A stretch of DNA of 64,000 nucleotides. Origin: Solirubrobacteraceae bacterium (GTDB lineage: Bacteria > Actinomycetota > Thermoleophilia > Solirubrobacterales > Solirubrobacteraceae). Under the pieces are notes generated by a model that ran no database searches, was not told where the DNA came from, and worked only from the letters and a program-made list of their open reading frames with translations. Within the stretch, counting starts at the first letter, position 1, and the number at the start of each line of letters is the position of its first letter. A program made the position numbers and the translations under genes. Where the stretch lies: positions 21,868-85,867 of the forward strand of contig JANWIP010000002.1 of NCBI GenBank assembly GCA_025449845.1. Direction: 5' to 3'. Positions 1 to 64,000 of the stretch are shown here, one piece after another.

Positions 1-162
1 CACGATCCACAACGCACGCTGGAGCGCGGATATGCGCTGGTGCAGAGCCCGACAGGCGAGCCGCTTGCGACAGCCGAGCAGGCCAAGCGACAGGGCAATG
101 TGCAACTGCGCTTCGCCGACGATACGGTTGCGGCCAGGATCGAGCCCAATGACGATGACTGA
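1..162 (+). CDS. xseA: exodeoxyribonuclease VII large subunit, C-terminal fragment (runs off the window start)
   Basis: Frame 1 is open from base 1 to TGA at 160-162 (..LERGYALVQSPTGEPL..). It overlaps the xseB start and sits immediately upstream of xseB, as in the canonical xseAB pair. Confidence 0.6.
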   Translation, partial: HDPQRTLERGYALVQSPTGEPLATAEQAKRQGNVQLRFADDTVAARIEPNDDD

Positions 163-409
163 CACACCCCCAGCGCCCAAGCAGACATACGAGGCCGCGG
201 CTGCACGCGTGGAGGAGATCATCCGCCGTCTGGACTCCGGCGAGGCCAGCCTGGGTGAGACGCTGGAGCTCGTGAAAGAGGGCAAGACGCTGATCGAATA
301 TTGCGCCGGCGAGCTTGAGGCTGTCGGGGGGGCGCTAGAGGAGATGCGCCTGGACGAGCTGGTGGCGCGTCTGGAACGCGATGCCGGCAGCGGCGGAGGC
401 AACCCGTGA
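149..409 (+). CDS. xseB: exodeoxyribonuclease VII small subunit
   Basis: ATG at 149. The sequence YEAAAARVEEIIRRLDSGEASLGETLELVKEGKTLIEYC is typical of XseB. The 32..409 ORF was trimmed to the internal ATG that overlaps the xseA stop. Confidence 0.85.
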   Translation: MTMTDTPPAPKQTYEAAAARVEEIIRRLDSGEASLGETLELVKEGKTLIEYCAGELEAVGGALEEMRLDELVARLERDAGSGGGNP

Positions 410-488
410 GCCGTAGGGCACTCGTGAGCCGTGGGCAACTCGTGAGCCGTGGGCAACTCATGAGCCGTGGGGGCAACTTGTGAGCACC
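396..488 (+). repeat. 18-bp tandem array (about 5 copies, GTGAGCCGTGGGCAACTC) spanning the xseB stop to the next gene's GTG start
   Basis: GTGA/ATGA motifs at 406, 424, 442, 460 and 480, with spacings 18, 18, 18 and 20. The first copy holds the xseB TGA (407-409). The last copy holds the GTG start at 480. Confidence 0.9.
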
Positions 489-1529
489 TGGGAGCTGCTT
501 GCAGAGCTGCCGGTGGAGATCGAGAGCTGCACGCTGGAGGGCCTCTCGGCGAAGGTTTCGAGCGACTTTGAACGCCTGTCCACCGTCATCCACCTGCATG
601 GCAAGGATGAGGAGGGCATGGGTGAGGACGTGACATATGACGCCCCGGACCACGAAATCCTCCAGGCCGCCGGACCCCCGCCGGAGCTCAAAGGCAGCTG
701 GACTATGGCCAGCTTCTGCGAGCAGGTGGCCAAGCTGGACCTGTTCCCGGAGCTCCCTCAGCGCGAAGTGTCGCGGCGTTACCGGGTGTGGGCGTATGAG
801 TCCGCCGCTCTTGATCTGGCGCTGCGTCAGGCAGGTACCACGCTGCACCAAGCACTGGGGCGCACTCCTGAGCCGGTGCGCTTTGTGGTGTCGCTGCGCC
901 TGGGCGAGCCTCCCATCATGGAGCCGCTGCGCAGGCGCCTGGACCTGTACCCGTGGCTGAACTTCAAGCTCGACCCCACGAGCTCCTGGAGCCAGCCGCT
1001 AATCGAGGAGCTCAAGGCAACGGGCGCTGTGGAGTCGGTGGACTTCAAGGCGTACTACACAGGCTCGATCGTGGACCAGCCGGCGGACCCGGTGCTGTAC
1101 CGGCGCGTGGTCGAGGCGTTCCCGGACGCCTGGATCGAGGACCCGGCGCTAACGATCGAGACGGAGCCGGTCCTGGCGCTGCACCGCGAGCGCTTCTCCT
1201 GGGACGCGCCGATCCACTCGATCGAGGACATTCAGTCGCTGCTCTACCCACCGCGGATGGTGAACATCAAGCCTTCGCGTCTGGGCGGGCTGCGCAACCT
1301 GCTGGACGCGTTTGACTTCTGCGCCCAGCAGGGCATCGGCAACTACGGCGGCGGCCAGTTCGAGCTGGGCGTGGGTCGCGGTCAGATCCAGTACCTGGCG
1401 TCGCTGTTCCACGCGGACGCCCCCAACGACGTGGCCCCCACAGGCTTCAACCTGCCCGAGCCGGCGCCTGGACTGCCCTCAAGCCCTTTGGCGCCGACGG
1501 CGTCGGATACGGGCTTTCGCTGGGGTTAG
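480..1529 (+). CDS. enolase-superfamily-like protein (MR/MLE-type C-terminal barrel motifs), function unknown
   Basis: 349-aa ORF with GTG start. WIEDP and VNIKPSRLGG resemble the metal-ligand and barrel motifs of mandelate racemase/muconate-lactonizing enzymes. The family assignment is tentative. Confidence 0.5.
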   Translation: MSTWELLAELPVEIESCTLEGLSAKVSSDFERLSTVIHLHGKDEEGMGEDVTYDAPDHEILQAAGPPPELKGSWTMASFCEQVAKLDLFPELPQREVSRRYRVWAYESAALDLALRQAGTTLHQALGRTPEPVRFVVSLRLGEPPIMEPLRRRLDLYPWLNFKLDPTSSWSQPLIEELKATGAVESVDFKAYYTGSIVDQPADPVLYRRVVEAFPDAWIEDPALTIETEPVLALHRERFSWDAPIHSIEDIQSLLYPPRMVNIKPSRLGGLRNLLDAFDFCAQQGIGNYGGGQFELGVGRGQIQYLASLFHADAPNDVAPTGFNLPEPAPGLPSSPLAPTASDTGFRWG

Positions 1530-1609
1530 CCGCAACTTCTCTGCCGCGGCGCGGTTGGGAATCCCATAGTCGCTATGGTCGGGCGCCCGCCGCGCCCAGC
1601 CTCACAGTC

Positions 1610-3172
1610 ATGGCAAGCAAAGGTATCCACAAGCGCTCCTGGTCCTGGGCTGCGGCAGCCATTCTGGTGCTGCTGAGCATGCTGGCGCACGCCCCGGGAG
1701 TCTTGGCGAGCGCCAACCCCGGAGGCACCTCCCCCGGCGCCACTCCCAGCACCGGCCCCACGGGAGGGGCGACTCCCGCGGCTGCTCCGCGCCGCGCCAC
1801 CAGCCGCGGCAGGCGCGTGGTGAGGTTGTCGGACGCGCGCTGCGCGCCGTCCCCGAGCTGCACCACGAACCCCCATCAGGTGTCGGTGCGCGGTTACCTG
1901 GTGCTCTCGGGGCGGGGTCTTGAGAAGGGCCTGCGCGTGGCGTTCCCGCGCGTGCGCAACGCGGCGATCGCCCCCAACTCGCCGATGGCTCGCATCTACC
2001 AGTCGCCTTCGGGCTTGGCGGTGCACCTGCCGGGCAGCGCGCACTCGGGGCGGATCGCGGTGCTGGTGGGAGGCGGGCGGAAGTCCAACCCGGTAGGGCC
2101 GATCACGGTGCTTCCGTACGCGCTGCACCCTCCGCGGCCGAAAGCCCCGGCCCCCGCCCCTCCGGCGCAAGCGGCCAACGGGAGCGCGTTCGAAGGCCAG
2201 GGCATGTGGATCTGGTACGTCAGCAAGTCCTCAGGCGGCAACCTCCCGGCGCTCGTGGCGCAGGCCCACGCGGCAGGCGTCAGCACCGTGTTCGTGAAGA
2301 GCAGCGACGGCTCAAGCAACTACTGGAGCCAGTTCTCACCGGAACTGGTGGCGACGCTGCACGCCAACGGCCTGAAGGTCTGCGGCTGGCAGTACGTCTA
2401 CGGCACGAACCCCGTCGGCGAGGCTGAACTGGGCGCGCGCGCCGCGCAGGCAGGCGCGGACTGCCTCGTGATCGATGCGGAGTCAGAGTACGAAGGCCAC
2501 TACGCCTCAGCGCAGAAGTACATCGAAACGCTGCGCGCGGCTGTAGGCCCCGCCTACCCGGTAGGCCTGGCCTCCTTCCCCTACGTCGACTACCACGAGT
2601 CCGAGCCCTACTCCGTCTTCATGGGCCCCAATGGCGCGCAGTTCAACGCGCCGCAGATGTACTGGAAGGCCATCGGCACCTCGGTGGCCAACGTCTTCGC
2701 GCACACCTACGAGGAGAACCTGATCTACGGCCGCGCGATCGCGCCGCTGGGGCAGACTTATGAAAACCCCTCCTCCTCGGATCTCGTGGCCTTCCGCTCG
2801 CTGGCGGCGGCCTATGGCGCGCGCGGGCTGTCGTGGTGGGACTGGCAGGAGACCTCGACAGGTGGCTGGGCTGCCCTGGCGGAACCGCTGAACACGAGCC
2901 TGACGGTGCCCAACCCCGAGCTGACCTCTCCCCTGCTGGGCGAAGGCTCAAAGGGCGATCAGGTGCTCTGGATGCAGGAGCACCTCGCCACTGCCATCCC
3001 GGCGCAGGCGACGAGCGGCATCTTCGATGCGACCACGGCGTCTTATCTGGCGCAGTTCCAGACGGCTCATGGCATCCCAGCGACGGGCAAGACGGACCCG
3101 AGCACCTGGGCTGCGCTGCTGGCCTTGCCCCCCGTCGCCGTGGACTGGACCGGCGGCGGCCCCGCGGGCTGA
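1610..3172 (+). CDS. secreted protein with a glycoside-hydrolase-like (GHL10/DUF4015-like) core and a C-terminal peptidoglycan-binding domain
   Basis: Signal-peptide-like N-terminus (WSWAAAAILVLLSMLAHAPGVLASA). The C-terminus GDQVLWMQEHL..FDATTASYLAQFQTAHGIPATGKTDPSTWAAL matches the PG_binding_1 pattern. Confidence 0.6.
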   Translation: MASKGIHKRSWSWAAAAILVLLSMLAHAPGVLASANPGGTSPGATPSTGPTGGATPAAAPRRATSRGRRVVRLSDARCAPSPSCTTNPHQVSVRGYLVLSGRGLEKGLRVAFPRVRNAAIAPNSPMARIYQSPSGLAVHLPGSAHSGRIAVLVGGGRKSNPVGPITVLPYALHPPRPKAPAPAPPAQAANGSAFEGQGMWIWYVSKSSGGNLPALVAQAHAAGVSTVFVKSSDGSSNYWSQFSPELVATLHANGLKVCGWQYVYGTNPVGEAELGARAAQAGADCLVIDAESEYEGHYASAQKYIETLRAAVGPAYPVGLASFPYVDYHESEPYSVFMGPNGAQFNAPQMYWKAIGTSVANVFAHTYEENLIYGRAIAPLGQTYENPSSSDLVAFRSLAAAYGARGLSWWDWQETSTGGWAALAEPLNTSLTVPNPELTSPLLGEGSKGDQVLWMQEHLATAIPAQATSGIFDATTASYLAQFQTAHGIPATGKTDPSTWAALLALPPVAVDWTGGGPAG

Positions 3173-3282
3173 AAGCCAGAATCCCGCGCGGCGAGTTAGG
3201 CCGCGGCCCGGCGCAATCCACGCCGACCGCGGCCAACACAGGACAAGGGATTGGGACCCCACCCGCCCTCCTCCTCAAAAAA

Positions 3283-4473
3283 TCAGACGCGCTGGATGAG
3301 CGTGCCGGTGCCCAATCCCCCGCCACAGCACATCGTCACGAAGCCGATCTCCTTGTCGCTGCGCTCCAGCTCGTGCAGCAGCGTCGTGATCAGGCGTGCG
3401 CCGGTGGAGCCGAGCGGATGCCCGAGGGCCATCGCGCCGCCGTTGACGTTGACGCGATCCATGTCGGGGTTGTGCTCGCGGCGCCAAGCGGCGACGACGG
3501 GCGCGAAAGCCTCGTTGATCTCGAACAGATCGATGTCGTCGATCTTCATATCGTTGCGCTTCAGGATCTTGGCGGTCGCCGGGATCGGGCCCTCAAGCAT
3601 CTTCACGGGGTCACAGCCCACCGTCGTCTGATCCACGATGCGCGCGCGGGGCTTCAGGCCCAGCTCCTTGGCCTTCTCAGCCGACATCAGCAGCACCGCG
3701 GCGGCGCCATCGCTGATCTGTGACGCGTTGCCCGCCGTCACCTTGCCGTCCGGCTTGAAGGCCGGCTTGAGCTGCGACAGCGTCTCCAGGTTGGTGCCCG
3801 GGCGGATGCCCTGGTCGGTCACATAGGTGTCGCCACCTGTGCCCGTATGGGTATTGACCTCGAAGGGCACGATCTCGCGCTCGAAGCGACCCTCCTCCGT
3901 GGCCTGGTGGGCGAGCTTGTGCGAGCGCACCGCCAGCTCATCCAGCTCGCTGCGGGAGATCTCCCACTCGTCCGCGATCATCTCCGCACCGAGGCCCTGG
4001 CCGACGATGTTGTGCTTGGCCATCAGCGCCGGCGTGAAGGCGAAGCCGAACTCCTCCTGCGTCTTCATTCCGGCCGCGAATGGGAAGTGCCCCATGTGCT
4101 CGACGCCGCTGCCGATCATCGCGTCGTGCACGCCTGCTGCGATCAATGCCGCGCTGAAGTTGACGGCCTGCTGCGCGCTGCCGCACTGACGGTCGACGGT
4201 GGTGCCGGGGGTCTCGATCGGCAGTCCTTCCTGCAGCCACGCATTGCGGGCGATGTTAAAGCCCTGCTCTCCGAACTGCTGCACGCAGCCGGCGATCACG
4301 TCCTCCACCTCACCGGCGGGAATGCCAGCGCGCGCGATGACCTCCGTGTAGACCTTGCCCAGCAGATCGTTGGGGTGGGTGTCCTTGTAGTAGCCCTTCT
4401 CCTTGTGACCTCTGCCGATCGGCGTGCGTACCGCCTCGACAATGACTACTTCGCGGCCTTCTGGCTGCCTCAT
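3283..4473 (-). CDS. acetyl-CoA acetyltransferase (thiolase)
   Basis: Thiolase motifs VDRQCGSAQQA, NVNGGAMALGHPLGSTG and CCGGGLGTG. The ATG at 4473 is preceded by a GGAGGA RBS. The longer 4548 start was rejected. Confidence 0.9.
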   Translation of the reverse strand: MRQPEGREVVIVEAVRTPIGRGHKEKGYYKDTHPNDLLGKVYTEVIARAGIPAGEVEDVIAGCVQQFGEQGFNIARNAWLQEGLPIETPGTTVDRQCGSAQQAVNFSAALIAAGVHDAMIGSGVEHMGHFPFAAGMKTQEEFGFAFTPALMAKHNIVGQGLGAEMIADEWEISRSELDELAVRSHKLAHQATEEGRFEREIVPFEVNTHTGTGGDTYVTDQGIRPGTNLETLSQLKPAFKPDGKVTAGNASQISDGAAAVLLMSAEKAKELGLKPRARIVDQTTVGCDPVKMLEGPIPATAKILKRNDMKIDDIDLFEINEAFAPVVAAWRREHNPDMDRVNVNGGAMALGHPLGSTGARLITTLLHELERSDKEIGFVTMCCGGGLGTGTLIQRV

Positions 4474-4572
4474 GATGGGAAGTCCTCCGTGTTTTGGTGG
4501 GAGTGGCGGAGGGCTGCTGTGGAAGCCGGACCCGGCGCCTGCAAGCAATATTCTACCGTGTCTGTCGACTAG

Positions 4573-4590
4573 ATTGACTAGTCAGTCAAT
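4573..4590. promoter_or_regulatory. inverted repeat ATTGACT-AGTC-AGTCAAT in the divergent thiolase/3-hydroxyacyl-CoA dehydrogenase promoter region (candidate operator)
   Basis: Perfect 7-bp arms separated by 4 bp, in an AT-richer patch between two divergent beta-oxidation-type genes. Confidence 0.35.
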
Positions 4591-4679
4591 CTCGCGCGGC
4601 GCACGGGACCACATCTCTGACACTATCCCCGGCCGCAGTTCACAGCATCACCCCCCACCTATCTGAGTAGAGGAAAAGC

Positions 4680-5474
4680 GTGAACGAACGCCTTGCCATC
4701 GTCGGCAGCGGGGCCATCGCCTGCGGTCTGGCCGCCACGGCGGCCCACCATGGGCCAGTGCTGCTGCTGGCTCGCTCCAGCAGCTCGGCCGAGCGCGCGA
4801 AGGCAACGGTGGAGAAGACGCTTGAGCGCATGGGTGCCGAGATCGACCCTGAGCACGTGCAGATCGTCACCGACCCACAGGCACTGGTGGAGGCGACGTT
4901 CGTGGTCGAGGCCGTAGTGGAGGACCTCGCGGTGAAGTCGGCGGTGTTAAGCGAGCTGAACGGCATCCTGGGCGCGGAAGCAGTACTGGCTTCAACGACC
5001 TCATCGCTGTCGGTGCAAGAGTTGGCGCAGGCCAGCGGTCGACCGGAGAACTTCGTAGGACTGCACGTGTTCAACCCAGTGACGAAGATGCGGCTGGTCG
5101 AGCTGGTGTTCGCGGCTGACGCAAGCGAGGACACGCGCTGGCGAGCGCTGAAGCTGTGCGAGACCTTGGAGAAGACCCCCGTGGAGGTCCCCGACGTGCC
5201 GGGCTTCGTCGTCAACCGCCTGCTGTTTCCTTACCTCTTCAGCGCCGTACGGCTGCTGGAAGAGACCGGCATGGAGGCCTCCGGCGTGGATACCTGCATG
5301 AAGCTGGGCGCGGGGCACCCGATGGGGCCTCTGGCGCTGCTGGACCTTGTGGGCCTCGACGTCTCGCAGGCGATTGGCGAGACGATCGGCGAGCCGGTGC
5401 CCCCGCGTGTGGGACAGCTTGTCGCGGAAGGCGCGCTGGGCCGCAAGAGTGGTCGCGGGTTTCACAGCTACTGA
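4680..5474 (+). CDS. 3-hydroxybutyryl-CoA / 3-hydroxyacyl-CoA dehydrogenase
   Basis: N-terminal Rossmann motif IVGSGAIACG. 3HCDH-type motifs (GFVVNRLL, MGPLALLDLVGLD). GTG start with a GAGGAAAAG RBS. Confidence 0.85.
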   Translation: MNERLAIVGSGAIACGLAATAAHHGPVLLLARSSSSAERAKATVEKTLERMGAEIDPEHVQIVTDPQALVEATFVVEAVVEDLAVKSAVLSELNGILGAEAVLASTTSSLSVQELAQASGRPENFVGLHVFNPVTKMRLVELVFAADASEDTRWRALKLCETLEKTPVEVPDVPGFVVNRLLFPYLFSAVRLLEETGMEASGVDTCMKLGAGHPMGPLALLDLVGLDVSQAIGETIGEPVPPRVGQLVAEGALGRKSGRGFHSY

Positions 5475-5718
5475 CCGCTATTCCCAGCGAGCACTGACCC
5501 GAGTGCTGACGGCTCCATCCAGAGCTTGCAGGTTTTATCTCGACCATGACCACCTTTTAGGTGGGCTTGAGGCTGGTGGCGATACTGGTGATGCGACAAA
5601 GAGTCGCAACGCACACCCGCCTCCTCCCAGTGCACACGCTCCGGTCCGCACCCCCCGCGGGCCGGACGTGTTTAAGGCGCCTCCGGTGGGCCGCACCGCC
5701 CGCCGGCGCCTGTCGGCC

Positions 5719-7047
5719 CTAAGGTCCCTCCTCCGTCTCCGACTCGCGCGTGGCGACCGGCCGGCGCTCGCGGATGCGGACGGCCTCGATGCGGTTGTGC
5801 CTCACCGACTCCACGCGGATCGAGAAGCCATCCGCGGTGACCGTGTCCCCGCGCCGCGGCAGCCGCCCCAGCTGGGCGAACACAAAGCCGCCGACGGAGT
5901 TGTAGGCATCGCTGTCGGCAGGCAGCATCACACCGTGGTCGGCGAGGTCAGTGACGGCGACGTGCCCGCGCACCAGCCACTCGCCTCCCGGGAGCTTGCG
6001 GATCTCACCCGCGAGGGGGTCGGTCTCATCGACGATCTCCCCCACCACCTCCTCGATGATGTCCTCGATCGTGACGATTCCCACGACGCGGCCGTACTCA
6101 TCGACGACCACGGCCATCGAGGTCCGCTGGCGCTGCAGATCGGCGAGCAGATCGTCCAGCGGCTTGGTCTCGGGCACGATCGGCGCCTCGTGCACGATCG
6201 CCTCGATCGAGGCCTTGGGGCCCTCCTCCATGAGACGCTGCGCGAGCGTGCTGGCGTGCACGATGCCCCGCACGCGATCGCGGTTGCCTTCCTCGGTGAC
6301 CACCAGGCGGGTGTGGCCGCTTGAGACACACAGCTTGAGACACGCCTCGACATCTTCTGAGACGTCGATCGTGACGACGGCGGGGATCGGGGTCATCACC
6401 TGACGAGCCTCCTGCTCGTGCAGCTGGAAGACCCCGCTGAGCATTCCGGCCTCACCGGGGTCGAGATGACCGCCGGCGTAAGACTCGGCGATCAGGCGCT
6501 TGAGCTCCTCCTGTGAGCCACCGACGCTTTGTCGGGACATATCCACGCCCAGCACCCGCAGAATCCGGCTGGATGCGGCCGTCAGCACGACGATGAACGG
6601 ATGAAACAGGGTCGCGAAGCCCTGCAACGGACGAGCCACGCGACGGGCCACGGTCTCCGCGTGCTCGATCGCGTAGAACTTCGGCACCATCTCGCCCGCG
6701 ATCAGCTGCGCCGTCGTGATCACCGCGAAGGCCAGCACAGCGGCGATCACCAGGGCCACCCCTTCGGATAAGGCACCCCCGAGCGCGCCGCTCAGCAAGC
6801 TGGCCAGCGCCGGCGCGCCGAGCGCGCCGATGCCGATCGACGTCATCGTCACGCCGATCTGCACCGCCGAGATGTACTCGTTGATGTTCGCCAGCTGCCC
6901 CAGGGCCAGACCCGCGCCGCGCTGGCCGTCCTCCTGCATCAGCTCCAGCCGCGCCCGGCGCGAGCGGATCAGCGCGTACTCCGCGATCACGAAGAACGCG
7001 TTGAGCGCGATCAGCACGGCCGTGAAGAGAAGCTTCAGGCCGCTCAC
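5719..7047 (-). CDS. HlyC/CorC (CNNM) family transporter: DUF21 membrane domain, CBS pair and CorC_HlyC domain
   Basis: 442-aa ORF. The hydrophobic N-terminal half is followed by a CBS-pair region and a C-terminal CorC-like segment (..GDTVTADGFSIRVESVRHNRIEAVRI). Confidence 0.85.
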   Translation of the reverse strand: MSGLKLLFTAVLIALNAFFVIAEYALIRSRRARLELMQEDGQRGAGLALGQLANINEYISAVQIGVTMTSIGIGALGAPALASLLSGALGGALSEGVALVIAAVLAFAVITTAQLIAGEMVPKFYAIEHAETVARRVARPLQGFATLFHPFIVVLTAASSRILRVLGVDMSRQSVGGSQEELKRLIAESYAGGHLDPGEAGMLSGVFQLHEQEARQVMTPIPAVVTIDVSEDVEACLKLCVSSGHTRLVVTEEGNRDRVRGIVHASTLAQRLMEEGPKASIEAIVHEAPIVPETKPLDDLLADLQRQRTSMAVVVDEYGRVVGIVTIEDIIEEVVGEIVDETDPLAGEIRKLPGGEWLVRGHVAVTDLADHGVMLPADSDAYNSVGGFVFAQLGRLPRRGDTVTADGFSIRVESVRHNRIEAVRIRERRPVATRESETEEGP

Positions 7048-7141
7048 GCGGAGGTGCTACTTCGAGGAAGTGATTCTTCGTCGTCTGTCATTGGTGGCGA
7101 CCAGCTAAAGGTAGCAGGGGCCACGGTCGGCGTCAGAATAC

Positions 7142-7420
7142 TCAGCCCAATCCGTCGATCTCAGCCGCCAGCGCGAAGTCGGCTCCCGTGAGGCCTCCCT
7201 GCGAATGCGTGCTGAGCTCCAGGCGCACCTTGTTCCAGCCGTGCACGAGGATGTCGGGATGGTGGTTGGCCCGCTCGGCCAGCTCGGCGACGCGATTGAC
7301 GAAGACAATGGCCGCGGCGAAGTCAGCCAACTTCCACTCACGTACGATCGCCTCGCCCTCACGAGCCCAGTCGCTGTCCGCGAGCTGCTGCTCGATCTCC
7401 TCATCGCTCAGCCTGCTCAT
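7142..7420 (-). CDS. 4a-hydroxytetrahydrobiopterin (pterin-4-alpha-carbinolamine) dehydratase
   Basis: 92 aa. Contains FVNRVAELAERANHHPD..W..V..L.TH, the characteristic PCD motif. Confidence 0.85.
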   Translation of the reverse strand: MSRLSDEEIEQQLADSDWAREGEAIVREWKLADFAAAIVFVNRVAELAERANHHPDILVHGWNKVRLELSTHSQGGLTGADFALAAEIDGLG

Positions 7421-7498
7421 CCTCGAACCTCCTGCTCGCTCAACCTACTCATCACTCAATCTCCCAATCGTTTGCGCGCGGGCACTACATTCCGGGGT

Positions 7499-8398
7499 AT
7501 GCGCATCGTCAGCCTGGTCCCGCACGCCACGGAACTGCTGTTCGCGCTCGGCCTCGGAGACGAGGTTATCGCGGTGACGCACGAGTGCGACCACCCTACG
7601 CGAGCGTTGAAGCTGCGGCACGTGACGCGCGACATGCTTCCGCAGGGCCTGAGCGCGGCGGAGATCGACGCAGCGGTGCGCGAGCGCACGCTGAACGGCG
7701 GATCGATCTACGAGCTGGATGAGCAAGCTCTGCGCGCACTGAACCCCGACCTGATCGTCACACAGGCGCTCTGCCCGGTCTGCGCGGTCTCTCATACCGA
7801 GGTGGTTGAGCTGGCCAAGAGCATCCCCTCCCAGCCGCGCGTGCTGGCACTGGACCCCAAGACGCTTGGCGAGACGCTGGGTGACGTGCGCACCGTGGCA
7901 CAGGCCACCGACAGCCGCGACGCGGGCGTGGAGCTGATCGCCCGCATCGCGGGTCGCATCGACCGCGTCAAGCTGGCCGTGCGTGGCCGGCGACGCCCGC
8001 GCGTCGCGGCGCTGGAGTGGCTTGACCCGGTATTCGTGGCCGGCCACTGGACGCCTCAGCTGATCGACTTCGCCGGCGGCGAAGACGTGCTGGGGTTCGC
8101 GGGCGAACACTCGGAGGTGTTCACCTGGGAGGCGGTGGCGGCGGCGGAGCCTGAGATCGTCGTTGTGATGCCCTGCGGCTACGACGCCTCCCGGGCGCAC
8201 GAGGAGGCGATGACGTACGCCGAGCAGCTGGCTGGCCTGGGCGCGCGTCAGGTGGTGGCGGTCAACGCCTCGGCCTACTTCTCACGCCCCGGACCGCGGT
8301 TGGTCGATGGGCTTGAGCTGCTGGCGCACATCCTGCATCCCCAGGCCGTCGAGCAGGCCCCGGAGGAGGCGATCGCAGTCGAGCTGGTGAGCGTCTGA
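7499..8398 (+). CDS. BtuF/FhuD-like (cobalamin or Fe-siderophore type) substrate-binding protein with no obvious signal peptide
   Basis: The internal ATG at 7499 gives MRIVSLVPHATELLFALGLGDEVIAVTHECDHP, typical of the helical-backbone binding-protein family. The upstream part of the 7205 ORF overlaps the opposite-strand gene. Confidence 0.65.
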   Translation: MRIVSLVPHATELLFALGLGDEVIAVTHECDHPTRALKLRHVTRDMLPQGLSAAEIDAAVRERTLNGGSIYELDEQALRALNPDLIVTQALCPVCAVSHTEVVELAKSIPSQPRVLALDPKTLGETLGDVRTVAQATDSRDAGVELIARIAGRIDRVKLAVRGRRRPRVAALEWLDPVFVAGHWTPQLIDFAGGEDVLGFAGEHSEVFTWEAVAAAEPEIVVVMPCGYDASRAHEEAMTYAEQLAGLGARQVVAVNASAYFSRPGPRLVDGLELLAHILHPQAVEQAPEEAIAVELVSV

Positions 8399-8484
8399 GC
8401 GTCTGAAAGGGCCTTTGACGGCCGAAGGGCTTGACGGCTGAGCGGCTTTGACGGCCGAAGAGTTGGCGGCAGAGCTTGACGAGA
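8391..8484. repeat. stop-codon duplication (GCGTCTGA x2) followed by 16-18-bp repeats (AAGGGCTTTGACGGCCG, about 4 copies) between convergent genes
   Basis: GCGTCTGA at 8391-8398 (contains the stop) and again at 8399-8406. Copies at 8407-8424, 8425-8440 and 8441-8457, with degenerate copies to about 8484. Confidence 0.8.
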
Positions 8485-8487
8485 TGA

Positions 8488-9288
8488 CTAGCTGGACACG
8501 GCAAGCGATCCGACGATCGCCAACACGCTCAGCAATAGGCAGGCAGCGAACCCCAGCGCTGGCACCTTGCGTTCATCGGCGCTGCGTATTGCCAAGGCCG
8601 CGAGGGCGCCACCGATGAGACCGCCGATATGGGCGCCGACAGAGATGTTGGCGGCAGTGAAGCTGAACAGCAGATTGATGACGATAAGCGCGCCGATGCC
8701 CGACTCCATGACGCTCATGCGGCGAGCCCGCAACTCGACCACCGCGGCTCCCATCAGGCCAAAGACGGCACCCGAGGCGCCGAGGCTGGGGGCGGCCGTA
8801 GCGAACAGCGCCCCGAAAGAGCCGGCGAGCAGGGCGGTCATGTAGATGGTGGCGAACCTGATTGAGCCAATGGCGGGCTCAAGCAGGTTCCCGAGCAGAT
8901 AGAGCAGGTACATATTGAAGGCGATATGCAGGAGGTTCTCGTGCAGAAATCCGCTGCTCACCAGGCGCCAGTACTGGTGCTCGACACCGACGCCGTAGCG
9001 CCACAGCACACCTTCTTCGACAACCTTGCCGTGAATGGTGGCCCCGGAGATGGTGAACTGCCCCTGCTCGGCCAGAAAGGCAAGCACGTTGACGGCGATT
9101 AGCCCATAGGTGACCCGCGGCACCTTGGCCATGTCGCGCATACGCACCGCTTTGGTGCGCTGCCTGGCGCACTCCGGGCAGCGCATGCCGACCGGCGTCG
9201 TGGTCATGCAGTCGGGACAGATGGGTCGTCCGCAAGAGGAGCAGGCGACGCCGGTCTCACGTGAAGGGTGGCGGTAACAGGTGGCCAT
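8488..9288 (-). CDS. rhomboid-family intramembrane serine protease with N-terminal zinc-ribbon
   Basis: CYRHP..CSSCGRPICPDC..CPEC zinc ribbon. Catalytic GASGAVFG and HIGGLIGG motifs in multi-TM context. Confidence 0.85.
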   Translation of the reverse strand: MATCYRHPSRETGVACSSCGRPICPDCMTTTPVGMRCPECARQRTKAVRMRDMAKVPRVTYGLIAVNVLAFLAEQGQFTISGATIHGKVVEEGVLWRYGVGVEHQYWRLVSSGFLHENLLHIAFNMYLLYLLGNLLEPAIGSIRFATIYMTALLAGSFGALFATAAPSLGASGAVFGLMGAAVVELRARRMSVMESGIGALIVINLLFSFTAANISVGAHIGGLIGGALAALAIRSADERKVPALGFAACLLLSVLAIVGSLAVSS

Positions 9289-9347
9289 GTGCGGGCAAGA
9301 GCCTATCTCGGCCAGAGAGTCGGACCCGCCGGACCCGCCGGATCGGG

Positions 9348-10085
9348 CTAAGTAGAGGCGATGATGACGGGGTTGCGCGTCGGCTTGGGGCTGCCGCCGA
9401 GCGGCTCGTCGGTGACGAGGACCTTGCTCACACCTGTGACATTGCCGGGCACGTCGACGTCGCCTTCGCCGTGTTGGGTGACCGAGAAGAGTGCGTCGGT
9501 AGGCGCGGGTGCCTGTGTCCCCCGCTCAAGCCACACCTCATAGATGCGTCCGCGTGGCGGCGCTGGCATCCCCTCGACGACCAGCTCCAGATGCGAGCCG
9601 ACCTTGCGCAGCTCGGCCCTGGCGTTGTGCCCGGGTGCGACCACGGCAGCCCTGATCACCTGCGTCTGCGTGCGCTGGATCGTGGAGCCAGTATTGATGG
9701 CAAAGGCGCCGACGAGCAGACCCACGCCCAGCGCGGCAGCGGCGGCAAAGGCGGGCACCAAGCGTCTGCGCCAGACGGGCGCCTGGCGCGCCGGCCTGTC
9801 GGCCTCGTGGCCAGCCGCCCTGAGCAATTCCGCCTCGGCGTGCACAGTGGCCATGACGCGGGCGCGCAGGCTGTCAGGAGCAAGCTTGCAAGGCACGCCG
9901 ACGGCGAGTGCGTCAGCCGCGGCCTGCAGCTGGGCAACCTCACCGCCGCAGACAGCACAGCCAGCCAAGTGCTGATGGAAGCTCTGCACCTCCTGCTCGT
10001 CCAGCGCGCCGAGGACGTAGGCGGCCGCATCGGGACAGCGCTCGCACTGCAGCTCCTGCTCATGGCCATGGTCGCGGGGGCTCAG
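9348..10085 (-). CDS. zinc-binding (ZAS) anti-sigma factor, RskA-like; start codon unresolved
   Basis: HLAGCAVC (H-x3-C-x2-C) with an upstream CERC, one TM segment and an RskA-like C-terminus. The track ORF starts at GTG 9989, but conserved sequence continues upstream. 10085 is a CTG overlapping the sigma stop. Confidence 0.75.
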   Translation of the reverse strand: MSPRDHGHEQELQCERCPDAAAYVLGALDEQEVQSFHQHLAGCAVCGGEVAQLQAAADALAVGVPCKLAPDSLRARVMATVHAEAELLRAAGHEADRPARQAPVWRRRLVPAFAAAAALGVGLLVGAFAINTGSTIQRTQTQVIRAAVVAPGHNARAELRKVGSHLELVVEGMPAPPRGRIYEVWLERGTQAPAPTDALFSVTQHGEGDVDVPGNVTGVSKVLVTDEPLGGSPKPTRNPVIIAST

Positions 10086-10699
10086 GAGACCACCTGCCCG
10101 GATCGCAATTGAGAGCGCATCTTCTGCAAGCCAAGACGCATTCGACCTTTGATCGTTCCCACGGGGGTATCCAACATGGTGGCTATCTCCGAATGCGTGA
10201 AGCCCCCGTAGTAGGCCAGATCGATGACGCGGCTCTGATCGGGTGGCAGCTCCTCAAGCGCAGCGCGGATCTCGCGCGCTTCGTCGCGGCGGCCCACCTC
10301 CAGATCGGTGCGCTCGGCTGCCTCCAGGTGCTCCTCGATGCCCTCGTCGCTGATCCTGCCGCGGTCTTGCACGACCCCGCGCCGCAATGCGTCGATCGCG
10401 CGGTTATGCACGATGCCCAGCACCCAGGTGCGTACGCTGCCGCGCGTGCGGTCGTAGCGCGCACCGCTGCGCCACAGTGAGAGGAAGCCCTCCTGGACGA
10501 CATCTTCGGCGATGCCTCGCTTGCCACACATGCGAAACGCAAGCGAGAAGGCTGCATCGACGTGCCGCTCATAGACAACGGCAAAAGCGGCCGAATCGCT
10601 CTCGCGCACAAGCTGCATAAGGTCCTCGTCGGCAAAGCGACGCAGGGCAGCCGACGCAGCGTCGGCGGAACGCTTGTAGCGAGCCATCTCAGACATCAA
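10082..10699 (-). CDS. ECF (sigma-70 family) RNA polymerase sigma factor, SigK-like
   Basis: Region 2 (DVVQEGFLSLWR) and region 4 (LPPDQSRVIDLAYYGGFTHSEIA..GTIKGRMRLGL) motifs. Confidence 0.9.
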   Translation of the reverse strand: MMSEMARYKRSADAASAALRRFADEDLMQLVRESDSAAFAVVYERHVDAAFSLAFRMCGKRGIAEDVVQEGFLSLWRSGARYDRTRGSVRTWVLGIVHNRAIDALRRGVVQDRGRISDEGIEEHLEAAERTDLEVGRRDEAREIRAALEELPPDQSRVIDLAYYGGFTHSEIATMLDTPVGTIKGRMRLGLQKMRSQLRSGQVVS

Positions 10700-10810
10700 T
10701 ACGCAACTGACCCCATTCGCGGATCAGGGAATCCGCGAGTGATGCATAACATTCAATCACCCTTCGCGGCCGAGTGACTGACCCGCCGAATAGTTCAGCT
10801 CATTCGTCAG

Positions 10811-10847
10811 TGCATGCTCGTCGGCATTGCATGCCCGTCGGCATTGC
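10811..10847. repeat. 17-bp direct repeat x2.2 (TGCATGCYCGTCGGCAT)
   Basis: Copies at 10811-10827 and 10828-10844 with one mismatch. They lie 21 bp downstream of the stop of the 10868 gene and upstream of the SigK-like gene. Confidence 0.8.
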
Positions 10848-10867
10848 TCTGCTCATGTGGCACGGTC

Positions 10868-11131
10868 TCAGCTGATTCGTCGGCGTGCGCGCAGCAGCAC
10901 CAAGGCAACACCAGCGGTACTGCCCACGACCACCGCGGCAGCGGGTCGCACCCAGTTACGCGGATCGCGCATCGCCGAGAGCTCCCAGGCCTCGAGCTCG
11001 CCCACGGCTAGCTCGGTGAGACTGGTGAGAGTGCTCTCCAGGCGCTGCGCGAGATCCTCTGGAGGCTCCACCGGCGCGAGTGCCTGGCGCAGGAGTCCCT
11101 CGAAGTTGGAGCTCGAAGCGGCTTCAGTCAT
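10868..11131 (-). CDS. small membrane-anchored protein coupled to the upstream ECF sigma (possible anti-sigma factor)
   Basis: The ATG at 11131 overlaps the sigma stop by 8 nt (ATGACTGA). 87 aa with a single C-terminal TM segment (AAAVVVGSTAGVALVLL). No recognisable anti-sigma motif. Confidence 0.45.
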   Translation of the reverse strand: MTEAASSSNFEGLLRQALAPVEPPEDLAQRLESTLTSLTELAVGELEAWELSAMRDPRNWVRPAAAVVVGSTAGVALVLLRARRRIS

Positions 11132-11672
11132 CGCTCGCCCCTTCGTTGACGATCCCTTCCAGCTGCTTGATGGCACGATGGATCAGCACCTTGGTGGCTC
11201 CATCCGAGCGCCCAAGCGCACGAGCGATCTCGCGGTTGTCCATGCCCAGGGCAAAGCGCATGATGAGAGCCTCACGGCGGTCATCGGGAAGCTCCTCCAC
11301 CCCATTGAGAATGCGGCTGAGCTCCTCGCGCTCCTCGACCAGCTCCTCGGTTGTGTGTGGGTCGGCGAGCGGCGTTGAGTCCTCGATCGGCGAAGCTGGC
11401 TTGCGCGAGCGGTCGCGATAGAGGTTGGCGGCCAGGTTGTGAGCGATCCTGATAAGCCAGGGCCGCAGCGGCCGTCCAGCGGACTCTCGCTGGGCACGCT
11501 CGAAGTGGCGGTAGGCCTGCAGGAAGGTCTGCTCGGTTAGATCCTCGGCGTCGTGATGGTTGCCAACTCGGTAGTAGGCGTAGGAGTAGACATCGCGTAG
11601 ATGCGCGCGGTAGAGCTCGGAGAACTCCTCGTCCAGTTGTGCCTTTGACTTCGGCGTGTGTTGATCGGCCAC
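11124..11672 (-). CDS. ECF (sigma-70 family) RNA polymerase sigma factor
   Basis: Region 2 (DAEDLTEQTFLQAYRHF, RPWLIRIAHNLAANLYR) and region 4 (LPDDRREALIMRFALGMDNREIARALG) motifs. Confidence 0.9.
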   Translation of the reverse strand: MADQHTPKSKAQLDEEFSELYRAHLRDVYSYAYYRVGNHHDAEDLTEQTFLQAYRHFERAQRESAGRPLRPWLIRIAHNLAANLYRDRSRKPASPIEDSTPLADPHTTEELVEEREELSRILNGVEELPDDRREALIMRFALGMDNREIARALGRSDGATKVLIHRAIKQLEGIVNEGASDD

Positions 11673-11709
11673 TCATTGCACCCTACCTCCGCCGCCCCAG
11701 CAAGCCGGC

Positions 11710-12477
11710 TTACGCCGCCCGTGCCTGCTCCCGCTCCCGCGTGGCGCGGGTGGGCGGGAGCACGCTCCCCGCGCGTGTCTGCTCTCGAGGACGCGCCGGG
11801 ACTCCCCCCAGCCACTCCCACTGCAGGCTCACACAGTTCCAGACGCGCTCGGTCACACCTAACGCCGCCTCGGGTGAAGGTCGCCGCGCCAGGGGGAACA
11901 TCAGCGGAGCCCCGCAGCGGATGCGTACCTTGCGCGGCCGTATGCGCAGCCCACGGCGCACATCTTCGGTACCGATCACGGCGACCGGCACGACGTGCGC
12001 GCCGGTTTCCAGTGCCAGGCGCCCCACCCCGCGGTGGGGATGAGCAAGTGGGCCGCGGCGTGTGCGGGTGCCCTCGGGAAAGATCACCACGCAGTCCCCC
12101 CTTGCCAGGATCGCTCGTGCGGTGGCCATGGCATCCTCATCGCCGGCGCCCCGATCGATCGGAAAGGCCCCTAGCCGGTTGAGCAGCCAAGCCTGCCAAC
12201 GACGCGCGAAAAGCTCGCGCTTGGCGACGTAGTACACCGGCCTGCGCGTGAGCGAGCCGATCACGAACGGGTCAAGGAAACTGCGATGGTTGGCGGCCAG
12301 GATCAACGGGCCGCTGCGCGGCAGATGCTCCGTGCCGATGCGCTCCAGGCGGAAGTAGAGAAGAAAGAAGGGCAGCAGGAGAGCGCGGGCGAGCAGATAG
12401 AGCAGCGGATTGACGCCGTGCGACTGCGCGTGTGCACGAAAGCCCTCAAGCTCGGTGCTGTCACGGTTGCGGCCCAT
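11710..12477 (-). CDS. plsC: 1-acyl-sn-glycerol-3-phosphate acyltransferase
   Basis: NHRSFLDP (H-x4-D) and FPEGTRT motifs. ATG at 12477 was chosen over the longer 12612 ORF, which abuts the 3' end of the tRNA-Thr gene (12616). Confidence 0.8.
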   Translation of the reverse strand: MGRNRDSTELEGFRAHAQSHGVNPLLYLLARALLLPFFLLYFRLERIGTEHLPRSGPLILAANHRSFLDPFVIGSLTRRPVYYVAKRELFARRWQAWLLNRLGAFPIDRGAGDEDAMATARAILARGDCVVIFPEGTRTRRGPLAHPHRGVGRLALETGAHVVPVAVIGTEDVRRGLRIRPRKVRIRCGAPLMFPLARRPSPEAALGVTERVWNCVSLQWEWLGGVPARPREQTRAGSVLPPTRATREREQARAA

Positions 12478-12615
12478 ACATTTGATACCCGCCGAGGATG
12501 TCTCTGTTACAGCAGCAGGCAGCACAACAAGTAGAAGCCGAAGGGCTACCGCAGAATCGCGCAAGCACGAGAGCCATTCCGGGGAACGCGCAAGCCTCCG
12601 GCCTATTCCCAAAAG

Positions 12616-12689
12616 AGCCGGCGACCGGACTCGAACCGAGCAACCCCCGCTTTACAAGAGCGGTGCTCTACCAATTGAGCTACGCCGGC
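12616..12689 (-). tRNA. tRNA-Thr (anticodon UGU)
   Basis: Reverse complement: GCCGGCGTAGCTCAATTGGTAGAGCACCGCTCTTGTAAAGCGGGGGTTGCTCGGTTCGAGTCCGGTCGCCGGCT. It has a 7-bp acceptor stem, a CT-TGT-AA anticodon loop and a GGTTCGAGTCC T-arm. No CCA is encoded. Confidence 0.9.
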
Positions 12690-12825
12690 CTGCAAGTGGA
12701 TCGTACATCGCCGGCGGCCGGATGCTGGACGGCCGGCCATCCAGAAGACGATGAGACATCATGAGGATGGCCGGGCCGAGCACACCACCTTCGCGCCCGG
12801 CCCATAGCCATCTGTACTCAGCGAA

Positions 12826-14211
12826 TCAAGCACGCGGCCCCGACGCCCGCTCACCCACATCGCCGGTTTCCGACGTTGCGTGCGAAGCCTCCTCTCCCAG
12901 GGCGGGGAAGCGGCTGACATCACAGACGTTCGCGTTCGCGCGAATCGATAGTGCCATCCCCTCGCGGACCGCGTTAGCCCTTATACCGCTATTCGCATCA
13001 CGAATAGCGCCTGCGATAGCGGCGCGCGGCACTCCGGGAGCGACCTGTTTGACGACGCCATTTAGCGTGCCGCGCAGCGCCCCAATCCCATCGGTGACTC
13101 TCCCGGCCGCTCGGCGGGCGCGCAAGAGCAACGCCGTGGGCATGGCGAAGTCCTCCACCACCGTGTCGAGGATCAGTTGCGTGATCGGACGTGTGTCGGT
13201 GGCGGAGGCATGAGAGGACAGGTGATAGAAGCTCGCCATGGCGGCCAGGATCAACGTGTGATCCTTCCCGTCAGACAGGGCTTTGGTGCAGCAGACTGCG
13301 CGGCTGGCAAGCGTTTGCAAGCGGTCAGCGGTCTCGGCCGGCGAGGCGTAGTAGTCGATCAGGCTGCGCTGGCCGTCGGCGACGTCCTCCCCGCGGTCGA
13401 TGAGGCTGTCGAGCAGCGAGCTCAACGAGGCGATCCAAGGGAAGTACGCGCCTTCCACAGCCACGGCATCCCGGGTCTTGGTGCTCGGTCTTGCGGCCGC
13501 GGCGATGAGTGCGAAGATCGGCAACGGAGAGCCGGCGGCCGCGCCTGTCTCCCACCAGTGCAGATCGGTGCTCTTCTTGTTTTCCGCACTCGCCCAGCGG
13601 GCAAAGCCGTCGAAAGACCCGTGGATATCACCGTGGTTAAGGCTCTGGTAGGCGACGATGCGGGCCGTTACTCGTCGCACCGAGTCGGCTATCGCGGCGT
13701 ACGAGGGGAGCGCTTCTAGGGCGGTGCGACAGGTATCCACGAGATCCTGCAGATAGCCGGTGTCTTCGTGACAGCTGTGATTGGCGTAGTAGTCAAAGCG
13801 CGGGCCTTTGGGTTCGAGGGCGTGCAGCAATGCCTGGTTGAGACGGCAGCCGTTGGCGATCGGATCCGCACCCGGCTGCTCGCTGACCGTATCGATGTAG
13901 TCGAAAGCAACCTGATAGGCGGTAATTGCGCGTATCACGATTTCGCGGCTTGCCTGGGGCACGAAGGTGGCAAACGCGACGGCCCCCTCGATGCTCTCGC
14001 GCTTGCTGCGCTGGGCCTCCCAGGCCAGCCGGCGCAGCGCGGGGTCGACTATCTCTCCGGCGCGCTGGCGCCAATGGTGCAACTCACCGCGAGCGCACGG
14101 AAAGACGCTCAGCCAATAGCACCTGGCCGCGTTGGCGAACGCAGCTGCCGCGCGACTCCCCGCTTTCACCCTCATGGGGATAGCTTTGCGCAACAGGCGC
14201 TCCAAGCACAA
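12826..14211 (-). CDS. DUF2600 family protein (tetraprenyl-beta-curcumene synthase YtpB-like) with a C-terminal extension of about 90 aa
   Basis: AARCYWLSVFP..ELHHWRQRAGEIVDPALRRLAWEAQRSKRESIEGAVAFATFVP..AFDYIDTVSEQ matches my recollection of actinobacterial DUF2600 proteins. The start is either TTG 14211 (directly after the permease stop, with GGAG upstream) or ATG 14175. Confidence 0.7.
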   Translation of the reverse strand: MCLERLLRKAIPMRVKAGSRAAAAFANAARCYWLSVFPCARGELHHWRQRAGEIVDPALRRLAWEAQRSKRESIEGAVAFATFVPQASREIVIRAITAYQVAFDYIDTVSEQPGADPIANGCRLNQALLHALEPKGPRFDYYANHSCHEDTGYLQDLVDTCRTALEALPSYAAIADSVRRVTARIVAYQSLNHGDIHGSFDGFARWASAENKKSTDLHWWETGAAAGSPLPIFALIAAAARPSTKTRDAVAVEGAYFPWIASLSSLLDSLIDRGEDVADGQRSLIDYYASPAETADRLQTLASRAVCCTKALSDGKDHTLILAAMASFYHLSSHASATDTRPITQLILDTVVEDFAMPTALLLRARRAAGRVTDGIGALRGTLNGVVKQVAPGVPRAAIAGAIRDANSGIRANAVREGMALSIRANANVCDVSRFPALGEEASHATSETGDVGERASGPRA

Positions 14212-16770
14212 CTACTCCTGAAAACCGGTCCGCGCAGGTGCACGCGCAGCGGACAAGCCGGGCAGTGCCATAACGGTTAAAGCGATGCTGGCGACGAGCG
14301 CGAGGGTGAGAAACACTTGCGGCCATCCGACGCTGAAAGGAGCCGGAAAGCCGGTGGTCAACCGTAGCCAGCGATCCGCGAGCGCGTGTCCAAACACGCC
14401 GAGGACGGCCCCAACGAGACATCCGATGCTAAGCACGATGGCGCTCTCCAGGATCAGCGAGCGCCACAGCTGCCAGTGGTCGAATCCCTGGTTCTTCATC
14501 GCTGCCAGGCGCATGCGGCGCTGCCAGATGACCGCGCTGAGCGATGCGGCGACGGCAAGCGCGCCGGCGAGCAGCAGCAACAGTGAGATCTGCCCCAGGC
14601 TCTGCAGACCCTGACGGGCGTTGCTGTCGGTCTGGGCTTCACGTTCACGGTAGGTCTGCACCTGCAAACCGGTGTCTGCGCCCAGCGCGGCCTGCACGAT
14701 CTTCTTACCCTGCGCGAGCGTCACGGCAGATCCCTTCAGGCTGACCTCGAGCGCCGCGGGATCGGCGCTCTGCCAGCCGCGCCGGTAGTCCGCGGTCGAG
14801 AAGGCGATAGTCCCTGGGGGCCATCCCAGGTTCGTGGTGATGGCGGCCACACCCAAGCGCAGTCCACCCGAGGGCGTCGGTAATAGAAAGAAGTCTCCGA
14901 CCCGCAGATGGTGTTCCGTGGCAAAGCCTTCGGAGACAGACGCCCAGCCGCCTTGGCGGATCAGCTGAGTCGCGTGGGCGAGATCGCCATGCAGCAGCTG
15001 GCTGGGCTGGATCATCGCGCCGTCGCCAGGATCGCGGGCTCGTATCAGGAGGCGGCGTGAGCCGATGTCCAGCAGTGCGCCCTGGTAAGGGCGCACGGAG
15101 GCCACCGCGGGAGCGTGGGCAAGGGCCTTCAGTGCGGAGGTGTCCTTGAAGCTGTCGGTGTTGAAAACGCTCTGCCCGGAGGTCACCCAGACGTCGGCGG
15201 TGCCCTCATACTCGGCGATCGCCGTTTCCAGGCCATGAATCAAGTCGCGTCTGGCGCCTCCGATCGCGACGCTTCCGTAAACCGCGAGCGTCGCCACGGC
15301 GGCGAGCGCGATCGAGCGGGTTGCGCTCGCGCGCAGCTCCACGATGGCTACCGCCAGCATGCTGCCCCGAATGCGTTCGGCGATGGGGCCCAGCAGCGAC
15401 AGAACCGCGGCGAACGTTGCGGGAATCAGGCAGACGGCCGCCAAGGCGAGAACGGCTCCCCCGAGAACGGTCACGCTCGGCGCCACCAATGCGCCCAGCG
15501 TGACGGCCAGGATCAGCACCCCCGCGATCAGTCCGAGGATGCTCACGGTGCGCCCGGAGATGCTCTGCCCGGCCTCACCGCCCTCATAGAGCACGGCATC
15601 GAGCGCTCTATCCGAACGCAGGTCAAAGAGCGGCGGCAGAGAGGCAAGCAGCGCGGCCAGCACGCCACAGGCGACCGGCACCAACAACGTGCTCGCGGTC
15701 ACGATCCGCTGCGAGCCGATTGCGAAGGCGGATGTGAGGTAGTCGGGGACATGACCGAAGAGGGTTTGCGAGAGGACCTCCCCGATGAGAATCCCGGCGA
15801 GCGAGCCCACCACTCCAAGCGCCAAAGCCTGAAAGCCGAGGACAAGAACGATCTGATTGGGAGCGAAGCCCTGCGTGCGCAGTTCCGCCATGAAACGTCG
15901 CCGGTCAGGGACAGTGAGCAGCATCGCGTTGAGCGCCAGCAGAAAACCAATCATCGCGCTGATCGCCGCGAACAAGGTGGTGGACTGCGCGTTGGGCTGT
16001 GCTGCCTGGCCCAGCAGACGTAGCTCGTTATCGGCGGCCTCGACGTCGATGCGGCTCGCGGCAAGGCCGCGCAACTCCGAGGCCACCAGGCGATCGGCGC
16101 CCGGGCGCGGCTTGATCAGCACGTTGGTCACGCGCCCCGGCTTGCCGGCAAGCAGCTGGGCGACAGGCAGCAGGGCGATCACGATGGGGCTGCCAGAAAC
16201 GGCACCGATCGTCTGGCTGCCGAGCACCGCCCGGACCCGTATCAAGTGGGTCCTGCCATTGGCGATCACAGTCACTGGCCGTGTCGCGTGTGCCCCCACC
16301 GCGCCAGCCACCGAGGATGGCAGGCCAACTCCGCCCGAGATCAGCAGCGCACCCGCGCCCAGGTTCTGCGTCGCCGCGCTGCCCAGCGCGCTTAGGCGCG
16401 GTGTGACCCCGATGAGCTGCACTGCCCGGCGGCCCTTGGGGCCGACGATGATCACGTTCTCACGTAGCACGGGGGCAGCCACCTGCACCCCGGGAAGCCT
16501 GCCGGCCGCTTCGCTGTAGCGCTGATCAAACCCGTCGTTCGAGCGTGCCGCCAGCTGCAGACGGGCCGAGCCCACGAGCTGGTGGATCAGATGCTCGGCT
16601 GAGCCGGTGATGCTGGAGTTGGCGAGCAGCACGCCGTATACCAAAGCCACGCCGATGGCGATGCCACTCGCGGCAAGCAGCTCCTGAGCGAGACGCCGCC
16701 GCAGCCGCCAGCGATACAGGGCCACCAGCGACCCGGCGCGCAGTCCCAGGATCGTCGGTAGCCGCATCAC
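14212..16770 (-). CDS. ABC transporter permease, duplicated FtsX/MacB-type
   Basis: 852-aa polytopic protein with two FtsX-like 4-TM modules, each following a large extracytoplasmic region. 4-nt overlap with the upstream ATPase gene. Confidence 0.85.
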   Translation of the reverse strand: MMRLPTILGLRAGSLVALYRWRLRRRLAQELLAASGIAIGVALVYGVLLANSSITGSAEHLIHQLVGSARLQLAARSNDGFDQRYSEAAGRLPGVQVAAPVLRENVIIVGPKGRRAVQLIGVTPRLSALGSAATQNLGAGALLISGGVGLPSSVAGAVGAHATRPVTVIANGRTHLIRVRAVLGSQTIGAVSGSPIVIALLPVAQLLAGKPGRVTNVLIKPRPGADRLVASELRGLAASRIDVEAADNELRLLGQAAQPNAQSTTLFAAISAMIGFLLALNAMLLTVPDRRRFMAELRTQGFAPNQIVLVLGFQALALGVVGSLAGILIGEVLSQTLFGHVPDYLTSAFAIGSQRIVTASTLLVPVACGVLAALLASLPPLFDLRSDRALDAVLYEGGEAGQSISGRTVSILGLIAGVLILAVTLGALVAPSVTVLGGAVLALAAVCLIPATFAAVLSLLGPIAERIRGSMLAVAIVELRASATRSIALAAVATLAVYGSVAIGGARRDLIHGLETAIAEYEGTADVWVTSGQSVFNTDSFKDTSALKALAHAPAVASVRPYQGALLDIGSRRLLIRARDPGDGAMIQPSQLLHGDLAHATQLIRQGGWASVSEGFATEHHLRVGDFFLLPTPSGGLRLGVAAITTNLGWPPGTIAFSTADYRRGWQSADPAALEVSLKGSAVTLAQGKKIVQAALGADTGLQVQTYREREAQTDSNARQGLQSLGQISLLLLLAGALAVAASLSAVIWQRRMRLAAMKNQGFDHWQLWRSLILESAIVLSIGCLVGAVLGVFGHALADRWLRLTTGFPAPFSVGWPQVFLTLALVASIALTVMALPGLSAARAPARTGFQE

Positions 16771-17474
16771 GCGGGGGTGGTGGCGAGCTCGGCCTCGAGC
16801 CCGGCCACCAGAAGGCCGTCGCGCAACGTGTGGACGCGGTCGACGTACTCGATGGCCTGCGGATCATGCGTGACGAGCACCCCGGGTATGCCACGTTCGT
16901 GGCAGATGTCGCGTAGCAGCGCGTGGATCTCGCGGCTGCGCCGGGAGTCCAGATTCCCGGTCGGCTCGTCGGTCAACAGCAGCCGCGGTTCATTCACCAG
17001 CGCACGGGCGATCGCCACGCGCTGGCGCTCGCCCATCGAAAGCTGCCGCGGGGTGTGCATTTCGCGCTCGGTGAGGCCGACGCGCGCAAGCCAGGGCCGC
17101 GCCTCAACCCGGGCAGACGCCAGGCTGTAGCCATCCGCCAGCAGCTTCAAGGCGGCGTTGTCAATTGCGGTGGCCCCCGCGATCAGGTGGAACGCCTGAA
17201 AGACGAACCCCACCTCGCGGCGACGGTAGACGGCGCCATCGTGTGCGGAGAGCCGCGATATGTCGCGTCCGTCAAACAGGACCTTCCCCGCATCGGGCTC
17301 CATTAGGCCCGCGGCCATCAGCAGCAAGGTCGTCTTGCCCGAGCCGCTTGGTCCATACAGCGCGACGAACTCGCCCGGAGAGACGGTCAGCGAGATGCCG
17401 TCCACGGCGCGTACCACCTCTCCACCGGCGCGATAATGCTTGACGAGGTCGCTGAGCTCCAGGCTGCTCATCAC
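16767..17474 (-). CDS. ABC transporter ATP-binding protein (canonical motifs)
   Basis: Walker A GPSGSGKTT, signature LSMGERQRVAIARAL, Walker B LLLTDEPTGNLD, H-loop VLVTHD. Confidence 0.9.
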   Translation of the reverse strand: MMSSLELSDLVKHYRAGGEVVRAVDGISLTVSPGEFVALYGPSGSGKTTLLLMAAGLMEPDAGKVLFDGRDISRLSAHDGAVYRRREVGFVFQAFHLIAGATAIDNAALKLLADGYSLASARVEARPWLARVGLTEREMHTPRQLSMGERQRVAIARALVNEPRLLLTDEPTGNLDSRRSREIHALLRDICHERGIPGVLVTHDPQAIEYVDRVHTLRDGLLVAGLEAELATTPA

Positions 17475-18211
17475 GCTGATGGCTCAGCGCGAACGGCGCG
17501 ACGGTCGGGAAACGCGAGCACGACTCCCGCCGGATCCATCGAACGCAATTCCCCGTTTGAAATGGACATGCTCCGGCGTGCACCGGCGAGCGCCTCAAGA
17601 TCCTCGGAGGCGACGAGCACGGCGAGCTTGCTGTCGTTGGCAAGCGAGCGCAGCAGTGCGTAGAGCTCCCCACACTCCAGTGGGCTGGGAGAGACGGCGG
17701 GCTCGTCGATCAGCAAGAGGCGCGGCTCCCGGACGATCGCCCGCGCCAGCGCGACCCGTATGCGCTCCCCCTGCGAAAGTCTGCCGGTCCACACGTCCGC
17801 GCATTCTCCGGCACCCACTTTTTCCAGGGCGCGCCGCGCCAGAGGCCGTGCCTCGCGCAGACTGATGCGATCGCCCAACAGCGGCATGGCGACGCTGTCC
17901 ACCGCGGGTTGACTGAGCTGGGGGCGCCAGTCTCCCGAGACGTGCGCGATGCCGTGCGCGCGCAGCAGTCGGGCGCGCTCATTGGCCCCCATGCTCGTGA
18001 GTACGTGACCGTCAAAGCAGACCGCCCCGGCATTGGGCGCCTCAATGCCGGCCGCGACACGCAGCAAGGTGGTCTTGCCGGAGCGCCGAGGTCCCCAAAC
18101 GCCGACGAAATCGCCGGCATCCACTTCCATGCACACCCGGTCGAGGACCGCGACCTCCCGTCGCCCGTCCCCGTAGCGTCTGGTCACCTGGGTGAGCGAA
18201 AGAAGGGTCAT
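17471..18211 (-). CDS. ABC-type ATP-binding protein with degenerate D-loop and H-loop
   Basis: Walker A GPRRSGKTT, signature LSQGERIRVALARAI and Walker B LLLIDEP. The D-loop is AVSPSP instead of TxxLD, and the H-loop position reads VLVASEDLE with no His. Confidence 0.8.
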   Translation of the reverse strand: MTLLSLTQVTRRYGDGRREVAVLDRVCMEVDAGDFVGVWGPRRSGKTTLLRVAAGIEAPNAGAVCFDGHVLTSMGANERARLLRAHGIAHVSGDWRPQLSQPAVDSVAMPLLGDRISLREARPLARRALEKVGAGECADVWTGRLSQGERIRVALARAIVREPRLLLIDEPAVSPSPLECGELYALLRSLANDSKLAVLVASEDLEALAGARRSMSISNGELRSMDPAGVVLAFPDRRAVRAEPSA

Positions 18212-18242
18212 GGCCGCGGGAGCGTCATCTCATCACGCGACA

Positions 18243-18821
18243 CTAGGACGGCGTTGCTACCTCGGAGATCAGGCGGCGGGCAAGCACGATCCATTCGAGC
18301 TCGGCGCGCAGATGCAGGCGTGCCGAGGCACGGGAGAGATGCATGGCGATGCCCGCGAAGGAGCGCAGCAGTGGCGCGTCCTGCGAGCTGGCGTTGAACA
18401 GGGCGAAGCACTCGCGCTCGTAGGCATCCAAGGCCGCCAGCAGACGCGGCGCGTCAGGCGCACGGGCGACGGCAATCTTGGCCTGGAACTCCGCACGAAC
18501 AGGGGCCATGCGCGTACTCGCACTCATCCACTCGGTCAGGGCGGGCTCGGCAAGCAGAGTCGGAGAGTAGACCCGCCGATTCCCAGTAGGTCCATCACTC
18601 AAGACCCGTCGCGAGGAGACCAGGCCCGCCCGCTCAAGCTGTTCGAGCATGCGGTAGAGGTCTTTAGCGGTTATCTGCCACGCGGGCCCGAGGCGCCGAT
18701 CGAGACGATTCGCCAGGTCGTAACCGTGTCCTGGTCGTTGCAGCACGAGGCCCAGCAGTGCCCCCTTCAAAGGCGAGCTGCCTCGCATCCAGTCCCTGTT
18801 TCCGGCGCTTACGGCTTCCAT
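18243..18821 (-). CDS. PadR-family transcriptional regulator
   Basis: The winged-helix segment LKGALLGLVLQRPGHGYDLANRL......ITAKDLYRMLEQLERAGLVSS is typical of PadR. It is the first gene of the ABC/DUF2600 operon. Confidence 0.8.
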   Translation of the reverse strand: MEAVSAGNRDWMRGSSPLKGALLGLVLQRPGHGYDLANRLDRRLGPAWQITAKDLYRMLEQLERAGLVSSRRVLSDGPTGNRRVYSPTLLAEPALTEWMSASTRMAPVRAEFQAKIAVARAPDAPRLLAALDAYERECFALFNASSQDAPLLRSFAGIAMHLSRASARLHLRAELEWIVLARRLISEVATPS

Positions 18822-18985
18822 TGCGTGTACGGCTCCTGATTCGCTGAATGGAACAGTACCTTACATCGACACGAGTTGCGAAATGGATGCCTTCAAGTAG
18901 CTGGAGCTTTGGCAGTCACAGTCGAGCGTTCCTGTCAAGCTGGTCTTTGCCCTACAGCCCTTTGCGTCAGTTCGAACGCCTTCGT

Positions 18986-19057
18986 CTGCGCATCGAGCAG
19001 CCTGTTCGCCTACGCATCTCGAAGCCTGTTCGCCTACGCATCGAGCAGCCCGATCTC
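18986..19057 (-). repeat. 3 x 24-bp tandem duplication of the LuxR-gene 3' end including its stop codon
   Basis: Plus-strand copies at 18986-19009, 19010-19033 and 19034-19057. The true TAG is at 19034-19036, a second in-frame TAG is at 19010-19012, and the third copy has CAG. Confidence 0.9.
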
Positions 19058-21259
19058 ACCCGCGCGAGCGACCGCCTCTGAGCGCGAGGAAACCTCGAGT
19101 TTGCGATAAACGGCGTGGGCCTGGGTCTTGACGGTATTGGTGGAGACATGCAGGCGCAGGCCGATCTCACGGAACGAGAGATGGGTGGGTAAGAAGCGCA
19201 ATATGCGCAACTCGGCCATGGTCAAGGCCGCCGAGCCGGAAAGCGCCGAGGTGGCAGCCGTATCGACCTGCTCCCAGATCTCATCGAGCCAGGTGCGAAA
19301 GACGGTCGCATCGGGCACACGCCGCGCAAGGTGAGAAGCCTCCGCGAGCAACGTACGCGCGAGTCTTATGTCAGCGAGCTGCAAAGCCGCACGCGCCAGA
19401 GCGATGCGCGTCTCAGCCTCATACCAAGGGATGAAATCGTCGAGCAGAGTCATCAGTCGCGTGGCGCGGTGGAGATCGCGCTTGCCCTCATCAACATGTC
19501 CGATGTGCGAGCGCACAGCGGCGGATACGGCGAAGATCAAAGCCGAGGTCGGATAGCCGCCGAGCCCATGCTGATCGACCTGCGTGACGGCGCGGTCGAC
19601 CAGCTCGGCACCAGCATGCCAGTCGCCCTCTTCCGAGGTGAGAGTAGCCAGCTGCGCCAGGCATAGGGCCTCAATATTGGGAGCCTCGGCGGCACTGCGA
19701 TGGACGCCCTCCTCCAGATGCTCGCGTGCCAAGGCACGATCGCCGGCAAGGTGATCGGAGACTCCTAGAAATAGGCAGCAGAGCGAGCGCCAAGGACTGT
19801 CCTGGGGCTCAAGCTCATAGGCACGAGAAGCGTCGCGGCCCATCGGGACGACGCCGTGACGCCCGACGGCAGCTTCGATGATGGCGACACCGGCAGGCAG
19901 CGAAGCGAGGGTTGGAGATGCGATGTCGCGGGCGAGCCCACCGGCAGCCGCCAGGCCCCAGTGCTCGGCCATACGGATGTCGCCACTTGCCAGCGAGCTG
20001 TGCGCGGCGACAGCCGCCAGCGAGGGATCGGCGGCTATCTGCGCGGAGCTGAACTGCTCAAGCCAGCCCTGTACCAAGGGGTTGCGCCCCCGGGTGACAT
20101 AGTGAGGCAGGTTCTCCCAGAGCAGCTCGCCCGCGCGCTGGGCATCGCCGGCAGCGACGGCGTGCTGGATGGAGCTGTCGAGATCACCGTGCTCGACATG
20201 CCAGGCACTGGCGCGCCGATGCAGCTCGACCACTAGCTCGCCCTGAGGATCTTCACGGCGCAGTTCGCGCAGCAGCGCATCGCGCAGCAGACTGTGGCAG
20301 CGATACCACTCGTGGCTACGATCCTGCGGTCCGAGCAGGAGATTGCCGTGGGCCAGAGTTTCAAGCAGAAAGGTCGACCCCGAACGCTCCAGCAAAGCAT
20401 CGCAGAGGGGCCCATGAAGCGCGGGAAGGATCGCGCCGCGGATGAGCAGCTCAAGCGCCTCGTCCGAAAGCTCGCAGAGGTATTCATCGCGCAGGTAGTC
20501 AAGGACCACGTGATCGTCACCGGCGAAACGCTCAAGCGCCGCGTCTAAGTCCTCCTGATCGCTCAGAGATAGAGCGGCGAGGTAGAGCCCCGCGGGCCAG
20601 CCCTCGGTGCGCTGCCTGAGCAGCTCGACCTGGCTGCCGGCGAGCTCGATACCGGCGAGATGCAGCAGCTCGGCGGCTTCGGCATGGTCCATGGAGAGAT
20701 CATCGAAGCGCAGCTCACAGATGGCGCGATGCGCACGCACGCGCCCAAGGCGCAGCCGAGGCTCGGTGCGCGAGGCGAGCGCCAGCTGCGCTCGCGCCGG
20801 AATATGTTCAAGGATCCCGGCCACGACCCGCTGCGCGGGCGGGCTCTCGTCGAGCATCTGGAGATCGTCAAGCACCAGCACGATACCTCGGTCGAGGTGC
20901 GCCATGGCATTGCAGAGATCCGGAATGACAACGCCAAGGATGTCCGGATCAGCCGCATCCAGCTCGTCAAGCAGATCCACAGCCGGGACGAGCAGGCCCG
21001 CCAGCGCGAGAGCATCGGCGACCTCACGCAACAGCTGCACCGGGTCCGCGTGCCGTGCTCTGAGTGTCACCCAGGCGCTGAGGCAATCCTCGCGCTCAAG
21101 CCACTCCCAGAGCAGACTGGTCTTGCCATAGCCGGCGGGCGCGACCAAGGTCAGCAGCGGCACGCCGGGATCGTGGCGCAGCCTGGCGAGCAGTCGAGGG
21201 CGTTGGATGAGCCCCTCACGGGACGGGGGCCATCCGTGCTGCCGATCGAGCACCACCAT
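19034..21259 (-). CDS. large ATP-binding LuxR-family (LAL/MalT-like) transcriptional regulator
   Basis: N-terminal P-loop VAPAGYGKTSLL, a long helical/TPR-like middle region, and a C-terminal LuxR HTH (ELRILRFLPTHLSFREIGLRLHVSTNTVKTQAHAVYRKL). Confidence 0.85.
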   Translation of the reverse strand: MVVLDRQHGWPPSREGLIQRPRLLARLRHDPGVPLLTLVAPAGYGKTSLLWEWLEREDCLSAWVTLRARHADPVQLLREVADALALAGLLVPAVDLLDELDAADPDILGVVIPDLCNAMAHLDRGIVLVLDDLQMLDESPPAQRVVAGILEHIPARAQLALASRTEPRLRLGRVRAHRAICELRFDDLSMDHAEAAELLHLAGIELAGSQVELLRQRTEGWPAGLYLAALSLSDQEDLDAALERFAGDDHVVLDYLRDEYLCELSDEALELLIRGAILPALHGPLCDALLERSGSTFLLETLAHGNLLLGPQDRSHEWYRCHSLLRDALLRELRREDPQGELVVELHRRASAWHVEHGDLDSSIQHAVAAGDAQRAGELLWENLPHYVTRGRNPLVQGWLEQFSSAQIAADPSLAAVAAHSSLASGDIRMAEHWGLAAAGGLARDIASPTLASLPAGVAIIEAAVGRHGVVPMGRDASRAYELEPQDSPWRSLCCLFLGVSDHLAGDRALAREHLEEGVHRSAAEAPNIEALCLAQLATLTSEEGDWHAGAELVDRAVTQVDQHGLGGYPTSALIFAVSAAVRSHIGHVDEGKRDLHRATRLMTLLDDFIPWYEAETRIALARAALQLADIRLARTLLAEASHLARRVPDATVFRTWLDEIWEQVDTAATSALSGSAALTMAELRILRFLPTHLSFREIGLRLHVSTNTVKTQAHAVYRKLEVSSRSEAVARAGEIGLLDA

Positions 21260-21343
21260 CGCTCAACCTTAAGCAGGCCCCAAAGGCGCCAGTCAGCAAT
21301 CTCATGCAGCTCGGGGTCGGAAAACTACTGACTGCCGCCTCGC

Positions 21344-21691
21344 CTATTCCCCCGCCCGCGGCAGCGCAAGCCCCAGGGCCAGCATGATCTCGGGTGCGGC
21401 CGCGACCACCTTGGGGCCCCCCACCTGGGGAGCGATGGCGCGCAGAACACCCGTGATGTCCTCTGGCGTGACCCCCTCGGCGAGTGCATTGGGAACCTGC
21501 CAGGCGTAGGAGGCAGGAGGCGCGTCCAGAGCGACGAGCGCAGCGATCTTGACGAGCGCGAAGGTACGAGGATCGAGGCCGGTGGCCTCGAGGTCGATCT
21601 CGCGCAGGCCAACGGCGGACTCCAGCATGTCCAGCTCGCCCGATGAGATACCGCTGAGAGTGCGGCGGGTCTCTTTGGTGACGGTGGCCAT
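21344..21691 (-). CDS. carboxymuconolactone decarboxylase (AhpD-like) family protein
   Basis: The ATG at 21691 has a GAGAGGAG RBS. 115 aa. LDPRTFALVKIAALVAL......GVTPEDITGVLRAIAP resembles the CMD family. The longer 22069 ORF overlaps the upstream gene in another frame. Confidence 0.7.
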   Translation of the reverse strand: MATVTKETRRTLSGISSGELDMLESAVGLREIDLEATGLDPRTFALVKIAALVALDAPPASYAWQVPNALAEGVTPEDITGVLRAIAPQVGGPKVVAAAPEIMLALGLALPRAGE

Positions 21692-21705
21692 TGTGTATCT
21701 CCTCT

Positions 21706-22164
21706 CTAGACGGTGCTGCCCTGGCGTCCCCCGTAGGCGACGAGGCCATAGATGACAAGGATGTCGAGGGCAAACATGGCCAGCGAGCCGAAGGGGTAGG
21801 CAGGAATGAAGATGAGCTGAATGATGGCGTTGACGGACGCCGTCAAGATGCCGACCCAGCGCCCCCACTCGACGCGCCCGAAGATGGCGAGCGCGGCGCA
21901 GAACTGAATGATGCCGGTGATGAGCAGCACCCAGCCCCAGGTGTTGAGGCTGCTGAGGATGTAGTTGGTGCCCTGTACGAAGAAGTTCGAGTTGGAGATA
22001 GCTGCGATGCCGTAAATGATGTTGAGAACGCCGACAATCGCGATCATCACGCCCGCGAAGGCAACCCACCCACTGCCCGGCGGTTCCTCTTCGTAGCGAG
22101 CTTCGCTGCGTGCGGTCTGACTCGCGGTCGAGGGTGCCCCCGCTGACTCATAGGTCTCATCCAT
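21706..22164 (-). CDS. small integral membrane protein (4 TM, DUF7144/HdeD-like)
   Basis: 152 aa with four hydrophobic segments. Co-oriented with, and 15 bp upstream of, the CMD gene. Confidence 0.6.
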   Translation of the reverse strand: MDETYESAGAPSTASQTARSEARYEEEPPGSGWVAFAGVMIAIVGVLNIIYGIAAISNSNFFVQGTNYILSSLNTWGWVLLITGIIQFCAALAIFGRVEWGRWVGILTASVNAIIQLIFIPAYPFGSLAMFALDILVIYGLVAYGGRQGSTV

Positions 22165-22497
22165 TTGACAGTCGCCTCCTCAGTGGCCGATGTTTAGTAG
22201 CTAGGCGCCTGACACTCCGGCGCACTTGCACATGTCAACGACCGACCGTAGGGGCTTATATGACAGCCGGCATCGCCCGAAGCGGGTGATATTGATCGGG
22301 ACCGCACGACTGTGCGCGGGGTATTGCACGTGGCCCGGAGGCGGCCACATGCTGATCATCCGCTTTGGATGATGTGCGTGCGCGGGATGGGTTCTAACGT
22401 GCCAGTGGCCGCGCCGCAAGGGCGGTGGGGCGTCAGCCATCATGCACGAATACGCCGGACGCACAGGTTCGGGAAATCAGTCACTAGGAGGCGGTCA

Positions 22498-22992
22498 ATG
22501 TCGGACCTGATAGCGATTGGATACGACGATGAAACAACGGCGGCACAGGCAGCCGAGGAAGTTGGACGCCTGTCACAGGAGCTGATCATCCAGCCCGATG
22601 CGGTGGCGACGATCGTGCGCGACAAGGACGGCGGGTATCACGTATCCACCAACCATCACATCGTGGGCGCGGGCGCCACCTGGGGCATGTTCTGGGGCCT
22701 GCTGTTCGGCGTGCTGTTCTTCGTGCCCGTGTTCGGGATGGCGCTGGGCGCCGGCTTGGGCGCGCTGATGGGCAAGGTGGAGAAGACGGGAATCGACAAG
22801 CAGTTCCAGCAGCAGGTACGCGACCTGATCAAGCCGGGCAACTCGGCCCTGTTCCTGATCGTCGAGAAGGTGACGCCGGACAAGGCTGTGGCGGCACTGA
22901 GCAAGTTTGGTGGGACGGTGCTGAAGTCCTCGCTGTCAGGCGACGCCGAGCGTCAGCTGCAGGACGAGTTGCACGGCGGCGCGACTGCCTAG
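22498..22992 (+). CDS. DUF1269-family membrane protein
   Basis: ATG at 22498 with a GGAGG RBS. MSDLIAIGYDDETTAAQAAEEV... followed by a glycine-zipper TM region (WGLLFGVLFFVPVFGMALGAGLGALMG), typical of DUF1269. Confidence 0.7.
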   Translation: MSDLIAIGYDDETTAAQAAEEVGRLSQELIIQPDAVATIVRDKDGGYHVSTNHHIVGAGATWGMFWGLLFGVLFFVPVFGMALGAGLGALMGKVEKTGIDKQFQQQVRDLIKPGNSALFLIVEKVTPDKAVAALSKFGGTVLKSSLSGDAERQLQDELHGGATA

Positions 22993-23115
22993 TAGGCCCC
23001 ATCCATGGCTGCATAGGCCCCGATCCACTCTGCCTGCGGGCGACGCCCAAAATCCTGGAGCGCGGAAGCGCTCCAGGCTAGGCGTGGCAGGTAGCGATGT
23101 TGTACTGTCGGGTGC

Positions 23116-23895
23116 ATGGGTGAACGTACGCAGTACACAGCTGGAACATTTTGCTGGGCCGACTTGACGACGACCGACCAGGACGCCGCAAAAGCCTTTT
23201 ACAGCGGCTTGTTTGGCTGGGAGGCGGAGGACATGCCGGTCGGCGAAGGCGTTTTCTATTCAATGATGCGCATGGGCGGCAAGGACGTGGCAGCCATCGC
23301 GCCGCAGCCCGAGCAGCAGCGTGAGGCGGGAGCGCCGCCGCTGTGGAACAACTACGTATCGGTGCAGAGCGCGGACGCCACTGTCGAGCGAGCAAAGGAG
23401 CTGGGCGCGAATGTACATGCGCCGGCATTCGACGTGATGGAGGCGGGTCGCATGGGTGTCATCCAGGACCCACAGGGCGCGTACTTCATGGTGTGGGAGC
23501 CGCGCAAACACTTCGGCGCGCAACTCGTGAACGCGCCCGGCGCGCTCGTTTGGAACGAGCTGGCCTCCTCTGACCTGGACGCCTCAAGCGCCTTCTATGA
23601 CTCGCTGTTTGGCTGGAAGACGACACCGTTTGAGGGCAGCCCGACTCCGTACCTGTCGATCAAGAACAGCGGCGCGAGCAATGGTGGCATGCGCGAAGTG
23701 GACCCTCCGGGAATGCCCCCACACTGGATGGTCTATTTCGGGGCGCAGGACATCGATGAGAGTCTGGCGAAGGTGAAAGAGCTAGGAGGCATGGTGCACG
23801 CGGGCCCGATCGACATCCAGATGGCGAAGATCGCGATCGTGCAGGACCCGCAAGGCGCGGTATTCGCGCTGTACGCGGGCATGCTCGAGCCCTAG
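23116..23895 (+). CDS. two-domain VOC (glyoxalase/bleomycin-resistance) family protein
   Basis: The internal duplication (FCWADLTT.D.DAAKAFYSGLFGWE / VWNELASSDLDASSAFYDSLFGWK) is typical of tandem VOC modules. Confidence 0.8.
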   Translation: MGERTQYTAGTFCWADLTTTDQDAAKAFYSGLFGWEAEDMPVGEGVFYSMMRMGGKDVAAIAPQPEQQREAGAPPLWNNYVSVQSADATVERAKELGANVHAPAFDVMEAGRMGVIQDPQGAYFMVWEPRKHFGAQLVNAPGALVWNELASSDLDASSAFYDSLFGWKTTPFEGSPTPYLSIKNSGASNGGMREVDPPGMPPHWMVYFGAQDIDESLAKVKELGGMVHAGPIDIQMAKIAIVQDPQGAVFALYAGMLEP

Positions 23896-23963
23896 GCCGA
23901 GTCGCACCGTAGCGGCAGATTCGAGCCGCGGGCGAGTCGCGTTGTCAAAGGCTCCTCAGTCGG

Positions 23964-24338
23964 TCAGTCGATGACGCCGATGCGCCGCAAGAGGCTCTCG
24001 TCGGAGAAGTAGTGATGGGCGCACGCGATAAGTCCATCGCGGAGATCATGGACCGCCATGAAGGCAGCGTTGACGATGCCGATATCGACGCTGCCCATCG
24101 CCACGATGCGCCCGCCAGGTGCGGCGCGAGTACGCTCGACCGTAATGCGATCGTCACGTCCGCGACGCGCGAGATCACCGAACCACTGCTCGATGCCAGC
24201 GTGCCCACGGTAGACGCTGCGGGTGGTGGGACGCAGCGGCCAAACCTCACTGTCCTCGCACATCAGCACCTGTAGCTCCCGCAGGCGGCGCTCGTTGAAG
24301 GCATCGATGGCGCGTAGCACGACGTCGAAGGATTCCAT
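23964..24338 (-). CDS. SnoaL-like / NTF2-fold protein
   Basis: 124 aa. The N-terminal pattern AIDAFNERRLRELQVLMCEDSEVW.. and the overall length fit the NTF2-like family. Confidence 0.55.
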   Translation of the reverse strand: MESFDVVLRAIDAFNERRLRELQVLMCEDSEVWPLRPTTRSVYRGHAGIEQWFGDLARRGRDDRITVERTRAAPGGRIVAMGSVDIGIVNAAFMAVHDLRDGLIACAHHYFSDESLLRRIGVID

Positions 24339-24410
24339 AACCGGCGAGGACCGTAGTAAACACGGACAGGTTTCGCAAGTTTGGATGTTTTCGTGAGAAC
24401 GGAGTGGGCT

Positions 24411-26270
24411 TCAGCGCCGGGGAAGTCTTTTTAAGGGGACTCCCGGAGGGAGTCCTGGGTTGGCCGCGTTGTGCGGGGAAGCCAATGGGCGGTGCACGTC
24501 AGGGCGTTGCCCGCTGCTATCGGTGTGTTCCTGCGGACCTATGGGCGGACGCGGACCCGAAAGCGGATGCGGACCTAAAGGCGGATGGGGACCCAAAGGC
24601 GGATTGGGACTCGAAGGCGGATTAGGATCCCCTACGGCCTGCGATACGTCGCCGAGGTCTTCCTGCGTGCCCGACCGAGGGCTGCAGTTGCCGCCGCCAC
24701 GTGACCCGCGGCCAGCGCTTGCGGAAGAGCTTGAATGCGGAGGGTCTACGGCGCTGCCACTCACACCCCCGGTGTGTTCACGAGAGGGCCGGGGCAGGCG
24801 GCGAACAGCCGCACGAGCGGAGCGCAGTGCAGAGGCGGAAGCTGGAGAGGTGACGCGCTGGGAATGGCCGAGAACGCCGTGCACCGTGTGTTCGAGGAGA
24901 CCGCCGACTTCGTGGACGACGGTGCCTACTGGACCGGTGGTCTGCGAAGTGGAGCCACCGGAAGGGGGAGGCGGAGAGCTGCCTTCTGATGCTCCGCCGG
25001 ATCCTTCCGCGCCTGCGCCACTGCCACCACCCGTGGAGCCGCCCCCCGATCCCCCGCTACTGCCGCTACCACCACCAGATGCAGGTTCCTGCGAACCGCC
25101 GCCCGTAGAGCCGCCGCTCGATGAACCACCCGAGCCGCCGGAGGAGCCTGGGGGTGGAGCACCGGAACCCGGAGCGGAGCTCGACGGCGGGGGCTGACTC
25201 GAGGACGCGGGAACCTGAACGGTGTAGCTCGTAGGAGTGGTGCCCTTGGGGACCATCGCCGCGAAGTGATGCGGGAAGACCGCCGATATGCGATGCGAAG
25301 TACTCGGGGCCACCGCTGTGACTTGCAGGCGTATAGGCCTGTCATGGTGAGCAAGCTGCCGGGCAGGAGCGTGCCCAGAGGAGATACCGACCCCAATACT
25401 CGCGGGAGAGCCGGCGGCGGGCACGCCACCCCCACTGGGAGCGCCAACGCCGGCGGTCTCGTGCCCGGCCCCGCCGGCAACGGAGTGAGCGTGGCGATGG
25501 ACAGAGGAGCCGGAATGCACGATGACGGTGCCGGTGATGACAGTGCCCGCAGTGAGTGCGGCAAGACCACCAGCCGCAAGCGAGCCCTTGACCAGCAGGC
25601 CGCCCAGCCCGAGGCCCCCGCCGGCGGCCAGTTCGCCGACGCGTTCGGCGCCGATGCCCTGGCCAGAGCCGGCCATCCAGGTGAGCAGCGGCGGAGGGGT
25701 GAGCGCGGTGATGGCGGTACGCAAGGTGGCGCGAGCGCGGTAGAGAAGTCCCCTGACAGCACCGTCGCTGATGCCCAGCGCGGTGGCAACCTCTTCGTGG
25801 CTGTGGCCAGCGAGAGCGGTGCGGAAGATGACCTCGCGTTGCATCTGCGGGAGCGCTGCCATGTCGGTGACGGCCTCGCGCAAGGCGAGACCGCCGGCCA
25901 GGTCGGAGTCGACCGCGGCGGTCTCGGCGAAGTTCAGGTCATCCAGATCGACGGCGAGGTTCGAGCCATCGCGGGCGGCGTCGCGGGCGATGTTCACGGC
26001 GGTGTTGTGGGCAATGCGGTAGAGCCAAGGCCGCAGCTCGCGCACCTGCGCGCCGCGGCGCAAGGCGGACCAGGCCTGTAGGAGCGACTGCTGGACGACG
26101 TCTTCGGCGCGGTTCTCGGAGACGGAGATGCGCCAGCAGTAGCGCAAGAGCGGCCGGCGATAGCGCTGGACGAGCGCCTCGAAGGCGCGATCGTGCCCCG
26201 CGCGGGCCATTGCGGCAAGCCGCTCGTCGGACTGCGTGGCCAGCAGGCGGGTGGATGCCTTGGGACTCAT
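24411..26270 (-). CDS. ECF-type sigma factor fused to a transmembrane segment and a long Gly/Ser/Pro-rich C-terminal extension
   Basis: Residues 1 to about 200 carry sigma regions 2 and 4 (DVVQQSLLQAWSAL, RPWLYRIAHNTAVN, LPQMQREVIFRTALAGHSHEEVATALGISDGAVRGLLYRAR). These are followed by a hydrophobic segment (GGLAALTAGTVITGTVIV) and about 380 aa of low complexity. Confidence 0.8.
   Translation of the reverse strand: MSPKASTRLLATQSDERLAAMARAGHDRAFEALVQRYRRPLLRYCWRISVSENRAEDVVQQSLLQAWSALRRGAQVRELRPWLYRIAHNTAVNIARDAARDGSNLAVDLDDLNFAETAAVDSDLAGGLALREAVTDMAALPQMQREVIFRTALAGHSHEEVATALGISDGAVRGLLYRARATLRTAITALTPPPLLTWMAGSGQGIGAERVGELAAGGGLGLGGLLVKGSLAAGGLAALTAGTVITGTVIVHSGSSVHRHAHSVAGGAGHETAGVGAPSGGGVPAAGSPASIGVGISSGHAPARQLAHHDRPIRLQVTAVAPSTSHRISAVFPHHFAAMVPKGTTPTSYTVQVPASSSQPPPSSSAPGSGAPPPGSSGGSGGSSSGGSTGGGSQEPASGGGSGSSGGSGGGSTGGGSGAGAEGSGGASEGSSPPPPSGGSTSQTTGPVGTVVHEVGGLLEHTVHGVLGHSQRVTSPASASALRSARAAVRRLPRPSREHTGGVSGSAVDPPHSSSSASAGRGSRGGGNCSPRSGTQEDLGDVSQAVGDPNPPSSPNPPLGPHPPLGPHPLSGPRPPIGPQEHTDSSGQRPDVHRPLASPHNAANPGLPPGVPLKRLPRR
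24537..24626 (-). repeat. 5 x 18-bp in-frame minisatellite encoding P-[NHR]-P-[PL]-x-G hexapeptides near the sigma-fusion C-terminus
   Basis: Plus-strand copies begin at 24537, 24555, 24573, 24591 and 24609 (ACCYAAAGGCGGATGSGG). Confidence 0.9.
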
Positions 26271-26443
26271 GACTACATGAACTCCCCCATGTTCGGTACT
26301 GCCCCATGCTCAGACGCCAGCCCGTGGGCAGGCGCCAGATCGAAGTCAAGCTATGAGATCGGCCGTTAGAGCCGAAGCCCTACGTGGCAACGGCGAGTAG
26401 TGGACGAAAAGGCCAGGAGCAGCCGGATCGATAGGCGACAGAT

Positions 26444-26484
26444 AGATCGGGGGGCGGTCCCCAGGGCGGGCCGCCCCCCGATCT
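26444..26484. other. perfect 14-bp-arm GC-rich inverted repeat (AGATCGGGGGGCGG-N13-CCGCCCCCCGATCT)
   Basis: Read directly. It lies 175 bp upstream of the sigma-fusion start, in a 630-bp non-coding gap. There is no U-tract on either strand. Confidence 0.7.
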
Positions 26485-26900
26485 TGCCCTGCGCTACCCC
26501 GGGACGGTGGAGCGCAAATTGCCCTCGGGATGACGGGGGACGCGATCTGTGGGGATGACGTCCACGGTCCCGGGAGCGGGGCTACGCCACCCGGTGGCGG
26601 GCTGCTGGCCTGGTGTGGCCTTGCAGATCACCGCCTCCGGTGTGTAACGCAGTTCTGTGCGGTGCTGTGGTGTGGCTTTGGAAAGGCCTCTCAATGTGTT
26701 CTGACAATCGTTAAGACACCGTTCGGCGGCAGAACTTCACGCGCGTTTGGAAAAACTTTCTGCACAAGGAGAGCGGAGGTCCGCGGGAGACCGCCGCGAC
26801 GCTCGGGCACGACCGCATCAATCGCGCGGCGCGAGGGTTAGAAAAGACGGTCGGACGGTTACGTCGACCGCTTCATATACCCGCAAGAGGAGAGGCACAG

Positions 26901-28310
26901 ATGCGTTCCCACAAGATGGCCCTGGCCATCGCGGTTGCGATGGCACTGCTCACGCTCGCCCCGACCGCCGATGCGAGGCCCGCACGGCGCATCTTCTTCC
27001 CCGGCCGCTGCCGGGTCAACATCCACGTCGCGCCGCGCCAGATAACGGCGGGCGATCCAGTGACGATTTTCGGGCGCCTGGCCTGTCAGCGCCACCGTGG
27101 CGAAGCAGGCCAGGTAGTGAAGCTCTACCACCAGGTGGCAAACTCATTTGGTTACAGCTATGTGCAGAGCACGAGGACCGACGCGCAGGGCTTCTACGAG
27201 TTCACGCGTGCGGATGGCGTTGTGCTCAGCAACCGCTCGTGGTTCGTTGCCGCGCGCGCAACCCACAGCGAGGCCCGGCGGATCAGAGTTGCCGCGCAGG
27301 TCGCGCTGAGCGGCCCTGCGGAAGGCACGCAGCTGCTGACGGGCCATCCCAATGCGGTGACATTCACAGGCACCGTCAGCCCGGTGGACGTAGGCGCGCG
27401 CGTGATATTGCAGCGCCAGGACGCGGCGACGGGCTCGGAATGGCGTCGCATCGACCGCGGCTTCGTGCAGCCGGGCGGGACGTTCTCCATCCCGCACACC
27501 TTCATCGTCCCCGGCGACGCGAACATTCGCGTGCTGGTGCGCAGCGAGGGTCGCAACATTCCCAGCGCCTCCAACCTGCTGGAGTACGAGATCTCTCAGG
27601 CCCAGAACCCGGCGCTAACGATCACGGCCTCAGCCGACCCGATCCAGTTCGGCCAGTCGGTGACGATCTCGGGAACTGTCGGGGGAGGCGCCAACCTGCC
27701 GGTGGAGCTGCTGGCCCGCACGCGGCTGCAGAATCGCCTGGCGCCGATTGCAACGGTCACAGCAGACGCAAACGGCAACTACTCCTTCCCCCCACAGGCG
27801 CCCGTGAACAGCACCTTCTACGCGGTCAAGGCGCCAAACTCATCGTGCGAAGGCACGCCGGGCGTGAGGGCATGCAGGAGGGGGCTAACATCAGCCATTC
27901 TCTACGAGGGCGTGCGCGACGTACTCAGCGCGCAGGTCTCGGCAACCACCGTGCAGGCTGGCAGCCAGCTGACCTTCACGGGCACCGTAGCCCCCAGCCA
28001 TCCTGGCCACATCATCTATCTGCAGCGCCAGAATGCGCATGACAGCGGCTTCCATGTAGTCGAGGTGGCATTGGTCAACCCCGACTCGACCTACTCGATA
28101 GCGCACAGGGTCTATGACCCGGGCACGAAGGTATTCCGCGTCTACATCCCGGGCGGCCCGGAGAACCAGGGCACGGCCAGCCAGCCGTTCACGATCCAGG
28201 TCACTCCCGCTCCCGCCGCGGCGCTCATGCCCGAAGCCCCCGGCAATACCTCACTCCCCTCCGAAGGCTCGGAAAGCTCCGGAGAAGGCGGTGAACGCCA
28301 GGGGCGGTAA
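26901..28310 (+). CDS. secreted protein made of about four Ig-like (carboxypeptidase-regulatory-like) beta-sandwich repeats
   Basis: Signal peptide MALAIAVAMALLTLAPTADA with an AGAGGAGAGG RBS. The module recurs as ..GDPVTIFGRL..VKLY.. / ..VTFTGTVSP..VILQRQ.. / ..VTISGTV..VELLAR.. / ..LTFTGTVAP..IYLQRQ.. Confidence 0.7.
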   Translation: MRSHKMALAIAVAMALLTLAPTADARPARRIFFPGRCRVNIHVAPRQITAGDPVTIFGRLACQRHRGEAGQVVKLYHQVANSFGYSYVQSTRTDAQGFYEFTRADGVVLSNRSWFVAARATHSEARRIRVAAQVALSGPAEGTQLLTGHPNAVTFTGTVSPVDVGARVILQRQDAATGSEWRRIDRGFVQPGGTFSIPHTFIVPGDANIRVLVRSEGRNIPSASNLLEYEISQAQNPALTITASADPIQFGQSVTISGTVGGGANLPVELLARTRLQNRLAPIATVTADANGNYSFPPQAPVNSTFYAVKAPNSSCEGTPGVRACRRGLTSAILYEGVRDVLSAQVSATTVQAGSQLTFTGTVAPSHPGHIIYLQRQNAHDSGFHVVEVALVNPDSTYSIAHRVYDPGTKVFRVYIPGGPENQGTASQPFTIQVTPAPAAALMPEAPGNTSLPSEGSESSGEGGERQGR

Positions 28311-28323
28311 CGAACGCCAGGAC

Positions 28324-29004
28324 CTAAAGCGCCACCGCCCGCGTCTGCAGGTGAGCGCCGACCTTGCGCTTGACACGCTGAAGAGCGTTGTCCACCGTTT
28401 TGGTGTCGCAAGCGAGGCGCTCACCGACCTGCTCATAAGAGTTGCCGTCGAGGTAGAGGGTGAGCACGCGGCTCTCAAGCTCAGAGAGCGCCGTTGAGAG
28501 GCAGCCGACGAGCGAGCGCAGCTCCTCGGAGGAGATCACCTGGTTGACGGGGTCGTGGATCGGCGACCCCGGGATGACCTGGTCGAGAGTCGGGACGTCC
28601 TCGCCGGCCGAGGCAGGCGTAGAGGAGAAGGAGACGTACTGGTTCAGAGGCGTGTGCTTGTTGCGAGTGGCGGTCTTCACGGCGGTGATGATTTGCCGCG
28701 TGATGCAGAGCTCGGCGAAGTTGCGAAAGCTCGACTCACGATCGGAGCGAAAGTCACGGATGGCCTTATAGAGGCCCACGAGCCCCTCTTGGATGAGATC
28801 GTCGGAGTCGCCTCCGGCCAGGAAGTAAGAAGAAGCCTTCAAACGCACGAAGCCGTAGTAGCGGCGTACGAGACGGTCATAGGCGTTGCGGTCGCCCTGC
28901 TTGGCCAAAGCAATCAGGAAACCATCTTCGACCTTGACCTCAGACTGAGGGTTACTGGAGATACGTGCCACGAGCAGTCCTTTCTCGGCTGCAAAGCAGC
29001 CCAA
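28324..29004 (-). CDS. sigma-70 family sigma factor resembling Bacillus SigH
   Basis: DLIQEGLVGLYKAIRDFRSDRESSFRNFAELCITRQIITAVKTATR and the C-terminal LSELESRVLTLYLDGNSYEQVGERL..KTVDNALQRVKRK resemble SigH. Its position after cysS-rlmB is as in Bacillus. The GTG at 28971 (AAGGA RBS) is an alternative start. Confidence 0.8.
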   Translation of the reverse strand: MGCFAAEKGLLVARISSNPQSEVKVEDGFLIALAKQGDRNAYDRLVRRYYGFVRLKASSYFLAGGDSDDLIQEGLVGLYKAIRDFRSDRESSFRNFAELCITRQIITAVKTATRNKHTPLNQYVSFSSTPASAGEDVPTLDQVIPGSPIHDPVNQVISSEELRSLVGCLSTALSELESRVLTLYLDGNSYEQVGERLACDTKTVDNALQRVKRKVGAHLQTRAVAL

Positions 29005-29179
29005 ATTGCTCAGTGGCGCACTCCTCCCCTGGCGCCAACAGCTATTAGAAACCTAGCCTCAGGGTGACTGGAAGTGGAGGGGCCCGGCTCGCCGGTCTCA
29101 CGACCGACTGCGCCACCCTCCTGTCAACCTGAGGTTCAGCGTTATGTGAGGCGCCACTCTACACAGTTATGGAGCCTTG

Positions 29180-29884
29180 TCAAGACCTCGCGGAGCGATT
29201 CTGCAATATCTCGTACAAGACGGCCGCGGCAGCGGCGCTGACGCCGAGCGATTCGATGCGTCCTCGCAAGGGCAGCGATATGAGCGCATCGCAAGAAGCA
29301 GCCACGCGCGGCCGCAGGCCTTGCCCCTCGCTGCCAAGCACCAGCACGACGCCCCCGCGGTAGTCAGGCTGCTCGTAAGTCATTGTGGCGCCCTCAGCGC
29401 TCGCCCCATAGCACCAACATTGCGCCGCGCGGGCCTGGGCGAGGAAGTCGGCGACATTGCGAACGCGCGCGACGCGCAGATGCTCGACGGCTCCTGCGGA
29501 GGCTTTGCACACCGCAGGCGTGACCTCAGCGGCGCGGCGCTCGGGTATCACCACGCCGCTGGCGCCGACGCACTCGGCGGTACGACAGATCGATCCGAGG
29601 TTCTGCGGGTCCTGCACCTGGTCGAGTGCCACCACCAGCGGCTCCTCTCCGCTGAGCAGTTCCTCGGCGGAAACGTAGGGGTAGGAGCCGGCATCAGCGC
29701 AGATCCCCTGATGGGCGCCCGAGCCACAACGACGCTCCAGCTCCTCGGCCTGCACCACCCGCACCCGCACATCCTTCAGCCAGGGCTCGCGCGCAGCGCC
29801 CTGCGTCGCCCAGACCTCTCCCACTGCGTGCGCGCGGCGTCCGCGCAGCGCCTCATGGACGGGGTTACGGCCGTAGAGGATCAC
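29180..29884 (-). CDS. rlmB: 23S rRNA (guanosine-2'-O)-methyltransferase, TrmH/SpoU family
   Basis: SpoU motifs (LDQVQDPQNLGSICRTA, LVLGSEGQGL, ISLPLRGRIESLGVSAAAAAVLYE). 4-nt overlap with cysS. Confidence 0.85.
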   Translation of the reverse strand: MILYGRNPVHEALRGRRAHAVGEVWATQGAAREPWLKDVRVRVVQAEELERRCGSGAHQGICADAGSYPYVSAEELLSGEEPLVVALDQVQDPQNLGSICRTAECVGASGVVIPERRAAEVTPAVCKASAGAVEHLRVARVRNVADFLAQARAAQCWCYGASAEGATMTYEQPDYRGGVVLVLGSEGQGLRPRVAASCDALISLPLRGRIESLGVSAAAAAVLYEILQNRSARS

Positions 29885-31275
29885 AGCGGTAGCAGTTCAA
29901 AGCCGGCCGCGCCGTCGCGGACCTCCCAGCCGAGCGCAGCGATCTCATCACGCAAGCGATCGGCGGTGGCGAAGTCGCGCTGCTCGCGCGCATGGTCACG
30001 CTGCGCCGCCAGTTCGCGTACCTGCTCCGGAGCGTCGGCTACCGGAGCCAGTAGCGACTCGAGACCGAGGACACCGAGCATTTCGCGCAGATGCGAGTCG
30101 CCTGTACCAAGGTGCTGGTCGCCTGTAACCAGGTGCGAGTCGCCTGGAGCATTTCCGCCGGCCAAAGCGATGGCCTCGCGCAGCCACTCATTGAGCACGG
30201 CCAGCGCCTCAGCGGTATTGAAGTCACGGGCAAGAACAGCGAAGAAGCGATCGCGCACCCCGTCGAGAGCAGCGGGGGAATCGCCCTCGGTCAACCTGCG
30301 TGCAGCCTCGCGGATGCGGCCCACATTCGCACGCGCCTGCTCCAGAGCAGCCTCGGAGAAGGCCAGTGGCTGGCGATAGTGCCCGCCGATGAGGTACATC
30401 ACGACGGACTCGGCACCGTAGCCCTCGATGACCTCGTGCAGCAGAGCGATGTTGCCGACCGACTTGGCCATCTTCTCGCCGGTGGACTGAATCATGCCGT
30501 TGTGCACCCACAGCCCCGCCAGTTCGTGCCCGCGCGCGGCGCGGGTCTGGGCTGCCTCGTTCTCATGGTGGGGAAAGACGAGATCCGAGCCGCCACCGTG
30601 GACGTCAAAGCCAACGCCAAGCAGGCTCTCGGCCATCGCCGAGCACTCGATGTGCCAGCCGGGTCGGCCCGGCCCCCAAGGCGACTCCCAGAAAGTGTCC
30701 TCTCCCTGCTTGTGCGCCTTCCAGAGGGCGAAGTCCAGCGGGTCCTGCTTGCGGTCAGAGCCCTCGACGCCCTCACCCTGGTCCATGTCCTCGATGCGAC
30801 GATGCGAGAGGGAGCCATAGCCATCGTCAGAGCGCACGCGAAAGAACACATCGCCCCCGCTCTCGTAGGCGTGCTCCTTGTCGATGAGCGTCTGGATGTA
30901 GTCGATGATCGGCCCCATCGTCTCCGCCGCGAGCGGCTCGTGGTCGGGCCGGCCGAGGCCTAGGGCGCCTGTGTCGGAGAAGTAGGCATCGGTCATCTCG
31001 CGCGCCAACTGCTCGCTAGCCACGCCGGCGTTGCGCGCGGCGACGTAGATCTTGTCATTGACGTCGGTGACGTTCACCACCAGTGTCACCTGATAGCCCT
31101 CGTGCTCCAGAAAGCGCTTCATCAGGCTGAAGATCACAAACGGGCGGGCGTTACCGATGTGGATGCGGCTGTAGACCGTAGGCCCGCAGGCGTAGATGCC
31201 GACCCGCCCGGGGTCGCGGGGCTTCAGCGGCAACAGCCCGCCCGAGCGGGTGTCGTGCAGACGAATCTCGCGCAT
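29881..31275 (-). CDS. cysS: cysteine--tRNA ligase
   Basis: HIGH (CGPTVYSRIHIGNAR) and KMSKS (KMAKSVGN) motifs. ATG at 31275. The 586-aa extension overlapping ispF was rejected. Confidence 0.93.
   Translation of the reverse strand: MREIRLHDTRSGGLLPLKPRDPGRVGIYACGPTVYSRIHIGNARPFVIFSLMKRFLEHEGYQVTLVVNVTDVNDKIYVAARNAGVASEQLAREMTDAYFSDTGALGLGRPDHEPLAAETMGPIIDYIQTLIDKEHAYESGGDVFFRVRSDDGYGSLSHRRIEDMDQGEGVEGSDRKQDPLDFALWKAHKQGEDTFWESPWGPGRPGWHIECSAMAESLLGVGFDVHGGGSDLVFPHHENEAAQTRAARGHELAGLWVHNGMIQSTGEKMAKSVGNIALLHEVIEGYGAESVVMYLIGGHYRQPLAFSEAALEQARANVGRIREAARRLTEGDSPAALDGVRDRFFAVLARDFNTAEALAVLNEWLREAIALAGGNAPGDSHLVTGDQHLGTGDSHLREMLGVLGLESLLAPVADAPEQVRELAAQRDHAREQRDFATADRLRDEIAALGWEVRDGAAGFELLPL
30088..30150 (-). 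repeat. 3 x 21-bp in-frame repeat inside cysS encoding GDSHLVT-GDQHLGT-GDSHL
   Basis: Plus-strand copies at 30088-30108, 30109-30129 and 30130-30150. Confidence 0.9.
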
Positions 31276-31303
31276 CGCGCGCACCCTATAGCTAAGCGAG
31301 CGC

Positions 31304-31780
31304 TCAGCGACTGCGCAAGCTGGCGGTGGCAAGCGCGGCGACGCCCTCGCCGCGACCGATGAAGCCCATGCCCTCGCCGGTGGTGGCCTTGATGTTGACG
31401 CGGGCGGGCGCAAGACCCAGCGCCCGGGCGAGTGCCTCACGGATCGCCTGCTTGTGCGGAGCGAGCTTGGGCCGCTCCATGATGACGGTGCAGTCCACGT
31501 TGACGATCTCAAGCCCGGCAGCGATGACAGTGGTGACAACCGTCTCCAGCAAGGCCAGCGAATCGGCGTCTCGGTAGCGCTCATCGGTGTCGGGGAAGTG
31601 CTCGCCGATGTCTCCGAGCCCGGCTCCGCCGAGCAGGGCATCGATCAAGGCGTGGATCAACACATCGGCGTCGGAGTGCCCATCCAGACCGCGCTCGTAG
31701 GGAATCTCCACGCCACCCAGGATGAGCTTGCGCCCAGGGACAAAGCGATGGCAGTCATAGCCAATGCCGGCGAGGCTCAC
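31304..31780 (-). CDS. ispF: 2-C-methyl-D-erythritol 2,4-cyclodiphosphate synthase
   Basis: [21 protein letters not shown] and the overall length (158 aa). GTG start at 31780. Confidence 0.93.
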
Positions 31781-31880
31781 AGCACACCAGCCCCGCTCAC
31801 AGCATCAGCCCTGCTCACATCAGCCCTGCTCACAGCATCCCTGCTCACAGCACCAGCCCCACTCACAGCACACCAGCCCC
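31777..31880 (-). repeat. 6-copy 15-20-bp tandem array (..GGGCTGRTGCTGTGAGC..) spanning the PHP-gene stop to the ispF GTG start
   Basis: Minus-strand GTGA motifs begin at 31866, 31848, 31833, 31818, 31800 and 31780, with spacings 18, 15, 15, 18 and 20. The first contains the PHP TGA. The last contains the ispF GTG. Confidence 0.9.
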
Positions 31881-32702
31881 AATCGGCTCCGAGCGCCGCT
31901 GACGATGCTCGAAGACGCATAGCTCCCCCACCCCGAGGCTCGCCAAGAGCTCGAGCGCCTGCTCGTAGTCGGCGCCGATGTCCTCGGGGCGGTGGGCGTC
32001 ACTGGAGAGCGCCACGGGGCAGCCGGCTTCCAGGCACATCTCAAGCAAGGCGGGTGCAGGGTAGATCTCCTGCGCGCGCTTGCGCAAGCCGGCAGTGGAG
32101 ACCTCGATGGCGATGCCCGACTCGGCGATGCCATCCATCGCAAGCTCGTAGTAGCGACGCAGATCGCCTTCGGGCAAGGGCCGCTCAACACCCCAAACCT
32201 TCACGAGGTCGGGGTGGGCGAGGATGTCGAACAGGCCCGAGCGCGCAGCCTCCCCCAGCGTCTGGAAGTAGCGCCGCCAGATGTCCTCGGCGCCGCGTGT
32301 CGATGCCCACACGCTCCAGTCCTCCATGTCCAGAGATTGATCGCGGAGAAAGTGAACGGAGCCCACGACATAGTCGAAGTCGCGGGACTGGAGCAGATTC
32401 GCGGTGCGATCCTCGGCGCCCCGCACGAAGTCGGCCTCGATGCCCAGCCGCAGATCGGTGTCCTCCCGCACGAAGCGGCAGTAGTCATCGAGATCGTCAT
32501 GTGCATATTCACGCCACAGGGGATGCTGCCACACCTCTAAGGCCTGGCGGAAGCGATAGATGTGCTCGGACACCCCCAGCTCTCCGATCTCCCGTTTCTC
32601 CGCGGCTTCGCGATAGCGCTCGGCGTTGGCAGCGGTGAAGTGCTCATCCGCGGTGGCGGCGAGGTCATCGGGGCGCAGATGCGTGTGGTAATCGGTGAGC
32701 AT
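31863..32702 (-). CDS. PHP-family histidinol-phosphatase-like protein
   Basis: The N-terminal MLTDYHTHL plus later SVHF, ILAHPD and LSSDAH motifs are characteristic of HisJ/HisK-type PHP phosphatases. Confidence 0.8.
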   Translation of the reverse strand: MLTDYHTHLRPDDLAATADEHFTAANAERYREAAEKREIGELGVSEHIYRFRQALEVWQHPLWREYAHDDLDDYCRFVREDTDLRLGIEADFVRGAEDRTANLLQSRDFDYVVGSVHFLRDQSLDMEDWSVWASTRGAEDIWRRYFQTLGEAARSGLFDILAHPDLVKVWGVERPLPEGDLRRYYELAMDGIAESGIAIEVSTAGLRKRAQEIYPAPALLEMCLEAGCPVALSSDAHRPEDIGADYEQALELLASLGVGELCVFEHRQRRSEPIGAGVL

Positions 32703-32721
32703 TGGTTCTCGGGGAGCCGAT

Positions 32722-33477
32722 TCAAGCAGGCGGAGCCGCCGGCTGGCCGGCGCGCTGGGCGATCAGCATTTCAGCAAGCGCAAGATCGAGCGGGGTTGTC
32801 ACTTTGAGATTCTCACGCGGAGCCGGCACGACTACGACGATCCCGCCAGCACGCTCGATCAGCCAAGCGTCGTCAGTGGCTTGGGCAAGCACATCATCGG
32901 GAACGTCAAGTGCCCGCTCCAGCGCGCCGCGGCGGAAGACCTGCGGCGTCTGCACGGCCCACAGGCTTGAGCGCTCAAGCGTCTCGGTGACCACGCGATC
33001 GGCGCCGGCACGCTTGACCGTGTCCGTGACGGGGGCCGCCGCAATAGCGCCATCGACGCCATCGCGGGAAGCAGCCGCAAGTGTGTCCTCGATCAACGCC
33101 GCGCTGAGCAGCGGCCGCGCGGCATCATGAACCAGCACCAGGTCCGAGTCCTCTCCATCGACAACGGCAAGCGCCAGGCGCACCGACTCCGAGCGCACCG
33201 CCCCACCCTCGGCGACGATCACTTTGCCCGCATCTACATCCACGCCCGCATCGATATCCACGCCCGCAGCGGCACCGCTACCTACGCCAAGCGCCACCTG
33301 CTCTTCATCGACCCCAGGCGGCAGCGCCACAACGATGCGCTCGATCGCACCCACGCCGCGCAGCGCGTCAAGGCTCCACTGAAGCAGCGGCCTACCCGCC
33401 AACTCGACGAGCGCCTTGGGACGCGTAGCCCCCAGGCGCTCGCCGCGTCCGGCGGCGAGAATCAGCGCAACAGCCAA
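32722..33477 (-). CDS. ispD: 2-C-methyl-D-erythritol 4-phosphate cytidylyltransferase
   Basis: ILAAGRGERLG..PKALVELAGRPLL, VLVHDAARP and VQTPQVF motifs. Confidence 0.9.
   Translation of the reverse strand: MAVALILAAGRGERLGATRPKALVELAGRPLLQWSLDALRGVGAIERIVVALPPGVDEEQVALGVGSGAAAGVDIDAGVDVDAGKVIVAEGGAVRSESVRLALAVVDGEDSDLVLVHDAARPLLSAALIEDTLAAASRDGVDGAIAAAPVTDTVKRAGADRVVTETLERSSLWAVQTPQVFRRGALERALDVPDDVLAQATDDAWLIERAGGIVVVVPAPRENLKVTTPLDLALAEMLIAQRAGQPAAPPA
33227..33280 (-). repeat. 18-bp in-frame repeat (2 good copies plus 1 degenerate) inside ispD encoding GVDIDA-GVDVDA
   Basis: Plus-strand CCCGCATCTACATCCACG at 33227-33244 and CCCGCATCGATATCCACG at 33245-33262, with a degenerate copy to 33280. 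Confidence 0.85.
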
Positions 33478-33486
33478 GCCGCTTGA

Positions 33487-34065
33487 CTACTTGGCAGCGA
33501 CAGCCATCTGGCCGGCAGCTGATGTGGCGAGCAGCTCATCCAGGTAGCTCTCGGCCTCCTCCTCATCCTTGTCGAGCGCATACATAAGCTCGGAGGCGAG
33601 GATCTTCTTGGCGCGGGTGTACATCTGCTTCTCTCCGGTGGACAGCCCCTTCTCGCTCTCGCGCAGCGAGAGGTTGCGCACGACCTCGGCGAGCTCATAG
33701 ATGTCGCCCGTCTTGATCTTGTCGCGGTTGTGCTTGAAGCGCCGGTTCCAGTTCTTGGGCATCTCCGATACGTCGGCGCGGAGCACATCCAAGACCTTCT
33801 TGACGGTTTCTTCGTCGATCACACGACGCAGTCCCGCAATCGCGGCATTTTCGGTGGGGACCTTGACGGTCATGTCGTTGTGGAGGATCTTGATCGTGAG
33901 GTACTCACGGCATTCGCCGAGCACCTCCATGTCCTCCTTCTTGAGCACCTTGCCGGCGCCGTGATGGGGGTAAACGACATGGTCGCCCAACTCGAACTCG
34001 ATGTATTCAACCTCGCGGGTGGTCTCGAGCTCAACGATCAGCTCATCTTCGATTGTCTGGGGAAT
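33487..34065 (-). CDS. carD: CarD-family transcriptional regulator; start codon unresolved (ATT 34065 proposed, TTG 33990 is the first canonical start)
   Basis: FELGDHVVYPHHGAGKV..EYLTIKI.. is the CarD N-terminal Tudor-like motif. See the finding on start codons. Confidence 0.85.
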   Translation of the reverse strand: MPQTIEDELIVELETTREVEYIEFELGDHVVYPHHGAGKVLKKEDMEVLGECREYLTIKILHNDMTVKVPTENAAIAGLRRVIDEETVKKVLDVLRADVSEMPKNWNRRFKHNRDKIKTGDIYELAEVVRNLSLRESEKGLSTGEKQMYTRAKKILASELMYALDKDEEEAESYLDELLATSAAGQMAVAAK

Positions 34066-34108
34066 GGTGTCCTCCTTGGTTGGCGGCCGGCCGGGGGGCG
34101 GCCATGAT

Positions 34109-35218
34109 TCACGTCTGCAAATAGCGGTCCACGAGATTGATCTCCTGCAACCGGCGAAGGCCCTCGCGGATGTCCTTCGCACGGATCTCTCCGACCCCCT
34201 CGATCGCCTCAAGCTCGGCGTCGGTGGCGGCCAGCAACTCATCGAGACCGCCGAACTCCTTGACAATCTCACCCACCACCAGCTTAGGCAGTCTGGGGAT
34301 GCGCCCCATGATGCGGTAGCCGCGCGGCGAGACTGAGTAGTCAAGGGTATTGAGCTTGCGGTCATAACCCAGCAGCTCAGCCAGGCAGCCGAAGTCGAGC
34401 AGGTCCTGGTGAGGAAGGCGCCCGACCTGATCAAGCGCCGAGGCGAACCCTTCGTCGGAGTATTCGGCGAGGTAGTCGTGCACCAGCGCGGCCTTCTCGG
34501 CGGCGGCTCCGACCATCGTCTCCTCCAACTGCATCTCGATCAGGCGTCCCTCGCTGCCTAGCTCCACGATGTAGCGCTCGATCTCAACGGCCATGCGCGT
34601 GACGAGCTCCGAGCGCTGCATGACGGTCAAGACATCGTGCAAGGTGACGCCACCCTCGAACTCCAAGGCGGTAAGACGCGTTGAGACCTGGTCCAGGCGC
34701 GTGCGGTACTTGTCGAGCGTCGCCAGCGCCTGGTTGGCCTTGGCGAGCACCACGGGGATGTCCTCGAGGATGTACTTGGCCCCATCGACATACAGCGAGA
34801 CCACCTCGCGGCGCTGGGAGACGGCGATCACCAGCGCGTCGGTCTGCTTGGAGACACGCTCGGCGGTACGGTGGCGCGTGCCCGTCTCATGCGAGAGGAT
34901 CGTGGGATCCGGCATCAGCTGCACGTTGGCCATCGCAATTTTGGTGGCGTTCGTGTTGAGGATGATCGCGCCGTCCATCTTTGCCACCTGGTAAAGGAAA
35001 GCGGGCGTGTAGTCGATATCGAGCTTGATGCCGCCGGAGTTCAGGAAACTGAGCTCCTCGGGGTCGCCGATCACGATCAGCCCGCCCGTACGCGCATCGA
35101 GGATGCTCTCGATCCCCTCGCGCAATGCGGTGCCAGGGGCAACCATCTCCAGTGCCTTCATCAACCCGGGCTCTGGCCTTGCTTCAGTGTCGAAATCTTC
35201 CCCGGATCGTGGTGGCAC
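34109..35218 (-). CDS. disA: DNA integrity scanning protein DisA (diadenylate cyclase)
   Basis: DAC-domain motifs (GGLIVIGD, DGAIIL, GTRHRTAERVSKQT) and a C-terminal helix-hairpin-helix region (IEGVGEIRAKDIREGL). Confidence 0.92.
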   Translation of the reverse strand: MPPRSGEDFDTEARPEPGLMKALEMVAPGTALREGIESILDARTGGLIVIGDPEELSFLNSGGIKLDIDYTPAFLYQVAKMDGAIILNTNATKIAMANVQLMPDPTILSHETGTRHRTAERVSKQTDALVIAVSQRREVVSLYVDGAKYILEDIPVVLAKANQALATLDKYRTRLDQVSTRLTALEFEGGVTLHDVLTVMQRSELVTRMAVEIERYIVELGSEGRLIEMQLEETMVGAAAEKAALVHDYLAEYSDEGFASALDQVGRLPHQDLLDFGCLAELLGYDRKLNTLDYSVSPRGYRIMGRIPRLPKLVVGEIVKEFGGLDELLAATDAELEAIEGVGEIRAKDIREGLRRLQEINLVDRYLQT

Positions 35219-35290
35219 GACTACCCATTCTACGGCATCGAGCCTCGATTTACCGCGTGGTTACTGGACAAAGCGTCCAGATTCGACATA

Positions 35291-35384
35291 TTAGGCAGGG
35301 CTATGCCGCGGCGCGCGGCCGAGCGCTCTCCGCAAGGTAGGCAGGGCTACGCCGCAGCGCGCGGGCGAGCGCGGTCCGCAAAGG
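35291..35384 (-). repeat. 2 x 47-bp tandem duplication of the radA 3' end including its TAG stop
   Basis: Plus-strand copies at 35291-35337 and 35338-35384. The second copy carries the last 12 codons and the TAG (35347-35349) of radA. The first copy carries a paralogous ATAG. Confidence 0.85.
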
Positions 35385-36792
35385 GGAGCACATGCGCCAG
35401 AGCCTCTCTCAGCGTGGCGGCCTCACACGCACCAGGGCCGCTGCCAGGTGGCGTCACAACACCGCGCACACCATGCCTGGCGGCCTCCTCGAGACGGCGC
35501 TCGGGATGACCGACCCAGCGCAGCTCGCCCGTCAGTCCAAGCTCGCCAAAGCAGGCGCGGGGACCGCCCTGCAAAGGAATCCCTCGGCTGGCAGAGGCAA
35601 CTGCTAAGGCAATCGCCAGATCAACCCCCGGCTCGTCCACGCGCACACCGCCGACGACATTCACGAAGACATCGGCCCCGCCCGTTCCCACCCGCCCGTG
35701 GCGCCCCAGTATGGCCAGCACCAGGGCAAGGCGATTGCGATCGAGCCCCGACACCACACGTCGCGGCTGCTCAAGCTCGGAGGGAGCCACCAGCGCCTGC
35801 ACCTCCACGAGCAGCGGCCTTGAGCCCTCCATCGCCGCCAGCACCACGCTGCCAGGCGCACGCGTGGCCTCGGCGACGAAGCGCGCGGAAGCGTCGAGCA
35901 CCTCCACGAGGCCTCCTTGGCGCATCTCGAAGAGCCCCGCCTCGTTGGTCGAGCCAAAGCGATTCTTCAAGGCCCGCAGCTCACGGTAGGGCCGCTCGCG
36001 CTCGCCCTCGAACTGCAACACGCAATCCACCAGGTGCTCCAGCACGCGCGGCCCGGCCAGCGCGCCGTCCTTGGTGACGTGGCCGACGAGCACGACCGCC
36101 ACCCCACGCGACTTGGCGTGCTCCATCAGCGCCGCCGCGACCTCGCGGACCTGTCCGACCGATCCAGGAGCCCCGGAAAGATCCGCGGCGTGGAGCGTCT
36201 GCACGGAGTCGATCACGCACACCGCGGGCGCCTCGGCGGCGATCGTCTCAAGCACTGCCTCCAGGTCGGTCTCGGCGAGGATTGGCACGCGCAAGGCGGG
36301 GCGGGTGGGGCCCAAATCAAGCCGCTCGGCCCGTAGGCGAACCTGCTCAGCGGACTCCTCGGCGCTGACATACAGCGTGCGGTGCCCCGCCCCCGCGATA
36401 TGCCCCAAGACCATGTTGGTGAGGGTGGACTTGCCGATCCCCGGAGAACCGCCGAGGAGCACAAGCGAGCCGGGCACGAGTCCACCGCCAAGCACGCGGT
36501 CGAGCTCGCCGATGCCGGTGGAGAGGCGTGTCACGGGCGTAGCACCGACCTCGCCAAGCGGCCGTGCTGTGGAGACTGGCTGCCCGCCCTTGCCGCGAGC
36601 GCCACTCCCAGCGGCTCCGATACCGCTCCTGGCGCCCCGGCCACCGCGTCTGGCTGCGCGCCCTTCCTCTCCTACCGGGGGCAGGCGCTCCTCGACAAGC
36701 GTGTTCCAGGCCTCACAGCCGGGGCACTGACCGTGCCACTGGGCTGATTGCAGGCCGCATTGCGAGCAGACGTGAACAGATGTGCGAGGCAC
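35347..36792 (-). CDS. radA: DNA repair protein RadA/Sms
   Basis: N-terminal zinc finger CSQCG..CPGC, Walker A GGSPGIGKST, KNRFG motif, and a Lon-like C-terminal domain. Confidence 0.93.
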   Translation of the reverse strand: MPRTSVHVCSQCGLQSAQWHGQCPGCEAWNTLVEERLPPVGEEGRAARRGGRGARSGIGAAGSGARGKGGQPVSTARPLGEVGATPVTRLSTGIGELDRVLGGGLVPGSLVLLGGSPGIGKSTLTNMVLGHIAGAGHRTLYVSAEESAEQVRLRAERLDLGPTRPALRVPILAETDLEAVLETIAAEAPAVCVIDSVQTLHAADLSGAPGSVGQVREVAAALMEHAKSRGVAVVLVGHVTKDGALAGPRVLEHLVDCVLQFEGERERPYRELRALKNRFGSTNEAGLFEMRQGGLVEVLDASARFVAEATRAPGSVVLAAMEGSRPLLVEVQALVAPSELEQPRRVVSGLDRNRLALVLAILGRHGRVGTGGADVFVNVVGGVRVDEPGVDLAIALAVASASRGIPLQGGPRACFGELGLTGELRWVGHPERRLEEAARHGVRGVVTPPGSGPGACEAATLREALAHVLPFADRARPRAAA

Positions 36793-36801
36793 TCCTGCAC
36801 A

Positions 36802-37329
36802 CTACGACTCGGCCCCGACGGCCTGGCTGCGCCGCTCATAGAGCAGCACGTCGCGCCAGCGCCCGTCGAGCATCTGCCCCACGCGACGACGAACGCCCAC
36901 GAGCTGAAACCCACAGCGCTCGTGTAATGCGATCGAGGATGCGTTCTCGGGAAAGATGCCTGCCTCAAGCGTCCACAGCCCTACTCGCTCGGAGGCGGCG
37001 ATCAGCTCGGAGAGCAGGACCGTGCCGACACCCCGCCCAGCGAAGCCGGGATCGACATAGATACTGACGGCCCCCACCCCCCGATAGACATGACGGCCGG
37101 AAGTGGGACTGAGCGCGGCCCAGCCGACGACTTCACCGCCGCCGCCATCGCGCGCCACCAGACAAGGCTCGCGCAGACGCGCTCCTAACCAGTCCTCCCA
37201 GGAAGGCACGGTGTGCTCAAAGGTGGCGTTGCCGCCAGCAATGCCGGCCGCGTAGATACGCGCCACCGCAGGCCAGTCCCCAGCCGTGAGCGGCTCTACG
37301 GCAACGGACTGCTCAGGCGAGACGCTCAG
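36802..37329 (-). CDS. GNAT N-acetyltransferase (phosphinothricin acetyltransferase-like); start codon unresolved
   Basis: VEPLTAGDWPAVARIYAAGIAGGNATFE aligns by eye with the PAT/Bar N-terminus. The GNAT core is VDPGFAGRGVGTVLLSELI. The track start (GTG 37266) lies inside the conserved N-terminus. CTG 37329 is the only near-cognate codon upstream. Confidence 0.75.
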   Translation of the reverse strand: MSVSPEQSVAVEPLTAGDWPAVARIYAAGIAGGNATFEHTVPSWEDWLGARLREPCLVARDGGGGEVVGWAALSPTSGRHVYRGVGAVSIYVDPGFAGRGVGTVLLSELIAASERVGLWTLEAGIFPENASSIALHERCGFQLVGVRRRVGQMLDGRWRDVLLYERRSQAVGAES

Positions 37330-37338
37330 CTCTGCCTA

Positions 37339-39978
<2,640 letters not shown>

Positions 39979-40134
39979 GACTGCGTCCTCTTTCCGAGGT
40001 TGTACGGGTTCTCGGGGACCATGAACTACCCGGTATGGCATCTTCGTCGGAATCCCCGAAAAAGATGAGGCCGGGCCGTAAATCGACGCCGACGACCAGT
40101 CTACCAAGGCCCTCCCCGGCCCAGGTCCACCAGC

Positions 40135-41679
40135 CTACGTGCGCATCGCCGGGAAGAGCACGACCTCTCTGATTGTGGAGCGTCCGGTCAAGAGCATCAC
40201 CAGGCGATCGATCCCCAAGCCGACCCCGCCGGTGGGCGGCATCCCGTGTTCGAGCGCCTCCAGGAAGAGCTGATCGTAAGGCTGGGTCTCCTCATCGCCG
40301 GCATCGGCCAGGCGGCGCTGGGCTTCAAAACGCTCGCGCTGGATATCGGGATCGTTGAGCTCGGAGAAGGCATTGGCGATCTCCATGCCGCCGGCAAAGG
40401 CCTCCCAGCGCTCGGCCAGACCGGGCTTGGAGCGATGAGCCCGCGCGAAAGGCGACAGCTCCAAGGGATAGTCGATGATGAAGGTGGGCTGGCGCAGCTG
40501 CGGCTCGACGAACTTGGACAGCAGGTCATCGGCAAGCTGGGGCCAGCTGGCGCCCTCGGTGTCGATGCTGAGGCCGCTCGCGGCCACCGCCTCGCTGGCA
40601 GCGATCGCAGCGGCGAGGGAAGGCGCGTCGTGGTGGGCCATGATGTCGATGCCGCTGGCCTCCTGCACGGCCTCAACGAAGCCAATCCGCCGCCAAGGGC
40701 TCGAGCAATCAAGCTCGCCGCTGTAGGAGACGGCGCGGGCGACATCCGCGACGAGCTCTTCGGTGCGCGTGGCCTCATGCAGGTAGTCGGCGTAGGCCTC
40801 ATACCACTCGACCATCGTGAACTCGGGATTGTGCTTGGTGGAGATGCCCTCGTTGCGGAAGTCCTTACCGAGCTCATAGACGCGCTCAAGACCGCCGACG
40901 ATGCAGCGCTTGAGGTACAGCTCGGTAGCGATGCGCAGGTAGAGCGTGCGGTCGAGCGCGTTGTGATGCGTGGTGAAAGGCCGCGCCAAGGCCCCCCCGT
41001 AGAGCGGTTGCAGGACGGGCGTCTCGACCTCGATGAAGCCGCGCTGGTCCAGGTGCGAGCGCACGGCGGAGACGATGCGCGCACGGTCGATGAAGACCTG
41101 ACGGGTCTCCTCGCTTGACATCAGATCGAGCTCGCGCTGGCGGTAGCGCGTTTCGACATCCGCGAGCCCGTGATGCTTGTCAGGGGGCGGGCGCAAGGAC
41201 TTGGCCAAGACGCGGTAGTCATCGATGCGCAGCGAAAGCTCACCCCGGTTGGAGCGCATGACGACTCCCTGGACGCCCAGCAGGTCGCCGAGATCGATCT
41301 GCAGCAGCCGGCTAAACGCCTCCTCGCCGAGCACATCCAGACGCGCGTGCAGCTGGATGCGCCCAGAGCGATCGACCAGGTCCATGAAGGCAGCCTTGCC
41401 CTGTCCGCGGCGCGCGGCCAGGCGTCCGGCGACCCGGCGCAGGTCTTCGGTTTCCTCACCGGCAGCAAGGTGCGCGAAGTGCTCGTGGACCTCCTGGATC
41501 GGTTTGGTATCAGGGTAGGAGTAGGGAAACTGCGTCTCCCCAGGTGGCAGCAGTTGGCGCGCTTTGGCGCGGCGCACGGCCAGCAACTCGGGCAGCGGCG
41601 GTCGCTCCGCGGAGCCATTGCTGGCGGCGGCATCGGCCTGCGCTGTCTGCTGCTCGTGCTCGATCTTGCTCATCACCAA
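40135..41679 (-). CDS. lysS: lysine--tRNA ligase (class II)
   Basis: OB-fold N-domain plus class II motifs (FIEVETPVLQ, FRNEGIS..HNPEFTMVEWYEAY, GGVGLGIDRLVMLL). Confidence 0.93.
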   Translation of the reverse strand: MVMSKIEHEQQTAQADAAASNGSAERPPLPELLAVRRAKARQLLPPGETQFPYSYPDTKPIQEVHEHFAHLAAGEETEDLRRVAGRLAARRGQGKAAFMDLVDRSGRIQLHARLDVLGEEAFSRLLQIDLGDLLGVQGVVMRSNRGELSLRIDDYRVLAKSLRPPPDKHHGLADVETRYRQRELDLMSSEETRQVFIDRARIVSAVRSHLDQRGFIEVETPVLQPLYGGALARPFTTHHNALDRTLYLRIATELYLKRCIVGGLERVYELGKDFRNEGISTKHNPEFTMVEWYEAYADYLHEATRTEELVADVARAVSYSGELDCSSPWRRIGFVEAVQEASGIDIMAHHDAPSLAAAIAASEAVAASGLSIDTEGASWPQLADDLLSKFVEPQLRQPTFIIDYPLELSPFARAHRSKPGLAERWEAFAGGMEIANAFSELNDPDIQRERFEAQRRLADAGDEETQPYDQLFLEALEHGMPPTGGVGLGIDRLVMLLTGRSTIREVVLFPAMRT

Positions 41680-41802
41680 AGGATGTTAGGGGCCCGGCGA
41701 GGCCCAAGGACATGGGAGGCGCCGCGAAACGTAGAGAACCCTCCCCGAGGAAGGCGCGCGGCGAAAGAACGACCCGAGGCGGCAAGAACCCCCGCGGGTC
41801 TT

Positions 41803-42288
41803 CTATTTCAGTCCGATATCGATCTTGGTGATCTTGAGCTTGCGGGCCGGCCCGCGCGGCACCGTGACCGCCACGGTGTCGTTGCGCCGATGCCCCAGCA
41901 GCGCCCGCCCGACGGGCGACTCATTGGAGAGCTTGGCCTCTTCGGGGTTGGCCTCGGCGGAGCCGACGATCGTGTACTTGACCGACTTGCCGGTCTTTTC
42001 GTCCTTGACGTGCACGACCGAGCCGACCTGGACCACGTCGGTGGAGAGGTCCTTGGTCTCGATGACGGTGGCCATGCGCAGCTTCTCCTGCAGCAGGGCG
42101 ATGCGCGACTCAAGCATGGCCTGTTCATTCTTGGCGTCGTCGTACTCGGAGTTCTCGGAGATATCGCCGAACTCGCGGGCCTCCTTGATGCGCTCGGCGA
42201 CCTCGCGGCGGCGCGCGGTGGAGAGCAGCTCAAGCTCGTCGCGGAGCTTTTGCAGACCTTCGGGAGTGAGGATGACGTCCTTGGGCAT
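41803..42288 (-). CDS. greA: transcription elongation factor GreA
   Basis: The ATG at 42288 gives MPKDVILTPEGLQKLRDELE..EAREFGDISENSEYDDAKNEQ, canonical GreA. The 305-aa extension was rejected. Confidence 0.93.
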   Translation of the reverse strand: MPKDVILTPEGLQKLRDELELLSTARRREVAERIKEAREFGDISENSEYDDAKNEQAMLESRIALLQEKLRMATVIETKDLSTDVVQVGSVVHVKDEKTGKSVKYTIVGSAEANPEEAKLSNESPVGRALLGHRRNDTVAVTVPRGPARKLKITKIDIGLK

Positions 42289-42430
42289 GGTGCTGCTCTC
42301 GATGGCGTTGGTTGGGGGGAGGGTGGGTCCCGATAAAGACAAAACCCGCCTGTCAGCGGGAGCTTCGCGGACGCTGAAGGCCCTAGCGAGCGCAGCAGTA
42401 TAGCGGGGACTAATCCCGGCCTGGAGGCGT

Positions 42431-43444
42431 TCAGGCAGCAAGCGGAGCAAGCAGGCGCTCGGGGTCGAGCAACTGCCTTGCCCCAGCCAGAGTTTCGACG
42501 TGATGCAGCGAATCTTGCAGCTCATGCAAGGTCTCGCGAGTGAGCCCAAGGTGCACGAGATACCAGGGATAGAACTTGCGCAGATAGCGCGCGGCACGCT
42601 CGGGGCCCAGATGCAAGGCGGCCTGATCCATGACCCAGTCGAGCTCGGCGAGCACCTCTTCGGGCGAAGGATCGCTAAGGCGCCCGGCAAGCAGCCGCTC
42701 AAACAGCCACGGGTTGCCAAGCGAGCCGCGCGCGAGCATCACCGCGGTAACGCCGGTCTCATTGAAGACGCGCTGCACATGCTCGGCATCGCGCAGGCCG
42801 CCGCTGAGGATGACGGGTACAGGCAGCGAGCTGGCCAGCCGAGCGGCGAGGTCATAGTCGGGGGTGCCCTTGTGATGAATGGCGGCCGAGCGAGGATGAA
42901 AGGCAATCGCCGCGACTCCCGCCTGCGCCAGGCGATGAGCAAGCTCATAGCCGCTGGTGGTGTCCCCTGCGCGCAGGCCCGAGCGCAGCTTGACGGTCAC
43001 CGGCAGCCCGGACCCTTCGATGGCGGCACGCGCGAGTGCAACGGCCAGGTCCGGGTCGGAGAGCAGCGAAGCGCCGGCGCCGGTCTTGCAGACCTTGGGC
43101 ACGGGACAGCCCATGTTGAGGTCGATCGCATCGGCCCCAGCTTCGGCCACGGAGGCAGCGGCAGAGCGCATCACCAGCGGGTCCTGCCCAAAGAGCTGAA
43201 TCGAGACCGGCCCCAAGGTCTGCTCGCGCGGATGAATGCGCAGCATCTCGTTGCAGGTTCGAGCATTGCGGTGATAGATGGCGTGCGAGGAGACCATCTC
43301 CGAGACAGCCATGCCGGCACCGTGACGCAGAGCCTGCAGGCGCACGAACCAATTGCCGATGCCGGCGAGCGGGGCCAGCAGAACGCGGTTGCGCACGCGC
43401 AGCGGCCCAAGCGACCAGGCGTCAGTGAGATCAGGAGCGATCAT
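42431..43444 (-). CDS. dusB: tRNA-dihydrouridine synthase
   Basis: LAPLAGIGN, DLNMGCPVPKV and TVKLR motifs of the Dus family. Confidence 0.88.
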   Translation of the reverse strand: MIAPDLTDAWSLGPLRVRNRVLLAPLAGIGNWFVRLQALRHGAGMAVSEMVSSHAIYHRNARTCNEMLRIHPREQTLGPVSIQLFGQDPLVMRSAAASVAEAGADAIDLNMGCPVPKVCKTGAGASLLSDPDLAVALARAAIEGSGLPVTVKLRSGLRAGDTTSGYELAHRLAQAGVAAIAFHPRSAAIHHKGTPDYDLAARLASSLPVPVILSGGLRDAEHVQRVFNETGVTAVMLARGSLGNPWLFERLLAGRLSDPSPEEVLAELDWVMDQAALHLGPERAARYLRKFYPWYLVHLGLTRETLHELQDSLHHVETLAGARQLLDPERLLAPLAA

Positions 43445-43470
43445 GCAATTTGATGTTAGGCAAGGTTTGA

Positions 43471-43560
43471 GACGGGAACCGCTCCGCGGAAGGACGGGGA
43501 ACCGCTCCGCGGAAGGACGGGGAACCGCTCCGCGGGGGAAGGGCTCCGCTTCGCTCCGCC
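43471..43560. repeat. 22-23-bp tandem repeat x3 plus a degenerate tail (GACGGGGAACCGCTCCGCGGAAG) between coaX and dusB
   Basis: Copies at 43471-43492, 43493-43515 and 43516-43541. Each contains the palindrome TCCGCGGA. Confidence 0.85.
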
Positions 43561-43577
43561 GTGTGGGCCGGTGATGG

Positions 43578-44342
43578 CTAGGAATTGAGCTCGTAGAGAA
43601 GCCGCAGACCGGTGAGTGTCAGAAGGTCGTCGACCTCGTGGATCTCCTCGGTGAAGGGAACAACGAGGTGGCCGAGCCCGCCCGTGGCGATGACCGAGAG
43701 ACGTTCCTCAAGCTCAGTGTAGAGCCGGCGCAAGATCGCGTCGACGGCCCCGGCATAGCCGAAGACGACGCCGGAGCGGATGGCGTCGATGGTGTTCTTG
43801 CCGACCACCGTGCGCGGTGCGGCAAGCTCAACCTTGGGCAACCGCGCACCGCGCTCGGTCAGCGCGTCGAGCGAGATCTCGATGCCGGTCATGAGGGCGC
43901 CGCCGATGTACTCCCCATCGCGCGAGAGGACATCGAAGGTGGTGGCGGTGCCGAAGTCCACGCAGACGGCGGAGCTGCCGAAGCGGGCGCGCATGGCGAC
44001 AGCGTTGACGAGCCGATCGGCGCCGATCTCGCGTGGGTTGTCGTAGCGGATGGCCATGCCGGTGCGCAGACCGGGACCGACGACGAGCATCTCGTGGTGC
44101 AGGTAGCGCTGAGCCATGGCAGTCCATTCGGGCTCAAGCGCGGGCACGGTGGAGGAGACGATCGAAGCGGAGAGATCCTCGAACCCCAGCCCGCGCAGCT
44201 CGAGCAGGTTGCGCAAGGCAGCCCCGAGCTGATCGGCGGTCGAATCGCGCACGGTGGCAAAGCGCCAATGCTCGAGCAGCTCCTCGCCACGGTAGGCACC
44301 GAAGTGGGTCTGGGTGTTTCCAACGTCGACAACGAGCAGCAT
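43578..44342 (-). CDS. coaX: type III pantothenate kinase
   Basis: MLLVVDVGNTQTHFG.., VDFGTATTFD and ATGGL motifs. Confidence 0.9.
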   Translation of the reverse strand: MLLVVDVGNTQTHFGAYRGEELLEHWRFATVRDSTADQLGAALRNLLELRGLGFEDLSASIVSSTVPALEPEWTAMAQRYLHHEMLVVGPGLRTGMAIRYDNPREIGADRLVNAVAMRARFGSSAVCVDFGTATTFDVLSRDGEYIGGALMTGIEISLDALTERGARLPKVELAAPRTVVGKNTIDAIRSGVVFGYAGAVDAILRRLYTELEERLSVIATGGLGHLVVPFTEEIHEVDDLLTLTGLRLLYELNS

Positions 44343-44416
44343 GGGCGGCCCGGGAGCCTACCCGACCCTCCCCACGTGGTAGACCCCGGGCTGGCCCTCC
44401 TATATGCTCAGAGGCG

Positions 44417-45181
44417 ATGGCGGCAAACGGCACGAGTGCAAAGAAGCTGAAGCTGTACGCGCTCCCAGGCTCACACCCATGCGCGGCGGTGGAAGTCGCG
44501 ATGCGACTAAAGTCGATCCCTTACCACCGCGTGGATCTGCTGCCGATGGTGCAGATGGCGGTGGGACCGGTGCTGTGGGGCGGCATGACGGTGCCGGGCG
44601 TGCGCGTGAATGGCGAGAAGCTGGTGGGCTCGCGCACGATCATGCGCAAGCTGGACGCGATGGCGCCCGAGCCTCCACTGCTGCCTGCCGATGCCGCGCG
44701 GCGCGAGCAGGTGCTGGAGGCCGAGCGCTGGGGCGATGAGGTGTTCCAGAGCATGCCCAGACGCATCCTCGATGCGGGGTTCCTGCGCGATGCGGGCTGC
44801 ATGGAGAGCTACGCGGCCGACGCCAAAATGCCGCTCCCCCGCCCGATGCTGCGCCCCGCTCTCCCTCTGACGGCGCGCCTGATGGCGTTCCGCAACAAGG
44901 CACAGGATGAGAACGTGACGGCCGACATCAAGGCCCTCCCCATACAGCTTGAGAAGGTAGACGCATGGATCGCCGAAGGTCTGCTGGGCGGCGAGCAGCC
45001 AAACGCGGCCGACCTACAGATCGGCTGCACGATGCGGCTGCTGAACACGATCGCCGATATTCGCCCGCTGCTGGAGAGCCACGCGGCGATGCAGCTGACG
45101 CGCTACTTCCCCCCGATGGTGGGTGAAGTCCCGGCGGGCACCCTGCCGGCAGAGTGGCTGCTAGCCGCCACCGCGGCTTGA
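44417..45181 (+). CDS. glutathione S-transferase-like (thioredoxin-fold N-domain) protein
   Basis: The ATG at 44417 gives ..LKLYALPGSHPCAAVEVAMRLKSIPYHRVDL..PGVRVNGEKLVGSRTIMRKLD, which has GST_N/glutaredoxin-like topology. The upstream part of the 382-aa ORF is antisense to coaX. Confidence 0.6.
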   Translation: MAANGTSAKKLKLYALPGSHPCAAVEVAMRLKSIPYHRVDLLPMVQMAVGPVLWGGMTVPGVRVNGEKLVGSRTIMRKLDAMAPEPPLLPADAARREQVLEAERWGDEVFQSMPRRILDAGFLRDAGCMESYAADAKMPLPRPMLRPALPLTARLMAFRNKAQDENVTADIKALPIQLEKVDAWIAEGLLGGEQPNAADLQIGCTMRLLNTIADIRPLLESHAAMQLTRYFPPMVGEVPAGTLPAEWLLAATAA

Positions 45182-45191
45182 CCTAAGAGGC

Positions 45192-46694
45192 TCAGCCGCG
45201 CAGCGTGACGCTGCGGGTCGTGCCGATGGGCGCACCATGCAGTGGCGTGAGCGTGACCTGGACCACCACCGGCAGCCGGTGGCGACGATGCAAGGCGCGC
45301 TTGGCCTGCGCATTGAGGGAGACCACAAAGGGCACCCGGCCAGCCGCGAGGGAGGCGCGGATGAAGCGTCCGATACGCACCTGCTTAACGTGCTTGCGGG
45401 CAAGCAAGGCGGAGCCCGCGAGCAGGTCCACCTCCAGGTGCCCGCCAGCGCCGGCGGCCGATATGTCAAGCGAGCCATGGACGGCCGGGCCATGCTGAGC
45501 GCCGGCAACCTTGATGGCGGTGGACGCGCCGCCAACCAACGGCGAGCCGCCGATGACGATCGGAGACACTCCAGAGCTCAAGGCCACTGGAACAGACGCG
45601 ATCGGGGCCGGCGTCACGGTCGTGCTCGGGCTGGTCGGCGTTTCCGTAGACCCGGAGGGGGGTGAAGGTGAAGGGCTCGGCGAAGGTTCAGGAGGCGAGG
45701 CGGTCGTGAATTCCCGATCGAGCCCGGGCGCATCGCCGAACGAGTTGTGGGCAACGATCTCAAAGTGGTAGACGGTGCCCGGCGCGAGTCCGCTGAGCGG
45801 GGCGAAGACGACGCGGCCGATGGCGCCTTCGCCGGCTGACTGGACGCTGGTGGTGTGTCCGTAGCTGTCGCTAGTGCCGTACTTGAAGAAATAGGTCGTC
45901 GCCTGACCGTGCGGGTTGACGGTGCCGCCGAGGGTCGCACCGGTTTCACTCACAGCGCTGGCTTCGCCGGTGCTGGCGGTGGGCGCTCCGGGCGGCGAGG
46001 CGGTGGTGAAGGTGTGGTCGGCACCAAACACGGTGCTGGCGCCCGCGGCATAACTGGCAACGATGCGGAAGTGATAGAGCGTGCCGGGAACGAGCCCCGA
46101 CACCAGCGCCGACTCGGCGTGACCGACGCTGTCTTCGCCGGCCGACAACGTGCTGGTCTGTTCTCCGTAGCTGCTGCTGGTGCCGTAGTTGAAGTAGTAG
46201 GAGGTCGGCTGGCCCTTGGGGTTGATGGTGCCGTTGAGCGTCGCTTCGCTCTGGCTCACCGCGGAGGCACTATCGGCGCTGGCGAGCGGCGGCAGAGAAC
46301 CGCTGGCGTTGACGTAGACGAAGGCCTTCATGGCGGCGCCGTGAACGCCGCACCAGAATTCATAGGTGCCCGCGGTGGTGAAGGTGCAGGACCCCGACCA
46401 GCCGGGGCCGGCTTCGCCGATCGTGTGGGGCAGACCTGTACAAGCTGGCGCGGCGGGCCCGGACTCGAACACCGGATAGTGGTAGTTGACGCCGCTGGGG
46501 TAGGCGAAGGAGACGGTGCTACTCGGGGTGATCCCCACTTCGGCGGGCACCAGGCCGTTGGCCTCCCAGAAGTGTTCGTAGAAGCCGCTGTCGACAGCGG
46601 TGATGCTGGCGCTGGCTCCGGCAACCGCCGGGAAGACGGCGGCCACCACCGCAAGCAAGGCGATGAAGGGAAGGTGACGCTTGCGCAATCTCAC
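45192..46694 (-). CDS. secreted protein: cupredoxin-like domain, two FN3-like modules of about 95 aa, Pro/Ser linker and a C-terminal domain
   Basis: The GTG at 46694 gives the signal peptide MRLRKRHLPFIALLAVVAAVFPAVAGASA. Putative type-1 Cu ligands are NYHYP...FWCGVHGAAM. The tandem modules have the form ..ATL.GT.NP.GQ.T.Y.F.YGTS.SYG..T. Confidence 0.7.
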   Translation of the reverse strand: MRLRKRHLPFIALLAVVAAVFPAVAGASASITAVDSGFYEHFWEANGLVPAEVGITPSSTVSFAYPSGVNYHYPVFESGPAAPACTGLPHTIGEAGPGWSGSCTFTTAGTYEFWCGVHGAAMKAFVYVNASGSLPPLASADSASAVSQSEATLNGTINPKGQPTSYYFNYGTSSSYGEQTSTLSAGEDSVGHAESALVSGLVPGTLYHFRIVASYAAGASTVFGADHTFTTASPPGAPTASTGEASAVSETGATLGGTVNPHGQATTYFFKYGTSDSYGHTTSVQSAGEGAIGRVVFAPLSGLAPGTVYHFEIVAHNSFGDAPGLDREFTTASPPEPSPSPSPSPPSGSTETPTSPSTTVTPAPIASVPVALSSGVSPIVIGGSPLVGGASTAIKVAGAQHGPAVHGSLDISAAGAGGHLEVDLLAGSALLARKHVKQVRIGRFIRASLAAGRVPFVVSLNAQAKRALHRRHRLPVVVQVTLTPLHGAPIGTTRSVTLRG

Positions 46695-46879
46695 GATCTG
46701 ACCCGCCTTTCGCTGTATGACATCCCCCGCGGTCCGGCGTCCATGCGACGACGACGGTCGGGCTCCTCGATTGGCAAGACGTCCGCACGGAGCATTCCTT
46801 CCCACGGCCTCGTCAATTCGTCCGAGACGAGTGGTCCAGCCGCTGGCTATCGCTGCGGTCGAGCCGAAAGGGGGCCGAG

Positions 46880-47230
46880 ATGAGCATGCGGTGTGCAGGC
46901 GCGCTGGTGACAATGACGGTGCTGGCGATTGCGGTGCCAGGCGCGGGAGCAGTCCAGGCGCCAGCCCTTCACGAGGCGCAGGCATCCGCGAGTCATGTTG
47001 TGGTGCTGGAGCACAAGCGCTTCCTGCCGGGCGCGGTGTCGATCCGCCGCGGAGAAAGCGTGACGTGGCTCTGGCGCGACGGCCAGATCCCGCATAACGT
47101 GATCGGCCGCGGCTTTCAGTCGCGCGTGGTGACCCGAGGGTCATTCAGCGTGCGCTTCGCGCAGCGCGGGACGTACGCCTATACGTGCACGGTGCATCCG
47201 CACATGGACGGCACGGTGATCGTTCGCTGA
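46880..47230 (+). CDS. small secreted cupredoxin (amicyanin/plastocyanin-like blue copper protein)
   Basis: Signal peptide, then VTWLWRDGQIPHNV....YAYTCTVHPHMDGTVIV. This supplies a full H...C-x2-H-x2-M ligand set. Confidence 0.75.
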   Translation: MSMRCAGALVTMTVLAIAVPGAGAVQAPALHEAQASASHVVVLEHKRFLPGAVSIRRGESVTWLWRDGQIPHNVIGRGFQSRVVTRGSFSVRFAQRGTYAYTCTVHPHMDGTVIVR

Positions 47231-47237
47231 GCGACGC

Positions 47238-47753
47238 TCAGGCTTTGCCCACGAGGAGCGGCGGTCCAGCCCAGCGAACACCCTCGGTCAAAGGCAGCGT
47301 AAGCAGCGCATCCGCCAAGCGCTGCCCAGCGGGCGTAGCCAGCTCAATGTCGAGCTCAAGCGCGGGGATGAGCACGAAGCGGCGGGTGAGCACCTGCGCG
47401 TGAGGCAAGGTCATGCGCTCGTGACGCAGTGTGAGGTCCCCTAATAGGAGTACGTCGATGTCGATCGCACGCGGGCTGTGGCGCTCGTACTCCGATGGAC
47501 GCCCCATCTTTCGCTCAAGACCCTTGACGGCATCGAGCAGATCGAGTGGCTCAAGCTCGGTCTCAATGCGCAAGCAGGCGTTGAGAAAGCTGTCTTGGTC
47601 GAGGATCACTCCGACGGGGTCGGTGTCATAGAGGGAGGAAGAGGCGAGCACGCGCACGCCAACGGCGGGCAGCGCGTCGGCGGCAGCTTGCAGATGCTGG
47701 CGACGCTCACCGATGTTGGAGCCGAGGCCCAAGAGGCCGATGCGAGCAGGCAT
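47238..47753 (-). CDS. folK: 2-amino-4-hydroxy-6-hydroxymethyldihydropteridine diphosphokinase
   Basis: ATG at 47753. GLGSNIG, LYDTDPVG, PRAIDIDVLL and RRFVLIPALE motifs. Confidence 0.9.
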   Translation of the reverse strand: MPARIGLLGLGSNIGERRQHLQAAADALPAVGVRVLASSSLYDTDPVGVILDQDSFLNACLRIETELEPLDLLDAVKGLERKMGRPSEYERHSPRAIDIDVLLLGDLTLRHERMTLPHAQVLTRRFVLIPALELDIELATPAGQRLADALLTLPLTEGVRWAGPPLLVGKA

Positions 47754-47853
47754 GGGCGAGGACGGTAGCCGAGAATCAAGTTCCTCCACAAAACTGGCCG
47801 CCTGGCCAGTATGATGCGATGAACGCCCGCGGCAGCGACCAGGAGGTCTCCAG

Positions 47854-49092
47854 ATGGCATCGACGGCAAGCAGCGATATCAAGGACGTGCTCCTCACCGA
47901 GCGCGAGCACTGGCAGAAGGGCGTGCCGCTTGAGCTGTTCGAGCGGATGCGCAAGGAATGCCCGGTGCACTGGACCTCCGAAATCACCGAATTCCCCGAG
48001 GAGGCCGGCTTCTGGTCGGTCACGCTGGGCGAGGACGTCCACACGGTGAGCCGCGACTTCAAGACTTACTCCTCGGAACTGGGCGGCGTGACGGCCGCCA
48101 ACATCGGCTTCCCCATTGAGCTCTCGCGCGCGATGTTCATCGGCATGGACCCCCCCAAGCACGACCGCGTCAAGGCGCTGTTCCAGGCGGGCTTCACCCC
48201 CAAGCGGATTGCTGCCCACGAGGACGCTATCCGCGCGATCACGGTGGGAGTGCTGGACCGCCTGGAGGGCCAGGAGACATGCGATCTGGTCAATGACGTG
48301 GCGCAGCCAGTGGTCTCGCGCGTGATCGGCAGCTTCATGGGCATTCCGCCCGAGGACGACGAGATCTGGGCGCGGCTGATGAACTCGACGCTGGCCGCCG
48401 GCGACCCCGATCTGAACCCACACGGCGACATCCAGGCAGGCATCGAAAAGGGCGTGGCGGAGATCTTCCAGCGCTGCGGCAAGCTGATCGCCGAGCGCCG
48501 CGAGCACCCGACCGATGACCTTACGAGTGTGCTGGTGCATGCCGAAGTGGACGGCGAGAAGCTTGAGGAACACGAGATCGTGATGGGCTTCTTCCTGCTG
48601 GTGGCCGCCGGTAACGACTCCACCAAGGCGACCTACTGCAGCGGCATGAAGGCGCTGATGGAGAACCCCGATCAGCGCGAGCTCGTGCTGGCCGATCCCG
48701 CCCTGATCCCCGGCGTGGTGGAGGAGTCCCTGCGCATGTTCCCCGCCTTCGCGCACTTCCGCCGCACGGCGAGCTGTGACACCGAACTGAACGGACAGCC
48801 GATAAAGGAGGGCGAGAAGGTGGTCATGTGGTACGTCTCCTCCAATCGCGACGAGGCACGCCATGTGGACCCCAACCGCTTCGATGTACGCCGCGAAGAG
48901 GAGCACCAGGCGTTCGGCGCCGGTGGCCGTCACTTCTGCCTGGGCACCGCACTGGCTCGCCTAGAGCTGAGGGTCCTCTTTGAGGAGACCCTCAAGCGCT
49001 TCCCGGCCATGGAGCCGGTCGGCAAGCCATCGATCGTCGAATCGGTCTTCCTCAATCAGCTCAAGACGCTGCCGGTGCGCCTGAAGCCGTAA
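47854..49092 (+). CDS. cytochrome P450
   Basis: I-helix AAGNDST, EESLR (ExxR), and heme loop FGAGGRHFCLGTALARLE. Confidence 0.93.
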   Translation: MASTASSDIKDVLLTEREHWQKGVPLELFERMRKECPVHWTSEITEFPEEAGFWSVTLGEDVHTVSRDFKTYSSELGGVTAANIGFPIELSRAMFIGMDPPKHDRVKALFQAGFTPKRIAAHEDAIRAITVGVLDRLEGQETCDLVNDVAQPVVSRVIGSFMGIPPEDDEIWARLMNSTLAAGDPDLNPHGDIQAGIEKGVAEIFQRCGKLIAERREHPTDDLTSVLVHAEVDGEKLEEHEIVMGFFLLVAAGNDSTKATYCSGMKALMENPDQRELVLADPALIPGVVEESLRMFPAFAHFRRTASCDTELNGQPIKEGEKVVMWYVSSNRDEARHVDPNRFDVRREEEHQAFGAGGRHFCLGTALARLELRVLFEETLKRFPAMEPVGKPSIVESVFLNQLKTLPVRLKP

Positions 49093-49102
49093 GCAGGGCC
49101 GG

Positions 49103-49696
49103 CTACTTCTTCTTCGGTCCGTAGCGCTTGCGCGCGTGCTTCACGCACGCCGCCCGCTTGCTCTTTGGCTTCTTCTTGCAGGCCTTGAGCGCCTTGGCGA
49201 GCTTCTCGGCCTTGGTGAGGCGATGCAGCGCGATCGGCTTGGGAGTGGGCGGAGGACTTGTCGCGGGCGTCGTGGGAGTCGGCGCGGGAGCGGGGCTACT
49301 CATCGTGGTCGTGACCCCCGCGGCGGTGACGGTAACCGAGCCTGTCATTTCTTCGTGCACCGCACAGCGGAAGGTGTAGGCACCGGCCTGCGTGAAGGTG
49401 CAGCTTCCGCTCCACTGTTCCTTGGATGCTCCTTCGACGGGTACCGAGCTTGAGCACGTGGGCTTGACCTGGCTGGTCCAGATGACGCCATGGGGGGCAC
49501 TGGTGGCGCCTGTGGAGAATGCGACGCTGCCGCCAACGCCGACGGTGGACTGCTTAGGAGACCAGGCGTAGGCGGGATAGATGCCGTTGGACCCTGCCGT
49601 TACCGCTTCGACCGAGGGCGTCGTTTCCGAGCTGGCCATCGCCGGCAGCGCTGCCGCGACAATCCCTAGCAAAAGGACAAGGAAAAGCTTGCGCAT
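49103..49696 (-). CDS. secreted cupredoxin-like protein with a Pro/Thr linker and a lysine-rich C-terminal tail
   Basis: The ATG at 49696 shares one base with the MMPL TGA stop (TGATG). Signal peptide MRKLFLVLLLGIVAAALPAMA. Ligand set SAPHGV...FRCAVHEEM. Paralogous to the N-domain of the 45192-46694 protein (WSGSCTFT.AG.Y.F.C.VH). Confidence 0.7.
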   Translation of the reverse strand: MRKLFLVLLLGIVAAALPAMASSETTPSVEAVTAGSNGIYPAYAWSPKQSTVGVGGSVAFSTGATSAPHGVIWTSQVKPTCSSSVPVEGASKEQWSGSCTFTQAGAYTFRCAVHEEMTGSVTVTAAGVTTTMSSPAPAPTPTTPATSPPPTPKPIALHRLTKAEKLAKALKACKKKPKSKRAACVKHARKRYGPKKK

Positions 49697-51918
49697 CAAC
49701 CTTCCAAGACGCCGATAGGCGGAGATCCTTCCCGTGGTGTCCCCTCGCGCAAACCGATGCGCCGATGCAGCTTGCGCAGCGGCCGCGGCGCCCACCAGGC
49801 GCGCTCACCGAGGATGCCCATGATCGCCGGTACGAGCAGCGCGCGCACGACGGTGGCATCGATCGCCACGGCCAGCGCAGCGCCCACGCCCAGCTGCTTG
49901 ACGAAGAAGATATGGGAGCTCGCGAAGGCGCCGATCGCCACGCAGAAGAGCAGTGCGGCAGCTGTGACCAGGCGCCCAGTGCGCTCAAGCCCCCGAGCGA
50001 TGGCCTCGCGCGCGGGGAGACCTTCATCGTGGGCCTCTTTGATGCGCCCGAACAGGAACACGCCGTAGTCGGTGGAGAGCGCGAAGGCGATCACGAACAG
50101 CAGCACCAGATTAGCCTCCTCCAGGCCGCCGATCGGGCTGAAGCCGAGCAGCGAGGAGAAGTGGCCGTCCTGGAAGACGAGCACCAGCAGACCCGCGCCG
50201 ACGGCCACCGTGAGCAGGTTCATGGCCAGCGCAATCAGCGGCATCACAGCGGAGCCCGTCATCAGGAAGAGGAAGCCGCAGGTGACGAGCGCGAGGATCA
50301 TCAGCACCACGGGCACGTGCGCGGCGATCGAGGACTTCTGATCGATGAAGCCCGCGGTGGGGCCACCGACGAGGACGCCGCGCGGGTTGACGAGCGCGCG
50401 CAAACGCCTAACAAGAGCCTGGTTGGCGGCAGAGGCGCCCGAGCCCTGCGGCAGCAGATCGATCTCCCACTGCCCCTGGCCGAGATAGCGCGGCGGGGCC
50501 ACCTGCGCCTGTCCCGCGGCGATGCGCTGGGACTGCACCGCCAGCGCCTGCACGGCCGGTGCTACCGCGCCAGACCTGCCCTGGCCGCCGGTGCCCTGCC
50601 CAGAGCCGCCACGCCCACCCTGGCCGCCCGCGCCTGCCACCACCATGGTGATCGTCTGCGAGCCGTCCACGGCGAAGTCACTGGTGAGCACGCCTGAGAC
50701 CTGGCGCGTCTCCGAGGAGGCCGGCAACACGCGCGGGTCAGCCGGAGTCAACGCCAGACGCAGTGCGGGCGAAGCGATCGCCAGCAGCACCAAGGAGGTG
50801 AGCAGCGCGACGGTACCCGGACGGCGCATGACGGCACGCGCCAAGCGCGCCCAGCCGCCTTCCTCATCAGCACTCGCGGCGCGGGCCGTACCCCGCTGCA
50901 TCCACTTCGGCGAGAGCGCATCGATGCGCGGCCCCAGCGCGATCAGCACCGCGGGCAGCACCAACAGCGAGACGCCGCCGGCCATCAGCGCCACGGCCGC
51001 TCCCCCGACCCCCATCGAGTAGAGAAAACGCTCAGGAAAGACAAGCATCGAGGCCAGCGCGCCGGCGACGGTCAGCGAACCGTAGAGCACGGTGCGCCCG
51101 GCAGTCTGCAGCGTGCGCCCGATGGCCTCGCGCGGCTCCTGGCCGGCGGCGAGCTCCTCGCGGTAGCGCGAGAGCACGAACAGGCTGTAGTCGATCCCCA
51201 GCCCCAGCCCCACGCCAGTGACGAGGTTGACAGCGAAGATCGAGAGCCCCGCGAACTGGTCGACGAGGCGCAGGATCACGAACGCAAGCACGATCGCAAA
51301 GCCGCCAACGAGCAGCGGCAGCATCGCCGCGACGAGGCCGCGGAAGACCCACAGCGAGAGCAGCAGCAGGATCGGGAAGGCGAGCAGCTCGGCGCGCTCA
51401 AGGTCAGAGGCGGTGCGGCGGTTGATTTCATCGAAGGCGACGTCCTGCCCACCGAAGTGAACCCCGGAGCGGGCCAGCTGAGGACGCAGCTTGGCGACGG
51501 CCGAGGAGGACTCTTCCTGCGTGGCGAAGGCCGCCAGCACGACGCTCTCGCGGCCATCGCGCGAGACGAGCTGCACCAGATGACTGGAGGGATAGTCAAG
51601 CACCCGCTGAAAGCCCTTCTGCGCCGCCAGCAGTGCGGCGACGTGCGCGGCAAGGTGCTGCGCACGCGGGTCGCTGCGCACATCCCCGGAGCTCCTGACG
51701 AGCGCGGCCACGCCGTAATCGGGCGACTGCCCGGTGGCCCGCTGGATCGCGGCCTTGGTCCGCAGGCTCTGATCGTGCAGATCGTGGAAGTCGTTGGAGC
51801 GCCCCTTGAGAACGCTGGTCACAGGGGTCCCCAGCGCCGCGGCCAGCAGAAACACGATGCCGGCCAGCGTCAAAACACGGCGAGGATGCCCGGTGGCCAG
51901 AGCCGTCAAACGATTCAT
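49696..51918 (-). CDS. MMPL-family (RND superfamily) membrane transporter
   Basis: 740 aa with a duplicated 6-TM architecture. Typical MMPL segments (GIDYSLFVLSRYREE, STDYGVFLFGRIKEA). Confidence 0.9.
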   Translation of the reverse strand: MNRLTALATGHPRRVLTLAGIVFLLAAALGTPVTSVLKGRSNDFHDLHDQSLRTKAAIQRATGQSPDYGVAALVRSSGDVRSDPRAQHLAAHVAALLAAQKGFQRVLDYPSSHLVQLVSRDGRESVVLAAFATQEESSSAVAKLRPQLARSGVHFGGQDVAFDEINRRTASDLERAELLAFPILLLLSLWVFRGLVAAMLPLLVGGFAIVLAFVILRLVDQFAGLSIFAVNLVTGVGLGLGIDYSLFVLSRYREELAAGQEPREAIGRTLQTAGRTVLYGSLTVAGALASMLVFPERFLYSMGVGGAAVALMAGGVSLLVLPAVLIALGPRIDALSPKWMQRGTARAASADEEGGWARLARAVMRRPGTVALLTSLVLLAIASPALRLALTPADPRVLPASSETRQVSGVLTSDFAVDGSQTITMVVAGAGGQGGRGGSGQGTGGQGRSGAVAPAVQALAVQSQRIAAGQAQVAPPRYLGQGQWEIDLLPQGSGASAANQALVRRLRALVNPRGVLVGGPTAGFIDQKSSIAAHVPVVLMILALVTCGFLFLMTGSAVMPLIALAMNLLTVAVGAGLLVLVFQDGHFSSLLGFSPIGGLEEANLVLLFVIAFALSTDYGVFLFGRIKEAHDEGLPAREAIARGLERTGRLVTAAALLFCVAIGAFASSHIFFVKQLGVGAALAVAIDATVVRALLVPAIMGILGERAWWAPRPLRKLHRRIGLREGTPREGSPPIGVLEG

Positions 51919-51924
51919 GGCTCA

Positions 51925-51953
51925 TTTATAGTGACTGCTAACTAATTTGTCAA
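51925..51953 (-). promoter_or_regulatory. sigma-70-type promoter TTGACA-17 nt-TATAAA, with the -10 ending 6 nt before the MMPL ATG (predicts a leaderless mRNA)
   Basis: Minus-strand read: TTGACAaattagttagcagtcacTATAAAtgagccATG. The -35 is at 51953-51948 and the -10 at 51930-51925. No SD is possible. Confidence 0.5.
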
Positions 51954-51974
51954 GGGATACTGTTTTGCCTGCCC

Positions 51975-52082
51975 TTTTGCCAGCAAGACACGCCGCTATT
52001 TTGCCCGCAAGACACGCCGCTATTTTGCCAGCAAGACACGCCGCTAGACGGCTACTGCTTTTGCGGACAAGCTACGCCGCTA
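51975..52082. repeat. 24-bp direct repeats (TTTTGCCAGCAAGACACGCCGCTA): 3 near-perfect copies plus 1 degenerate copy, just upstream of the MMPL promoter
   Basis: Copies at 51975-51998, 51999-52022 and 52023-52046, with a degenerate copy at 52059-82. Confidence 0.9.
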
Positions 52083-52175
52083 GGCGCGTAGCGAAACAAC
52101 TCGATCTTGGCTTGCCGGCAGATGGAGAGGCATGCCAGTCGGTTCCTGCCTCGCATGCCAGCGCGTACGACACAG

Positions 52176-52706
52176 CTACTGCTCGGCCTCGCGCCAAACC
52201 TCGACTGAGACCTCATCCACCGGCAGCGGAATCGGCGGCTCCGGCTTGGCGGCCTTGACCCAGACGCCTTCGAGGTCGTAGTCGGCCAGTAGGCGGTCGG
52301 CGATGGTCGAGCAGAGCCGCTCCAAGGTCTTGTGCTGGCGCTGCTGGGCGATGAGGGCGACCAACTGACAGACCTCGCCGTAGTCGACGGTGTCCTCAAT
52401 CTCGTCGGTGACGGTCGCGTCGGTCTCGCCGACATCGAGGCGCAGGTCGAAGACGAGTCGTTGACCAACCTCACGCTCGGCGGCGCTTACGCCGTGGTGC
52501 GTGTAGAGCGAGAGGCCCGTGATCTCGATGGTGACGGACTCGAGCACCTCCTCATCACGGTCCTCGCCGTCGCCGTCGCCGTCGCCGTCCTCCTCGCCGA
52601 TGTCCTGGTCCTCATCCTCAAGACCCTCGACATCGAACTCGCGCTCGTCGAGCCCCTCCTCGTTCAGGTCGTCGTCCTCGCCGCTGGTGGGGCTGTCGCC
52701 GACCAT
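52176..52706 (-). CDS. folB: dihydroneopterin aldolase with an acidic N-terminal extension of about 55 aa
   Basis: Core is IEITGLSLYTHHGVSAAEREVGQRLVFDLRL...DTVDYGEV. The N-terminal extension is rich in D/E, includes a GDGDGDG repeat, and overlaps the folP 3' end by 43 nt. A shorter GTG start near 52545 is possible. Confidence 0.85.
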   Translation of the reverse strand: MVGDSPTSGEDDDLNEEGLDEREFDVEGLEDEDQDIGEEDGDGDGDGEDRDEEVLESVTIEITGLSLYTHHGVSAAEREVGQRLVFDLRLDVGETDATVTDEIEDTVDYGEVCQLVALIAQQRQHKTLERLCSTIADRLLADYDLEGVWVKAAKPEPPIPLPVDEVSVEVWREAEQ

Positions 52707-53593
52707 GCGCCCAAAGTAGCAGCCGCCGCGAGCAGCGCGGCACGCACCGGGGCCACGTCGTGCACGCGAAATACGCTGCCCCCCCGCTCGTAGGCCATGA
52801 CGCTGGTAGCAATTGTGCCCGGCAGCCGCTCTCCCACCTCGGCCGGCTCCCGTTGCCCACGAGCATCCGCAAGCAGCCGCCCTAGGAAGCTCTTGCGCGA
52901 AGTACCCACCACCAGCGGCCGCCCGAGCACCCGCAGCTCATCCAGGCGCCGTAGCAGCTCCAGGTTGTGTTGCAGCGTCTTGCCAAAGCCAATGCCGGGA
53001 TCGAGCAGCACCCGCTCCTCGCGCACGCCAGCAGCAACGGCGAAGCGCAGGCGCTCCTCCAGAAAGGCCTTGACGTCATCGACAACGTCCTCGTAGCGAG
53101 GGTCGTGCTGCATGGTGCGCGGCTCACCGAGCATGTGCATGAGGCAGCAGTCAGCCCCACTGCCCGCCACCACGTCAGCCATCGCGGGGTCCGCGCGCAA
53201 GGCACTGACATCGTTGACGAGCGTGGCGCCGGCAGCAAGCGCGGCGCGAGCAACGGCAGCCTTGGAGGTGTCGATCGAGATCTGCGCATCCGGCGTTCCG
53301 GCCAGACGCTCGATCACGGGGACGACGCGGCGCAGCTCCTCGGCCTCCCCCACCGGCTCGGCCCCCGGCCGCGTGGACTCCCCGCCGATGTCGAGGATGT
53401 CGGCCCCCTGAGCAACCAACTCGCGGCCGTGCGCGACGGCAGCCTGCGCGTCCAGAAAGAGACCTCCGTCGGAGAACGAATCCGGCGTGACGTTGACGAT
53501 GCCCATGAGGCGGAAGGGCAAATCGAGAGTGATGTCGACAGGGAGAGCTGGGATGGGAGGCTCTATTTTTCGTTTAAGTGCGCCATTGTCCAT
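52664..53593 (-). CDS. folP: dihydropteroate synthase
   Basis: MGIVNVTPDSFSDGG, DIGGESTRPG and GTSRKSF motifs. Confidence 0.92.
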   Translation of the reverse strand: MDNGALKRKIEPPIPALPVDITLDLPFRLMGIVNVTPDSFSDGGLFLDAQAAVAHGRELVAQGADILDIGGESTRPGAEPVGEAEELRRVVPVIERLAGTPDAQISIDTSKAAVARAALAAGATLVNDVSALRADPAMADVVAGSGADCCLMHMLGEPRTMQHDPRYEDVVDDVKAFLEERLRFAVAAGVREERVLLDPGIGFGKTLQHNLELLRRLDELRVLGRPLVVGTSRKSFLGRLLADARGQREPAEVGERLPGTIATSVMAYERGGSVFRVHDVAPVRAALLAAAATLGAWSATAPPAARTTT

Positions 53594-53707
53594 ACAACGT
53601 CAATACCATCGCACACAAACTTTAAAACAAAGACCCCCAACCCCCGCCTTTATCTTCCCTTTAGCCTCCGCGCTGGGCCTGGCTCCCCCATGCTGACCTC
53701 CGCTCCG

Positions 53708-53831
53708 CCTCCATCTCTGCCTTCTCGCCACCTCCATCCCTACCGTCGCGCCTCCATCCCTACCGTCGCGCCTCCATCCCTGCCGTCGCTCCGCCTCCAT
53801 CCCTGCCGTCGCGCCCCTCCATACTGCCGCG
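53708..53831. repeat. 20/23-bp tandem repeat, about 6 copies (CCTCCATCCCTACCGTCGCG), between the ftsH stop and folP start
   Basis: Copies begin at 53708 (degenerate), 53731, 53751, 53771, 53794 and 53814 (degenerate). Confidence 0.9.
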
Positions 53832-53839
53832 CCGCGCAC

Positions 53840-55783
53840 TCAGGCGTCGGCGGTGCCGCCGGCCAGTCCCGGGCGAGGCAGCGGCCGCGGCGCTTCGCGT
53901 CCGGCACGATCAGCCGGCGCGGTGGGTGCGGTCGGCTCAGGCGTGCTCGGCTCGTCGTCAGGCCCGAAGACTTCCTCCTCGGACTTGCCGGCGAGCAGGC
54001 CGAGGAACTCCTCCTTCTCGATGGTCTCGCGCTTGAGCAGGACCTCGGAGAGGTGCGTGAGGCTGTCGCGGTGCTCGCCGAGGATGTCTTTGGCGCGCTG
54101 GTGGGCGGACTCGACGATGCGCCTGACCTCGTCGTCGATCTCGCGGGCGATCTCATCGGAGTAATCGGGCTCGGTGGAGAACTCGCGGCCCAAAAATGGC
54201 TGACCATGATCGTGCCCGAAGACACGCGGCCCAAGCTTGTCGGACATACCGAAGCGCATCACCATCTGCTTAGCGGTGGCAGTGACCTTCTCGATGTCGT
54301 TGGAAGCGCCGGTGGTGATCTCACTGAAGACGATCTCCTCCGCGGCACGCCCGCCAAGAGTCATCGCCATGGTGTCGTTGAGTTCAGCACGGGTCGTGAG
54401 GAAGCGATCCTCCTGGGGCATCGAGATCGTGTAGCCAAGCGCCTGGCCACGCGAGATGACGGAGATCTTGTGCACGGGGTCGGAGTGCTCCAGGTAGTGC
54501 CCCACGATCGCATGCCCCATCTCGTGGTAGGCGGTGATGAGACGCTCCTTTTCGCTCATGACGCGCGTCTTCTTCTCGGGGCCGGCGATCACGCGCATGA
54601 TCCCCTCCTCAAGCTCAACCTGGCCGATCTCGCGCTTACCGGTGCGGGCCGAGAGCAAGGCCGCCTCATTAATCAAGTTAGAAAGATCAGCGCCGGTAAA
54701 CCCGGGGGTCTGCCCAGCCAAGGCGTCGATGTCGATCTGCTTGCCCAGCGGCTTGCCACGCGTGTGAACCTCAAGGATCTTGGCGCGACCCTTGCGGTCG
54801 GGGCGATCGACGGCGATCTGTCGATCAAAGCGCCCGGGGCGCAAAAGCGCCGGATCGAGAATGTCGGGCCGGTTGGTGGCCGCGATCATGATGATGTTGT
54901 CCTTGGCCTCAAAGCCGTCCATCTCGACCAGCAGCTGGTTGAGCGTCTGCTCGCGCTCGTCGTGACCGCCGCCGAGCCCGGCGCCACGGTGGCGACCGAC
55001 GGCGTCGATCTCGTCCATGAAGATGATGCAAGGCGAGTTCTGCTTGGCCTGCTCGAAGAGGTCACGCACGCGCGAGGCGCCGACGCCAACGAACATCTCA
55101 ACAAAGTCTGAGCCAGAGATCGAGAAGAAAGGCACGCCCGCCTCCCCGGCGACAGCACGCGCGAGCAAGGTCTTGCCGGTACCAGGAGGCCCATACAGGA
55201 GCACGCCGGTGGGAATGCGCGCACCGAGCGCCTGGAACTTCTTGGGGTTCTCCAAGAACTCCTTGATCTCGTGCAACTCCTCGACGGCCTCATCGACACC
55301 GGCGACATCACGGAAGGTGATCTTGGGCGAGTCAGCGCTGAGCCGCTTGGCGCGCGACTTGCCAAAGGACATCACCTTGGAGCCCCCGCCCTGCACCTGA
55401 TTCATGAGGAAGATCCAAAAACCGAGGAAGAGCACAAAGGGAATGATGTAGGTGAGGATCCCGAGCAGCACACTGCTCTTGTTGGTCTCCACGTTGAAGG
55501 GCACGTTCGCTTTTTCGAGCTGTGTGATCAGCTGTGGAGCGGCCTGGTCGACGTAGCCGACTTCGTGGGTCCCGCCCTTGACGAGCTGGACTTCGACAGA
55601 ATTGCCCTTCTGCTTGATCACGGCCTTCTTGACGTTGCCGTTGGGTATGTCCTTGGAGACAAGCGTCTGGTAGGTGTATTCCTGAGCCCCGCTCGTACCG
55701 GACGGAATCAGCCTGGTGGCGAGAAAGGCCACCAACACCACGATCAGGATCGGGAATGCGGCGCTTTTGAAAAATCGGCTCAT
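53840..55783 (-). CDS. ftsH: ATP-dependent zinc metalloprotease FtsH
   Basis: Two N-terminal TM segments, Walker [12 protein letters not shown] region, and zinc motif HEMGHAIV. Confidence 0.96.
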
Positions 55784-55795
55784 GAGCTGCTCACT

Positions 55796-56365
55796 TTACC
55801 GTGTCAACGCCGCAACATAAGGAAGGTTGCGGTAGCGCTCAGCGTAGTCTAGGCCGTAGCCCACCACGAAGCGGTCGGGTATCTCAAAGCCAACATAGCG
55901 CGTCGGCAGGTCCACCTTGCGCCGCTCGGGCTTGGTCAATAGCGCGCAGACCTCAAGCGATCCAGGGTCGCGCGAGCCGAGGTTGCGCAGCAGATACTGC
56001 AAGGTGAGCCCGGAGTCAACGATGTCCTCAACAATCAGTACGTCGCGCCCGGCGATGACGATGTCGAGGTCCTTGAGGATGCGCACGACCCCGGAGGAGT
56101 CTGTGGCCGAGCCGTAGGAGGCAACCGCCATGAAATCGACCTCTACGGGGATGTCGATGAAGCGCATCAGGTCGGAGAGGAAGAAGACGGCCCCCTTGAG
56201 CACGCCAATCAAGAGCAGCGAGCGCCCGGCGTAGTCGCGCGAGATCTCCGCGCCCAGCTCGGCAACACGCTTCTGCAACGCCTCGGCGTCGACCAGCACC
56301 TCGCCGATGCCGGGATCGCCCGGGGGCGATCCGTTGGCCGCCACGGCAGGCAGGGGATCGGGCAT
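55796..56365 (-). CDS. hpt: hypoxanthine phosphoribosyltransferase
   Basis: PRPP-binding motif VLIVEDIVDSGLTL. Typical Hpt N-terminal and C-terminal segments (GYGLDYAERYRNLPY). Confidence 0.92.
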   Translation of the reverse strand: MPDPLPAVAANGSPPGDPGIGEVLVDAEALQKRVAELGAEISRDYAGRSLLLIGVLKGAVFFLSDLMRFIDIPVEVDFMAVASYGSATDSSGVVRILKDLDIVIAGRDVLIVEDIVDSGLTLQYLLRNLGSRDPGSLEVCALLTKPERRKVDLPTRYVGFEIPDRFVVGYGLDYAERYRNLPYVAALTR

Positions 56366-56392
56366 GACAGGCAGTCTAGTCGTGCCTGAGCT

Positions 56393-57403
56393 CTAGTCGC
56401 GCTCGGCGTCGCGCGCGGGTGAGGGGTAGTGCGGCGCGATCTTGACCATGCGCAGCCGCCGCTGCTCGATCACGGCAGCGAGGAGCCCACCGATATGCAA
56501 CTCAGCCCGCCCCTGACGCCCCGCCAACTCCAGGATCTCCGCGACACGATCGCCCGCCTGAGGAACAAACGCGCCAGGCCCGGCCGCCCCCTCGGCCAGA
56601 CGCACGACGACCAGACGAGCAAGCGCGGGATGCAACTCGCCAAGACGCTCGATGGCAATCGAGGTCTCCCCATCGAGCTCGCGATCCACAAGCTGTTCGA
56701 GCAGGTCGGTCTCCTCACGCAACAGCTGAGCGGTACGCAGCACATTGCCATCGGCCCCAGGGTGCACGGCCCGTAAGGCCGCAAGCAACCCATGACGCAC
56801 GCGTCCGCGCGCGTAGGCGTCGGTCTCGTTGGTCGCGTCCTCCCGCCAGGCAAGCCCCCGCGCGACGCAATAGGCGGCAGTCTGCTCACGGGTGACCCCC
56901 AAGAGCGGCCGGATCAGACGCCCCTCAGCCGCGGGCATCCCGAGCAGCGCCCGCCGCCCCGGGGAGGCGGCGAGGCGATAGAGGACGGTCTCGATCTGGT
57001 CGGTGGCGGTATGCCCAACGGCCACAAGCGCATCATCGCGCTCGGCGAGCAGCAGAGCAGCCTCATAACGAACGTTCCGCGCCCACGCCTGCACATTCCC
57101 CGGTCCGCGCAAAGGCCGGAGCACTTCCAAGGCGACGCCCAATCGCTCACAGAGCCGCTCGCAGTGGTGCTGATCCTCCTCCGACGCCTCCGCACGCAGC
57201 CCGTAGTTGACGTGCAGCGCCCGGACCAAGCCCGCCCCGCGGAGATCCACGACAAGATCAAGCAGACAAACCGAATCGCGCCCCCCAGAGAGCATGACCA
57301 CAAGCGGGCGCCGGGCGGCGAGCAGACCGGTGCCCAGCACCTGCTCGCGAACCTCGACGGCAGCGCCGCGGCCCCCACCCTCGGGTCCGGCAGCTCCCTC
57401 CAT
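56393..57403 (-). CDS. tilS: tRNA(Ile)-lysidine synthase
   Basis: PP-loop VMLSGGRDS and HTATDQIETVLYRL. The ATG overlaps the upstream gene's TAA (TAATG). Confidence 0.88.
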   Translation of the reverse strand: MEGAAGPEGGGRGAAVEVREQVLGTGLLAARRPLVVMLSGGRDSVCLLDLVVDLRGAGLVRALHVNYGLRAEASEEDQHHCERLCERLGVALEVLRPLRGPGNVQAWARNVRYEAALLLAERDDALVAVGHTATDQIETVLYRLAASPGRRALLGMPAAEGRLIRPLLGVTREQTAAYCVARGLAWREDATNETDAYARGRVRHGLLAALRAVHPGADGNVLRTAQLLREETDLLEQLVDRELDGETSIAIERLGELHPALARLVVVRLAEGAAGPGAFVPQAGDRVAEILELAGRQGRAELHIGGLLAAVIEQRRLRMVKIAPHYPSPARDAERD

Positions 57404-58605
57404 TAGCCCTCAGCGGAAGAGGCGATAAACAGCTCAGTAGGCTCCTTGAACCCCTTGAGCACAACCCCACCGATGAGCTCAAAGCGCAGCCCATCAAGCC
57501 CGGCGGCCTGATCCACGACCGCTCGCGTGACCAGGACCTCCCCCCCAGCAGCCCGGGCGACGACGCGCGCGGCACGGTTGACCTCGCGCCCGTAATAGTC
57601 CCCGTCGCGGTAGAGGGCAGCACCGTGATGGACGCCGATGCGCGGCGGCGGGGAGCCGGCGGGGAGCGAAGCAGGCAGCCCAACAGCCCAATCCGTCAGA
57701 GCGACAGGATCGGCGCCAATAATCATGACCTCATCACCAAGGGTCTTGATGACGCGGGCCTCAATCGGCAAGGTCTGCTCGACGGCTTCGACAAAGCGCT
57801 CAACAGCGCCGACGGCCTCCTGCTCCCCCTGCTCCTCGGTAAGCCGGGTGTAACCCGCCAGATCGGCAAAGGCAACAGCAACGCGCATGCGTCCCTCCTC
57901 AGCGGAGTCCTCATCGAGGTCGGCCTCAATGTGACCGATGACGTCCTGCTCGACAAAGTGAGCCAAGAAACGCGCGTGCAGGTAATTCATGATGGGCGAG
58001 ACAAAAGGCAGCATCTCCCCCACGAGCGCCTCCATCTCCTCCGTCATCTCAAGCCCAGGAACCCCGTCGCGCATGAGCGGCTCGTGCACGTAGAGGTGAA
58101 AGAGCCTGACCTCCGCATCGGCGATCTGCGCCATGGCCTGCGCATAGACACGCGTGAGCTGCAAGAAGGCCGGCATCGGCAGGCCGGCGCTGAGAATCGC
58201 GGCGACATAGCGCAACAACTCCATATCCTCCTCGGAGATGGAGTCCACAGAGAGCACGGAAAGCCCCATGGCAGCAACGAGCCGTTCGATCTCCTCACCC
58301 TTGAGCCCGGTGGCACGGACGGCATCGGCGAGCTTGTAGCGCGCGTCGGAGGTGGGCAATAGTTCGTCGATGAAGCCAAAGGCAAGGCGCCCGTTCTGGC
58401 TGGCCTCGCGGATCTTCTCAACGGTGTGCCCGCGCTCGCGCAGGCGCGAGACGATGCGCACGTGGGAGGCAGCAGCATGGGTCCACTCCCCTTCGTACTG
58501 GGGCACGAGCCCCTCCTTGACCCAGCGACGGACAGTGCCCGGCGAGACACCGGCGCGCGCAGCGACCTGGGCAAGCGTGAGAGTGCTCGGGGGCGACGTG
58601 GCCAT
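57403..58605 (-). CDS. MerR-type HTH fused to a class III adenylate/guanylate cyclase catalytic domain
   Basis: ATG at 58605. LTLAQVAARAGVSPGTVRRWVKEGLV..RIVSRLRERGHTVEKIREA is the MerR HTH. The C-terminal VAVAFADLAGYTRLTE..IKTLGDEVMIIG..GVHHGAALYRDGDYYGREVNRAARV is the cyclase homology domain. Confidence 0.8.
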   Translation of the reverse strand: MATSPPSTLTLAQVAARAGVSPGTVRRWVKEGLVPQYEGEWTHAAASHVRIVSRLRERGHTVEKIREASQNGRLAFGFIDELLPTSDARYKLADAVRATGLKGEEIERLVAAMGLSVLSVDSISEEDMELLRYVAAILSAGLPMPAFLQLTRVYAQAMAQIADAEVRLFHLYVHEPLMRDGVPGLEMTEEMEALVGEMLPFVSPIMNYLHARFLAHFVEQDVIGHIEADLDEDSAEEGRMRVAVAFADLAGYTRLTEEQGEQEAVGAVERFVEAVEQTLPIEARVIKTLGDEVMIIGADPVALTDWAVGLPASLPAGSPPPRIGVHHGAALYRDGDYYGREVNRAARVVARAAGGEVLVTRAVVDQAAGLDGLRFELIGGVVLKGFKEPTELFIASSAEG

Positions 58606-58631
58606 GGGCCGCAGTCTAGAGTCGACACCCC

Positions 58632-59327
58632 ATGTCGGATGTTGAGCCGATCCATCTGCACCCGACGGCCGAGCTGGCCGAGCGAGTATTGCTGCCGGGC
58701 GACCCGGGCCGGGCACTGGCGCTAGCCCAGTGGCTGCTTGAGAAACCATTGATGTTCAATCACAACCGCGGCCTGTGGGGCTACACGGGCAAGGCCCCCG
58801 ACGGCGAGCTGTTGACGGTGCAGAGCACGGGCATGGGCGGCCCAAGCGCAGCGATCGTGCTGCACGAGCTGGCGACACTAGGCGCGAAGCGAGCAATCAG
58901 GGTGGGGACGTGCGGCGCGCTGAACGGCAACTTCGCGCTGGGCGCGCTGCTGGTGGCAGGCGAGGCGATCGCGGCGGACGGCACGAGCAAGGCGCTAGGC
59001 GCAGGCGAGCGCGTAACAGCAGACGCCACGTTGACCAAAGCGCTAGGCGCCGAGGCCGGGAAGAATCCCCATCTAATAGTGAGCACGGACCTGTTCTACG
59101 AGCCCAACCCACAGCGCGAGCACGGCTGGCGAGCGGCAGGCGCGGCGGCGGTGGAGATGGAGGCAGCGACGCTGTTCGCGGTAGGCGAGCAGCTGGAGAT
59201 GCCGGTGGGATGCGTACTGGCGGTGTCGGACCTGCTGCACCCGCAAGGGCGCGAGCGCATCGGCACAGAGGAGCTGGAGCAGGCAGCGCAGGCAATGGGC
59301 CAGGTGGCCCTAGCGGCGCTGAGCTAG
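58632..59327 (+). CDS. purine/uridine nucleoside phosphorylase (PNP_UDP_1 family)
   Basis: LLPGDPGRA, VQSTGMGGPSAAIVLHEL, RVGTCGAL and VEMEAATLF motifs. Confidence 0.85.
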   Translation: MSDVEPIHLHPTAELAERVLLPGDPGRALALAQWLLEKPLMFNHNRGLWGYTGKAPDGELLTVQSTGMGGPSAAIVLHELATLGAKRAIRVGTCGALNGNFALGALLVAGEAIAADGTSKALGAGERVTADATLTKALGAEAGKNPHLIVSTDLFYEPNPQREHGWRAAGAAAVEMEAATLFAVGEQLEMPVGCVLAVSDLLHPQGRERIGTEELEQAAQAMGQVALAALS

Positions 59328-59863
59328 CCCTTAGGCTTGCCAGGAGGTTTGGACGCAGCCCGGCGCCGAGGCGCAGTTTTTTTGGAGGGGTTGGGGTCGG
59401 TGGGACCCAAATCATCAGGCGCGTGGGCAGCACCGCGAGACCCTGCCGCCGAGCGTGCCGCGGTGAGGCGATCTTCGCGTATCTCGGTAATCGCCTTGGT
59501 GAGCGTCTGCAACTGCTGCTCGACAGCACCAAGACGAGCCTCAACGGCCCCGCCGGCGCCATCGACAACCGAGGCGGCTTTGGCGGCAAGCGTGCGGTCG
59601 AGCCGATCGATGCCGTCCTCGATGCCCTCGATGCGCTGGGAGAACGAGCGCAGGCGCCGCGTGAGCCGCTCGATGTCAGAGGCGGAAGGAAGGTTGAGCG
59701 CCCCCATGGCAAGCTCCTGCGCCTGGGCGGCCTTCTCGCGCGCATCGAAGGCGTGTCCGATGGCGCCGGTGAGGATGGGATTCTCAAGCAGGTCGGTGAG
59801 CGCGCGCCCGAGACGATCCTCGGTACCTGTGGTCAGGCGCTCGCGCAGACTTCCCTCCGACAT
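59324..59863 (-). CDS. coiled-coil protein resembling PHA-granule-associated (phasin-like) proteins, with a basic tail
   Basis: ATG at 59863. NLPSASDIERLTRRLRSFSQRIEGIED resembles the conserved phasin-type motif (LP..SD...L..R). The assignment is tentative. Confidence 0.5.
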   Translation of the reverse strand: MSEGSLRERLTTGTEDRLGRALTDLLENPILTGAIGHAFDAREKAAQAQELAMGALNLPSASDIERLTRRLRSFSQRIEGIEDGIDRLDRTLAAKAASVVDGAGGAVEARLGAVEQQLQTLTKAITEIREDRLTAARSAAGSRGAAHAPDDLGPTDPNPSKKTAPRRRAASKPPGKPKG

Positions 59864-59868
59864 CGCTG

Positions 59869-60813
59869 TTGCTCCTCGGTCGCTCACGGGTCGGCTGTGA
59901 AGGATACGGTGCCGGAGTGTCTGAGCGCTGGTTCCTGTTCGTGCAGCTGGAGATCCCGTGGGAGCTAGGCCCCGCGGACGGACGCTATCTGCTGCGCGGA
60001 GGCACGGAGCGAGAGCCACAGCACGTGGTAGTCCTGAACACCCTGGACAGCAGTCGCAAGCGCGAACGAGCCCTGCGGGGCCGCTCACGCAAGGGCCGCG
60101 AGGTACCACCGGAGCCCGAGCCGGCAACCGTTGCGATCACGCGTGCGACGGTAGTCGACCCAATCCCACTGGCAGCCGAGGCACAGGCACAGGCGTGGCT
60201 GAAGGACCTCGACCCCGAGCACGAGATGCACCAAGCAGCAGGCGTGCTGAACCGCGTGCTGCTGGCGCAGCGAATCGCAGCGGCGGACCCGTATATACAC
60301 GAGGTCTCACCAGCACAGGCACTGGTGGTGCGCGCCGGGTGGGGTCTCGGCGAGCAGGTGGCAGACGGGCGGTGGGAGCACGCGCGCGAGCTGCTGGGAG
60401 GCCAGGGCCAGCCACGCAGACAGCGACGAACCTCGGCGCTACGCCCACAGGAGCGCCTGACGTGGATGCTAGGCGGGCGCGAAGAGGCGTTGCTATGCGA
60501 GGAGCTGGCATTACGCGCGCGGCGCGACGTGGACCAGGGCCGCATCGCCCATGCGGCCGTGGAGCTACGGAGCGCATACGCGGCAGCCCTGAGCGAGCTA
60601 GGCTGCGAAGGCCGACAGGACCTGGCGCTGCGAATCGATGAGCTGCGCGAGCTGAGCGGCACGATCCCCAGTGGCATTCCGCCGGCAGACGGTCCGGCCC
60701 CAAGCTTGACCGCCGCGGTGCAGGACGCCGAAGAGCAGGCGGTGCGTCACGCACTGGAGCGCTTGGAGGCGGCGCTGCGCGCACGCACGGTGGGGCTTAA
60801 GCTGAACACGTGA
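59869..60813 (+). CDS. hypothetical protein
   Basis: 314-aa ORF with GC3-rich codon usage. It ends in a 4-nt overlap with the next gene. The GTG at 59917 is an alternative start. No recognisable domain. Confidence 0.5.
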   Translation: MLLGRSRVGCEGYGAGVSERWFLFVQLEIPWELGPADGRYLLRGGTEREPQHVVVLNTLDSSRKRERALRGRSRKGREVPPEPEPATVAITRATVVDPIPLAAEAQAQAWLKDLDPEHEMHQAAGVLNRVLLAQRIAAADPYIHEVSPAQALVVRAGWGLGEQVADGRWEHARELLGGQGQPRRQRRTSALRPQERLTWMLGGREEALLCEELALRARRDVDQGRIAHAAVELRSAYAAALSELGCEGRQDLALRIDELRELSGTIPSGIPPADGPAPSLTAAVQDAEEQAVRHALERLEAALRARTVGLKLNT

Positions 60814-61946
60814 GTATCGACCCCACAGCGACCGCTGTAGGCACATGGAGCGGGGGCCGCTATATGCACTTCGGCGAGCCGCTGGAGGAGGAGCGCCTGC
60901 GCAAACTGCTGCGCCCCGGCGAAGGCATCGAGACAGTAATGACCGCGGACGCGTACGGCGCAGGCGAGGCGGACAGCCTGCTGGGCGAAGCGCTGCGCGG
61001 CGTGGAGCGCGAGAGCTACTGCCTGATCGGCGCGATCGGCCACGACTTCTACAAAGGCACACGCGAAGGAGCAAAGGGCTACCCCCGTTTCACGGACGGG
61101 CGCCTGCGCGATGAGAGCGGCTACGCCGACTACATACGCATGGCCACGGAGGCAAGCCTTGAGCGCCTGGGCGTGGAGCAGATGGACCTGCTGCTACTGC
61201 ACAACCCAGACCGCACGGGCTACACCAGCGAAGCTGTATGGGAGGGCATGGCAGCGGTGCGCGACGCGGGCCTGACACGCATGCTGGGCGTAGCGCCAGG
61301 CCCAGCAAACGGCTTCACGCTGGACGTGATCGACTGCATGGAGCGCTTCGGCGAGCTGATCGACTGGGCAATGGTAATCCTGAGCCCGATGGAGCCATGG
61401 CCAGGCGAGCTGGTGCTAGGCGCCGCGGCGGCCAACGACGTACAGGTGATCACGCGCGTGGTGGACTACGGCGGCATGTTCCACGACGACGTGAAGCCAG
61501 GCCATGAGTTCGCGGAGTGGGACCACCGCAAGTTCCGCCCGGCGGGCTGGGTGCAGCGAGGCATGGACAAGCTGGAGCAGATGCGCCCCTACGCGGAGCG
61601 CCACGGACTGAGCATGTTGCAGCTGGCGTGCCAGTGGAATCTGGCGCACGAGGCGGTGCGCTGCGTAGCCCCAACCCTGATCCAGGAGATAGGCGCAGAC
61701 GCACATACGATCGAGCACAAGCGCGCCGAGCTGGCAACGCTGCCCACAGAGCCGCTGCTGAGCGACGCAGAGGTGGCGGAGCTGCGAGCAATCGGCGATA
61801 ACACGGGCAGCATGGCCCTGAAGGGCGCAAGCGCAGGGCACGAAGGGGCGCCACAGCCAGACCGTTGGCCGCTGAGCGAGGAGCTGAGCGAGGTAGCGGC
61901 GCGCTGGCAGATCACCCCGGAGCGCGACTTGGCGATGGCGGGGTAA
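60810..61946 (+). CDS. aldo/keto reductase
   Basis: TADAYGAGEADSLLGEAL, LLLHNPD and the overall AKR pattern. Confidence 0.85.
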   Translation: MSIDPTATAVGTWSGGRYMHFGEPLEEERLRKLLRPGEGIETVMTADAYGAGEADSLLGEALRGVERESYCLIGAIGHDFYKGTREGAKGYPRFTDGRLRDESGYADYIRMATEASLERLGVEQMDLLLLHNPDRTGYTSEAVWEGMAAVRDAGLTRMLGVAPGPANGFTLDVIDCMERFGELIDWAMVILSPMEPWPGELVLGAAAANDVQVITRVVDYGGMFHDDVKPGHEFAEWDHRKFRPAGWVQRGMDKLEQMRPYAERHGLSMLQLACQWNLAHEAVRCVAPTLIQEIGADAHTIEHKRAELATLPTEPLLSDAEVAELRAIGDNTGSMALKGASAGHEGAPQPDRWPLSEELSEVAARWQITPERDLAMAG

Positions 61947-62976
61947 CAGCGCGCCGCTGTAGGGCGCGCTCGATCGCCAGCTCAAACTCCTCCTCCCACT
62001 GCGAGGCGAAGCGATCGATCGTCTGCGACTGCCCCCACTTGAGCGCCTGGCGCGAGAGGCGCCGGCGCTTGAAGCCGCTTGAGACGAACCCGTGGAGCGC
62101 GTCGAACCACCCATCCCCGCCGACGAGCTGCCCCCCTTCCTTGGCACCCATGTCGCGGTAGGCGCCAACGGGCGAGGCAAGCCAGGCGGCACCCACAGCG
62201 GAGTACTCCTTGAGCTTGATGGACGAGCGAGCGTGGTTAAAAGGCGTGTCGGCAAGCGGAGCAATGCCGATGTCGAAGTCCGCGATCGCCCCCAGCAACT
62301 CCCCAAAAGGCACCTTAGGCCGAAACTCGTAGCGCTCCGAGCGCAGCGGTAGACGCAGCCCAACGGTGACGAGGCGCAACTCAGGGTGCGCGTCGAGCAG
62401 CCGTGCGAGCACGTCGACGATGGGCAACCGCGCGAGGTCGCGCTCGTGCTCGGCGCCAGCCATCCAGCCAACGAGGAGCCCCCGATGCGCTGCCTTCACG
62501 CCAAAGCCGGCGAGGTCGCCGTCGAGGTGGTTGTCGATGACGGCGACGTGATTGGCCTGCGCCGCGCGGTACTTCTCGGCAAGCACGTGGCTGGGCGTGG
62601 TGGTCAGGTCGGCGACCTTGGTGAGGCGCAGGATTTCGGTGAAGAGCTTGGTGTTGCCCGCGCGCACCTTGCCGCCGGCTTCGAGCTTGCCCGGGCGAGC
62701 GGGGTTGGTCGTCATGTCGGCGGCAGAGAAGTCATCGTCGTTGTCGAAGCTGATCGCCACACCCTGCTGCGCGAGCTGCTTGAGATCGCGTGAGCGATCG
62801 AGGCGGCGAAAGCAGTGCACGAGATCGCAGCGCATCAGGTCGCTGAGCGCCAGATCGCGATCCATTCGCGCGGGCCAGAGCACATCGTGCCCAAGCCGCT
62901 CCAGCGCGCGCATCGGGAAGATGACGCGGTAGTTGGAGTTGGCCGCACGAGGCTCGGCGATGAAACCCAAACGCAT
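61912..62976 (-). CDS. glycosyltransferase-like protein (GT-B fold suspected)
   Basis: 354-aa ORF. The C-terminal half (DIGIAPL..SSIKLKEYSAVGAAWLASPVGAY) resembles the nucleotide-sugar-binding half of GT-B enzymes. Weak call. Confidence 0.45.
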   Translation of the reverse strand: MRLGFIAEPRAANSNYRVIFPMRALERLGHDVLWPARMDRDLALSDLMRCDLVHCFRRLDRSRDLKQLAQQGVAISFDNDDDFSAADMTTNPARPGKLEAGGKVRAGNTKLFTEILRLTKVADLTTTPSHVLAEKYRAAQANHVAVIDNHLDGDLAGFGVKAAHRGLLVGWMAGAEHERDLARLPIVDVLARLLDAHPELRLVTVGLRLPLRSERYEFRPKVPFGELLGAIADFDIGIAPLADTPFNHARSSIKLKEYSAVGAAWLASPVGAYRDMGAKEGGQLVGGDGWFDALHGFVSSGFKRRRLSRQALKWGQSQTIDRFASQWEEEFELAIERALQRRAVTPPSPSRAPG

Positions 62977-63048
62977 GCAGCGAGCGTAGGCAGGAGGGAC
63001 AACTACCGACGGCGTTTGCCGGCAGTTGTCTCCAACCCGAGAGCGAGG

Positions 63049-64000
63049 CTACTTGCCCTGAAAGCGCGGCGCGCGCTTGCCAAGGAAGGCCGAGATGCCC
63101 TCCTTGCCGTCCTCAGAGCGAAAGACGGTGGCAAACCCCTGCTTCTCGGCCTCGATGCCCTGATCCAGGTCACCAGCACCGGAGACGCGCTTGATCTGCT
63201 GCACCGCCAGCGGCGCCTGCCCGCTGAGCTTGCGCGCCCAGGCGATGGCGGTATCGAGCAGTTCGTGATCGTCGACGACGCGGTTGACGAGCCCGTACTC
63301 ATAGGCCTCCTCGGCAAGCACGGGATCGCCGATGAGGTTCATCTCCAGGGCCTTGTTGGTGCCGACGAGACGCGCCAGGCGCTGGGTGCCGCCGAAGCCG
63401 GGAATGATGCCCAGCTTGATCTCCGGCTGCCCAAAGAGCGCGGAGCGCGCAGCCAGACGCACGTCGCAGGCCATGGCCAGCTCACAGCCACCGCCGAAAG
63501 CAAGCCCGTTGACGGCGGCGATGGTGGCAATCCCCTCACTCTCCATTTCGCGCAGCAAGGAGTGAGCGGCGTTGATGAGCTGCTCGCCACCGGCCTCGTC
63601 CATGGAAATGAAGGCCTTGATGTCTGCTCCGGCCGAGAAGAGGAAGGGGTTGGATGAGGCGATCACCAGGGCCCGCACGCCGGACTGCTTGACGTGCTGG
63701 TAGACCTTGCCAAGGTCCTCGATGACGGACGGGGCGATGGAGTTCATCTGCCCATTGGCGAGCCAGGCGATAGCGACACCATCCGGGCGACTCTCAAGCT
63801 TGATGACGTCACCAGGCTGCTCGGCGTCAGGCTGCGGGTAGGCATAGAAGCCCTGACCGCTCTTCTGCCCAAGGCGCCCCTGCGCGACGAGGCGGCGCAG
63901 GATGGTAGGCGGAGCAAAGCGCTCACCGTGCCGCTCCTGCGCGTTCTCAAGACGCTCCAGAATGGTGTCAAGACCCTCGACGTCGGCCTTCATGAACGGC
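63049..64000 (-). CDS. FadB-like fusion: 3-hydroxyacyl-CoA dehydrogenase C-terminal part plus an enoyl-CoA hydratase domain (5' end runs off the window)
   Basis: [11 protein letters not shown] marks the end of 3HCDH. This is followed by crotonase motifs ([38 protein letters not shown]). The frame stays open to base 64000. Confidence 0.8.

Follow-up and report, generated by a model that had tools for sequence, protein, structure and literature searches.

Does a tandem repeat that occupies the stop/start overlap of two operon genes break their translational coupling, or does it keep the chain of overlaps intact? The question is raised by two short arrays in a 64,000-nucleotide stretch of a Solirubrobacteraceae genome (hereafter the window; GC content 66%), one between xseB and a DUF8230 gene (site 1) and one between a PHP-family gene and ispF (site 2). 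The initial annotation had proposed that the site-1 array preserves an unbroken chain of stop/start overlaps. Having compared the window with about 170 related sequences, whose loci carry L numbers below, we consider it probable that the arrays are slippage-type junction duplications, tolerated only while ribosomes are relayed across them by termination-reinitiation. The features at site 1 are:

1-162, plus strand: 3' end of xseA, exonuclease VII large subunit (Pfam PF02601; also in the source annotation)
149-409, plus strand: xseB, exonuclease VII small subunit, 86 aa, stop TGA at 407-409 (Pfam PF02609, E = 9e-14; source annotation agrees)
396-400, plus strand: GGAGG, a Shine-Dalgarno-like motif 5 nt upstream of GTG406, read from the sequence
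398-485, plus strand: site-1 tandem array (TRF: period 18, 4.8 copies, 87% matches, score 121)
406-483, plus strand: site-1 bridge mini-ORF of 25 codons (ORF listing, frame translation, chain walk)
480-1529, plus strand: DUF8230 gene (PF26684/PF26685), 349 aa, GTG start, enolase-superfamily-like (homologue alignment, precomputed Pfam families, weak MenC-like match)

The two genes flanking the array are co-oriented, and the copies between them lie head to tail. GTGA or ATGA motifs occur at 406, 424, 442, 460 and 480, with spacings of 18, 18, 18 and 20, as the initial annotation had read them and as both the sequence and TRF confirmed. Three units are of 18 nt each (406-423, 424-441 and 442-459) and the terminal one, at 460-479, is of 20 nt; in it the final ~14 nt of xseB (GGGGGCAACTT) recur, placed before the real start of the downstream gene. 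Sequence comparison revealed that the xseB C-terminus, ending in GGGNP before the stop, is common to the window and its relatives, and that, in relatives whose genes overlap directly, a G-run is present at the distance of the GGAGG at 396-400, which we take as the ancestral ribosome-binding context of this junction.

The 25-codon ORF claimed for 406-483 was recovered in the ORF listing. Its GTG406 overlaps the TGA of xseB, its own TGA at 481-483 overlaps GTG480, and the array's internal TGAs are read as GTG-AGC. Since the internal GTG/ATG codons at 424, 442 and 460 share this frame, any initiation within the array would stop at the same TGA. The dependence of this termination on the 20-nt final spacing was likewise borne out, as with an 18-nt last unit the mini-ORF would read in frame into the downstream gene. 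The mini-ORF is presumably translated. GTG480 is taken as the real start of the DUF8230 gene because the alignments of 80 homologues to the 349-aa protein begin at residue 1-3 and the source annotation calls both xseB and this gene alike. An in-frame N-terminal extension of DUF8230 in the window was considered and rejected; the frame is open back to 417 and holds no start codon. The terminal unit also carries an SD-like GGGGG 6 nt before GTG480, from which the downstream gene could initiate independently to some extent. By restoring this G-run the 20-nt unit possibly does more than set the frame.

The same architecture had been pointed out at 31777-31880. It is real, lies on the minus strand, and comprises the following features:

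31863-32702, minus strand: histidinol-phosphatase (PHP family) gene, stop TGA at 31865-31863 (Pfam PF02811; NCBIfam NF005596, E = 8e-65)
31775-31880, minus strand: site-2 junction-derived array (TRF score 108, sequence, independent assembly L170)
31777-31866, minus strand: site-2 bridge mini-ORF of 29 codons (frame translation, chain analysis)
31304-31780, minus strand: ispF, 2-C-methyl-D-erythritol 2,4-cyclodiphosphate synthase, GTG start at 31780 (Pfam PF02542, E = 3e-67; TIGR00151)

The PHP gene and ispF are co-oriented as well. GTGAG motifs are spaced by 18, 15, 15, 18 and 20 nt along the minus strand, and the last 20-nt unit is an exact repeat of the 14 nt (GGGGCTGGTGTGCT) that precede the first GTGA. 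The start GTG of the 29-codon mini-ORF overlaps the TGA of the PHP gene, and its terminal TGA overlaps the GTG of ispF; in the units that contain CTGATG, the mini-ORF takes the sole open phase. The arrays of the two sites have only GTGAGC in common, each unit copying its own junction. At both sites the gene boundaries agree with the public annotation of the source MAG and with the N-termini of homologues.

Judged on the window alone, the pattern of frames lacks statistical significance. Each insert was shuffled, its length was jittered by 0-2 nt and the same chain test was rerun; in this simulation the probability of a chain was 0.52 at site 1 and 0.49 at site 2. As the chain is kept in about half of the random versions, significance has to come from the comparative data. 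Over 24 events, the same simulation null gave a joint P of ~10^-5.6.

Site 1 was scanned with one genome per species in 80 Solirubrobacterales loci, 57 of which have xseB directly upstream. A plain NTGA overlap was found in 35 of 58 xseB-linked loci, and one further locus (L021) shows a direct overlap followed by a later frameshift. Across the 22 insertion-bearing relatives and the window, the chain is unbroken in 23 of 23. Twelve of these loci, the window included, maintain it through NTGA-to-NTGA mini-ORFs of 6-54 codons, and in 11 the downstream ORF is lengthened N-terminally, in frame, from the NTG that overlaps the TGA of xseB. The chain-breaking length class was not found among site-1 loci with xseB upstream. 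An independent array in L032 consists of a 17-nt unit repeated three times, every copy forming its own 6-codon ORF, and the duplication in L005 copies the N-terminus of the downstream gene. The bridge peptides of site 1 are unrelated in sequence between species.

The PHP-ispF junction gave a similar picture, with direct overlap in 57 of 72 metagenomic loci and 7 of 7 long inserts (6 independent events) forming mini-ORFs of 12-33 codons that run from NTGA to NTGA. Eight distant PHP-ispF loci lack an insert and show a short gap at a CTGA or TAG, so not every member of the order needs the overlap. Judging from these counts, both array junctions evidently began as direct NTGA overlaps. Taken together, inserts of at least 16 nt at sites 1 and 2 keep the chain in 33 of 33 loci (23 plus L162 and L164 at site 1; 7 plus L173 at site 2). 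A third junction in the same loci, xseA to xseB, shows 38 direct overlaps and 10 chains of 5-29 codons, and no long untranslated gap was found there in the loci scanned. Many of the chain-keeping inserts are non-repetitive, yet form exact NTGA-to-NTGA ORFs (L038, L043, L051, L082, L089, L097), and even inserts of only 11-23 nt are bridged (L014, L029, L078, L173). At all three junctions, every bridge ends in an exact -4 overlap or in frame.

Features outside this pattern were noted as well. In 23 loci without xseB (L013, L018, L024, L025, L027, L029, L037 and others) a conserved leader precedes the DUF8230 homologue, ~120 nt upstream of position 3001 (...ggcttgcg.gagcg...cccttggtgttgcttgccac...cagtctaagctgagccgctgtg). 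No Rfam match was found at this leader; the c-di-AMP riboswitch matches in the scanned loci lie ~2.5 kb away on the other strand. In a 92% relative (L166:225-704), xseB is lengthened to 159 aa by an in-frame tandem repeat within the coding sequence of the C-terminal tail, and the direct ATGA overlap with the downstream gene is retained.

As controls, the ispD-PHP and ispF-cysS junctions of the same loci, which lack an ancestral overlap, were analyzed in the same way. The length classes (0, 1 and 2 mod 3) and chains were:

ispD-PHP control: 13, 16 and 15; chains in 1 of 55 non-direct loci
ispF-cysS control: 6, 10 and 8; chains in 0 of 26 non-direct loci
Controls pooled: 19, 26 and 23, a uniform distribution; chains in 1 of 81 non-direct loci
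Coupled junctions, sites 1 and 2: 15, 0 and 21; all long inserts chained

The absence of the chain-breaking class (length 1 mod 3) gave a Fisher P of 2e-6 when loci are counted and 1e-3 when events are counted conservatively; since the loci are phylogenetically related, the locus-level P values are inflated, and the event-level value for the length class is only ~1e-3. Part of the pattern is mutational and not selective, as amplification of an 18-nt unit keeps the frame automatically. A comparison of mod-3 unit lengths between coding, intergenic and junction contexts, based on crude gene calls, was discarded because the intergenic class was contaminated by uncalled genes (33 of 53 units divisible by 3). 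A crude genome-wide chain survey, which offers no clean null, served as a source of further examples and was left out of the statistics.

Closer relatives, obtained by protein search, show the arrays in several states:

Site 1, L162 (98% identity): 18, 18, 20, that is, one 18-nt unit fewer with the terminal 20-nt unit kept, and a 19-codon bridge
Site 1, L164 (94% identity): 42 + 20, bridge intact
Site 1, L163, L165, L166 and L167 (91-95% identity): direct overlap without an array
Site 2, L170 (identical): the same array in an independent JGI metagenome assembly
Site 2, L171 and L172 (97% and 95% identity): bare ancestral junction GGTGTGCTGTGAGCCTCGC
Site 2, L173 (94% identity): a single 20-nt insert, forming a 7-codon ORF

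At site 1 there are thus four units in the window, three in L162 and none in L163 and L165; at site 2 there are five in the window, none in L171 and one in L173, where the one-unit 20-nt state is found in nature. With head-to-tail copies (TRF scores 121 and 108) whose number differs between close strains, the arrays are variable-number tandem repeats. The terminal unit of site 1 measures 20 nt in 3 of 3 array-bearing genomes and closes with GGGGCAAC followed by 2 nt, which duplicates the final ~14 nt of xseB. The behavior that the initial annotation had suggested looking for in related strains, namely steps in multiples of 3 with the terminal 20-nt unit kept, was seen in both L162 and L164. 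L162 shares the site-1 array, which is therefore older than the divergence of L162 from the window strain; the site-2 array is younger than this divergence. The central claim of the initial annotation, that the array keeps the stop/start chain instead of breaking coupling, accordingly gains support from the ancestral overlap, the 33 of 33 inserts, the controls and the strain variants, with coupling as the presumed target of selection.

Other signals were sought. No promoter-like or terminator-like site was detected in or near the arrays at either junction with a sigma-70 consensus scan, a model that may not fit this lineage. The RNA fold of 380-520 was no better than that of shuffled sequences (z = 0.12), and a structured element was rejected. 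Rfam gave no match at the array at the gathering threshold, and its sensitive mode returned only a meaningless H19_3 match (E = 0.49).

We hypothesize that both arrays are young slippage-type tandem duplications of the 4-nt GTGA overlap and its flanks, to which the upstream gene contributed its final ~14 nt and the downstream gene its first codons. The segment duplicated first probably measured 20 nt (2 mod 3) and would by itself have formed a self-contained mini-ORF. Internal copies would then have lost 2 or 5 nt, giving units of 18 or 15 nt, and been re-amplified and fused into one longer mini-ORF, a fusion that would lower the number of re-initiation events; this order of events is our reconstruction. 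A ribosome terminating at the upstream TGA would re-initiate at the overlapping GTG, which at site 1 has a perfect GGAGG 5 nt upstream, translate the array, terminate on the TGA that overlaps the real start, and re-initiate there. The arrays would persist since their total length keeps ribosomes on the message. As bridge peptides are unrelated between species, it is probably the act of translation that matters, and the peptide itself would be irrelevant.

Published measurements fit this model. According to the results given in PMC10666635, termination-reinitiation coupling drops off sharply as the untranslated distance grows and has almost disappeared at about 22-38 nt, so that an insert of 70-82 nt would have to be translated. 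[quoted passage not shown] Short ORFs are described as able to deliver ribosomes to a downstream gene (PMC12548453).

The comparative data also bear on other readings of the arrays. They could be neutral slippage products without any coupling, with the downstream gene starting on its own SD-like G-run and the bridging frame a coincidence of units that are multiples of 3. The GGGGG before GTG480, the abundance of tandem arrays in this genome (67 TRF rows in the window) and the chance of ~0.5 per array of keeping the chain all agree with this. It is nevertheless decidedly unlikely, given that the chain is kept in all 33 long inserts at two junctions and in 10 of 10 at the third, that class 1 mod 3 was never found, that non-repeat inserts too form exact NTGA-to-NTGA ORFs, and that the control junctions are uniform with 1 chain in 81. 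Translation of the insert could instead be maintained for another reason, such as avoidance of Rho-dependent polarity, protection of the mRNA against decay or the unfolding of secondary structure near the downstream start. A ribosome-covered insert would likewise avoid polarity, and what the data show is ORF coverage of the inserts. Such functions would, however, tolerate ORFs that overrun the start (1 mod 3) or stop a few nt short, neither of which occurs among roughly 27 events; all bridges end in an exact -4 overlap or in frame. Bridged inserts of 11-23 nt are moreover too short for Rho loading (L014, L029, L078, L173), and the predicted fold of the array is no stabler than that of shuffles. 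We consider this explanation unlikely.

The array could also be an adaptive rheostat, in which copy number or re-initiation steps tune the xseB:DUF8230 or PHP:ispF ratio, or it could encode a functional micropeptide. Copy number does differ between 98%-identical strains, and an extra termination-reinitiation step should cost efficiency, to judge from the results of PMC10666635. Yet close relatives do without the array (L163, L165, L167, L171, L172), bridge peptides at the same junction are unrelated between species, and no two arrays have more than GTGAGC in common, which makes either function very improbable. The source is a short-read MAG and the difference between the 18- and 20-nt units of site 1 falls within a G-run (GGG against GGGGG), so one may ask whether an assembly or sequencing error, e.g., in a homopolymer, gave rise to the 20-nt unit, the repeat being in truth an in-frame extension of the N-terminus. 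This is hardly credible: the site-2 array is identical in the independent JGI assembly L170, the 20-nt terminal unit recurs in L162 and L164 from other projects, and the 2-nt difference at site 2 is a TG dinucleotide and not a homopolymer. Were the unit only 18 nt long, an in-frame extension would still maintain the chain.

A TRF scan over 875 kb of loci yielded further junction-derived arrays that preserve the chain, namely in L002 (38 + 38), L003 (47 + 47), L010 (38 + 44), L046 (22 + 32 + 32), L048 (27 + 30) and L069 (20 + 63). Three arrays in the scan appeared broken and were set aside, none of them being at an operon junction: one lies in a divergent intergenic region of the window (7400-7459), one is a convergent terminator hairpin (L074), and one is an intragenic repeat with a period of 99 (L111). 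The array at 7400-7459 (minus strand) holds 3.8 copies of a 16-nt unit taken from the start region (ATGAGCAGGCTGAGCGATGAG) of a PCD-like gene (7142-7420, minus strand; 92 aa). Its unit is 1 mod 3, its frames contain stops and it shows no frame constraint; start-region duplication thus occurs where the coupling constraint is absent, too.

Other repeats and bridges of the window were recorded along the way. On the minus strand, a non-repeat bridge occurs at 18208-18245, where the final G of a PadR-like gene's TAG stop is also the first base of the GTG opening an 11-codon ORF, the TGA of which overlaps the ATG of an ABC-transporter ATPase gene (17471-18211). Further short arrays are ordinary intergenic ones (8407-8475, 18981-19050, 24532-24622, 35292-35381, 43474-43535, 51975-52046, 53705-53833), with periods of 16-46 nt and all sequences different; one consists of 2.7 copies of a perfect 23-mer. 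Within cysS, at 30092-30146 on the minus strand, the coding sequence contains a 21-nt in-frame repeat (GDSHLVTGDQHLGTGDSHL). Tandem duplication appears to come easily to this lineage.

Inserts of other kinds were found in relatives. A G-run/C-run inverted repeat (GGGGGGAGG...CCCCCTCC) marks two families of inserts that sit directly behind GTGAGCACC, one at L007:2941-2998 (also in L009, L010, L015, L016, L026 and L044) and the other at L061:1556-1628 (also in L065 and L068). Their lengths, 57, 66 and 72 nt in the former and 63, 72 and 117 nt in the latter, are all multiples of 3; read from the start codon at the overlap with the xseB stop, they extend the N-terminus of DUF8230. A dispersed intercistronic element of ~100 nt occurs between xseB and DUF8230 in L022:306-395, L067:2900-3004 and L040:2840-3004, and between PHP and ispF in L091:2843-2944. 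The L067 and L091 copies match with z = 12.5 against shuffles, and all copies contain a bridging ORF that ends in DDP(K/Q) before a stop on ATGA. An nhmmer search of the 875 kb found no copies beyond the 4 seed copies.

These observations may reflect a broader rule, which we advance tentatively as a possibility open to doubt: in Solirubrobacterales, DNA landing in -4-overlapped junctions must be translated from overlap to overlap, be it an array, the small dispersed element or an unrelated insert of 11-161 nt. Were this rule true, it would amount to natural-selection evidence that ribosomes of this lineage have essentially no re-initiation scanning range. Array evolution would become predictable: a primary unit of 2 mod 3 would give way to 0 mod 3 units, with a single re-initiation module kept at the end, and differing numbers of relay steps might provide a heritable means of setting subunit or pathway stoichiometry. 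Whether ribosomes scan to a distant start or need overlapping stop and start codons is still disputed, with contrasting experiments summarized in PMC10666635. The junctions analyzed here offer a natural experiment on this point, in which about 27 independent insertions at three ancestrally overlapped junctions have all been "repaired" by relay ORFs and neighboring non-overlapped junctions drift freely. As all inserts are relayed and the controls are free, coupled junctions of this lineage would not tolerate untranslated gaps. The 74-nt and 86-nt arrays, together with natural variants of 0, 1, 3 and 4 units, are ready material for work on relay ORFs, and the findings are relevant to short-ORF annotation and to the reading of intergenic repeats in high-GC genomes.

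Termination-reinitiation at ATGA/GTGA overlaps is well known (Oppenheim & Yanofsky 1980; Huber et al. 2019, PMC6728339; PMC10666635). The window arrays resemble such gene pairs in the canonical -4 overlap at both mini-ORF ends (GTGA at 406 and 480, and at 31866 and 31780) and in ancestral junctions that are plain -4 overlaps; they differ in that at least two re-initiation events would be chained through an ORF of non-coding origin, in place of one event between two genes. In the ribosome-delivery ORFs and bicistronic designs of Shell et al. 2015 and Sun et al. 2021, as cited in PMC12548453, a short ORF likewise only hands the ribosome to the next start. Those ORFs are placed in the 5' leader, whereas the window ORF is operon-internal, fed by the upstream gene and apparently born of repeat expansion. 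The genic repeats of Borgs, as presented in PMC9879509, share with our arrays that reading-frame selection decides which unit lengths survive. The filter described there is divisibility by 3 inside ORFs, and at junctions of the window type it is 0 or 2 mod 3 for the whole insert. The latter class is allowed because the frame must shift by one stop/start overlap. In contingency loci, slipped-strand phase variation switches genes on or off when repeats break the frame. The arrays are similar in having slippage-prone units beside a start codon and a strain-variable copy number; unlike contingency repeats, they show only frame-neutral changes.

The closest parallel is the mycobacterial MIRU. In a 2025 review it is described as apparently mobile, inserting at start codons with an internal ORF coupled at -4 nt and with minimal impact on expression (PMC12548453, citing Supply et al. 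1997); PMC2734929 gives units of 40-100 bp at 41 loci in M. tuberculosis. As in these accounts, tandem repeats lie between co-oriented operon genes at both array sites, the start and stop of the ORF overlap the flanking stop and start by -4 nt (406-483; 31866-31777), copy number varies between strains, and the arrangement is proposed to permit insertion with minimal effect downstream. Unlike the MIRUs described there, which form a dispersed family of shared sequence, the window arrays are each derived from their own junction and have only GTGAGC in common; their units are 15, 18 and 20 nt long against 40-100 bp, and the host is a member of Solirubrobacteraceae, all relatives of the window being MAGs of uncultured Solirubrobacterales, and not a mycobacterium. 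The ~100-nt dispersed element is a closer MIRU analogue than the window arrays. By analogy, the window arrays would work like MIRU ORFs but fall outside the MIRU family. MIRU-style coupling, then, would need no mobile element and could arise from the junction's own sequence; what is new is this locally derived origin, together with internally controlled comparative evidence suggesting that selection enforces the relay.

Follow-up and report, generated by a model that had tools for sequence, protein, structure and literature searches.

Introduction

Bacterial VNTR or minisatellite loci are the loci used in MLVA typing. Simple-sequence contingency loci switch reading frames on and off by means of 1-8 nt units present in many copies. 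In the general theory, reportedly that of Achaz and Rocha and of Lovett, slippage creates close direct repeats. Mycobacterial interspersed repetitive units (MIRUs) were reportedly treated by Supply in 1997 and 2000. They have been described as mobile, with insertion at start codons and -4 coupling of their own ORF (review PMC12548453). Short gene overlaps are gained and lost frequently, according to a preprint whose text does not contain the words duplication, insertion or indel (bioRxiv 10.64898/2026.09.10.750558), and termination-reinitiation coupling has been treated in this connection (PMC6728339).

Here, we describe the tandem arrays in a 64,000-nt stretch of an uncultured member of the Solirubrobacteraceae (the window, meaning the whole stretch analysed). 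An original prediction, made from the sequence alone, had related these arrays to stop and start codons. The arrays probably belong with the VNTR-type minisatellites, and their positions fit random placement once the interiors of coding sequences are excluded.

Materials and Methods

The window was taken from Solirubrobacteraceae bacterium GCA_025449845.1, contig JANWIP010000002.1, positions 21,868-85,867 of the forward strand. The gene coordinates were those of the existing gene calls for identical DNA, and the sequence was read in gene orientation. Tandem arrays were called with TRF, with the strong sets defined by a score of at least 50 (merged), or by a score of at least 70 together with a period of 10-60. 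The chance baseline consisted of 40 dinucleotide shuffles of the window. The pooled set comprised 277 arrays, drawn from the window together with 80 orthologous Solirubrobacterales loci, and three unrelated high-GC replicons served as the density controls.

Results

TRF analysis recovered an array within 5 nt of each of the 13 positions named in the original prediction (Table 1). Two arrays absent from that list, 7400-7459 and 52564-52599, were also observed. At a score of at least 50 (merged), the window held 14 arrays compared to a mean of 0.88 and a maximum of 3 in the shuffles, and at a score of at least 30 it held 56 compared to 21. The 8-bp (8388) and 9-bp (9321) arrays are close to the chance level.

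Table 1. Tandem arrays of the window and the mini-ORFs that traverse two of them.
Position	Strand	Unit and copies	Context
398-485	+	18 bp x4.8, last spacing 20 nt	xseB/DUF8230 gene junction; C-GTGA-GCC in each unit; first-copy TGA (407-409) is the xseB stop, last-copy GTG (480) the DUF8230 gene start
406-483	+		Mini-ORF of 25 codons traversing the 398-485 array; opens with a GTG that overlaps the xseB TGA and closes with a TGA that overlaps the GTG start at 480 (GTGA at both ends); translation VSRRALVSRGQLVSRGQLMSRGGNL*
7400-7459	-	16 bp x3.8, 73% matches	Spans the Pterin_4a ATG start (7420-7418) and part of the divergent spacer
8388-8406	+	TGAGCGTC x2.4 (8 bp)	Second TGA (8396-8398) is the Peripla_BP_2 gene stop; TRF score 38
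8407-8475	.	16/33 bp	Occupies the convergent spacer of the Peripla_BP_2 and rhomboid genes
9321-9342	-	9 bp x2.4	Begins 5 nt past the RskA stop; score 44
10811-10847	-	17 bp x2.2	An 87-aa ORF has its stop 20 nt upstream of the array; an ECF sigma gene lies downstream
18981-19050	-	24 bp x2.9	First copy includes the last codons and TAG stop (19036-19034) of a LuxR/MalT-type gene
24532-24622	-	18 bp x5, in frame	In a 619-aa protein with an N-terminal ECF sigma domain
30092-30146	-	21 bp x2.6, in frame	In cysS
31775-31874	-	15-20 bp x~5.6	PHP/ispF junction; GTGA in each unit; first unit supplies the PHP stop (31865-31863), last unit the ispF GTG start (31780)
31777-31866	-		Mini-ORF of 29 codons traversing the 31775-31874 array; GTGA overlap at either end
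33226-33268	-	18 bp x2.4, in frame	In ispD
35292-35381	-	46 bp x2.0	First copy includes the radA 3' end and TAG stop (35349-35347)
43474-43535	-	23 bp x2.7, copies 100% identical	panK-dus spacer
51975-52046	-	24 bp x3.0, 95% matches	folB-MMPL spacer
52564-52599	-	TCGCCG x4.3 (alternatively 18 bp x2), in frame	In folB
53705-53833	-	20-23 bp x5-6	ftsH-folP spacer; begins 6 nt past the ftsH stop (53842-53840)

The density of strong arrays (score at least 70, period 10-60) was 11 per 64 kb in the window, 4.4 in the relatives and 1.46 in the controls, which corresponds to about 3 times the density of the unrelated high-GC replicons for the clade and about 7 times for the window. At a score of at least 50, the density was just 1.3-1.7 times that of the controls and correlated with the GC content (rho 0.59). 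The array counts were overdispersed among species (variance/mean 2.4), and species of similar relatedness differed more than 10-fold in their load; L014, the closest relative, is array-rich as well, and the equally distant L013 has one array.

The units are mutually unrelated, with no word longer than 8 nt in common, and derive from local sequence, in agreement with the earlier proposal of a shared process rather than a mobile element. A search of the window with all rotations of the units on both strands found no dispersed copies, the matches being the arrays themselves and chance hits, and a dispersed element family was rejected on this result.

Most of the arrays are identical in 2-6 independent assemblies, and the 18981-19050 array is identical in six. 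All are at most 130 bp long, below the typical read length. Across an overlap of more than 50 kb, independent assemblies differed by one SNP and two copy-number changes, both at arrays with identical copies. In these comparisons, which are of assemblies and not of reads, the copy number of the 43474 array is 2.7 in the window and 1.7 in MAG GCA_036554315.1, and the JGI contig Ga0373467_0000002 carries two more identical central units (+40 bp) in the 53705 array. Such differences could reflect the way in which the assemblers resolved a mixed population. The exact 23-nt flank of the 53705 array gave no matches in metagenome_contigs, a collection that apparently lacks the strain. Among the MAGs of relatives, the array density was 10.6 per 64 kb in long-read and 13.0 in short-read assemblies.

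Five arrays had been predicted to carry the stop codon of the upstream gene in their first copy, and two to end on the start of the next gene. Both counts were borne out: the stops are those of xseB, the Peripla_BP_2 gene, the LuxR/MalT-type gene, PHP and radA, and the starts are those of the DUF8230 gene and ispF. Pfam profile coordinates confirmed the ispF start. Under unconditional random placement in the window, 0.96 stop-covering arrays were expected (P = 0.0018 for the five observed); conditional on not lying inside a CDS, the expectation was 4.43 (P = 0.48), and three start-covering arrays were observed compared to 4.68 expected. In the pooled 277 arrays, 22% of those outside CDSs cover a stop, compared to 33% of random non-CDS intervals. 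CDS interiors are depleted of arrays (160 observed, 219 expected), and 58% of the pooled arrays lie inside CDSs, in frame and far from gene ends. The proposed special attraction to stops and starts was thus not upheld, as the counts in both the window and the pooled set fit random placement once CDS interiors are excluded. With 91% of the window coding and a median spacer of 70 nt, most surviving arrays must touch a gene end.

Wholly intergenic arrays lean to the stop side (median 0.32, KS p = 0.023). Overlapping and short junctions were richer in arrays per bp of tolerated target than long spacers; in a rough count that ignores phylogeny, the junction classes held 5, 9 and 21 arrays compared to 1.7, 6.5 and 26.7 expected (p about 0.01).

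Arrays of independent origin, whose units differ, cover the radA stop in the window and in L014, L073 and L059. In the radA-disA spacer, a promoter-like block of about 45 nt ahead of disA is conserved. The arrays of this spacer occur only upstream of the block, in the variable portion close to the stop, and the 35292-35381 array of the window also lies on the upstream side of the block. The stop-side lean at this spacer is due to the conserved block. The 51975 array is directly upstream of a promoter-like TTGACA-17-TATAAA. A promoter and terminator scan around this array returned nothing; TTGACA-17-TATAAA fails the rule of a T at position 6 that the scan applies. None of 10 array transcripts folded better than its shuffles (z-scores of -1.7 to +1.2), and a structured RNA or terminator function was rejected on this result; the 8407-8475 array showed no significant fold on either strand. 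The window has intact genes for ExoVII (xseA/xseB) as well as an intact radA and disA.

The xseB/DUF8230 and PHP/ispF arrays each look like the tandem duplication of a 4-nt GTGA stop/start overlap. At the latter junction, the whole 82-nt spacer is array. PHP and ispF overlap in 59 of 75 relatives (38 with a 4-nt and 21 with a 1-nt overlap), and none of the 75 has an array there, so that the window alone carries one. The cysS and spoU genes share a GTGA overlap in 57 of 70 relatives; in L074, L056, L052 and L073, arrays with the overlap motif in each unit part the two genes, with four independent origins. The mini-ORF at 406-483 may be due to chance. Four of six junction arrays have a frame in which a mini-ORF can terminate at the start of the downstream gene (binomial p = 0.10), and on this value a preferred relay frame is not claimed. 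In the open-access texts searched, overlap loss was nowhere attributed to duplication of the junction.

The three arrays inside CDSs that had been listed with 18- or 21-bp units were confirmed; their units are 18, 21 and 18 bp long and translate into peptide repeats. With the 6-bp unit in folB, all four in-CDS arrays of the window keep the frame, and the period was divisible by 3 in 145 of the 160 in-CDS arrays of the pooled set (91%). The 24532-24622 array contributes hexapeptides rich in proline (NPPSSP/HPPLGP...) to the C-terminal extension of its protein. The cysS array encodes GDSHLVT/GDQHLGT/GDSHLRE at a site where 60 of 72 relatives are shorter by 14-17 residues, and on this comparison it is a derived insertion. 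At the ispD array (AGVDID/AGVDVD/AGKV), the window is longer by 24 residues than 37 of 73 relatives, and L014 has a different repeat within this loop. The in-CDS arrays are derived insertions, and they align cleanly with the frame kept.

Discussion

The arrays are probably ordinary VNTR-type minisatellites in a high-GC, gene-dense Solirubrobacterales genome, with their birth and death governed by slippage and purifying selection. Tandem duplications of 15-60 bp would arise roughly at random, presumably through slippage during replication or through template switching. As soon as a second identical copy is present, slipped-strand misalignment would alter the copy number faster than point mutation, as is partly seen here. 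Purifying selection, as the statistics show, eliminates each frame-breaking duplication. What survives are spacer arrays, arrays whose first copy retains the native 3' end and stop, others whose last copy retains the native start, and those that keep the frame inside protein loops able to tolerate them. Point mutations then erode the arrays and leave longer spacers behind, as shown by the identity between copies, which ranges from 74 to 100% with most arrays at 74-88%. The GTGA overlaps would be a special case, in which both ORFs stay intact only if the duplication spans the whole overlap; the array would therefore start on the upstream stop, end on the downstream start and carry GTGA in every unit. 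Given the higher density of strong arrays and the more than 10-fold differences in load, some lineages may have an unusual mutational input.

The original prediction had offered two explanations for the association with gene ends. Under one, a lineage-specific peculiarity of replication or repair acts at gene ends; duplications would then form there more readily than elsewhere, for instance where transcription or translation terminates, and the association would be mutational and not selective. The raised strong-array density of the clade and the window, the overdispersed species counts with the contrast of L014 and L013, the mild stop-side lean of the intergenic arrays and the four independent hits on the radA stop would all be consistent with this. 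However, we consider it unlikely: stop coverage is not above random placement with CDS interiors excluded, the majority of the pooled arrays are in frame inside CDSs and away from gene ends, the lean at radA-disA is explained by the conserved promoter block, the excess at the lower score threshold is small and tracks GC, and ExoVII, radA and disA are intact in the window. The other explanation, quite improbable in our view, is selection for tunable junctions, in which the copy number sets spacing, translational coupling or the strength of a downstream promoter, as in contingency loci. Two intergenic arrays do vary in copy number in a nearly clonal population, a relay mini-ORF with GTGA overlaps at its two ends is retained in both junction arrays of the window, four of the six junction arrays have the required frame, and the 51975 array lies directly upstream of promoter-like sequence. 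Nevertheless, the frame result is compatible with chance at its p value, no array is conserved at orthologous junctions (0/75 at PHP/ispF), the repeatedly hit junctions carry different units, and no array folds better than shuffles. Most arrays have diverged to 74-88% identity, which should halt slippage, and the flanking genes are housekeeping genes with no evident need for switching.

Artefacts of short-read metagenome assembly, which had been named as a possible refutation, would account for the two arrays that differ in copies between assemblies of otherwise the same sequence. This is very improbable, since up to six independent assemblies agree, the arrays are shorter than typical reads, the long-read MAGs of relatives are similarly dense, and the in-CDS arrays appear in alignments as clean, frame-preserving insertions. 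A dispersed repeat family of the MIRU, REP or MITE type, inserting at gene junctions, is hardly credible. It would fit the two arrays with a MIRU-like layout, in which small ORFs overlap the neighbouring stop and start (as described in PMC12548453); in contrast, the units share no long word, have no dispersed copies in the window, form no hairpins and are built of local junction sequence that includes the flanking genes' own codons.

A broader reading is speculative, and we hold it with considerable doubt. Taken jointly, tandem duplication of the 4-nt overlap would be a general and recurrent route of operon overlap loss; the arrays would be tolerated or kept through a relay mini-ORF, with GTGA at both ends, that hands the terminating ribosome downstream; the layout would be MIRU-like yet built from local sequence; and the more than 10-fold differences in load among sister Solirubrobacterales species would reflect a heritable difference in replication or repair.

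The main value of these results is corrective, in that a striking link of repeats to stops and starts can appear without a special mechanism in a genome that is 91% coding. They also provide a clear and repeated natural example of an overlapping junction pulled apart by duplication with both ORFs intact. The minisatellites of this uncultured soil clade change copies faster than SNPs accrue and could serve as strain markers in metagenomes, and the wide differences in load between sister species would make a search for the responsible replication or repair factor feasible with whole genomes.

Of the known systems, MIRUs resemble these arrays in their occurrence in Actinomycetota, in spacers of co-directional genes, and in the 4-nt overlaps with stop and start shown by the mini-ORFs of the 398 and 31775 arrays; only these two arrays (ORFs at 406-483 and 31866-31777) combine co-directional genes with such ORFs. 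MIRUs, however, are one dispersed family with units of 40-100 bp and a shared consensus, whereas here each unit is unique and copies its local junction, none has dispersed copies in the window, and the units are mostly 15-24 bp, with 46 bp at 35292 as the exception. Nothing suggests that the arrays of the window are mobile. REP and BIME elements consist of dispersed, palindromic hairpin units, and the present units are neither dispersed nor folded beyond the shuffles. Contingency loci are similar as slippage-mutating tracts in or beside genes, but their 1-8 nt units shift the frame or promoter spacing; the units here are 15-46 bp, none of the in-CDS arrays departs from the frame, and the genes have housekeeping functions.

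With respect to the gain and loss of short overlaps, the -4 overlaps (ATGA/GTGA) of PHP/ispF and cysS/spoU are the canonical configuration, lost in some lineages; what differs is that the loss would here have a visible cause, the tandem duplication of the junction. The closest match is with bacterial VNTRs, which share the head-to-tail arrangement, with units of about 10-60 bp present 2-6 times, the enrichment in spacers, the frame kept within genes, the shifts in copy number between near-identical strains and the unit specific to each locus. Nothing essential separates the two, apart from the host, an uncultured member of the Solirubrobacterales (Thermoleophilia), and a strong-array density above that of three high-GC replicons. 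Consistent with VNTRs, the arrays of the window show an excess over chance, copy-number variation at the assembly level and an intact frame in genes.

Array Inventory and Gene Context

The arrays listed in the original prediction proved real: TRF analysis of the window recovered all 13, with an offset of no more than 5 nt, and identified two further arrays that had been missed (Table). After merging, 14 arrays with a score of at least 50 were present, whereas 40 dinucleotide shuffles averaged 0.88 and never exceeded 3. The arrays with 8-bp and 9-bp units scored close to what chance would give. The between-copy identity ranged from 74 to 100%, as expected under continuous birth and decay. The units were mutually unrelated (words common to two units did not exceed 8 nt) and had no dispersed copies, which supports the earlier suggestion of a shared process rather than a mobile element.

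Read in gene orientation, five arrays contained the upstream stop codon in the first copy (xseB, the binding-protein gene, LuxR/MalT, PHP and radA), and two contained a GTG start in the last copy (the DUF8230 gene and ispF), as previously noted. The starts of ispF and Pterin_4a agreed with the Pfam profile coordinates. The three arrays inside coding sequences (CDSs) encoded peptide repeats, namely GDSHLVT in CysS, AGVDID in IspD and proline-rich hexapeptides in a sigma-fusion protein. The 619-aa ORF of the latter comprised an N-terminal ECF sigma factor domain (residues 22-186) and an extension of ~430 aa holding the proline-rich 18-bp repeats; Pfam profile coordinates show that this is a real gene with an ECF sigma domain and a long extension. 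The ORF has no database-recorded Pfam hit and was skipped by the JGI gene caller.

The window has a GC content of 66%, a coding share of 91% and a median spacer of 70 nt, based on the gene calls on record. The gene order (xseAB ... cysS-ispF-PHP-ispD-carD-disA-radA-clpC-lysS-greA-dus-panK ... folK-MMPL-folB-folP-ftsH-hpt-tilS) is a conserved actinobacterial block. The position of the PHP-domain gene between ispD and ispF was kept clade-wide (76/80 loci).

Coordinates of the arrays and associated features (L-numbers, orthologous loci of Solirubrobacterales relatives)
Feature	Sequence	Position	Description
Array	Window	7400-7459	Spans Pterin_4a start (TRF)
Array	Window	52564-52599	In frame inside folB (TRF)
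Sigma-fusion ORF	Window	24411-26270, minus strand	
PHP-domain gene	Window	31863-32702	
IspD loop array	Window	33226-33268	
IspD loop repeat	L014	around 11900-12100	Different repeat, same loop
Conserved block before disA	Window	35219-35270, minus strand	TAAA..GGCTAAATGCCnTAGAATGGG, then ~8 nt to GTG
Conserved block before disA	L013-L092	just upstream of 10001	TAAA..GGCTAAATGCCnTAGAATGGG, then ~8 nt to GTG
Direct repeats before MMPL	Window	51921-52046, minus strand	TAGCGGCGTGTCTTGCTGGCAAAA
ftsH-folP array	Window	53705-53833, minus strand	GGGATGGAGG
cysS/spoU array	L074		17 bp x1.9
cysS/spoU array	L056		27 bp x2.7
cysS/spoU array	L052		29 bp x2.8
cysS/spoU array	L073		56 bp x2.5

Placement Relative to Stops and Starts

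Random placement of 16 window arrays was performed either unconditionally or restricted to positions not buried in CDS. Unconditionally, 0.96 stop-covering arrays were expected and five were observed (P=0.0018), and 12 of the 16 arrays lay outside CDS interiors, against 2.5 expected. When these 12 were restricted to non-buried positions, the stop-covering arrays were at the random level (4.43 expected, five observed; P=0.48), and three start-covering arrays were observed with 4.68 expected.

Solirubrobacterales and Solirubrobacteraceae belong to the Actinomycetota, class Thermoleophilia. A pooled set of 277 arrays was drawn from the window and from orthologous loci of various Solirubrobacterales species (80 loci, 1.5 Mb), with genes called by codon usage. 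In-CDS arrays were depleted (160 observed, 219 expected), with a period divisible by 3 in 91%, and intergenic arrays were enriched (80 observed, 27 expected). Stop-covering arrays numbered 26 against 18.7 expected; among non-CDS arrays, stop coverage was 22%, compared with 33% for random non-CDS intervals. Special nucleation at stops and starts, as originally proposed, is thus not upheld once CDS interiors are excluded. In a genome this compact, keeping arrays out of CDS interiors is enough to produce the positional pattern, and gene density accounts for the seeming nucleation.

The wholly intergenic arrays leaned mildly to the stop side (median relative position 0.32, KS p=0.023, n=47). The radA-disA spacer illustrates a likely reason. 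The ~45 nt preceding the disA start show conservation across 81 Solirubrobacterales sequences and probably act as a promoter whose leader is very short; all of the arrays in this spacer sit in the variable part adjoining the radA stop. Four arrays of independent origin, each with its own unit, span the radA stop: those of the window (46 bp), L014 (22 bp), L073 (44 bp) and L059 (71 bp).

Array Density and Turnover

The density of arrays with a score of at least 50 was 14 per 64 kb in the window, 11.2 (range 0 to 48) in the relatives, where it climbed with GC content (rho 0.59), and 8.8 in three unrelated high-GC control replicons (Rhodococcus pRHL1, Ralstonia megaplasmid and Thermus pTT27; 350 kb in total), which are plasmids and chromids, not chromosomes. 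Strong arrays (score of at least 70, period 10-60) numbered 11, 4.4 and 1.46 per 64 kb, respectively (window versus controls, P=3e-5; relatives versus controls, P=4e-4). The clade, and this lineage especially, carries a raised load of well-developed minisatellites, although the window's selection in the original prediction may account for some of its excess. The counts were overdispersed among species (variance/mean 2.4): L013 had one array in 21 kb and L014 nine in 16 kb, each being ~80% identical to the window. The density agreed between long-read and short-read MAGs, and the load differences between species merit whole-genome follow-up. L052 and L073 were extremely array-rich throughout (13-16 arrays in 21 kb); arrays of 27 bp x5 and 71 bp x3 had expanded the panK-dus spacer of L021 and the radA-disA spacer of L059 to 350-400 nt, and no arrays were found in L024, L025, L032, L045, L047, L063 and L068.

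The arrays were species-specific, and the CysS and IspD repeats were insertions relative to most relatives. The IspD surface loop, in which independent in-frame expansions of differing sequence were observed in the window and its closest relative, L014, is a hot spot of tolerated duplications.

Exact-protein look-ups traced the same DNA to two contigs, one of 231 kb in MAG GCA_036554315.1 and one of 434 kb from a JGI metagenome; the DisA relatives among species-representative genomes were all Solirubrobacterales/Solirubrobacteraceae MAGs. A single mismatch separated window 30135-51696 from both contigs, and the window therefore comes from a third assembly of the same population. Across >50 kb of overlap, the differences between these independent same-strain assemblies and the window were a single SNP and a change of copy number at two arrays: the panK-dus array (43474) was shorter by one 23-bp unit and the ftsH-folP array (53705) longer by two 20-bp units. 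Both changes fell in arrays with identical copies, which points to slippage outpacing point mutation, but they could also stem from the way assemblers resolved a mixed population. The ftsH-folP array, one of the two polymorphic ones, was purine-rich on its transcribed strand and had GGAGG and ATG in every unit, so that it multiplies Shine-Dalgarno-like motifs upstream of folP.

For the alternative of tunable gene junctions, we found no evidence of tuning: none of the ten array transcripts folded better than their own shuffles, none of the arrays were conserved across species, and the flanking genes were housekeeping genes. The arrays are best explained by the familiar process in which tandem duplications arise, change by slippage and are then sifted by purifying selection. 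Upstream of the MMPL gene, three to four 24-bp direct repeats directly precede TTGACA-17-TATAAA, which ends 7 nt ahead of the ATG. The repeats could be operator/activator sites at a leaderless-type promoter; a consensus scan of this region called no promoter, as the -10 hexamer lacks the T required at position 6.

Junction Duplications

Every unit of the array at the xseB/DUF8230 junction (398) contained C-GTGA-GCC; xseB ends on the first TGA, and the following gene begins at the last GTG. Similarly, every unit at the PHP/ispF junction (31775) contained GTGA, the first forming the PHP stop and the last the ispF start. In the relatives, PHP and ispF overlapped by 4 nt in 38/75 loci and by 1 nt in 21/75, and none of the 75 had an array at this junction; the 82-nt spacer of the window is therefore a derived state, produced when a junction with overlapping genes was tandemly duplicated. 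An event of the same type arose independently at cysS/spoU, where a GTGA overlap was present in 57/70 relatives and four loci had arrays (Table) that carried the overlap motif in each unit and parted the genes. At a gene overlap, both ORFs would survive only if the duplication spans the whole overlap, and the junction arrays are as selection would predict. This recurrent duplication neatly illustrates a way in which overlaps get lost, one that may not have been described before.

Arrays 398 and 31775 each contained a mini-ORF whose initial GTG overlaps the stop of the upstream gene and whose final TGA overlaps the start of the downstream gene. The frame needed for such a relay was present in 4/6 junction arrays (p=0.10), and we therefore claim no selection for it. 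In layout, these mini-ORFs are similar to MIRUs, as described in PMC12548453.

Follow-up and report, generated by a model that had tools for sequence, protein, structure and literature searches.

A junction-derived tandem array bridging a PHP-domain phosphatase gene and ispF in a Solirubrobacteraceae bacterium, and the reading frame of expanded gene overlaps in Solirubrobacterales

Translational coupling of adjacent genes via 4-nt overlaps is very common, and its selective importance has mostly been shown by engineered reporters in two species. Coupling at overlaps of the ATGA type operates by termination-reinitiation (Huber et al. 2019, PMC6728339), and it was almost lost in both species tested when about 20 nt between the genes were left untranslated (Huber et al. 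2023, PMC10666635). For the mycobacterial interspersed repetitive units (MIRU; Supply et al. 1997, Mol Microbiol 26:991), as they are presented in PMC12548453, the principle that a repeat can bridge two genes has already been proposed. In Yersinia pestis, VNTRs overlap start or stop codons at 16 of 88 loci (PMC3689786). The array described here lies between the gene of a PHP-domain phosphatase (PHP) and ispF. Like MIRUs, its closest precedent as described in that source, it consists of tandem direct repeats between co-directional genes of an operon, and the ends of its ORF overlap the flanking stop and start codons (-4), here by GTGA at both ends of 31866-31777. A literature search on Actinobacteria and Thermoleophilia found nothing specific on junction-derived arrays of this type.

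Anatomy of the PHP-ispF junction and other window junctions

The window, i.e. the whole stretch of 64,000 nt from a Solirubrobacteraceae bacterium that was analysed, has a G+C content of 66% and carries the gene string carD-ispD-PHP-ispF-cysS-rlmB, in which IspD and CysS were also confirmed by Pfam and the spacer between PHP and ispF is filled by the array. The relevant features are:

31863..32702, minus strand: PHP-domain phosphatase gene, 279 aa (ORF, Pfam PF02811, same call in public assemblies)
31775..31880, minus strand: tandem array of six units, A-B-C-D-E-A'
31880-31861, minus strand: unit A, GGGGCTGGTGTGCTGTGAGT, 20 nt
31860-31843, minus strand: unit B, GGGGCTGGTGCTGTGAGC, 18 nt
31842-31828, minus strand: unit C, AGGGATGCTGTGAGC, 15 nt
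31827-31813, minus strand: unit D, AGGGCTGATGTGAGC, 15 nt
31812-31795, minus strand: unit E, AGGGCTGATGCTGTGAGC, 18 nt
31794-31775, minus strand: unit A', GGGGCTGGTGTGCTGTGAGC, 20 nt, bearing the ispF start
31863..31866, minus strand: first GTGA, PHP stop TGA (31865-31863) overlapped by the bridge start GTG (31866-31864)
31777..31866, minus strand: bridge mini-ORF, 29 codons plus stop, 90 nt
31777..31780, minus strand: last GTGA, bridge stop TGA (31779-31777) overlapped by the ispF start GTG (31780-31778)
31304..31780, minus strand: ispF (2-C-methyl-D-erythritol 2,4-cyclodiphosphate synthase), 158 aa (IspF/YgbB, Pfam PF02542, 3e-67)

On re-examination, the minus-strand GTGA motifs starting at 31866, 31848, 31833, 31818, 31800 and 31780, with spacings 18-15-15-18-20, proved to be exactly as reported in the initial annotation, and the 29-codon mini-ORF that it had drawn from the PHP stop to the ispF start was confirmed with a GTGA overlap at either end. 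Tandem Repeats Finder detected the array independently at 31775-31874 (periods 15 and 33, scores 97 and 108), and with 5.6 head-to-tail copies of period 15-18 (score 97-108) it has the structure of a minisatellite or VNTR. The final six codons of PHP (GAGVL and stop) form the first array unit, i.e. unit A encodes the C-terminus of the PHP protein (…PIGAGVL), and each of the first five units has a TGA in the PHP frame. The first and last units, A and A', share 19 of their 20 bases and correspond to the junction that relative L001 has in unexpanded form, while unit B equals A without TG, and units C and D equal E without one CTG. The GTG at 31780 is the earliest start codon of the ispF ORF, and public assemblies call the same gene. 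Since four independent assemblies of the population (NCBI MAG GCA_036554315.1, JGI metagenome 3300035176 and two Logan SRA assemblies) carry the array base-for-base identically, an assembly artefact was ruled out; no copy-number polymorphism within the window population was seen among these four.

Three other junctions of the window are of interest:

396..488, plus strand: sister array of like design, xseB stop at GTGA 406, downstream 349-aa gene from GTG 480
18208..18243, minus strand: third bridge, non-repetitive, mini-ORF VSRDEMTLPRP (11 codons) and stop
29881..29884, minus strand: unexpanded GTGA overlap of cysS and rlmB, same operon as the PHP-ispF array

The sister array has [AG]TGA at 406, 424, 442, 460 and 480, hence spacings of 18, 18, 18 and 20, and the parallel that had been drawn between the two arrays, with 3n internal units and a terminal unit of 20 nt, holds. 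Its mini-ORF (406-483) reads VSRRALVSRGQLVSRGQLMSRGGNL up to the stop codon and joins the stop of xseB (Pfam PF02609) to the GTG of the 349-aa gene; GTGAGC is the sole sequence common to the two arrays. The third bridge leads from the stop of a PadR regulator gene (TAGTG, 1-nt overlap) to the start of an ABC ATPase gene (ATGA, 4-nt overlap), and the cysS/rlmB overlap shows the ancestral state of such junctions. In the relay test applied throughout, an ORF was followed only where its start shares 4 or 1 nt with the stop before it, and the chain must enter the downstream gene in frame. By this test ispF is reached from PHP in two steps, and besides the two arrays 18208-18243 is the only spaced junction of the window that passes.

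Some further observations were made in the window. An upstream ORF of 12 codons (7417-7455, minus strand), VMSRLSEQEVRG followed by stop, precedes the gene of a pterin-4a-carbinolamine dehydratase (7145-7420, minus strand); it is a diverged 32-nt (3n+2) copy of the 5' end of that gene (MSRLSDEE…), and its TGA overlaps the real ATG (ATGA). Because the neighbouring gene upstream points the other way, we class this as a coupled uORF that arose by duplication of a start region and not as a gene-gene bridge. In-frame tandem repeats occur in cysS (30092-30146, minus strand; 21 nt x 2.6, GDSHLVT/GDQHLGT/GDSHL) and in ispD (33226-33268, minus strand; 18 nt x 2.4, GVDIDA/GVDVDA), i.e. 3n repeats inside genes are tolerated by this genome. 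Six more intergenic tandem arrays with units of 18-46 nt (53705-53833, located between ftsH and folP, 43474-43549, 51975-52046, 24532-24622, 35292-35381 and 18981-19050) lie in ordinary long spacers and form no relay chains; one of them is 100% identical across 2.7 copies. Finally, the PHP gene is placed between ispD and ispF (window 31863-33477, L001-L080), and in the majority of 80 Solirubrobacterales genomes it shares 4 or 1 nt with ispF; the arrangement may point to a functional connection to the MEP pathway.

Local origin and allele series of the array

A scan for orthologs with one genome per species identified 80 loci, all from Solirubrobacterales/Thermoleophilia, and PHP and ispF overlap directly in 49 of the 71 scorable ones. 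In the closest relative, L001 (PHP identity 97%, DNA identity 91-95%), the junction …ATTGGGGCTGGTGTGCTGTGAGCCTCGCCGGC… is a bare GTGA overlap with flanks as in the window, hence the window carries a clean 86-bp insertion of junction copies. The array represents a lineage-specific expansion, by 86 bp, of the ancestral GTGA overlap. A dispersed repeat or mobile element was considered and rejected; in the window the unit matches its own array only, apart from one match at chance level.

The allele series was taken from the 90%-identity IspF cluster, in which the relatives are 8-10% diverged in DNA (peptides are given up to the stop codon):

Window: GTGA spacings 18-15-15-18-20, insert 86 nt, bridge peptide of 29 residues
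L169: GTGA spacings 18-18-18-20, insert 74 nt, bridge peptide of 25 residues
L166: GTGA spacings 27-20, insert 47 nt, bridge peptide VSWAVVRCAVNWAGVL
L170: GTGA spacings 9-11, insert 20 nt, bridge peptide VRGVSAL
L001, L171, L172: no array, insert 0, no bridge

The inserts of the four array-bearing alleles are all 2 mod 3, each is composed of 3n internal spacings and one terminal spacing of 3n+2, and all are bridged. The series is the most direct support for the rule of 3n internal and 3n+2 terminal units, and the copy number differs among lineages (86, 74, 47, 20 and 0 nt), as it does in a VNTR. In an NJ tree of low resolution, lineages with and without array are intermingled, and the PHP-ispF junction is accordingly a dynamic hotspot at which the array either arose once and was then precisely lost or arose repeatedly. 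For the sister array at 396-488 no such series was obtained, the 90% cluster containing the same strain only, and no microhomology was seen by eye at the borders of the initial 20-nt duplication at PHP-ispF.

Such variability might suggest an expression rheostat or contingency locus, at which gain and loss of units tunes the IspF:PHP ratio, extra steps or extra length costing ribosomes. The interleaving of these alleles among little-diverged lineages would fit, as would the occurrence of both chained and merged designs (see below), but the window population shows no polymorphism across its four assemblies, no allele turns the gene off, and the resolution of the NJ tree is low. We therefore regard a rheostat as very unlikely. 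Even less credit is due to a function of the bridge as a micropeptide, or of the array as structured RNA, G-quadruplex or protein-binding iteron. The ORF is indeed open, and six G-tracts recur at intervals of 15-20 nt. However, the peptides are fragments of the PHP C-terminus that are wholly different between lineages and absent from L001, and a functional peptide was rejected for this lack of conservation. The array folds ordinarily (z = -1.32; 20 of 200 shuffles fold equally well), so that a stable RNA structure was rejected as well. The loops of 11-16 nt between the G-tracts are long for a stable quadruplex, and neither a promoter-like nor a terminator-like site was found between PHP and ispF on the minus strand. 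A known RNA family was likewise rejected, since the sole Rfam match in the window is a tRNA at 12616-12689, with no family at the array.

In relatives, many tandem arrays start exactly at the stop codon of an upstream gene, for example 13 nt x 11 in L021 (1394-1536), and others at L007 2300-2424, at L013 4337-4499 and in L063, L099, L111, L012/L069 and L077. This suggests either that duplications spanning gene ends are those which survive or that gene ends are prone to slippage in this order.

Reading frame of expanded junctions across Solirubrobacterales

The initial annotation had taken the 3n indels of the array as a sign that the bridge frame is under selection. The indels of a single array could not settle this, because one array holds only about three or four such events, and independent insertions elsewhere were examined instead; the resulting comparative tests (three junctions, controls and the alleles given above) support the claim. 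The comparative set comprised three normally overlapping junctions (PHP-ispF, xseB-349aa and cysS-rlmB) from about 170 Solirubrobacterales loci, with carD-ispD, ispD-PHP and ispF-cysS, which belong to the same operon and are not normally overlapped, as controls. The gap must be 1 mod 3 for a bridge whose start and stop both overlap the flanking genes.

At PHP-ispF, the insertions in other lineages are unrelated and measure 8 to 242 nt, and 13 of the 14 gaps longer than 9 nt are 1 mod 3. Bridges such as MSFEAGVR in L013 and VSARSERCS in L017, each followed by stop, are apparent by eye, and non-repetitive bridge ORFs of 26 and 33 codons occur in L008/L016 and L030. The sole exception in length, L024, has 5 x 26 nt, each unit being an ORF of its own (MSLAGIGVR and stop) that runs from one ATGA to the next. 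In L051, L054 and L056, a real gene of the CxC-rich GFA family is inserted between PHP and ispF with 4-nt overlaps on both sides. The xseB-349aa junction (70 metagenome loci) overlaps directly in 47 loci, and in all 12 of 12 expanded junctions an ORF begins at the xseB stop and either terminates on the start codon of the 349-aa gene or continues in frame into it; among them L104 has a chain of three 47-nt mini-ORFs. Direct overlap is also the rule at cysS-rlmB (35 of 45 loci), where L002 shows a fresh 20-nt duplication of the junction (VIELLPL and stop) and L078 a chain of 20+11+11 nt.

Relay success at spacers longer than 6 nt was as follows:

PHP-ispF: 14/15
xseB-349aa: 12/12
cysS-rlmB: 4/6
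these three junctions after deletion of 1 nt in silico: 3/33
control carD-ispD: 0/45
control ispD-PHP: 5/40
control ispF-cysS: 2/40

Taken together, 30 of 33 spacers pass at overlapping junctions versus 7 of 125 at controls. The incompatible frame class amounts to 3 of 46 overlapped junctions versus 55 of 146 controls (Fisher p = 3e-5), counts that include some orthologous and hence non-independent spacers (L008/L016 and a group of 8-nt spacers) and some small gaps whose class of 'in-frame extension' may merely reflect differences in N-terminal length. The controls show no frame preference, with mod-3 classes 0/1/2 of 15/19/8, 20/13/19 and 20/21/11. Since the spacers are mostly unrelated in sequence, with only L008/L016 and the 8-nt group resembling each other, the expansion events are regarded as independent. 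The exceptions comprise L026 (cysS-rlmB, 60 nt), which overshoots out of frame, L064 and L024 (cysS-rlmB), which have CTG in place of the overlapping start, and L034, L060 and L076 with gaps of 2-5 nt and no overlapping start. The first tblastn-based calls of the xseB junction mis-assigned several loci (large negative gaps), and a survey based on gene calls recovered L140 and L152 as bridges; the gene caller is a crude one, with errors in carD and in the start of the gene near 7500, and it was used for the junction surveys only.

The initial annotation had also proposed to survey comparable arrays. Among the tandem repeats at co-directional junctions in 160 loci plus the window, all 13 of 13 junction-filling arrays pass the relay test, whereas 0 of 24 arrays located within ordinary spacers (about 70-390 nt) do so; the new cases were inspected by eye. 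Two designs are compatible with the relay, either a chain of 3n+2 units with a mini-ORF each (L024, L104, L078), or merged 3n units with a 3n+2 terminal one. The rule of 3n internal units plus a 3n+2 terminal unit, as formulated for the window, is thus obeyed by the near-relative alleles but describes only one of the two. In addition, in L113 (1071-1290) XseB has an N-terminal extension that includes (GGQPHA) x 8; the in-frame array behind it has 18-nt units and begins at the ATGA overlap with xseA, so that here a junction array has resulted in an 'in-frame extension'.

Part of the frame pattern is of mutational origin. Short direct repeats across a 4-nt overlap are mostly spaced 3n+2, because the downstream frame is shifted by -1 and codon periodicity is strong; at 106 unexpanded junctions, 50-56% of microhomology pairs (k of at least 4-6) and 68% (k of at least 7) have this spacing, and about 27% fall into the incompatible class. 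A fresh 3n+2 duplication then makes a bridge automatically, and mutation by itself should account for roughly half of the 3n+2 bias seen in fresh duplications. Hence, the array might be a neutral minisatellite, slippage noise whose open frame follows from junction duplication without any selection, in a clade with many arrays that start at the end of a gene, be it followed by another gene or not, and with a closest relative that lacks it. However, the incompatible class (3/46) remains depleted against the mutation-biased null of 27.5% (p = 4e-4), and the excess of bridges among junction-filling arrays (12/13) survives it as well (p = 0.005), while control junctions of the same genomes have no frame bias. 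Furthermore, old non-repetitive spacers of 44-242 nt in L004, L008, L021, L030, L090, L103 and L107 retain both overlaps and an open frame, and the four diverged near-relative alleles are all bridged; both observations argue for maintenance, as far as comparison of genomes can reveal it. Neutrality is thus unlikely in our view. More generally, codon-phase bias could mimic selection in any argument that is based on indel lengths at gene junctions, which calls for caution.

Proposed mechanism and comparison with known systems

We favour, with a probability of roughly 65%, the reading that the array is a by-product of replication slippage whose frame is filtered by selection to keep termination-reinitiation coupling. 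It would then be a tolerated by-product with a policed frame and not a device that evolved for the relay. In this scenario, a segment of about 20 nt spanning the ancestral overlap of PHP stop and ispF start (GGGGCTGGTGTGCTGTGAGC) would have been tandemly duplicated. Duplications spanning a 4-nt overlap are viable because both genes stay intact, and each copy brings along a start and a stop codon in its GTGA. Subsequent remodelling would have involved one 2-nt and two 3-nt deletions as well as further gains of units. Ribosomes ending PHP could resume translation at the GTG that overlaps its stop, translate all 29 codons of the bridge, stop at the TGA overlapping the ispF GTG and restart there. 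Two steps of termination-reinitiation would take the place of one, as in the relay of ribosomes to ispF with which the initial annotation had considered the array consistent. Given that about 20 nt without translation suffice to suppress coupling almost completely, the 82-nt gap in the window would uncouple ispF unless it is translated. Variants in which restarted ribosomes would cross the ispF start in another frame, or would leave a long stretch untranslated, would lose coupling or occlude the start and be purged. In both window arrays 20-nt units became 18-nt units by a 2-nt deletion (TG at PHP-ispF, GG at 396-488); such deletions would merge mini-ORFs and lower the number of reinitiation steps, which may be the reason why they were favoured. 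The array itself confers nothing essential and is dispensable, given its absence from L001.

A G-run in every unit pairs with a generic anti-SD sequence, which was assumed and not taken from this genome, at -8.6 kcal/mol (window median -4.45). It could act as a weak Shine-Dalgarno sequence, which fits assisted reinitiation and also allows independent initiation of ispF. Selection might accordingly act against occlusion only, if ispF initiates by itself on the G-run and GTG of the last unit, the frame merely prevents overshoot and the bridge delivers no ribosomes. The predicted duplexes of ispF and of the 349-aa gene (-8.4 kcal/mol) are indeed stronger than the lower quartile of the window (-6.2), and only the overshooting class is depleted whereas the 'bridge' and 'in-frame extension' classes are both tolerated. 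Against this, the run contains no canonical GGAG or GAGG motif, the strength of the duplex depends on that assumed anti-SD sequence, and relatives without array have the same G-run within the PHP coding sequence. Moreover, exact 4-nt overlaps are strongly preferred at both ends of the spacers, as reinitiation needs, whereas escape from occlusion would demand less. We consider avoidance of occlusion alone to be quite improbable, and prefer slippage with a frame kept by coupling.

The junction arrays represent natural insertion experiments that were repeated many times in an uncultured order. Where overlaps have been pushed apart by 8 to 242 nt, the survivors almost always retain an unbroken chain of overlapping frames, which provides natural, albeit indirect, population-genetic evidence suggesting that selection acts on the hand-over of ribosomes here. 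The arrays further show that a MIRU-like bridging design can arise without a mobile element, and that small ORFs, presumably translated, can be born by duplication of a junction. For annotation, where such spacers might be called non-coding, the practical rule is a spacing of 3n or 3n+2 and never net 3n+1. As a speculation that we rate as unlikely, overlapped junctions of Thermoleophilia, and conceivably those of further bacteria with a high G+C content, might be hotspots where duplication keeps producing new translated mini-ORFs, with the number and merging of units as an evolvable dial of the downstream:upstream protein ratio, because each reinitiation step loses ribosomes. If true, nature would possess in such a dial a self-generating equivalent of the tuning elements used in synthetic bicistronic constructs, and small ORFs could arise de novo by this route.

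With regard to known systems, the overlaps are the same 4-nt and 1-nt stop/start overlaps as in coupling at ATGA, GTGA or TGATG (PMC6728339, PMC10666635), and the unexpanded junctions of relatives are textbook cases. PHP/bridge and bridge/ispF each overlap by GTGA, as coupled gene pairs do; in contrast to plain overlap coupling, at least two overlaps are placed in series via a non-genic mini-ORF, which spans 20-242 nt that would otherwise uncouple the genes. The mini-ORF also resembles ribosome-delivering short upstream ORFs and the synthetic 'bicistronic design' (PMC12548453), in which a functionless short ORF ends on the start codon of the gene that it serves. Those are usually fed by a ribosome-binding site of their own at the 5' end, whereas the mini-ORF here would be fed by reinitiation from the upstream gene and was born by duplication. 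[quoted passage not shown] MIRUs, as summarised in PMC12548453, are dispersed and apparently mobile, with a consensus found at many loci, while the units here are unique to their junction and absent elsewhere in the window. They are made from the sequence of the junction itself, i.e. the upstream C-terminus and the downstream N-terminus, and the arrays of relatives are built likewise. MIRU units are reportedly about 40-100 bp long, whereas those described here measure 15-20 nt, and 9-47 nt in relatives. The host also differs, belonging to Thermoleophilia and not to Mycobacterium. Collectively, the arrays work like MIRUs but are not MIRUs, and they represent a variant within the MIRU-like bridging principle that is built from locally generated units of 9-47 nt.

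Follow-up and report, generated by a model that had tools for sequence, protein, structure and literature searches.

The split folate operon of a Solirubrobacterales bacterium: a probable mosaic of an MmpL3-like transporter, a clade-specific P450 and secreted cupredoxins

Amicyanin, plastocyanin and pseudoazurin are secreted, single-domain type-1 cupredoxins of Greek-key fold. Auracyanin, halocyanin and sulfocyanin, found in single-membrane cells and in archaea, are cupredoxins that an added anchor ties to the membrane at the cell surface. Cupredoxins and MmpS are both beta-sandwich proteins, and in MmpS-MmpL pairs the small secreted beta-sandwich protein is encoded beside the MMPL gene. MmpL3 is the mycobacterial exporter of trehalose monomycolate, and the cytochromes P450 of the CYP125, CYP124 and CYP268 families are omega-hydroxylases of lipids or steroids. 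CorE, an ECF sigma factor of Myxococcus xanthus, responds to copper, and a secreted cupredoxin-like protein is among the products of that species' copper-tolerance operon, curA (PMC3707914). We compared these systems with a locus lying in a 64-kb window, that is, the whole stretch of DNA analysed. The host is an uncultured soil actinobacterium of the Solirubrobacterales.

In the window, folP (dihydropteroate synthase; 52664-53506, reverse strand; Pfam Pterin_bind, 7e-89) directly follows ftsH (53840-55783), with no folE between the two; its start (280 aa) was adopted from an identical NCBI locus, L005. Then comes folB (dihydroneopterin aldolase; 52176-52706, reverse strand; Pfam FolB, 6e-31; TIGR00525, 103.9 bits, over cut-off), which has an acidic N-terminal extension of ~55 aa, as does folB of locus L080. 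The end of folB and the start of folK (HPPK; 47238-47753, reverse strand; Pfam HPPK, 7e-34; TIGR01498, 110.9 bits) are 4,422 bp apart, and the interval holds genes for an MmpL3-like MMPL transporter, for the cupredoxin CupC and, on the opposite strand, for a P450. folK is monocistronic here, both neighbours being on the opposite strand, and beyond it lie cupB, encoding an amicyanin-like cupredoxin, and cupA, encoding a 500-aa cupredoxin-FN3 protein. Pfam profile searches found every gene at the coordinates given in this text, the Copper-bind match of CupA falling just below cut-off. Coordinates and profile searches thus agree with the initial annotation, which had placed folB and folK ~4.4 kb apart with MMPL, cupredoxin and P450 genes between them, and the splitting of the fol operon holds for the window's lineage. 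The same gene order was found again in independent assemblies, closed chromosomes among them, so it is not a mis-assembly. GC3 was 0.81-0.87 in the inserted genes, the same as in neighbouring genes, which counts against recent transfer. The folB-MMPL spacer also carries three tandem copies of a 24-nt repeat (51975-52046; TRF score 137, 95% matches), which was not found in the aligned folB-MMPL spacers of relatives and is specific to the window genome.

We collected 80 species loci via folK and established gene order with a tblastn matrix. The fol slot would sit within a conserved Solirubrobacterales block, ftsH-folP-folB-folK-...-coaX-dus-greA-lysS-clpC, and it displayed at least five architectures. 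In the minimal layout, folP, folB and folK are contiguous and are followed by cupB, anti-sigma and ECF sigma genes on one strand, with cupC' divergent. A typical layout is that of L080, folB-MMPL-folK-Lipoprotein_15-cupB<-anti-sigma<-ECF | cupC'->cupA. For co-occurrence, we used the 54 species loci that reach from folB as far as the GST gene; folB and folK were adjacent, <700 bp apart, in 18 of them. Counted per locus and ignoring kinship, MMPL and any cupredoxin were independent (OR 1.07, p = 1.0), and ECF sigma was associated with cupredoxins (OR 12, p = 3e-4). The P450 occurred in 10 of the 54 loci, always with MMPL (10/10), never with ECF sigma (0/10), and all ten came from one clade (ftsH sharing at least 91% identity with that of the window), so that its distribution is effectively a single evolutionary event. 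MMPL and cupC were adjacent in 7/10 loci of this P450 clade and not in the other three. With a slot so variable, a P450 limited to one clade and GC3 like that of the neighbours, the view of the region as one inserted island was not supported. We lean instead towards a mosaic: a block of housekeeping genes, itself conserved, would have taken in three units independent of one another, each with separate regulation in the window genome.

The first unit would be the transporter (740 aa; 49696-51918, reverse strand; PF03176, 5e-69, 233 bits). MmpL3 is its closest solved relative (6e-83, residues 151-731), and the two have in common the twelve-helix MMPL core and both Asp-Tyr proton-relay pairs (GIDYSLF and STDYGVF in the window). 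The window protein differs in that it is without the long cytoplasmic C-terminal domain, and NF052608 (MmpL3) gives it 334 bits, far short of the 1400 cut-off. The host lineage is not known to produce mycolates. Judged by its sequence, the transporter is presumably a proton-driven exporter of envelope lipids. Its candidate promoter (51925-51953, reverse strand) is a block conserved in a 19-species alignment, of housekeeping type, with a -35 TTGACA (51953-51948) and a -10 TATAAA (51930-51925) set 17 nt apart, the operator-like TTAGTTAGCAGTCAC lying in the spacer between them. The ATG lies only 6 nt past the -10 box, which implies a leaderless mRNA. Immediately upstream of MMPL, TTAGTTAGnnnTCACT was present in 39/40 loci, regardless of where MMPL was positioned.

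Another unit would be the P450 (47854-49092, forward strand; PF00067, 6e-23), gained once in the clade and divergent from folK. It falls in the CYP125/124/268 lipid omega-hydroxylase group and, like these enzymes, has the heme-thiolate (FGAGGRHFCLG) and ExxR (EESLR) motifs. It is 44% identical to 8vxi, a reconstructed CYP125 ancestor (3e-95), and 37.5% identical to CYP268A2; compared with natural members, it stands close to the 40% family line or below it, and it differs from them in having no cholesterol-catabolic or redox-partner genes adjacent. We infer the substrates of both the transporter and the P450. No signal peptide was found on the P450, which indicates a cytoplasmic enzyme that cannot exchange electrons with secreted cupredoxins. 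Upstream is a perfect 18-bp palindrome, ACTGGCC-GCCT-GGCCAGT (47793-47810), abutted by a TATGAT -10 box (47810-47815) that stands 38 nt from the ATG; the whole block (47793-47815, forward strand) is invariant in a 9-species alignment. The palindrome was present in 17/17 P450-bearing loci and 0/77 other loci, in a single copy within the window, and we presume that it serves as a repressor operator and the TATGAT box as the P450 promoter.

The cupredoxin genes showed yet another signature. In most relatives they adjoin a divergent ECF sigma/anti-sigma pair, located between cupB and cupC'. In the window, cupC and cupA carry an ECF-type motif, GGGAAGGAT-N13-GGCGTC. It was present in 18/21 ECF-cupC' spacers. 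The search pattern matched 79 times over all loci, and the matches ahead of cassette genes were 20 for cupC', 10 for cupA, 9 for hits labelled cupC (8 of them the MMPL-adjacent cupC), 5 for the lipoprotein gene and 4 for cupB; in L008 and L011, the motif also precedes cupC'-cupA pairs that lie away from the fol locus. Within the window its position was precisely ahead of cupC and of cupA, where 0.6 matches per window would be expected by chance. The cupC version, GGGAAGGATC-N12-GGCGTC (49708-49733, reverse strand), matches the consensus from 18 ECF-cupC' intergenic regions, lies within the last MMPL codons and begins 37 nt before the ATG of cupC; the motif is likewise found ahead of MMPL-adjacent cupC in 8 relatives. 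The cupA version is GGGAAGGAA-N13-GACGTC (46778-46803, reverse strand); it ends 84 nt upstream of the GTG and recurs before cupA in 9 clade relatives. An ortholog of the sigma/anti-sigma pair was not found in the window, and none of the 120 matches listed for their homologs came from contigs recognisable as those of the window's clade. Since no sigma ortholog was located for this clade among the matches listed, it is from conservation alone that the motif would be read as sigma-dependent.

These observations bear on the proposal that transporter, P450 and all three cupredoxins constitute one extracytoplasmic redox or copper-handling module, by which a lipid or metallophore would be tailored and exported. 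In its favour are the physical clustering of the genes, the overlap between MMPL stop and cupC start, and the restriction of the P450 to loci with MMPL; a P450 of the lipid omega-hydroxylase group would also suit an MMPL of lipid exporter type. Moreover, four species with folK and MMPL in that order have an ECF-type motif 180-220 nt ahead of MMPL, and there some degree of MMPL-cupredoxin co-regulation is conceivable. Yet MMPL and cupredoxins are distributed independently, the genes bear three distinct conserved promoter/operator signatures, and the P450 is a cytoplasmic protein, encoded on the opposite strand and restricted to a single clade. In addition, cupC is not beside MMPL in three of the ten clade members, and the slot is without biosynthetic genes for a metallophore or a lipid. 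We consider such a module very unlikely.

A narrower possibility is that, in the window's clade only, CupC acts as an accessory subunit of the MMPL, as MmpS does with MmpL4/5, the other cassette genes being independent. Indeed, cupC comes immediately after MMPL and is read in the same direction, both in the window and in loci L009, L012, L013, L014, L027, L033, L065, L068 and L094; the MMPL-adjacent copies group as a single clade in the domain tree, and most have a basic tail in place of the C-terminal beta domain. CupC is also small, secreted and, like MmpS, a beta-sandwich protein. In the window, its start overlaps the MMPL stop by 1 nt (TGATG), but since cupC has its own ECF-type promoter in the MMPL 3' end, the overlap need not mean coupling. 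This promoter was kept in 8/9 relatives, cupC-MMPL spacing varies from -1 to ~150 nt, and cupC is missing in three clade members. In contrast to MmpS, CupC is encoded downstream rather than upstream, has no MmpS Pfam match and retains a copper site with invariant ligands, which an inert accessory would not need. We therefore regard this role as unlikely, and return to the mosaic, in which cupB and the paralogs cupC and cupA would make up the remaining unit.

All three cupredoxins have an intact His/Cys/His/Met type-1 ligand set, as the initial annotation had noticed. CupC (49103-49696, reverse strand) passed Copper-bind narrowly (21.5 bits vs 21.2 cut-off), and its assignment was backed by AlphaFold and by a family alignment. 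It consists of a Sec signal peptide and a cupredoxin domain, from which a Pro/Thr linker leads to a tail (residues 153-197) in the form of a basic helical hairpin with two Cys. Its motif is PHGV...CAVHEEM, with ligands His69, Cys111, His114 and Met117 and an extra Cys81/Cys99 pair; among 29 aligned family sequences, the first three ligands do not vary and the conservation of Met117 is at least 90%. The AlphaFold core had pLDDT >95, with amicyanin, plastocyanin and pseudoazurin as best structural matches (probability 1.0). CupB (46880-47230, forward strand; Copper-bind, 32.8 bits), whose gene converges with folK and diverges from cupA, is small and secreted; all four ligands of its motif, PHNV...CTVHPHM, align with amicyanin 3c75 (E 1.8e-9). 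CupA (45192-46694, reverse strand; 500 aa, GTG start) comprises a signal peptide, a cupredoxin domain (motif YHYP...CGVHGAAM), two FN3 domains and, past a Pro/Ser linker, a C-terminal domain of ~115 aa that is rich in beta structure; a 650-aa ORF was rejected as over-extended. CupA passed fn3 and Pur_ac_phosph_N. In the profile searches, CupB and CupC passed Copper-bind and the MMPL and P450 passed PF03176 and PF00067, but CupA, at 19.8 bits, remained slightly under the Copper-bind cut-off. The C-terminal domain of CupA had no Pfam match and was modelled at pLDDT 89-97. The structural matches were FN3 chains and plastocyanin. The suspected paralogy of two of the cupredoxin domains was confirmed: CupC and the CupA N-domain are 32% identical over 135 aa (E 2e-9) and have WSGSCTFT.AG.Y.F.C.VH in common.

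With amicyanin, plastocyanin and pseudoazurin, the three proteins share the Greek-key fold, secretion and the His...Cys-x2-His-x2/3-Met set with a short amicyanin-type loop. They differ in scoring far under the equivalog cut-offs, in having no methylamine dehydrogenase or photosynthetic partner nearby, in the extra conserved Cys pair and unannotated C-terminal modules of CupC and CupA, in FN3 domains, and in ECF-type promoters. The promoter type shared by cupC and cupA, at least, makes an uncharacterised extracytoplasmic copper-protein unit plausible. This part of the earlier proposal stands, with intact sites and a common cupC/cupA promoter type, minus the MMPL and P450 as members: only the secreted copper proteins look like a coherent, uncharacterised unit in the slot.

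Our best reading of this unit is an ECF regulon, specific to the lineage, whose blue-copper proteins are tethered at the cell surface. A membrane anti-sigma with an extracytoplasmic sensor (GHLCV; Cys in 42/42 and His in 38/42 orthologs) would free the ECF sigma in response to a signal in the envelope, copper or redox being the most plausible, and the freed sigma would turn on blue-copper proteins that perform one-electron transfer at the surface of a single-membrane cell. We infer the nature of the signal, the C-terminal tethering and the electron-transfer role. In the window's clade, the sigma/anti-sigma pair would have left the locus, and cupC, together with its promoter, would have been relocated to the position right after MMPL.

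The same regulon might instead be a copper-stress response, its cupredoxins being CopI-like tolerance or trafficking proteins. Sigma/anti-sigma control is typical for envelope stress responses, two P-type ATPases lie ~3 kb off in L008, CupB has a weak CopI match (E 0.004), and CorE and curA offer a precedent in which, likewise, an ECF sigma (here a putative one) governs envelope copper proteins (PMC3707914). The Myxococcus system belongs to another phylum and has no detectable orthology to the unit described here, whose effectors differ in being canonical type-1 sites that lack a His-rich region. Against a tolerance role, the complete invariant sites are the hallmark of electron-transfer cupredoxins, the sequences show no visible His- or Met-rich copper-binding stretches, and the CopI match of CupB reached 17 bits vs a 280 cut-off. 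In L011, genes for a SCO1/SenC protein and a thioredoxin follow cupC'-cupA in the same direction; they could speak for copper handling, but they could simply mature copper sites and disulfides. Both roles are compatible with the sequences; we hold a copper-tolerance role to be possible, if rather doubtful, and lean to the electron-transfer regulon.

In such a regulon, retention at the surface would fall to the helical hairpin of CupC and the beta domain of CupA. Weak halocyanin-domain matches, and auracyanin among the fold matches, recall the tethered cupredoxins, from which the proteins differ in that their putative anchors are neither lipid nor transmembrane: a Pro/Thr linker is followed either by a beta domain or by a basic helical hairpin capable of forming a disulfide. 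The CupC tail was modelled as a confident helical hairpin after a disordered linker, and this module was found in at least 308 protein clusters, terminating many unrelated secreted proteins.

The folate genes of the window lie in a classical actinobacterial housekeeping block, with tilS, hpt and ftsH upstream and coaX, dus, greA, lysS, clpC, radA and disA downstream. Read along the minus strand, the genes are folP, folB, the MMPL transporter gene, cupC, folK and cupA; the P450 gene (between cupC and folK), cupB (between folK and cupA) and a GST-like gene (beyond cupA) run in the opposite direction. The initial annotation had described folB and folK as split, and indeed 4,422 bp separate the end of folB (52176) from the start of folK (47753). 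Profile searches likewise confirmed each gene that it had named. Cut off from folP/folB by the opposite-strand P450 gene, folK probably has its own TAnnnT box just 5' of its start. The mycobacterial order is ftsH-folE-folP-folB-folK; in contrast, no folE was found in the window between ftsH and folP (53507-53839), and the relatives' Pfam gene tables likewise place folP immediately behind ftsH. The window's source is an uncultured member of Solirubrobacterales, and an identical locus is present in NCBI assembly GCA_036554315.1. The relatives recovered all came from metagenome assemblies only, and the homologs with a named source were annotated as Solirubrobacterales or Solirubrobacteraceae.

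The three secreted proteins, cupA, cupB and cupC, are predicted to be copper-binding cupredoxins. Each carries a Sec-type signal peptide, as read from the sequence. With Pfam PF00127, whose gathering threshold is 21.2 bits, cupB scored 32.8 bits, cupC 21.5 bits (barely above threshold) and cupA 19.8 bits (below it), the cupA ortholog of the relative L080 reaching 23.2 bits. The AlphaFold core of cupC had a pLDDT >95, and its top Foldseek matches were amicyanin, plastocyanin and pseudoazurin (probability 1.0); plastocyanin 1m9w matched the cupA N-domain. cupB was judged a cupredoxin by sequence alignment alone, its ligands being in register with the His, Cys, His and Met of amicyanin (E 1.8e-9). 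The copper ligands proposed earlier were recovered, and they also stood out in 29 sequences of cupC, cupA and cupC', the latter being the cupredoxin found beside an ECF sigma pair in relatives: His69, Cys111 and His114 were invariant and Met117 was at least 90% conserved. Cys81 and Cys99 were likewise conserved in this alignment and probably form a disulfide. The proposed paralogy was also verified, cupC and the cupA N-domain sharing 32% identity (E 2e-9). We rejected an assignment of cupB to amicyanin itself (TIGR02657, 42.9 bits vs an equivalog cut-off of 110.2), and we noticed no mau-type genes among the annotated window genes or in the relatives' Pfam gene tables. One cupC'-like protein of metagenomic origin (P0054, 311 aa) has its Cys and His copper ligands replaced (..TYTLEDASMYYP..) and is a degenerate family member, presumably without copper.

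A folK profile scan, with one genome per species, retrieved 80 Solirubrobacterales loci, onto which we mapped the proteins of the window and of a typical relative. Architectures were counted in the 54 loci spanning folB to the GST gene. folB and folK were adjacent in 18 of them, and the slot around folK was otherwise variable: cupredoxins were found in 38 loci, an ECF sigma/anti-sigma pair in 31, the MMPL gene in 31 (before or after folK, sometimes inverted) and the P450 in 10. In the minimal layout, contiguous folP-folB-folK is followed by cupB/anti-sigma/ECF sigma and cupC'. In L080, folB, MMPL, folK and a Yx(FWY)xxD lipoprotein gene (PF03640) precede cupB/anti-sigma/ECF sigma on one strand, and cupC' then cupA are divergent from these last three genes. 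cupC'-cupA pairs also exist away from fol genes, one followed by a SCO1/SenC copper chaperone and a thioredoxin, another with two P-type ATPases a few kilobases away.

These counts bear on the initial proposal that MMPL, P450 and cupredoxins act as one extracytoplasmic redox or copper module. The presence of MMPL and that of cupredoxins were independent (OR 1.07, p = 1.0). ECF sigma and cupredoxin genes were found together (OR 12, p = 3e-4, counted without phylogenetic correction). The P450 was confined to the window's clade (ftsH identity of at least 91%); MMPL accompanied it in every case, the ECF pair in none. Overall, the proposal found partial support: the three-part module was left unsupported, the slot being a mosaic that contains a probable copper-protein regulon, coherent but uncharacterized. 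A weaker version, a partnership of MMPL and cupC specific to this clade, is possible: the MMPL stop overlaps the cupC start (TGATG), and cupC follows MMPL in 7 of 10 clade species; the other three hold unrelated small genes at this place. Membership of cupC in the MmpS accessory proteins was rejected, as cupC matches Copper-bind only and sits downstream of MMPL, not upstream.

We also rejected the idea of a horizontally acquired island. The slot genes resemble the flanking genes in composition (GC 0.65-0.71, GC3 0.81-0.87), giving no sign of foreign DNA and hence no case for a recent transfer; the slot showed neither integrase nor transposase genes, and at least 10 species share the window-type arrangement. 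Small unrelated genes lie between MMPL/cupC and the P450 in L077 (7585-8543), L033 (7805-8245) and L009 (10860-12002), which shows that insertion into the slot is continuing. The L009 insert is a glutamate-5-kinase gene; the other two are small unannotated ORFs with similar N-termini, which we would guess to be antitoxin-like.

The spacers between the ECF pair and cupC' shared a motif, cGGGAAGGATC-N12/13-GGCGTC(c/t)TT, in 18 of 21 species, which we read as a typical ECF-type promoter; the consensus built from 18 species was GGGAAGGAT-N13-GGCGTC. As in known ECF regulons, a GGAAC-like -35 and a CGTC-like -10 element lie at fixed spacing ahead of the targets. A relaxed form of the pattern gave 79 matches in 1.5 Mb of loci, 52 of which were on the same strand and at most 400 nt upstream of cupC', cupA, cupC, the lipoprotein, cupB or MMPL; about 15 were located directly after folK, at the slot entry. 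In the window, where 0.6 matches would be expected by chance on both strands, one site (49733-49708) lies 37 nt before the cupC ATG, within the last MMPL codons, and another (46803-46778) 84 nt before cupA; cupB has no such site there. The cupredoxins most likely constitute an ECF regulon. A third motif, at 27789 (-), is probably a chance match, antisense inside a plus-strand gene (26901-28310) whose secreted 469-aa product has a signal peptide and matches nothing in Pfam. The promoter downstream of folK, about 10-110 nt after the folK match, was seen in about 15 species (L016, L019, L025, L036, L040, L042, L054, L057, L063, L066, L067, L071-L073 and L079). It would drive whichever gene occupies the slot entry (lipoprotein, MMPL or others), no gene being assignable in L072.

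Orthologs of the cassette sigma and anti-sigma were absent from the 64-kb window, which holds only paralogs of ~30% identity. Three ECF-type sigma genes are located elsewhere in the window, at 10082-10699 (-), 11124-11672 (-) and about 25692-26150 (-); their products share only 26-31% identity with the cassette sigma, and the GGGAAGGAT motif precedes none of the three. Among the homologs of the L080 sigma (at least 120 matches, all at least 65% identical), none was listed on a contig recognizable as belonging to the window's clade. Since the promoter is conserved in at least nine species, we infer that the pair persists elsewhere in the clade genomes. The anti-sigma (L080, 11745-12536 (-), and 41 orthologs) has a conserved extracytoplasmic domain, FPYW..FGW..TVFY..GYAI..VTW.R.GHLCV..LASW, with no Pfam match. 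The Cys of its GHLCV motif was found in 42/42 sequences and the His in 38/42, and the domain could be a metal or redox sensor.

The MMPL gene appeared to follow a different control. Upstream of it we found CTTGACA-AA-TTAGTTAGCAGTCAC-TATAAA-TGAGCC-ATG (51925-51953 (-)), which we interpret as a housekeeping-type promoter with an operator-like element in its spacer, reading ATTAGT-N8-ACTAAT in many relatives. The start codon lies 6-7 nt past the -10 box, so that the mRNA would be leaderless. This element accompanied the gene in 39 of 40 loci, whatever the position of the gene. A generic promoter/terminator scan returned one weak match and nothing useful, having missed this promoter because its -10 is TATAAA. 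The protein itself (740 aa) matched PF03176 with 233 bits over two stretches and retains both Asp-Tyr proton-relay pairs, GIDYSLF and STDYGVF, in TM4 and TM10. Its closest match was MmpL3 (6e-83), the alignment being confined to MmpL3 residues about 159-754. MmpL3 identity was nevertheless rejected, with 333.7 bits vs a cut-off of 1400 for the equivalog NF052608 and no C-terminal cytoplasmic domain. The protein would act as an autonomous envelope exporter, probably repressor-controlled.

The P450 presented a third type of control region. Within the 100-bp spacer separating it from folK, a perfect 18-bp palindrome and presumed operator, ACTGGCC-GCCT-GGCCAGT (47793-47810), abuts a TATGAT box (to 47815) and lies 38 nt from the P450 start. 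The palindrome was invariant within the clade, its surroundings varying, and was found in 17/17 P450-bearing loci and in 0/77 others; no regulator gene adjoins it. The translation contains the heme-thiolate loop FGAGGRHFCLG and the ExxR motif EESLR, and scored 81.8 bits with PF00067. Membership of a P450 family is set at >40% identity to named members. The protein was 44% identical to the reconstructed CYP125 ancestor 8vxi and 37.5% to CYP268A2, natural CYP125 entries matching much less well (about 1e-52 to 1e-58). This tentatively places it with lipid/steroid omega-hydroxylases. Having no signal peptide, it should be cytoplasmic, and we picture an oxygenase repressed separately from its neighbors. 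The three units would accordingly be under three control systems. These upstream signatures, taken straight from sequence alignments, are the most telling outcome of the analysis.

Two C-terminal modules were found on the cupredoxins, neither with a Pfam match. In cupC, a Pro/Thr linker leads to a basic module (residues 153-197; 49106-49240 (-)), KP(I/L)..LT.A.KLAKALKACKK.PK.KRAAC.K.A.KRYGPK, with two Cys and predicted as a helical hairpin (pLDDT >93). A search with these 45 aa recovered it in at least 308 protein clusters at E <= 1e-3; among the best 150 of the 308 matches, proteins ranged from 43 to 1680 aa and most carried the module at or near the C-terminal end. It was occasionally repeated, and in one case (P0053) it was N-terminal. 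It would seem to be a general module for retention at the surface or for sorting. In cupA, the cupredoxin domain is followed by two FN3 domains and a beta-rich domain (residues about 385-500; 45192-45540 (-); pLDDT 89-97), ...LEVDL...RRALHRRHRLP..V.V.LTP..G..., which cupC' shares (L080, 13347-14141). The full-length cupA model had a mean pLDDT of 64, with low quality in the linkers and in the second of the FN3 domains, and only its cupredoxin, first FN3 and C-terminal domains were usable.

The beta-rich domain and the basic tail interchange on similar cupredoxins (P0039 and P0043 vs P0001). In L009, the cupC beside MMPL retains the beta-rich domain of cupC', and thus we infer that the window's cupC originated as a cupC', was relocated and subsequently had its C-terminal module replaced by the basic tail. 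We based this on L009 because a neighbor-joining tree of cupredoxin domains was noisy. In that tree, MMPL-adjacent cupC copies formed one group; in L008, L011 and L019, the cupC' and cupA domains of one genome clustered together rather than with their positional counterparts, which points to recurrent duplication or gene conversion between these two genes.

In the regulon that we propose, a signal at the envelope, for which copper or redox are plausible candidates, would free sigma from anti-sigma, and sigma would then activate cupC'/cupC, cupA and the lipoprotein, as well as cupB in some species. The type-1 sites would serve one-electron transfer, a role that we favor because these sites are canonical and invariant, and the C-terminal modules would hold the cupredoxins at the surface of a cell devoid of periplasm. 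In the window's clade, sigma and anti-sigma, no longer at the locus, presumably act from elsewhere in the genome. The main alternative is that the cupredoxins are copper-tolerance proteins, like CopI or, under the CorE/CorSR systems, the Myxococcus curA cupredoxin (PMC3707914). Yet, cupB scored 17 bits with the CopI model NF051440 against a cut-off of 280. Each of the proteins adds a new member to a known family, and no equivalog definition covers any of them.

In the literature searches, no paper connected cupredoxins to MmpL proteins or described this cassette; there was none on MmpL proteins of Thermoleophilia, and nothing relevant on Solirubrobacterales cupredoxins or PF03640/SCO0930. What looks new is an ECF-controlled set of multi-domain tethered cupredoxins with two Pfam-less C-terminal modules. 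A larger reading, to which we give little credence, would unite the ECF pair with the tethered cupredoxins (cupB, cupC' and cupA) and the Yx(FWY)xxD lipoprotein in an undescribed extracytoplasmic system, specific to Solirubrobacterales, for copper/redox sensing and response; the clade's cupC would additionally have been recruited as a copper-bearing partner of the MmpL3-like transporter. The conserved promoter and its target set of blue-copper proteins and lipoprotein provide a concrete, testable regulon. Solirubrobacterales are abundant soil bacteria; should the proposed role in copper or redox be borne out, the regulon would illustrate how extracytoplasmic electron transfer or copper handling is organized in a soil bacterium with a single membrane. 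The two modules, which are widespread, may anchor secreted proteins at the cell surface. For annotation, the lesson is that a tidy cluster, even with a start/stop overlap, may be a mosaic in which genes under independent control occupy a variable slot within a housekeeping block.

Finally, a few features were noticed around these genes. Rfam gave no match, and hence no folate-linked riboswitch, between 44000 and 56500, even at E <= 1. A tRNA-Thr gene is located at 12615-12689. The folB-MMPL spacer contains three copies of a 24-nt unit, TTTTGCCAGCAAGACACGCCGCTA (51975-52046), missing even in the closest relative, L012. The N-terminus of FolB bears an extremely acidic, D/E-rich extension of ~55 aa (52542-52706 (-)), and as L080 FolB has a similar one, we consider it a feature of the lineage.
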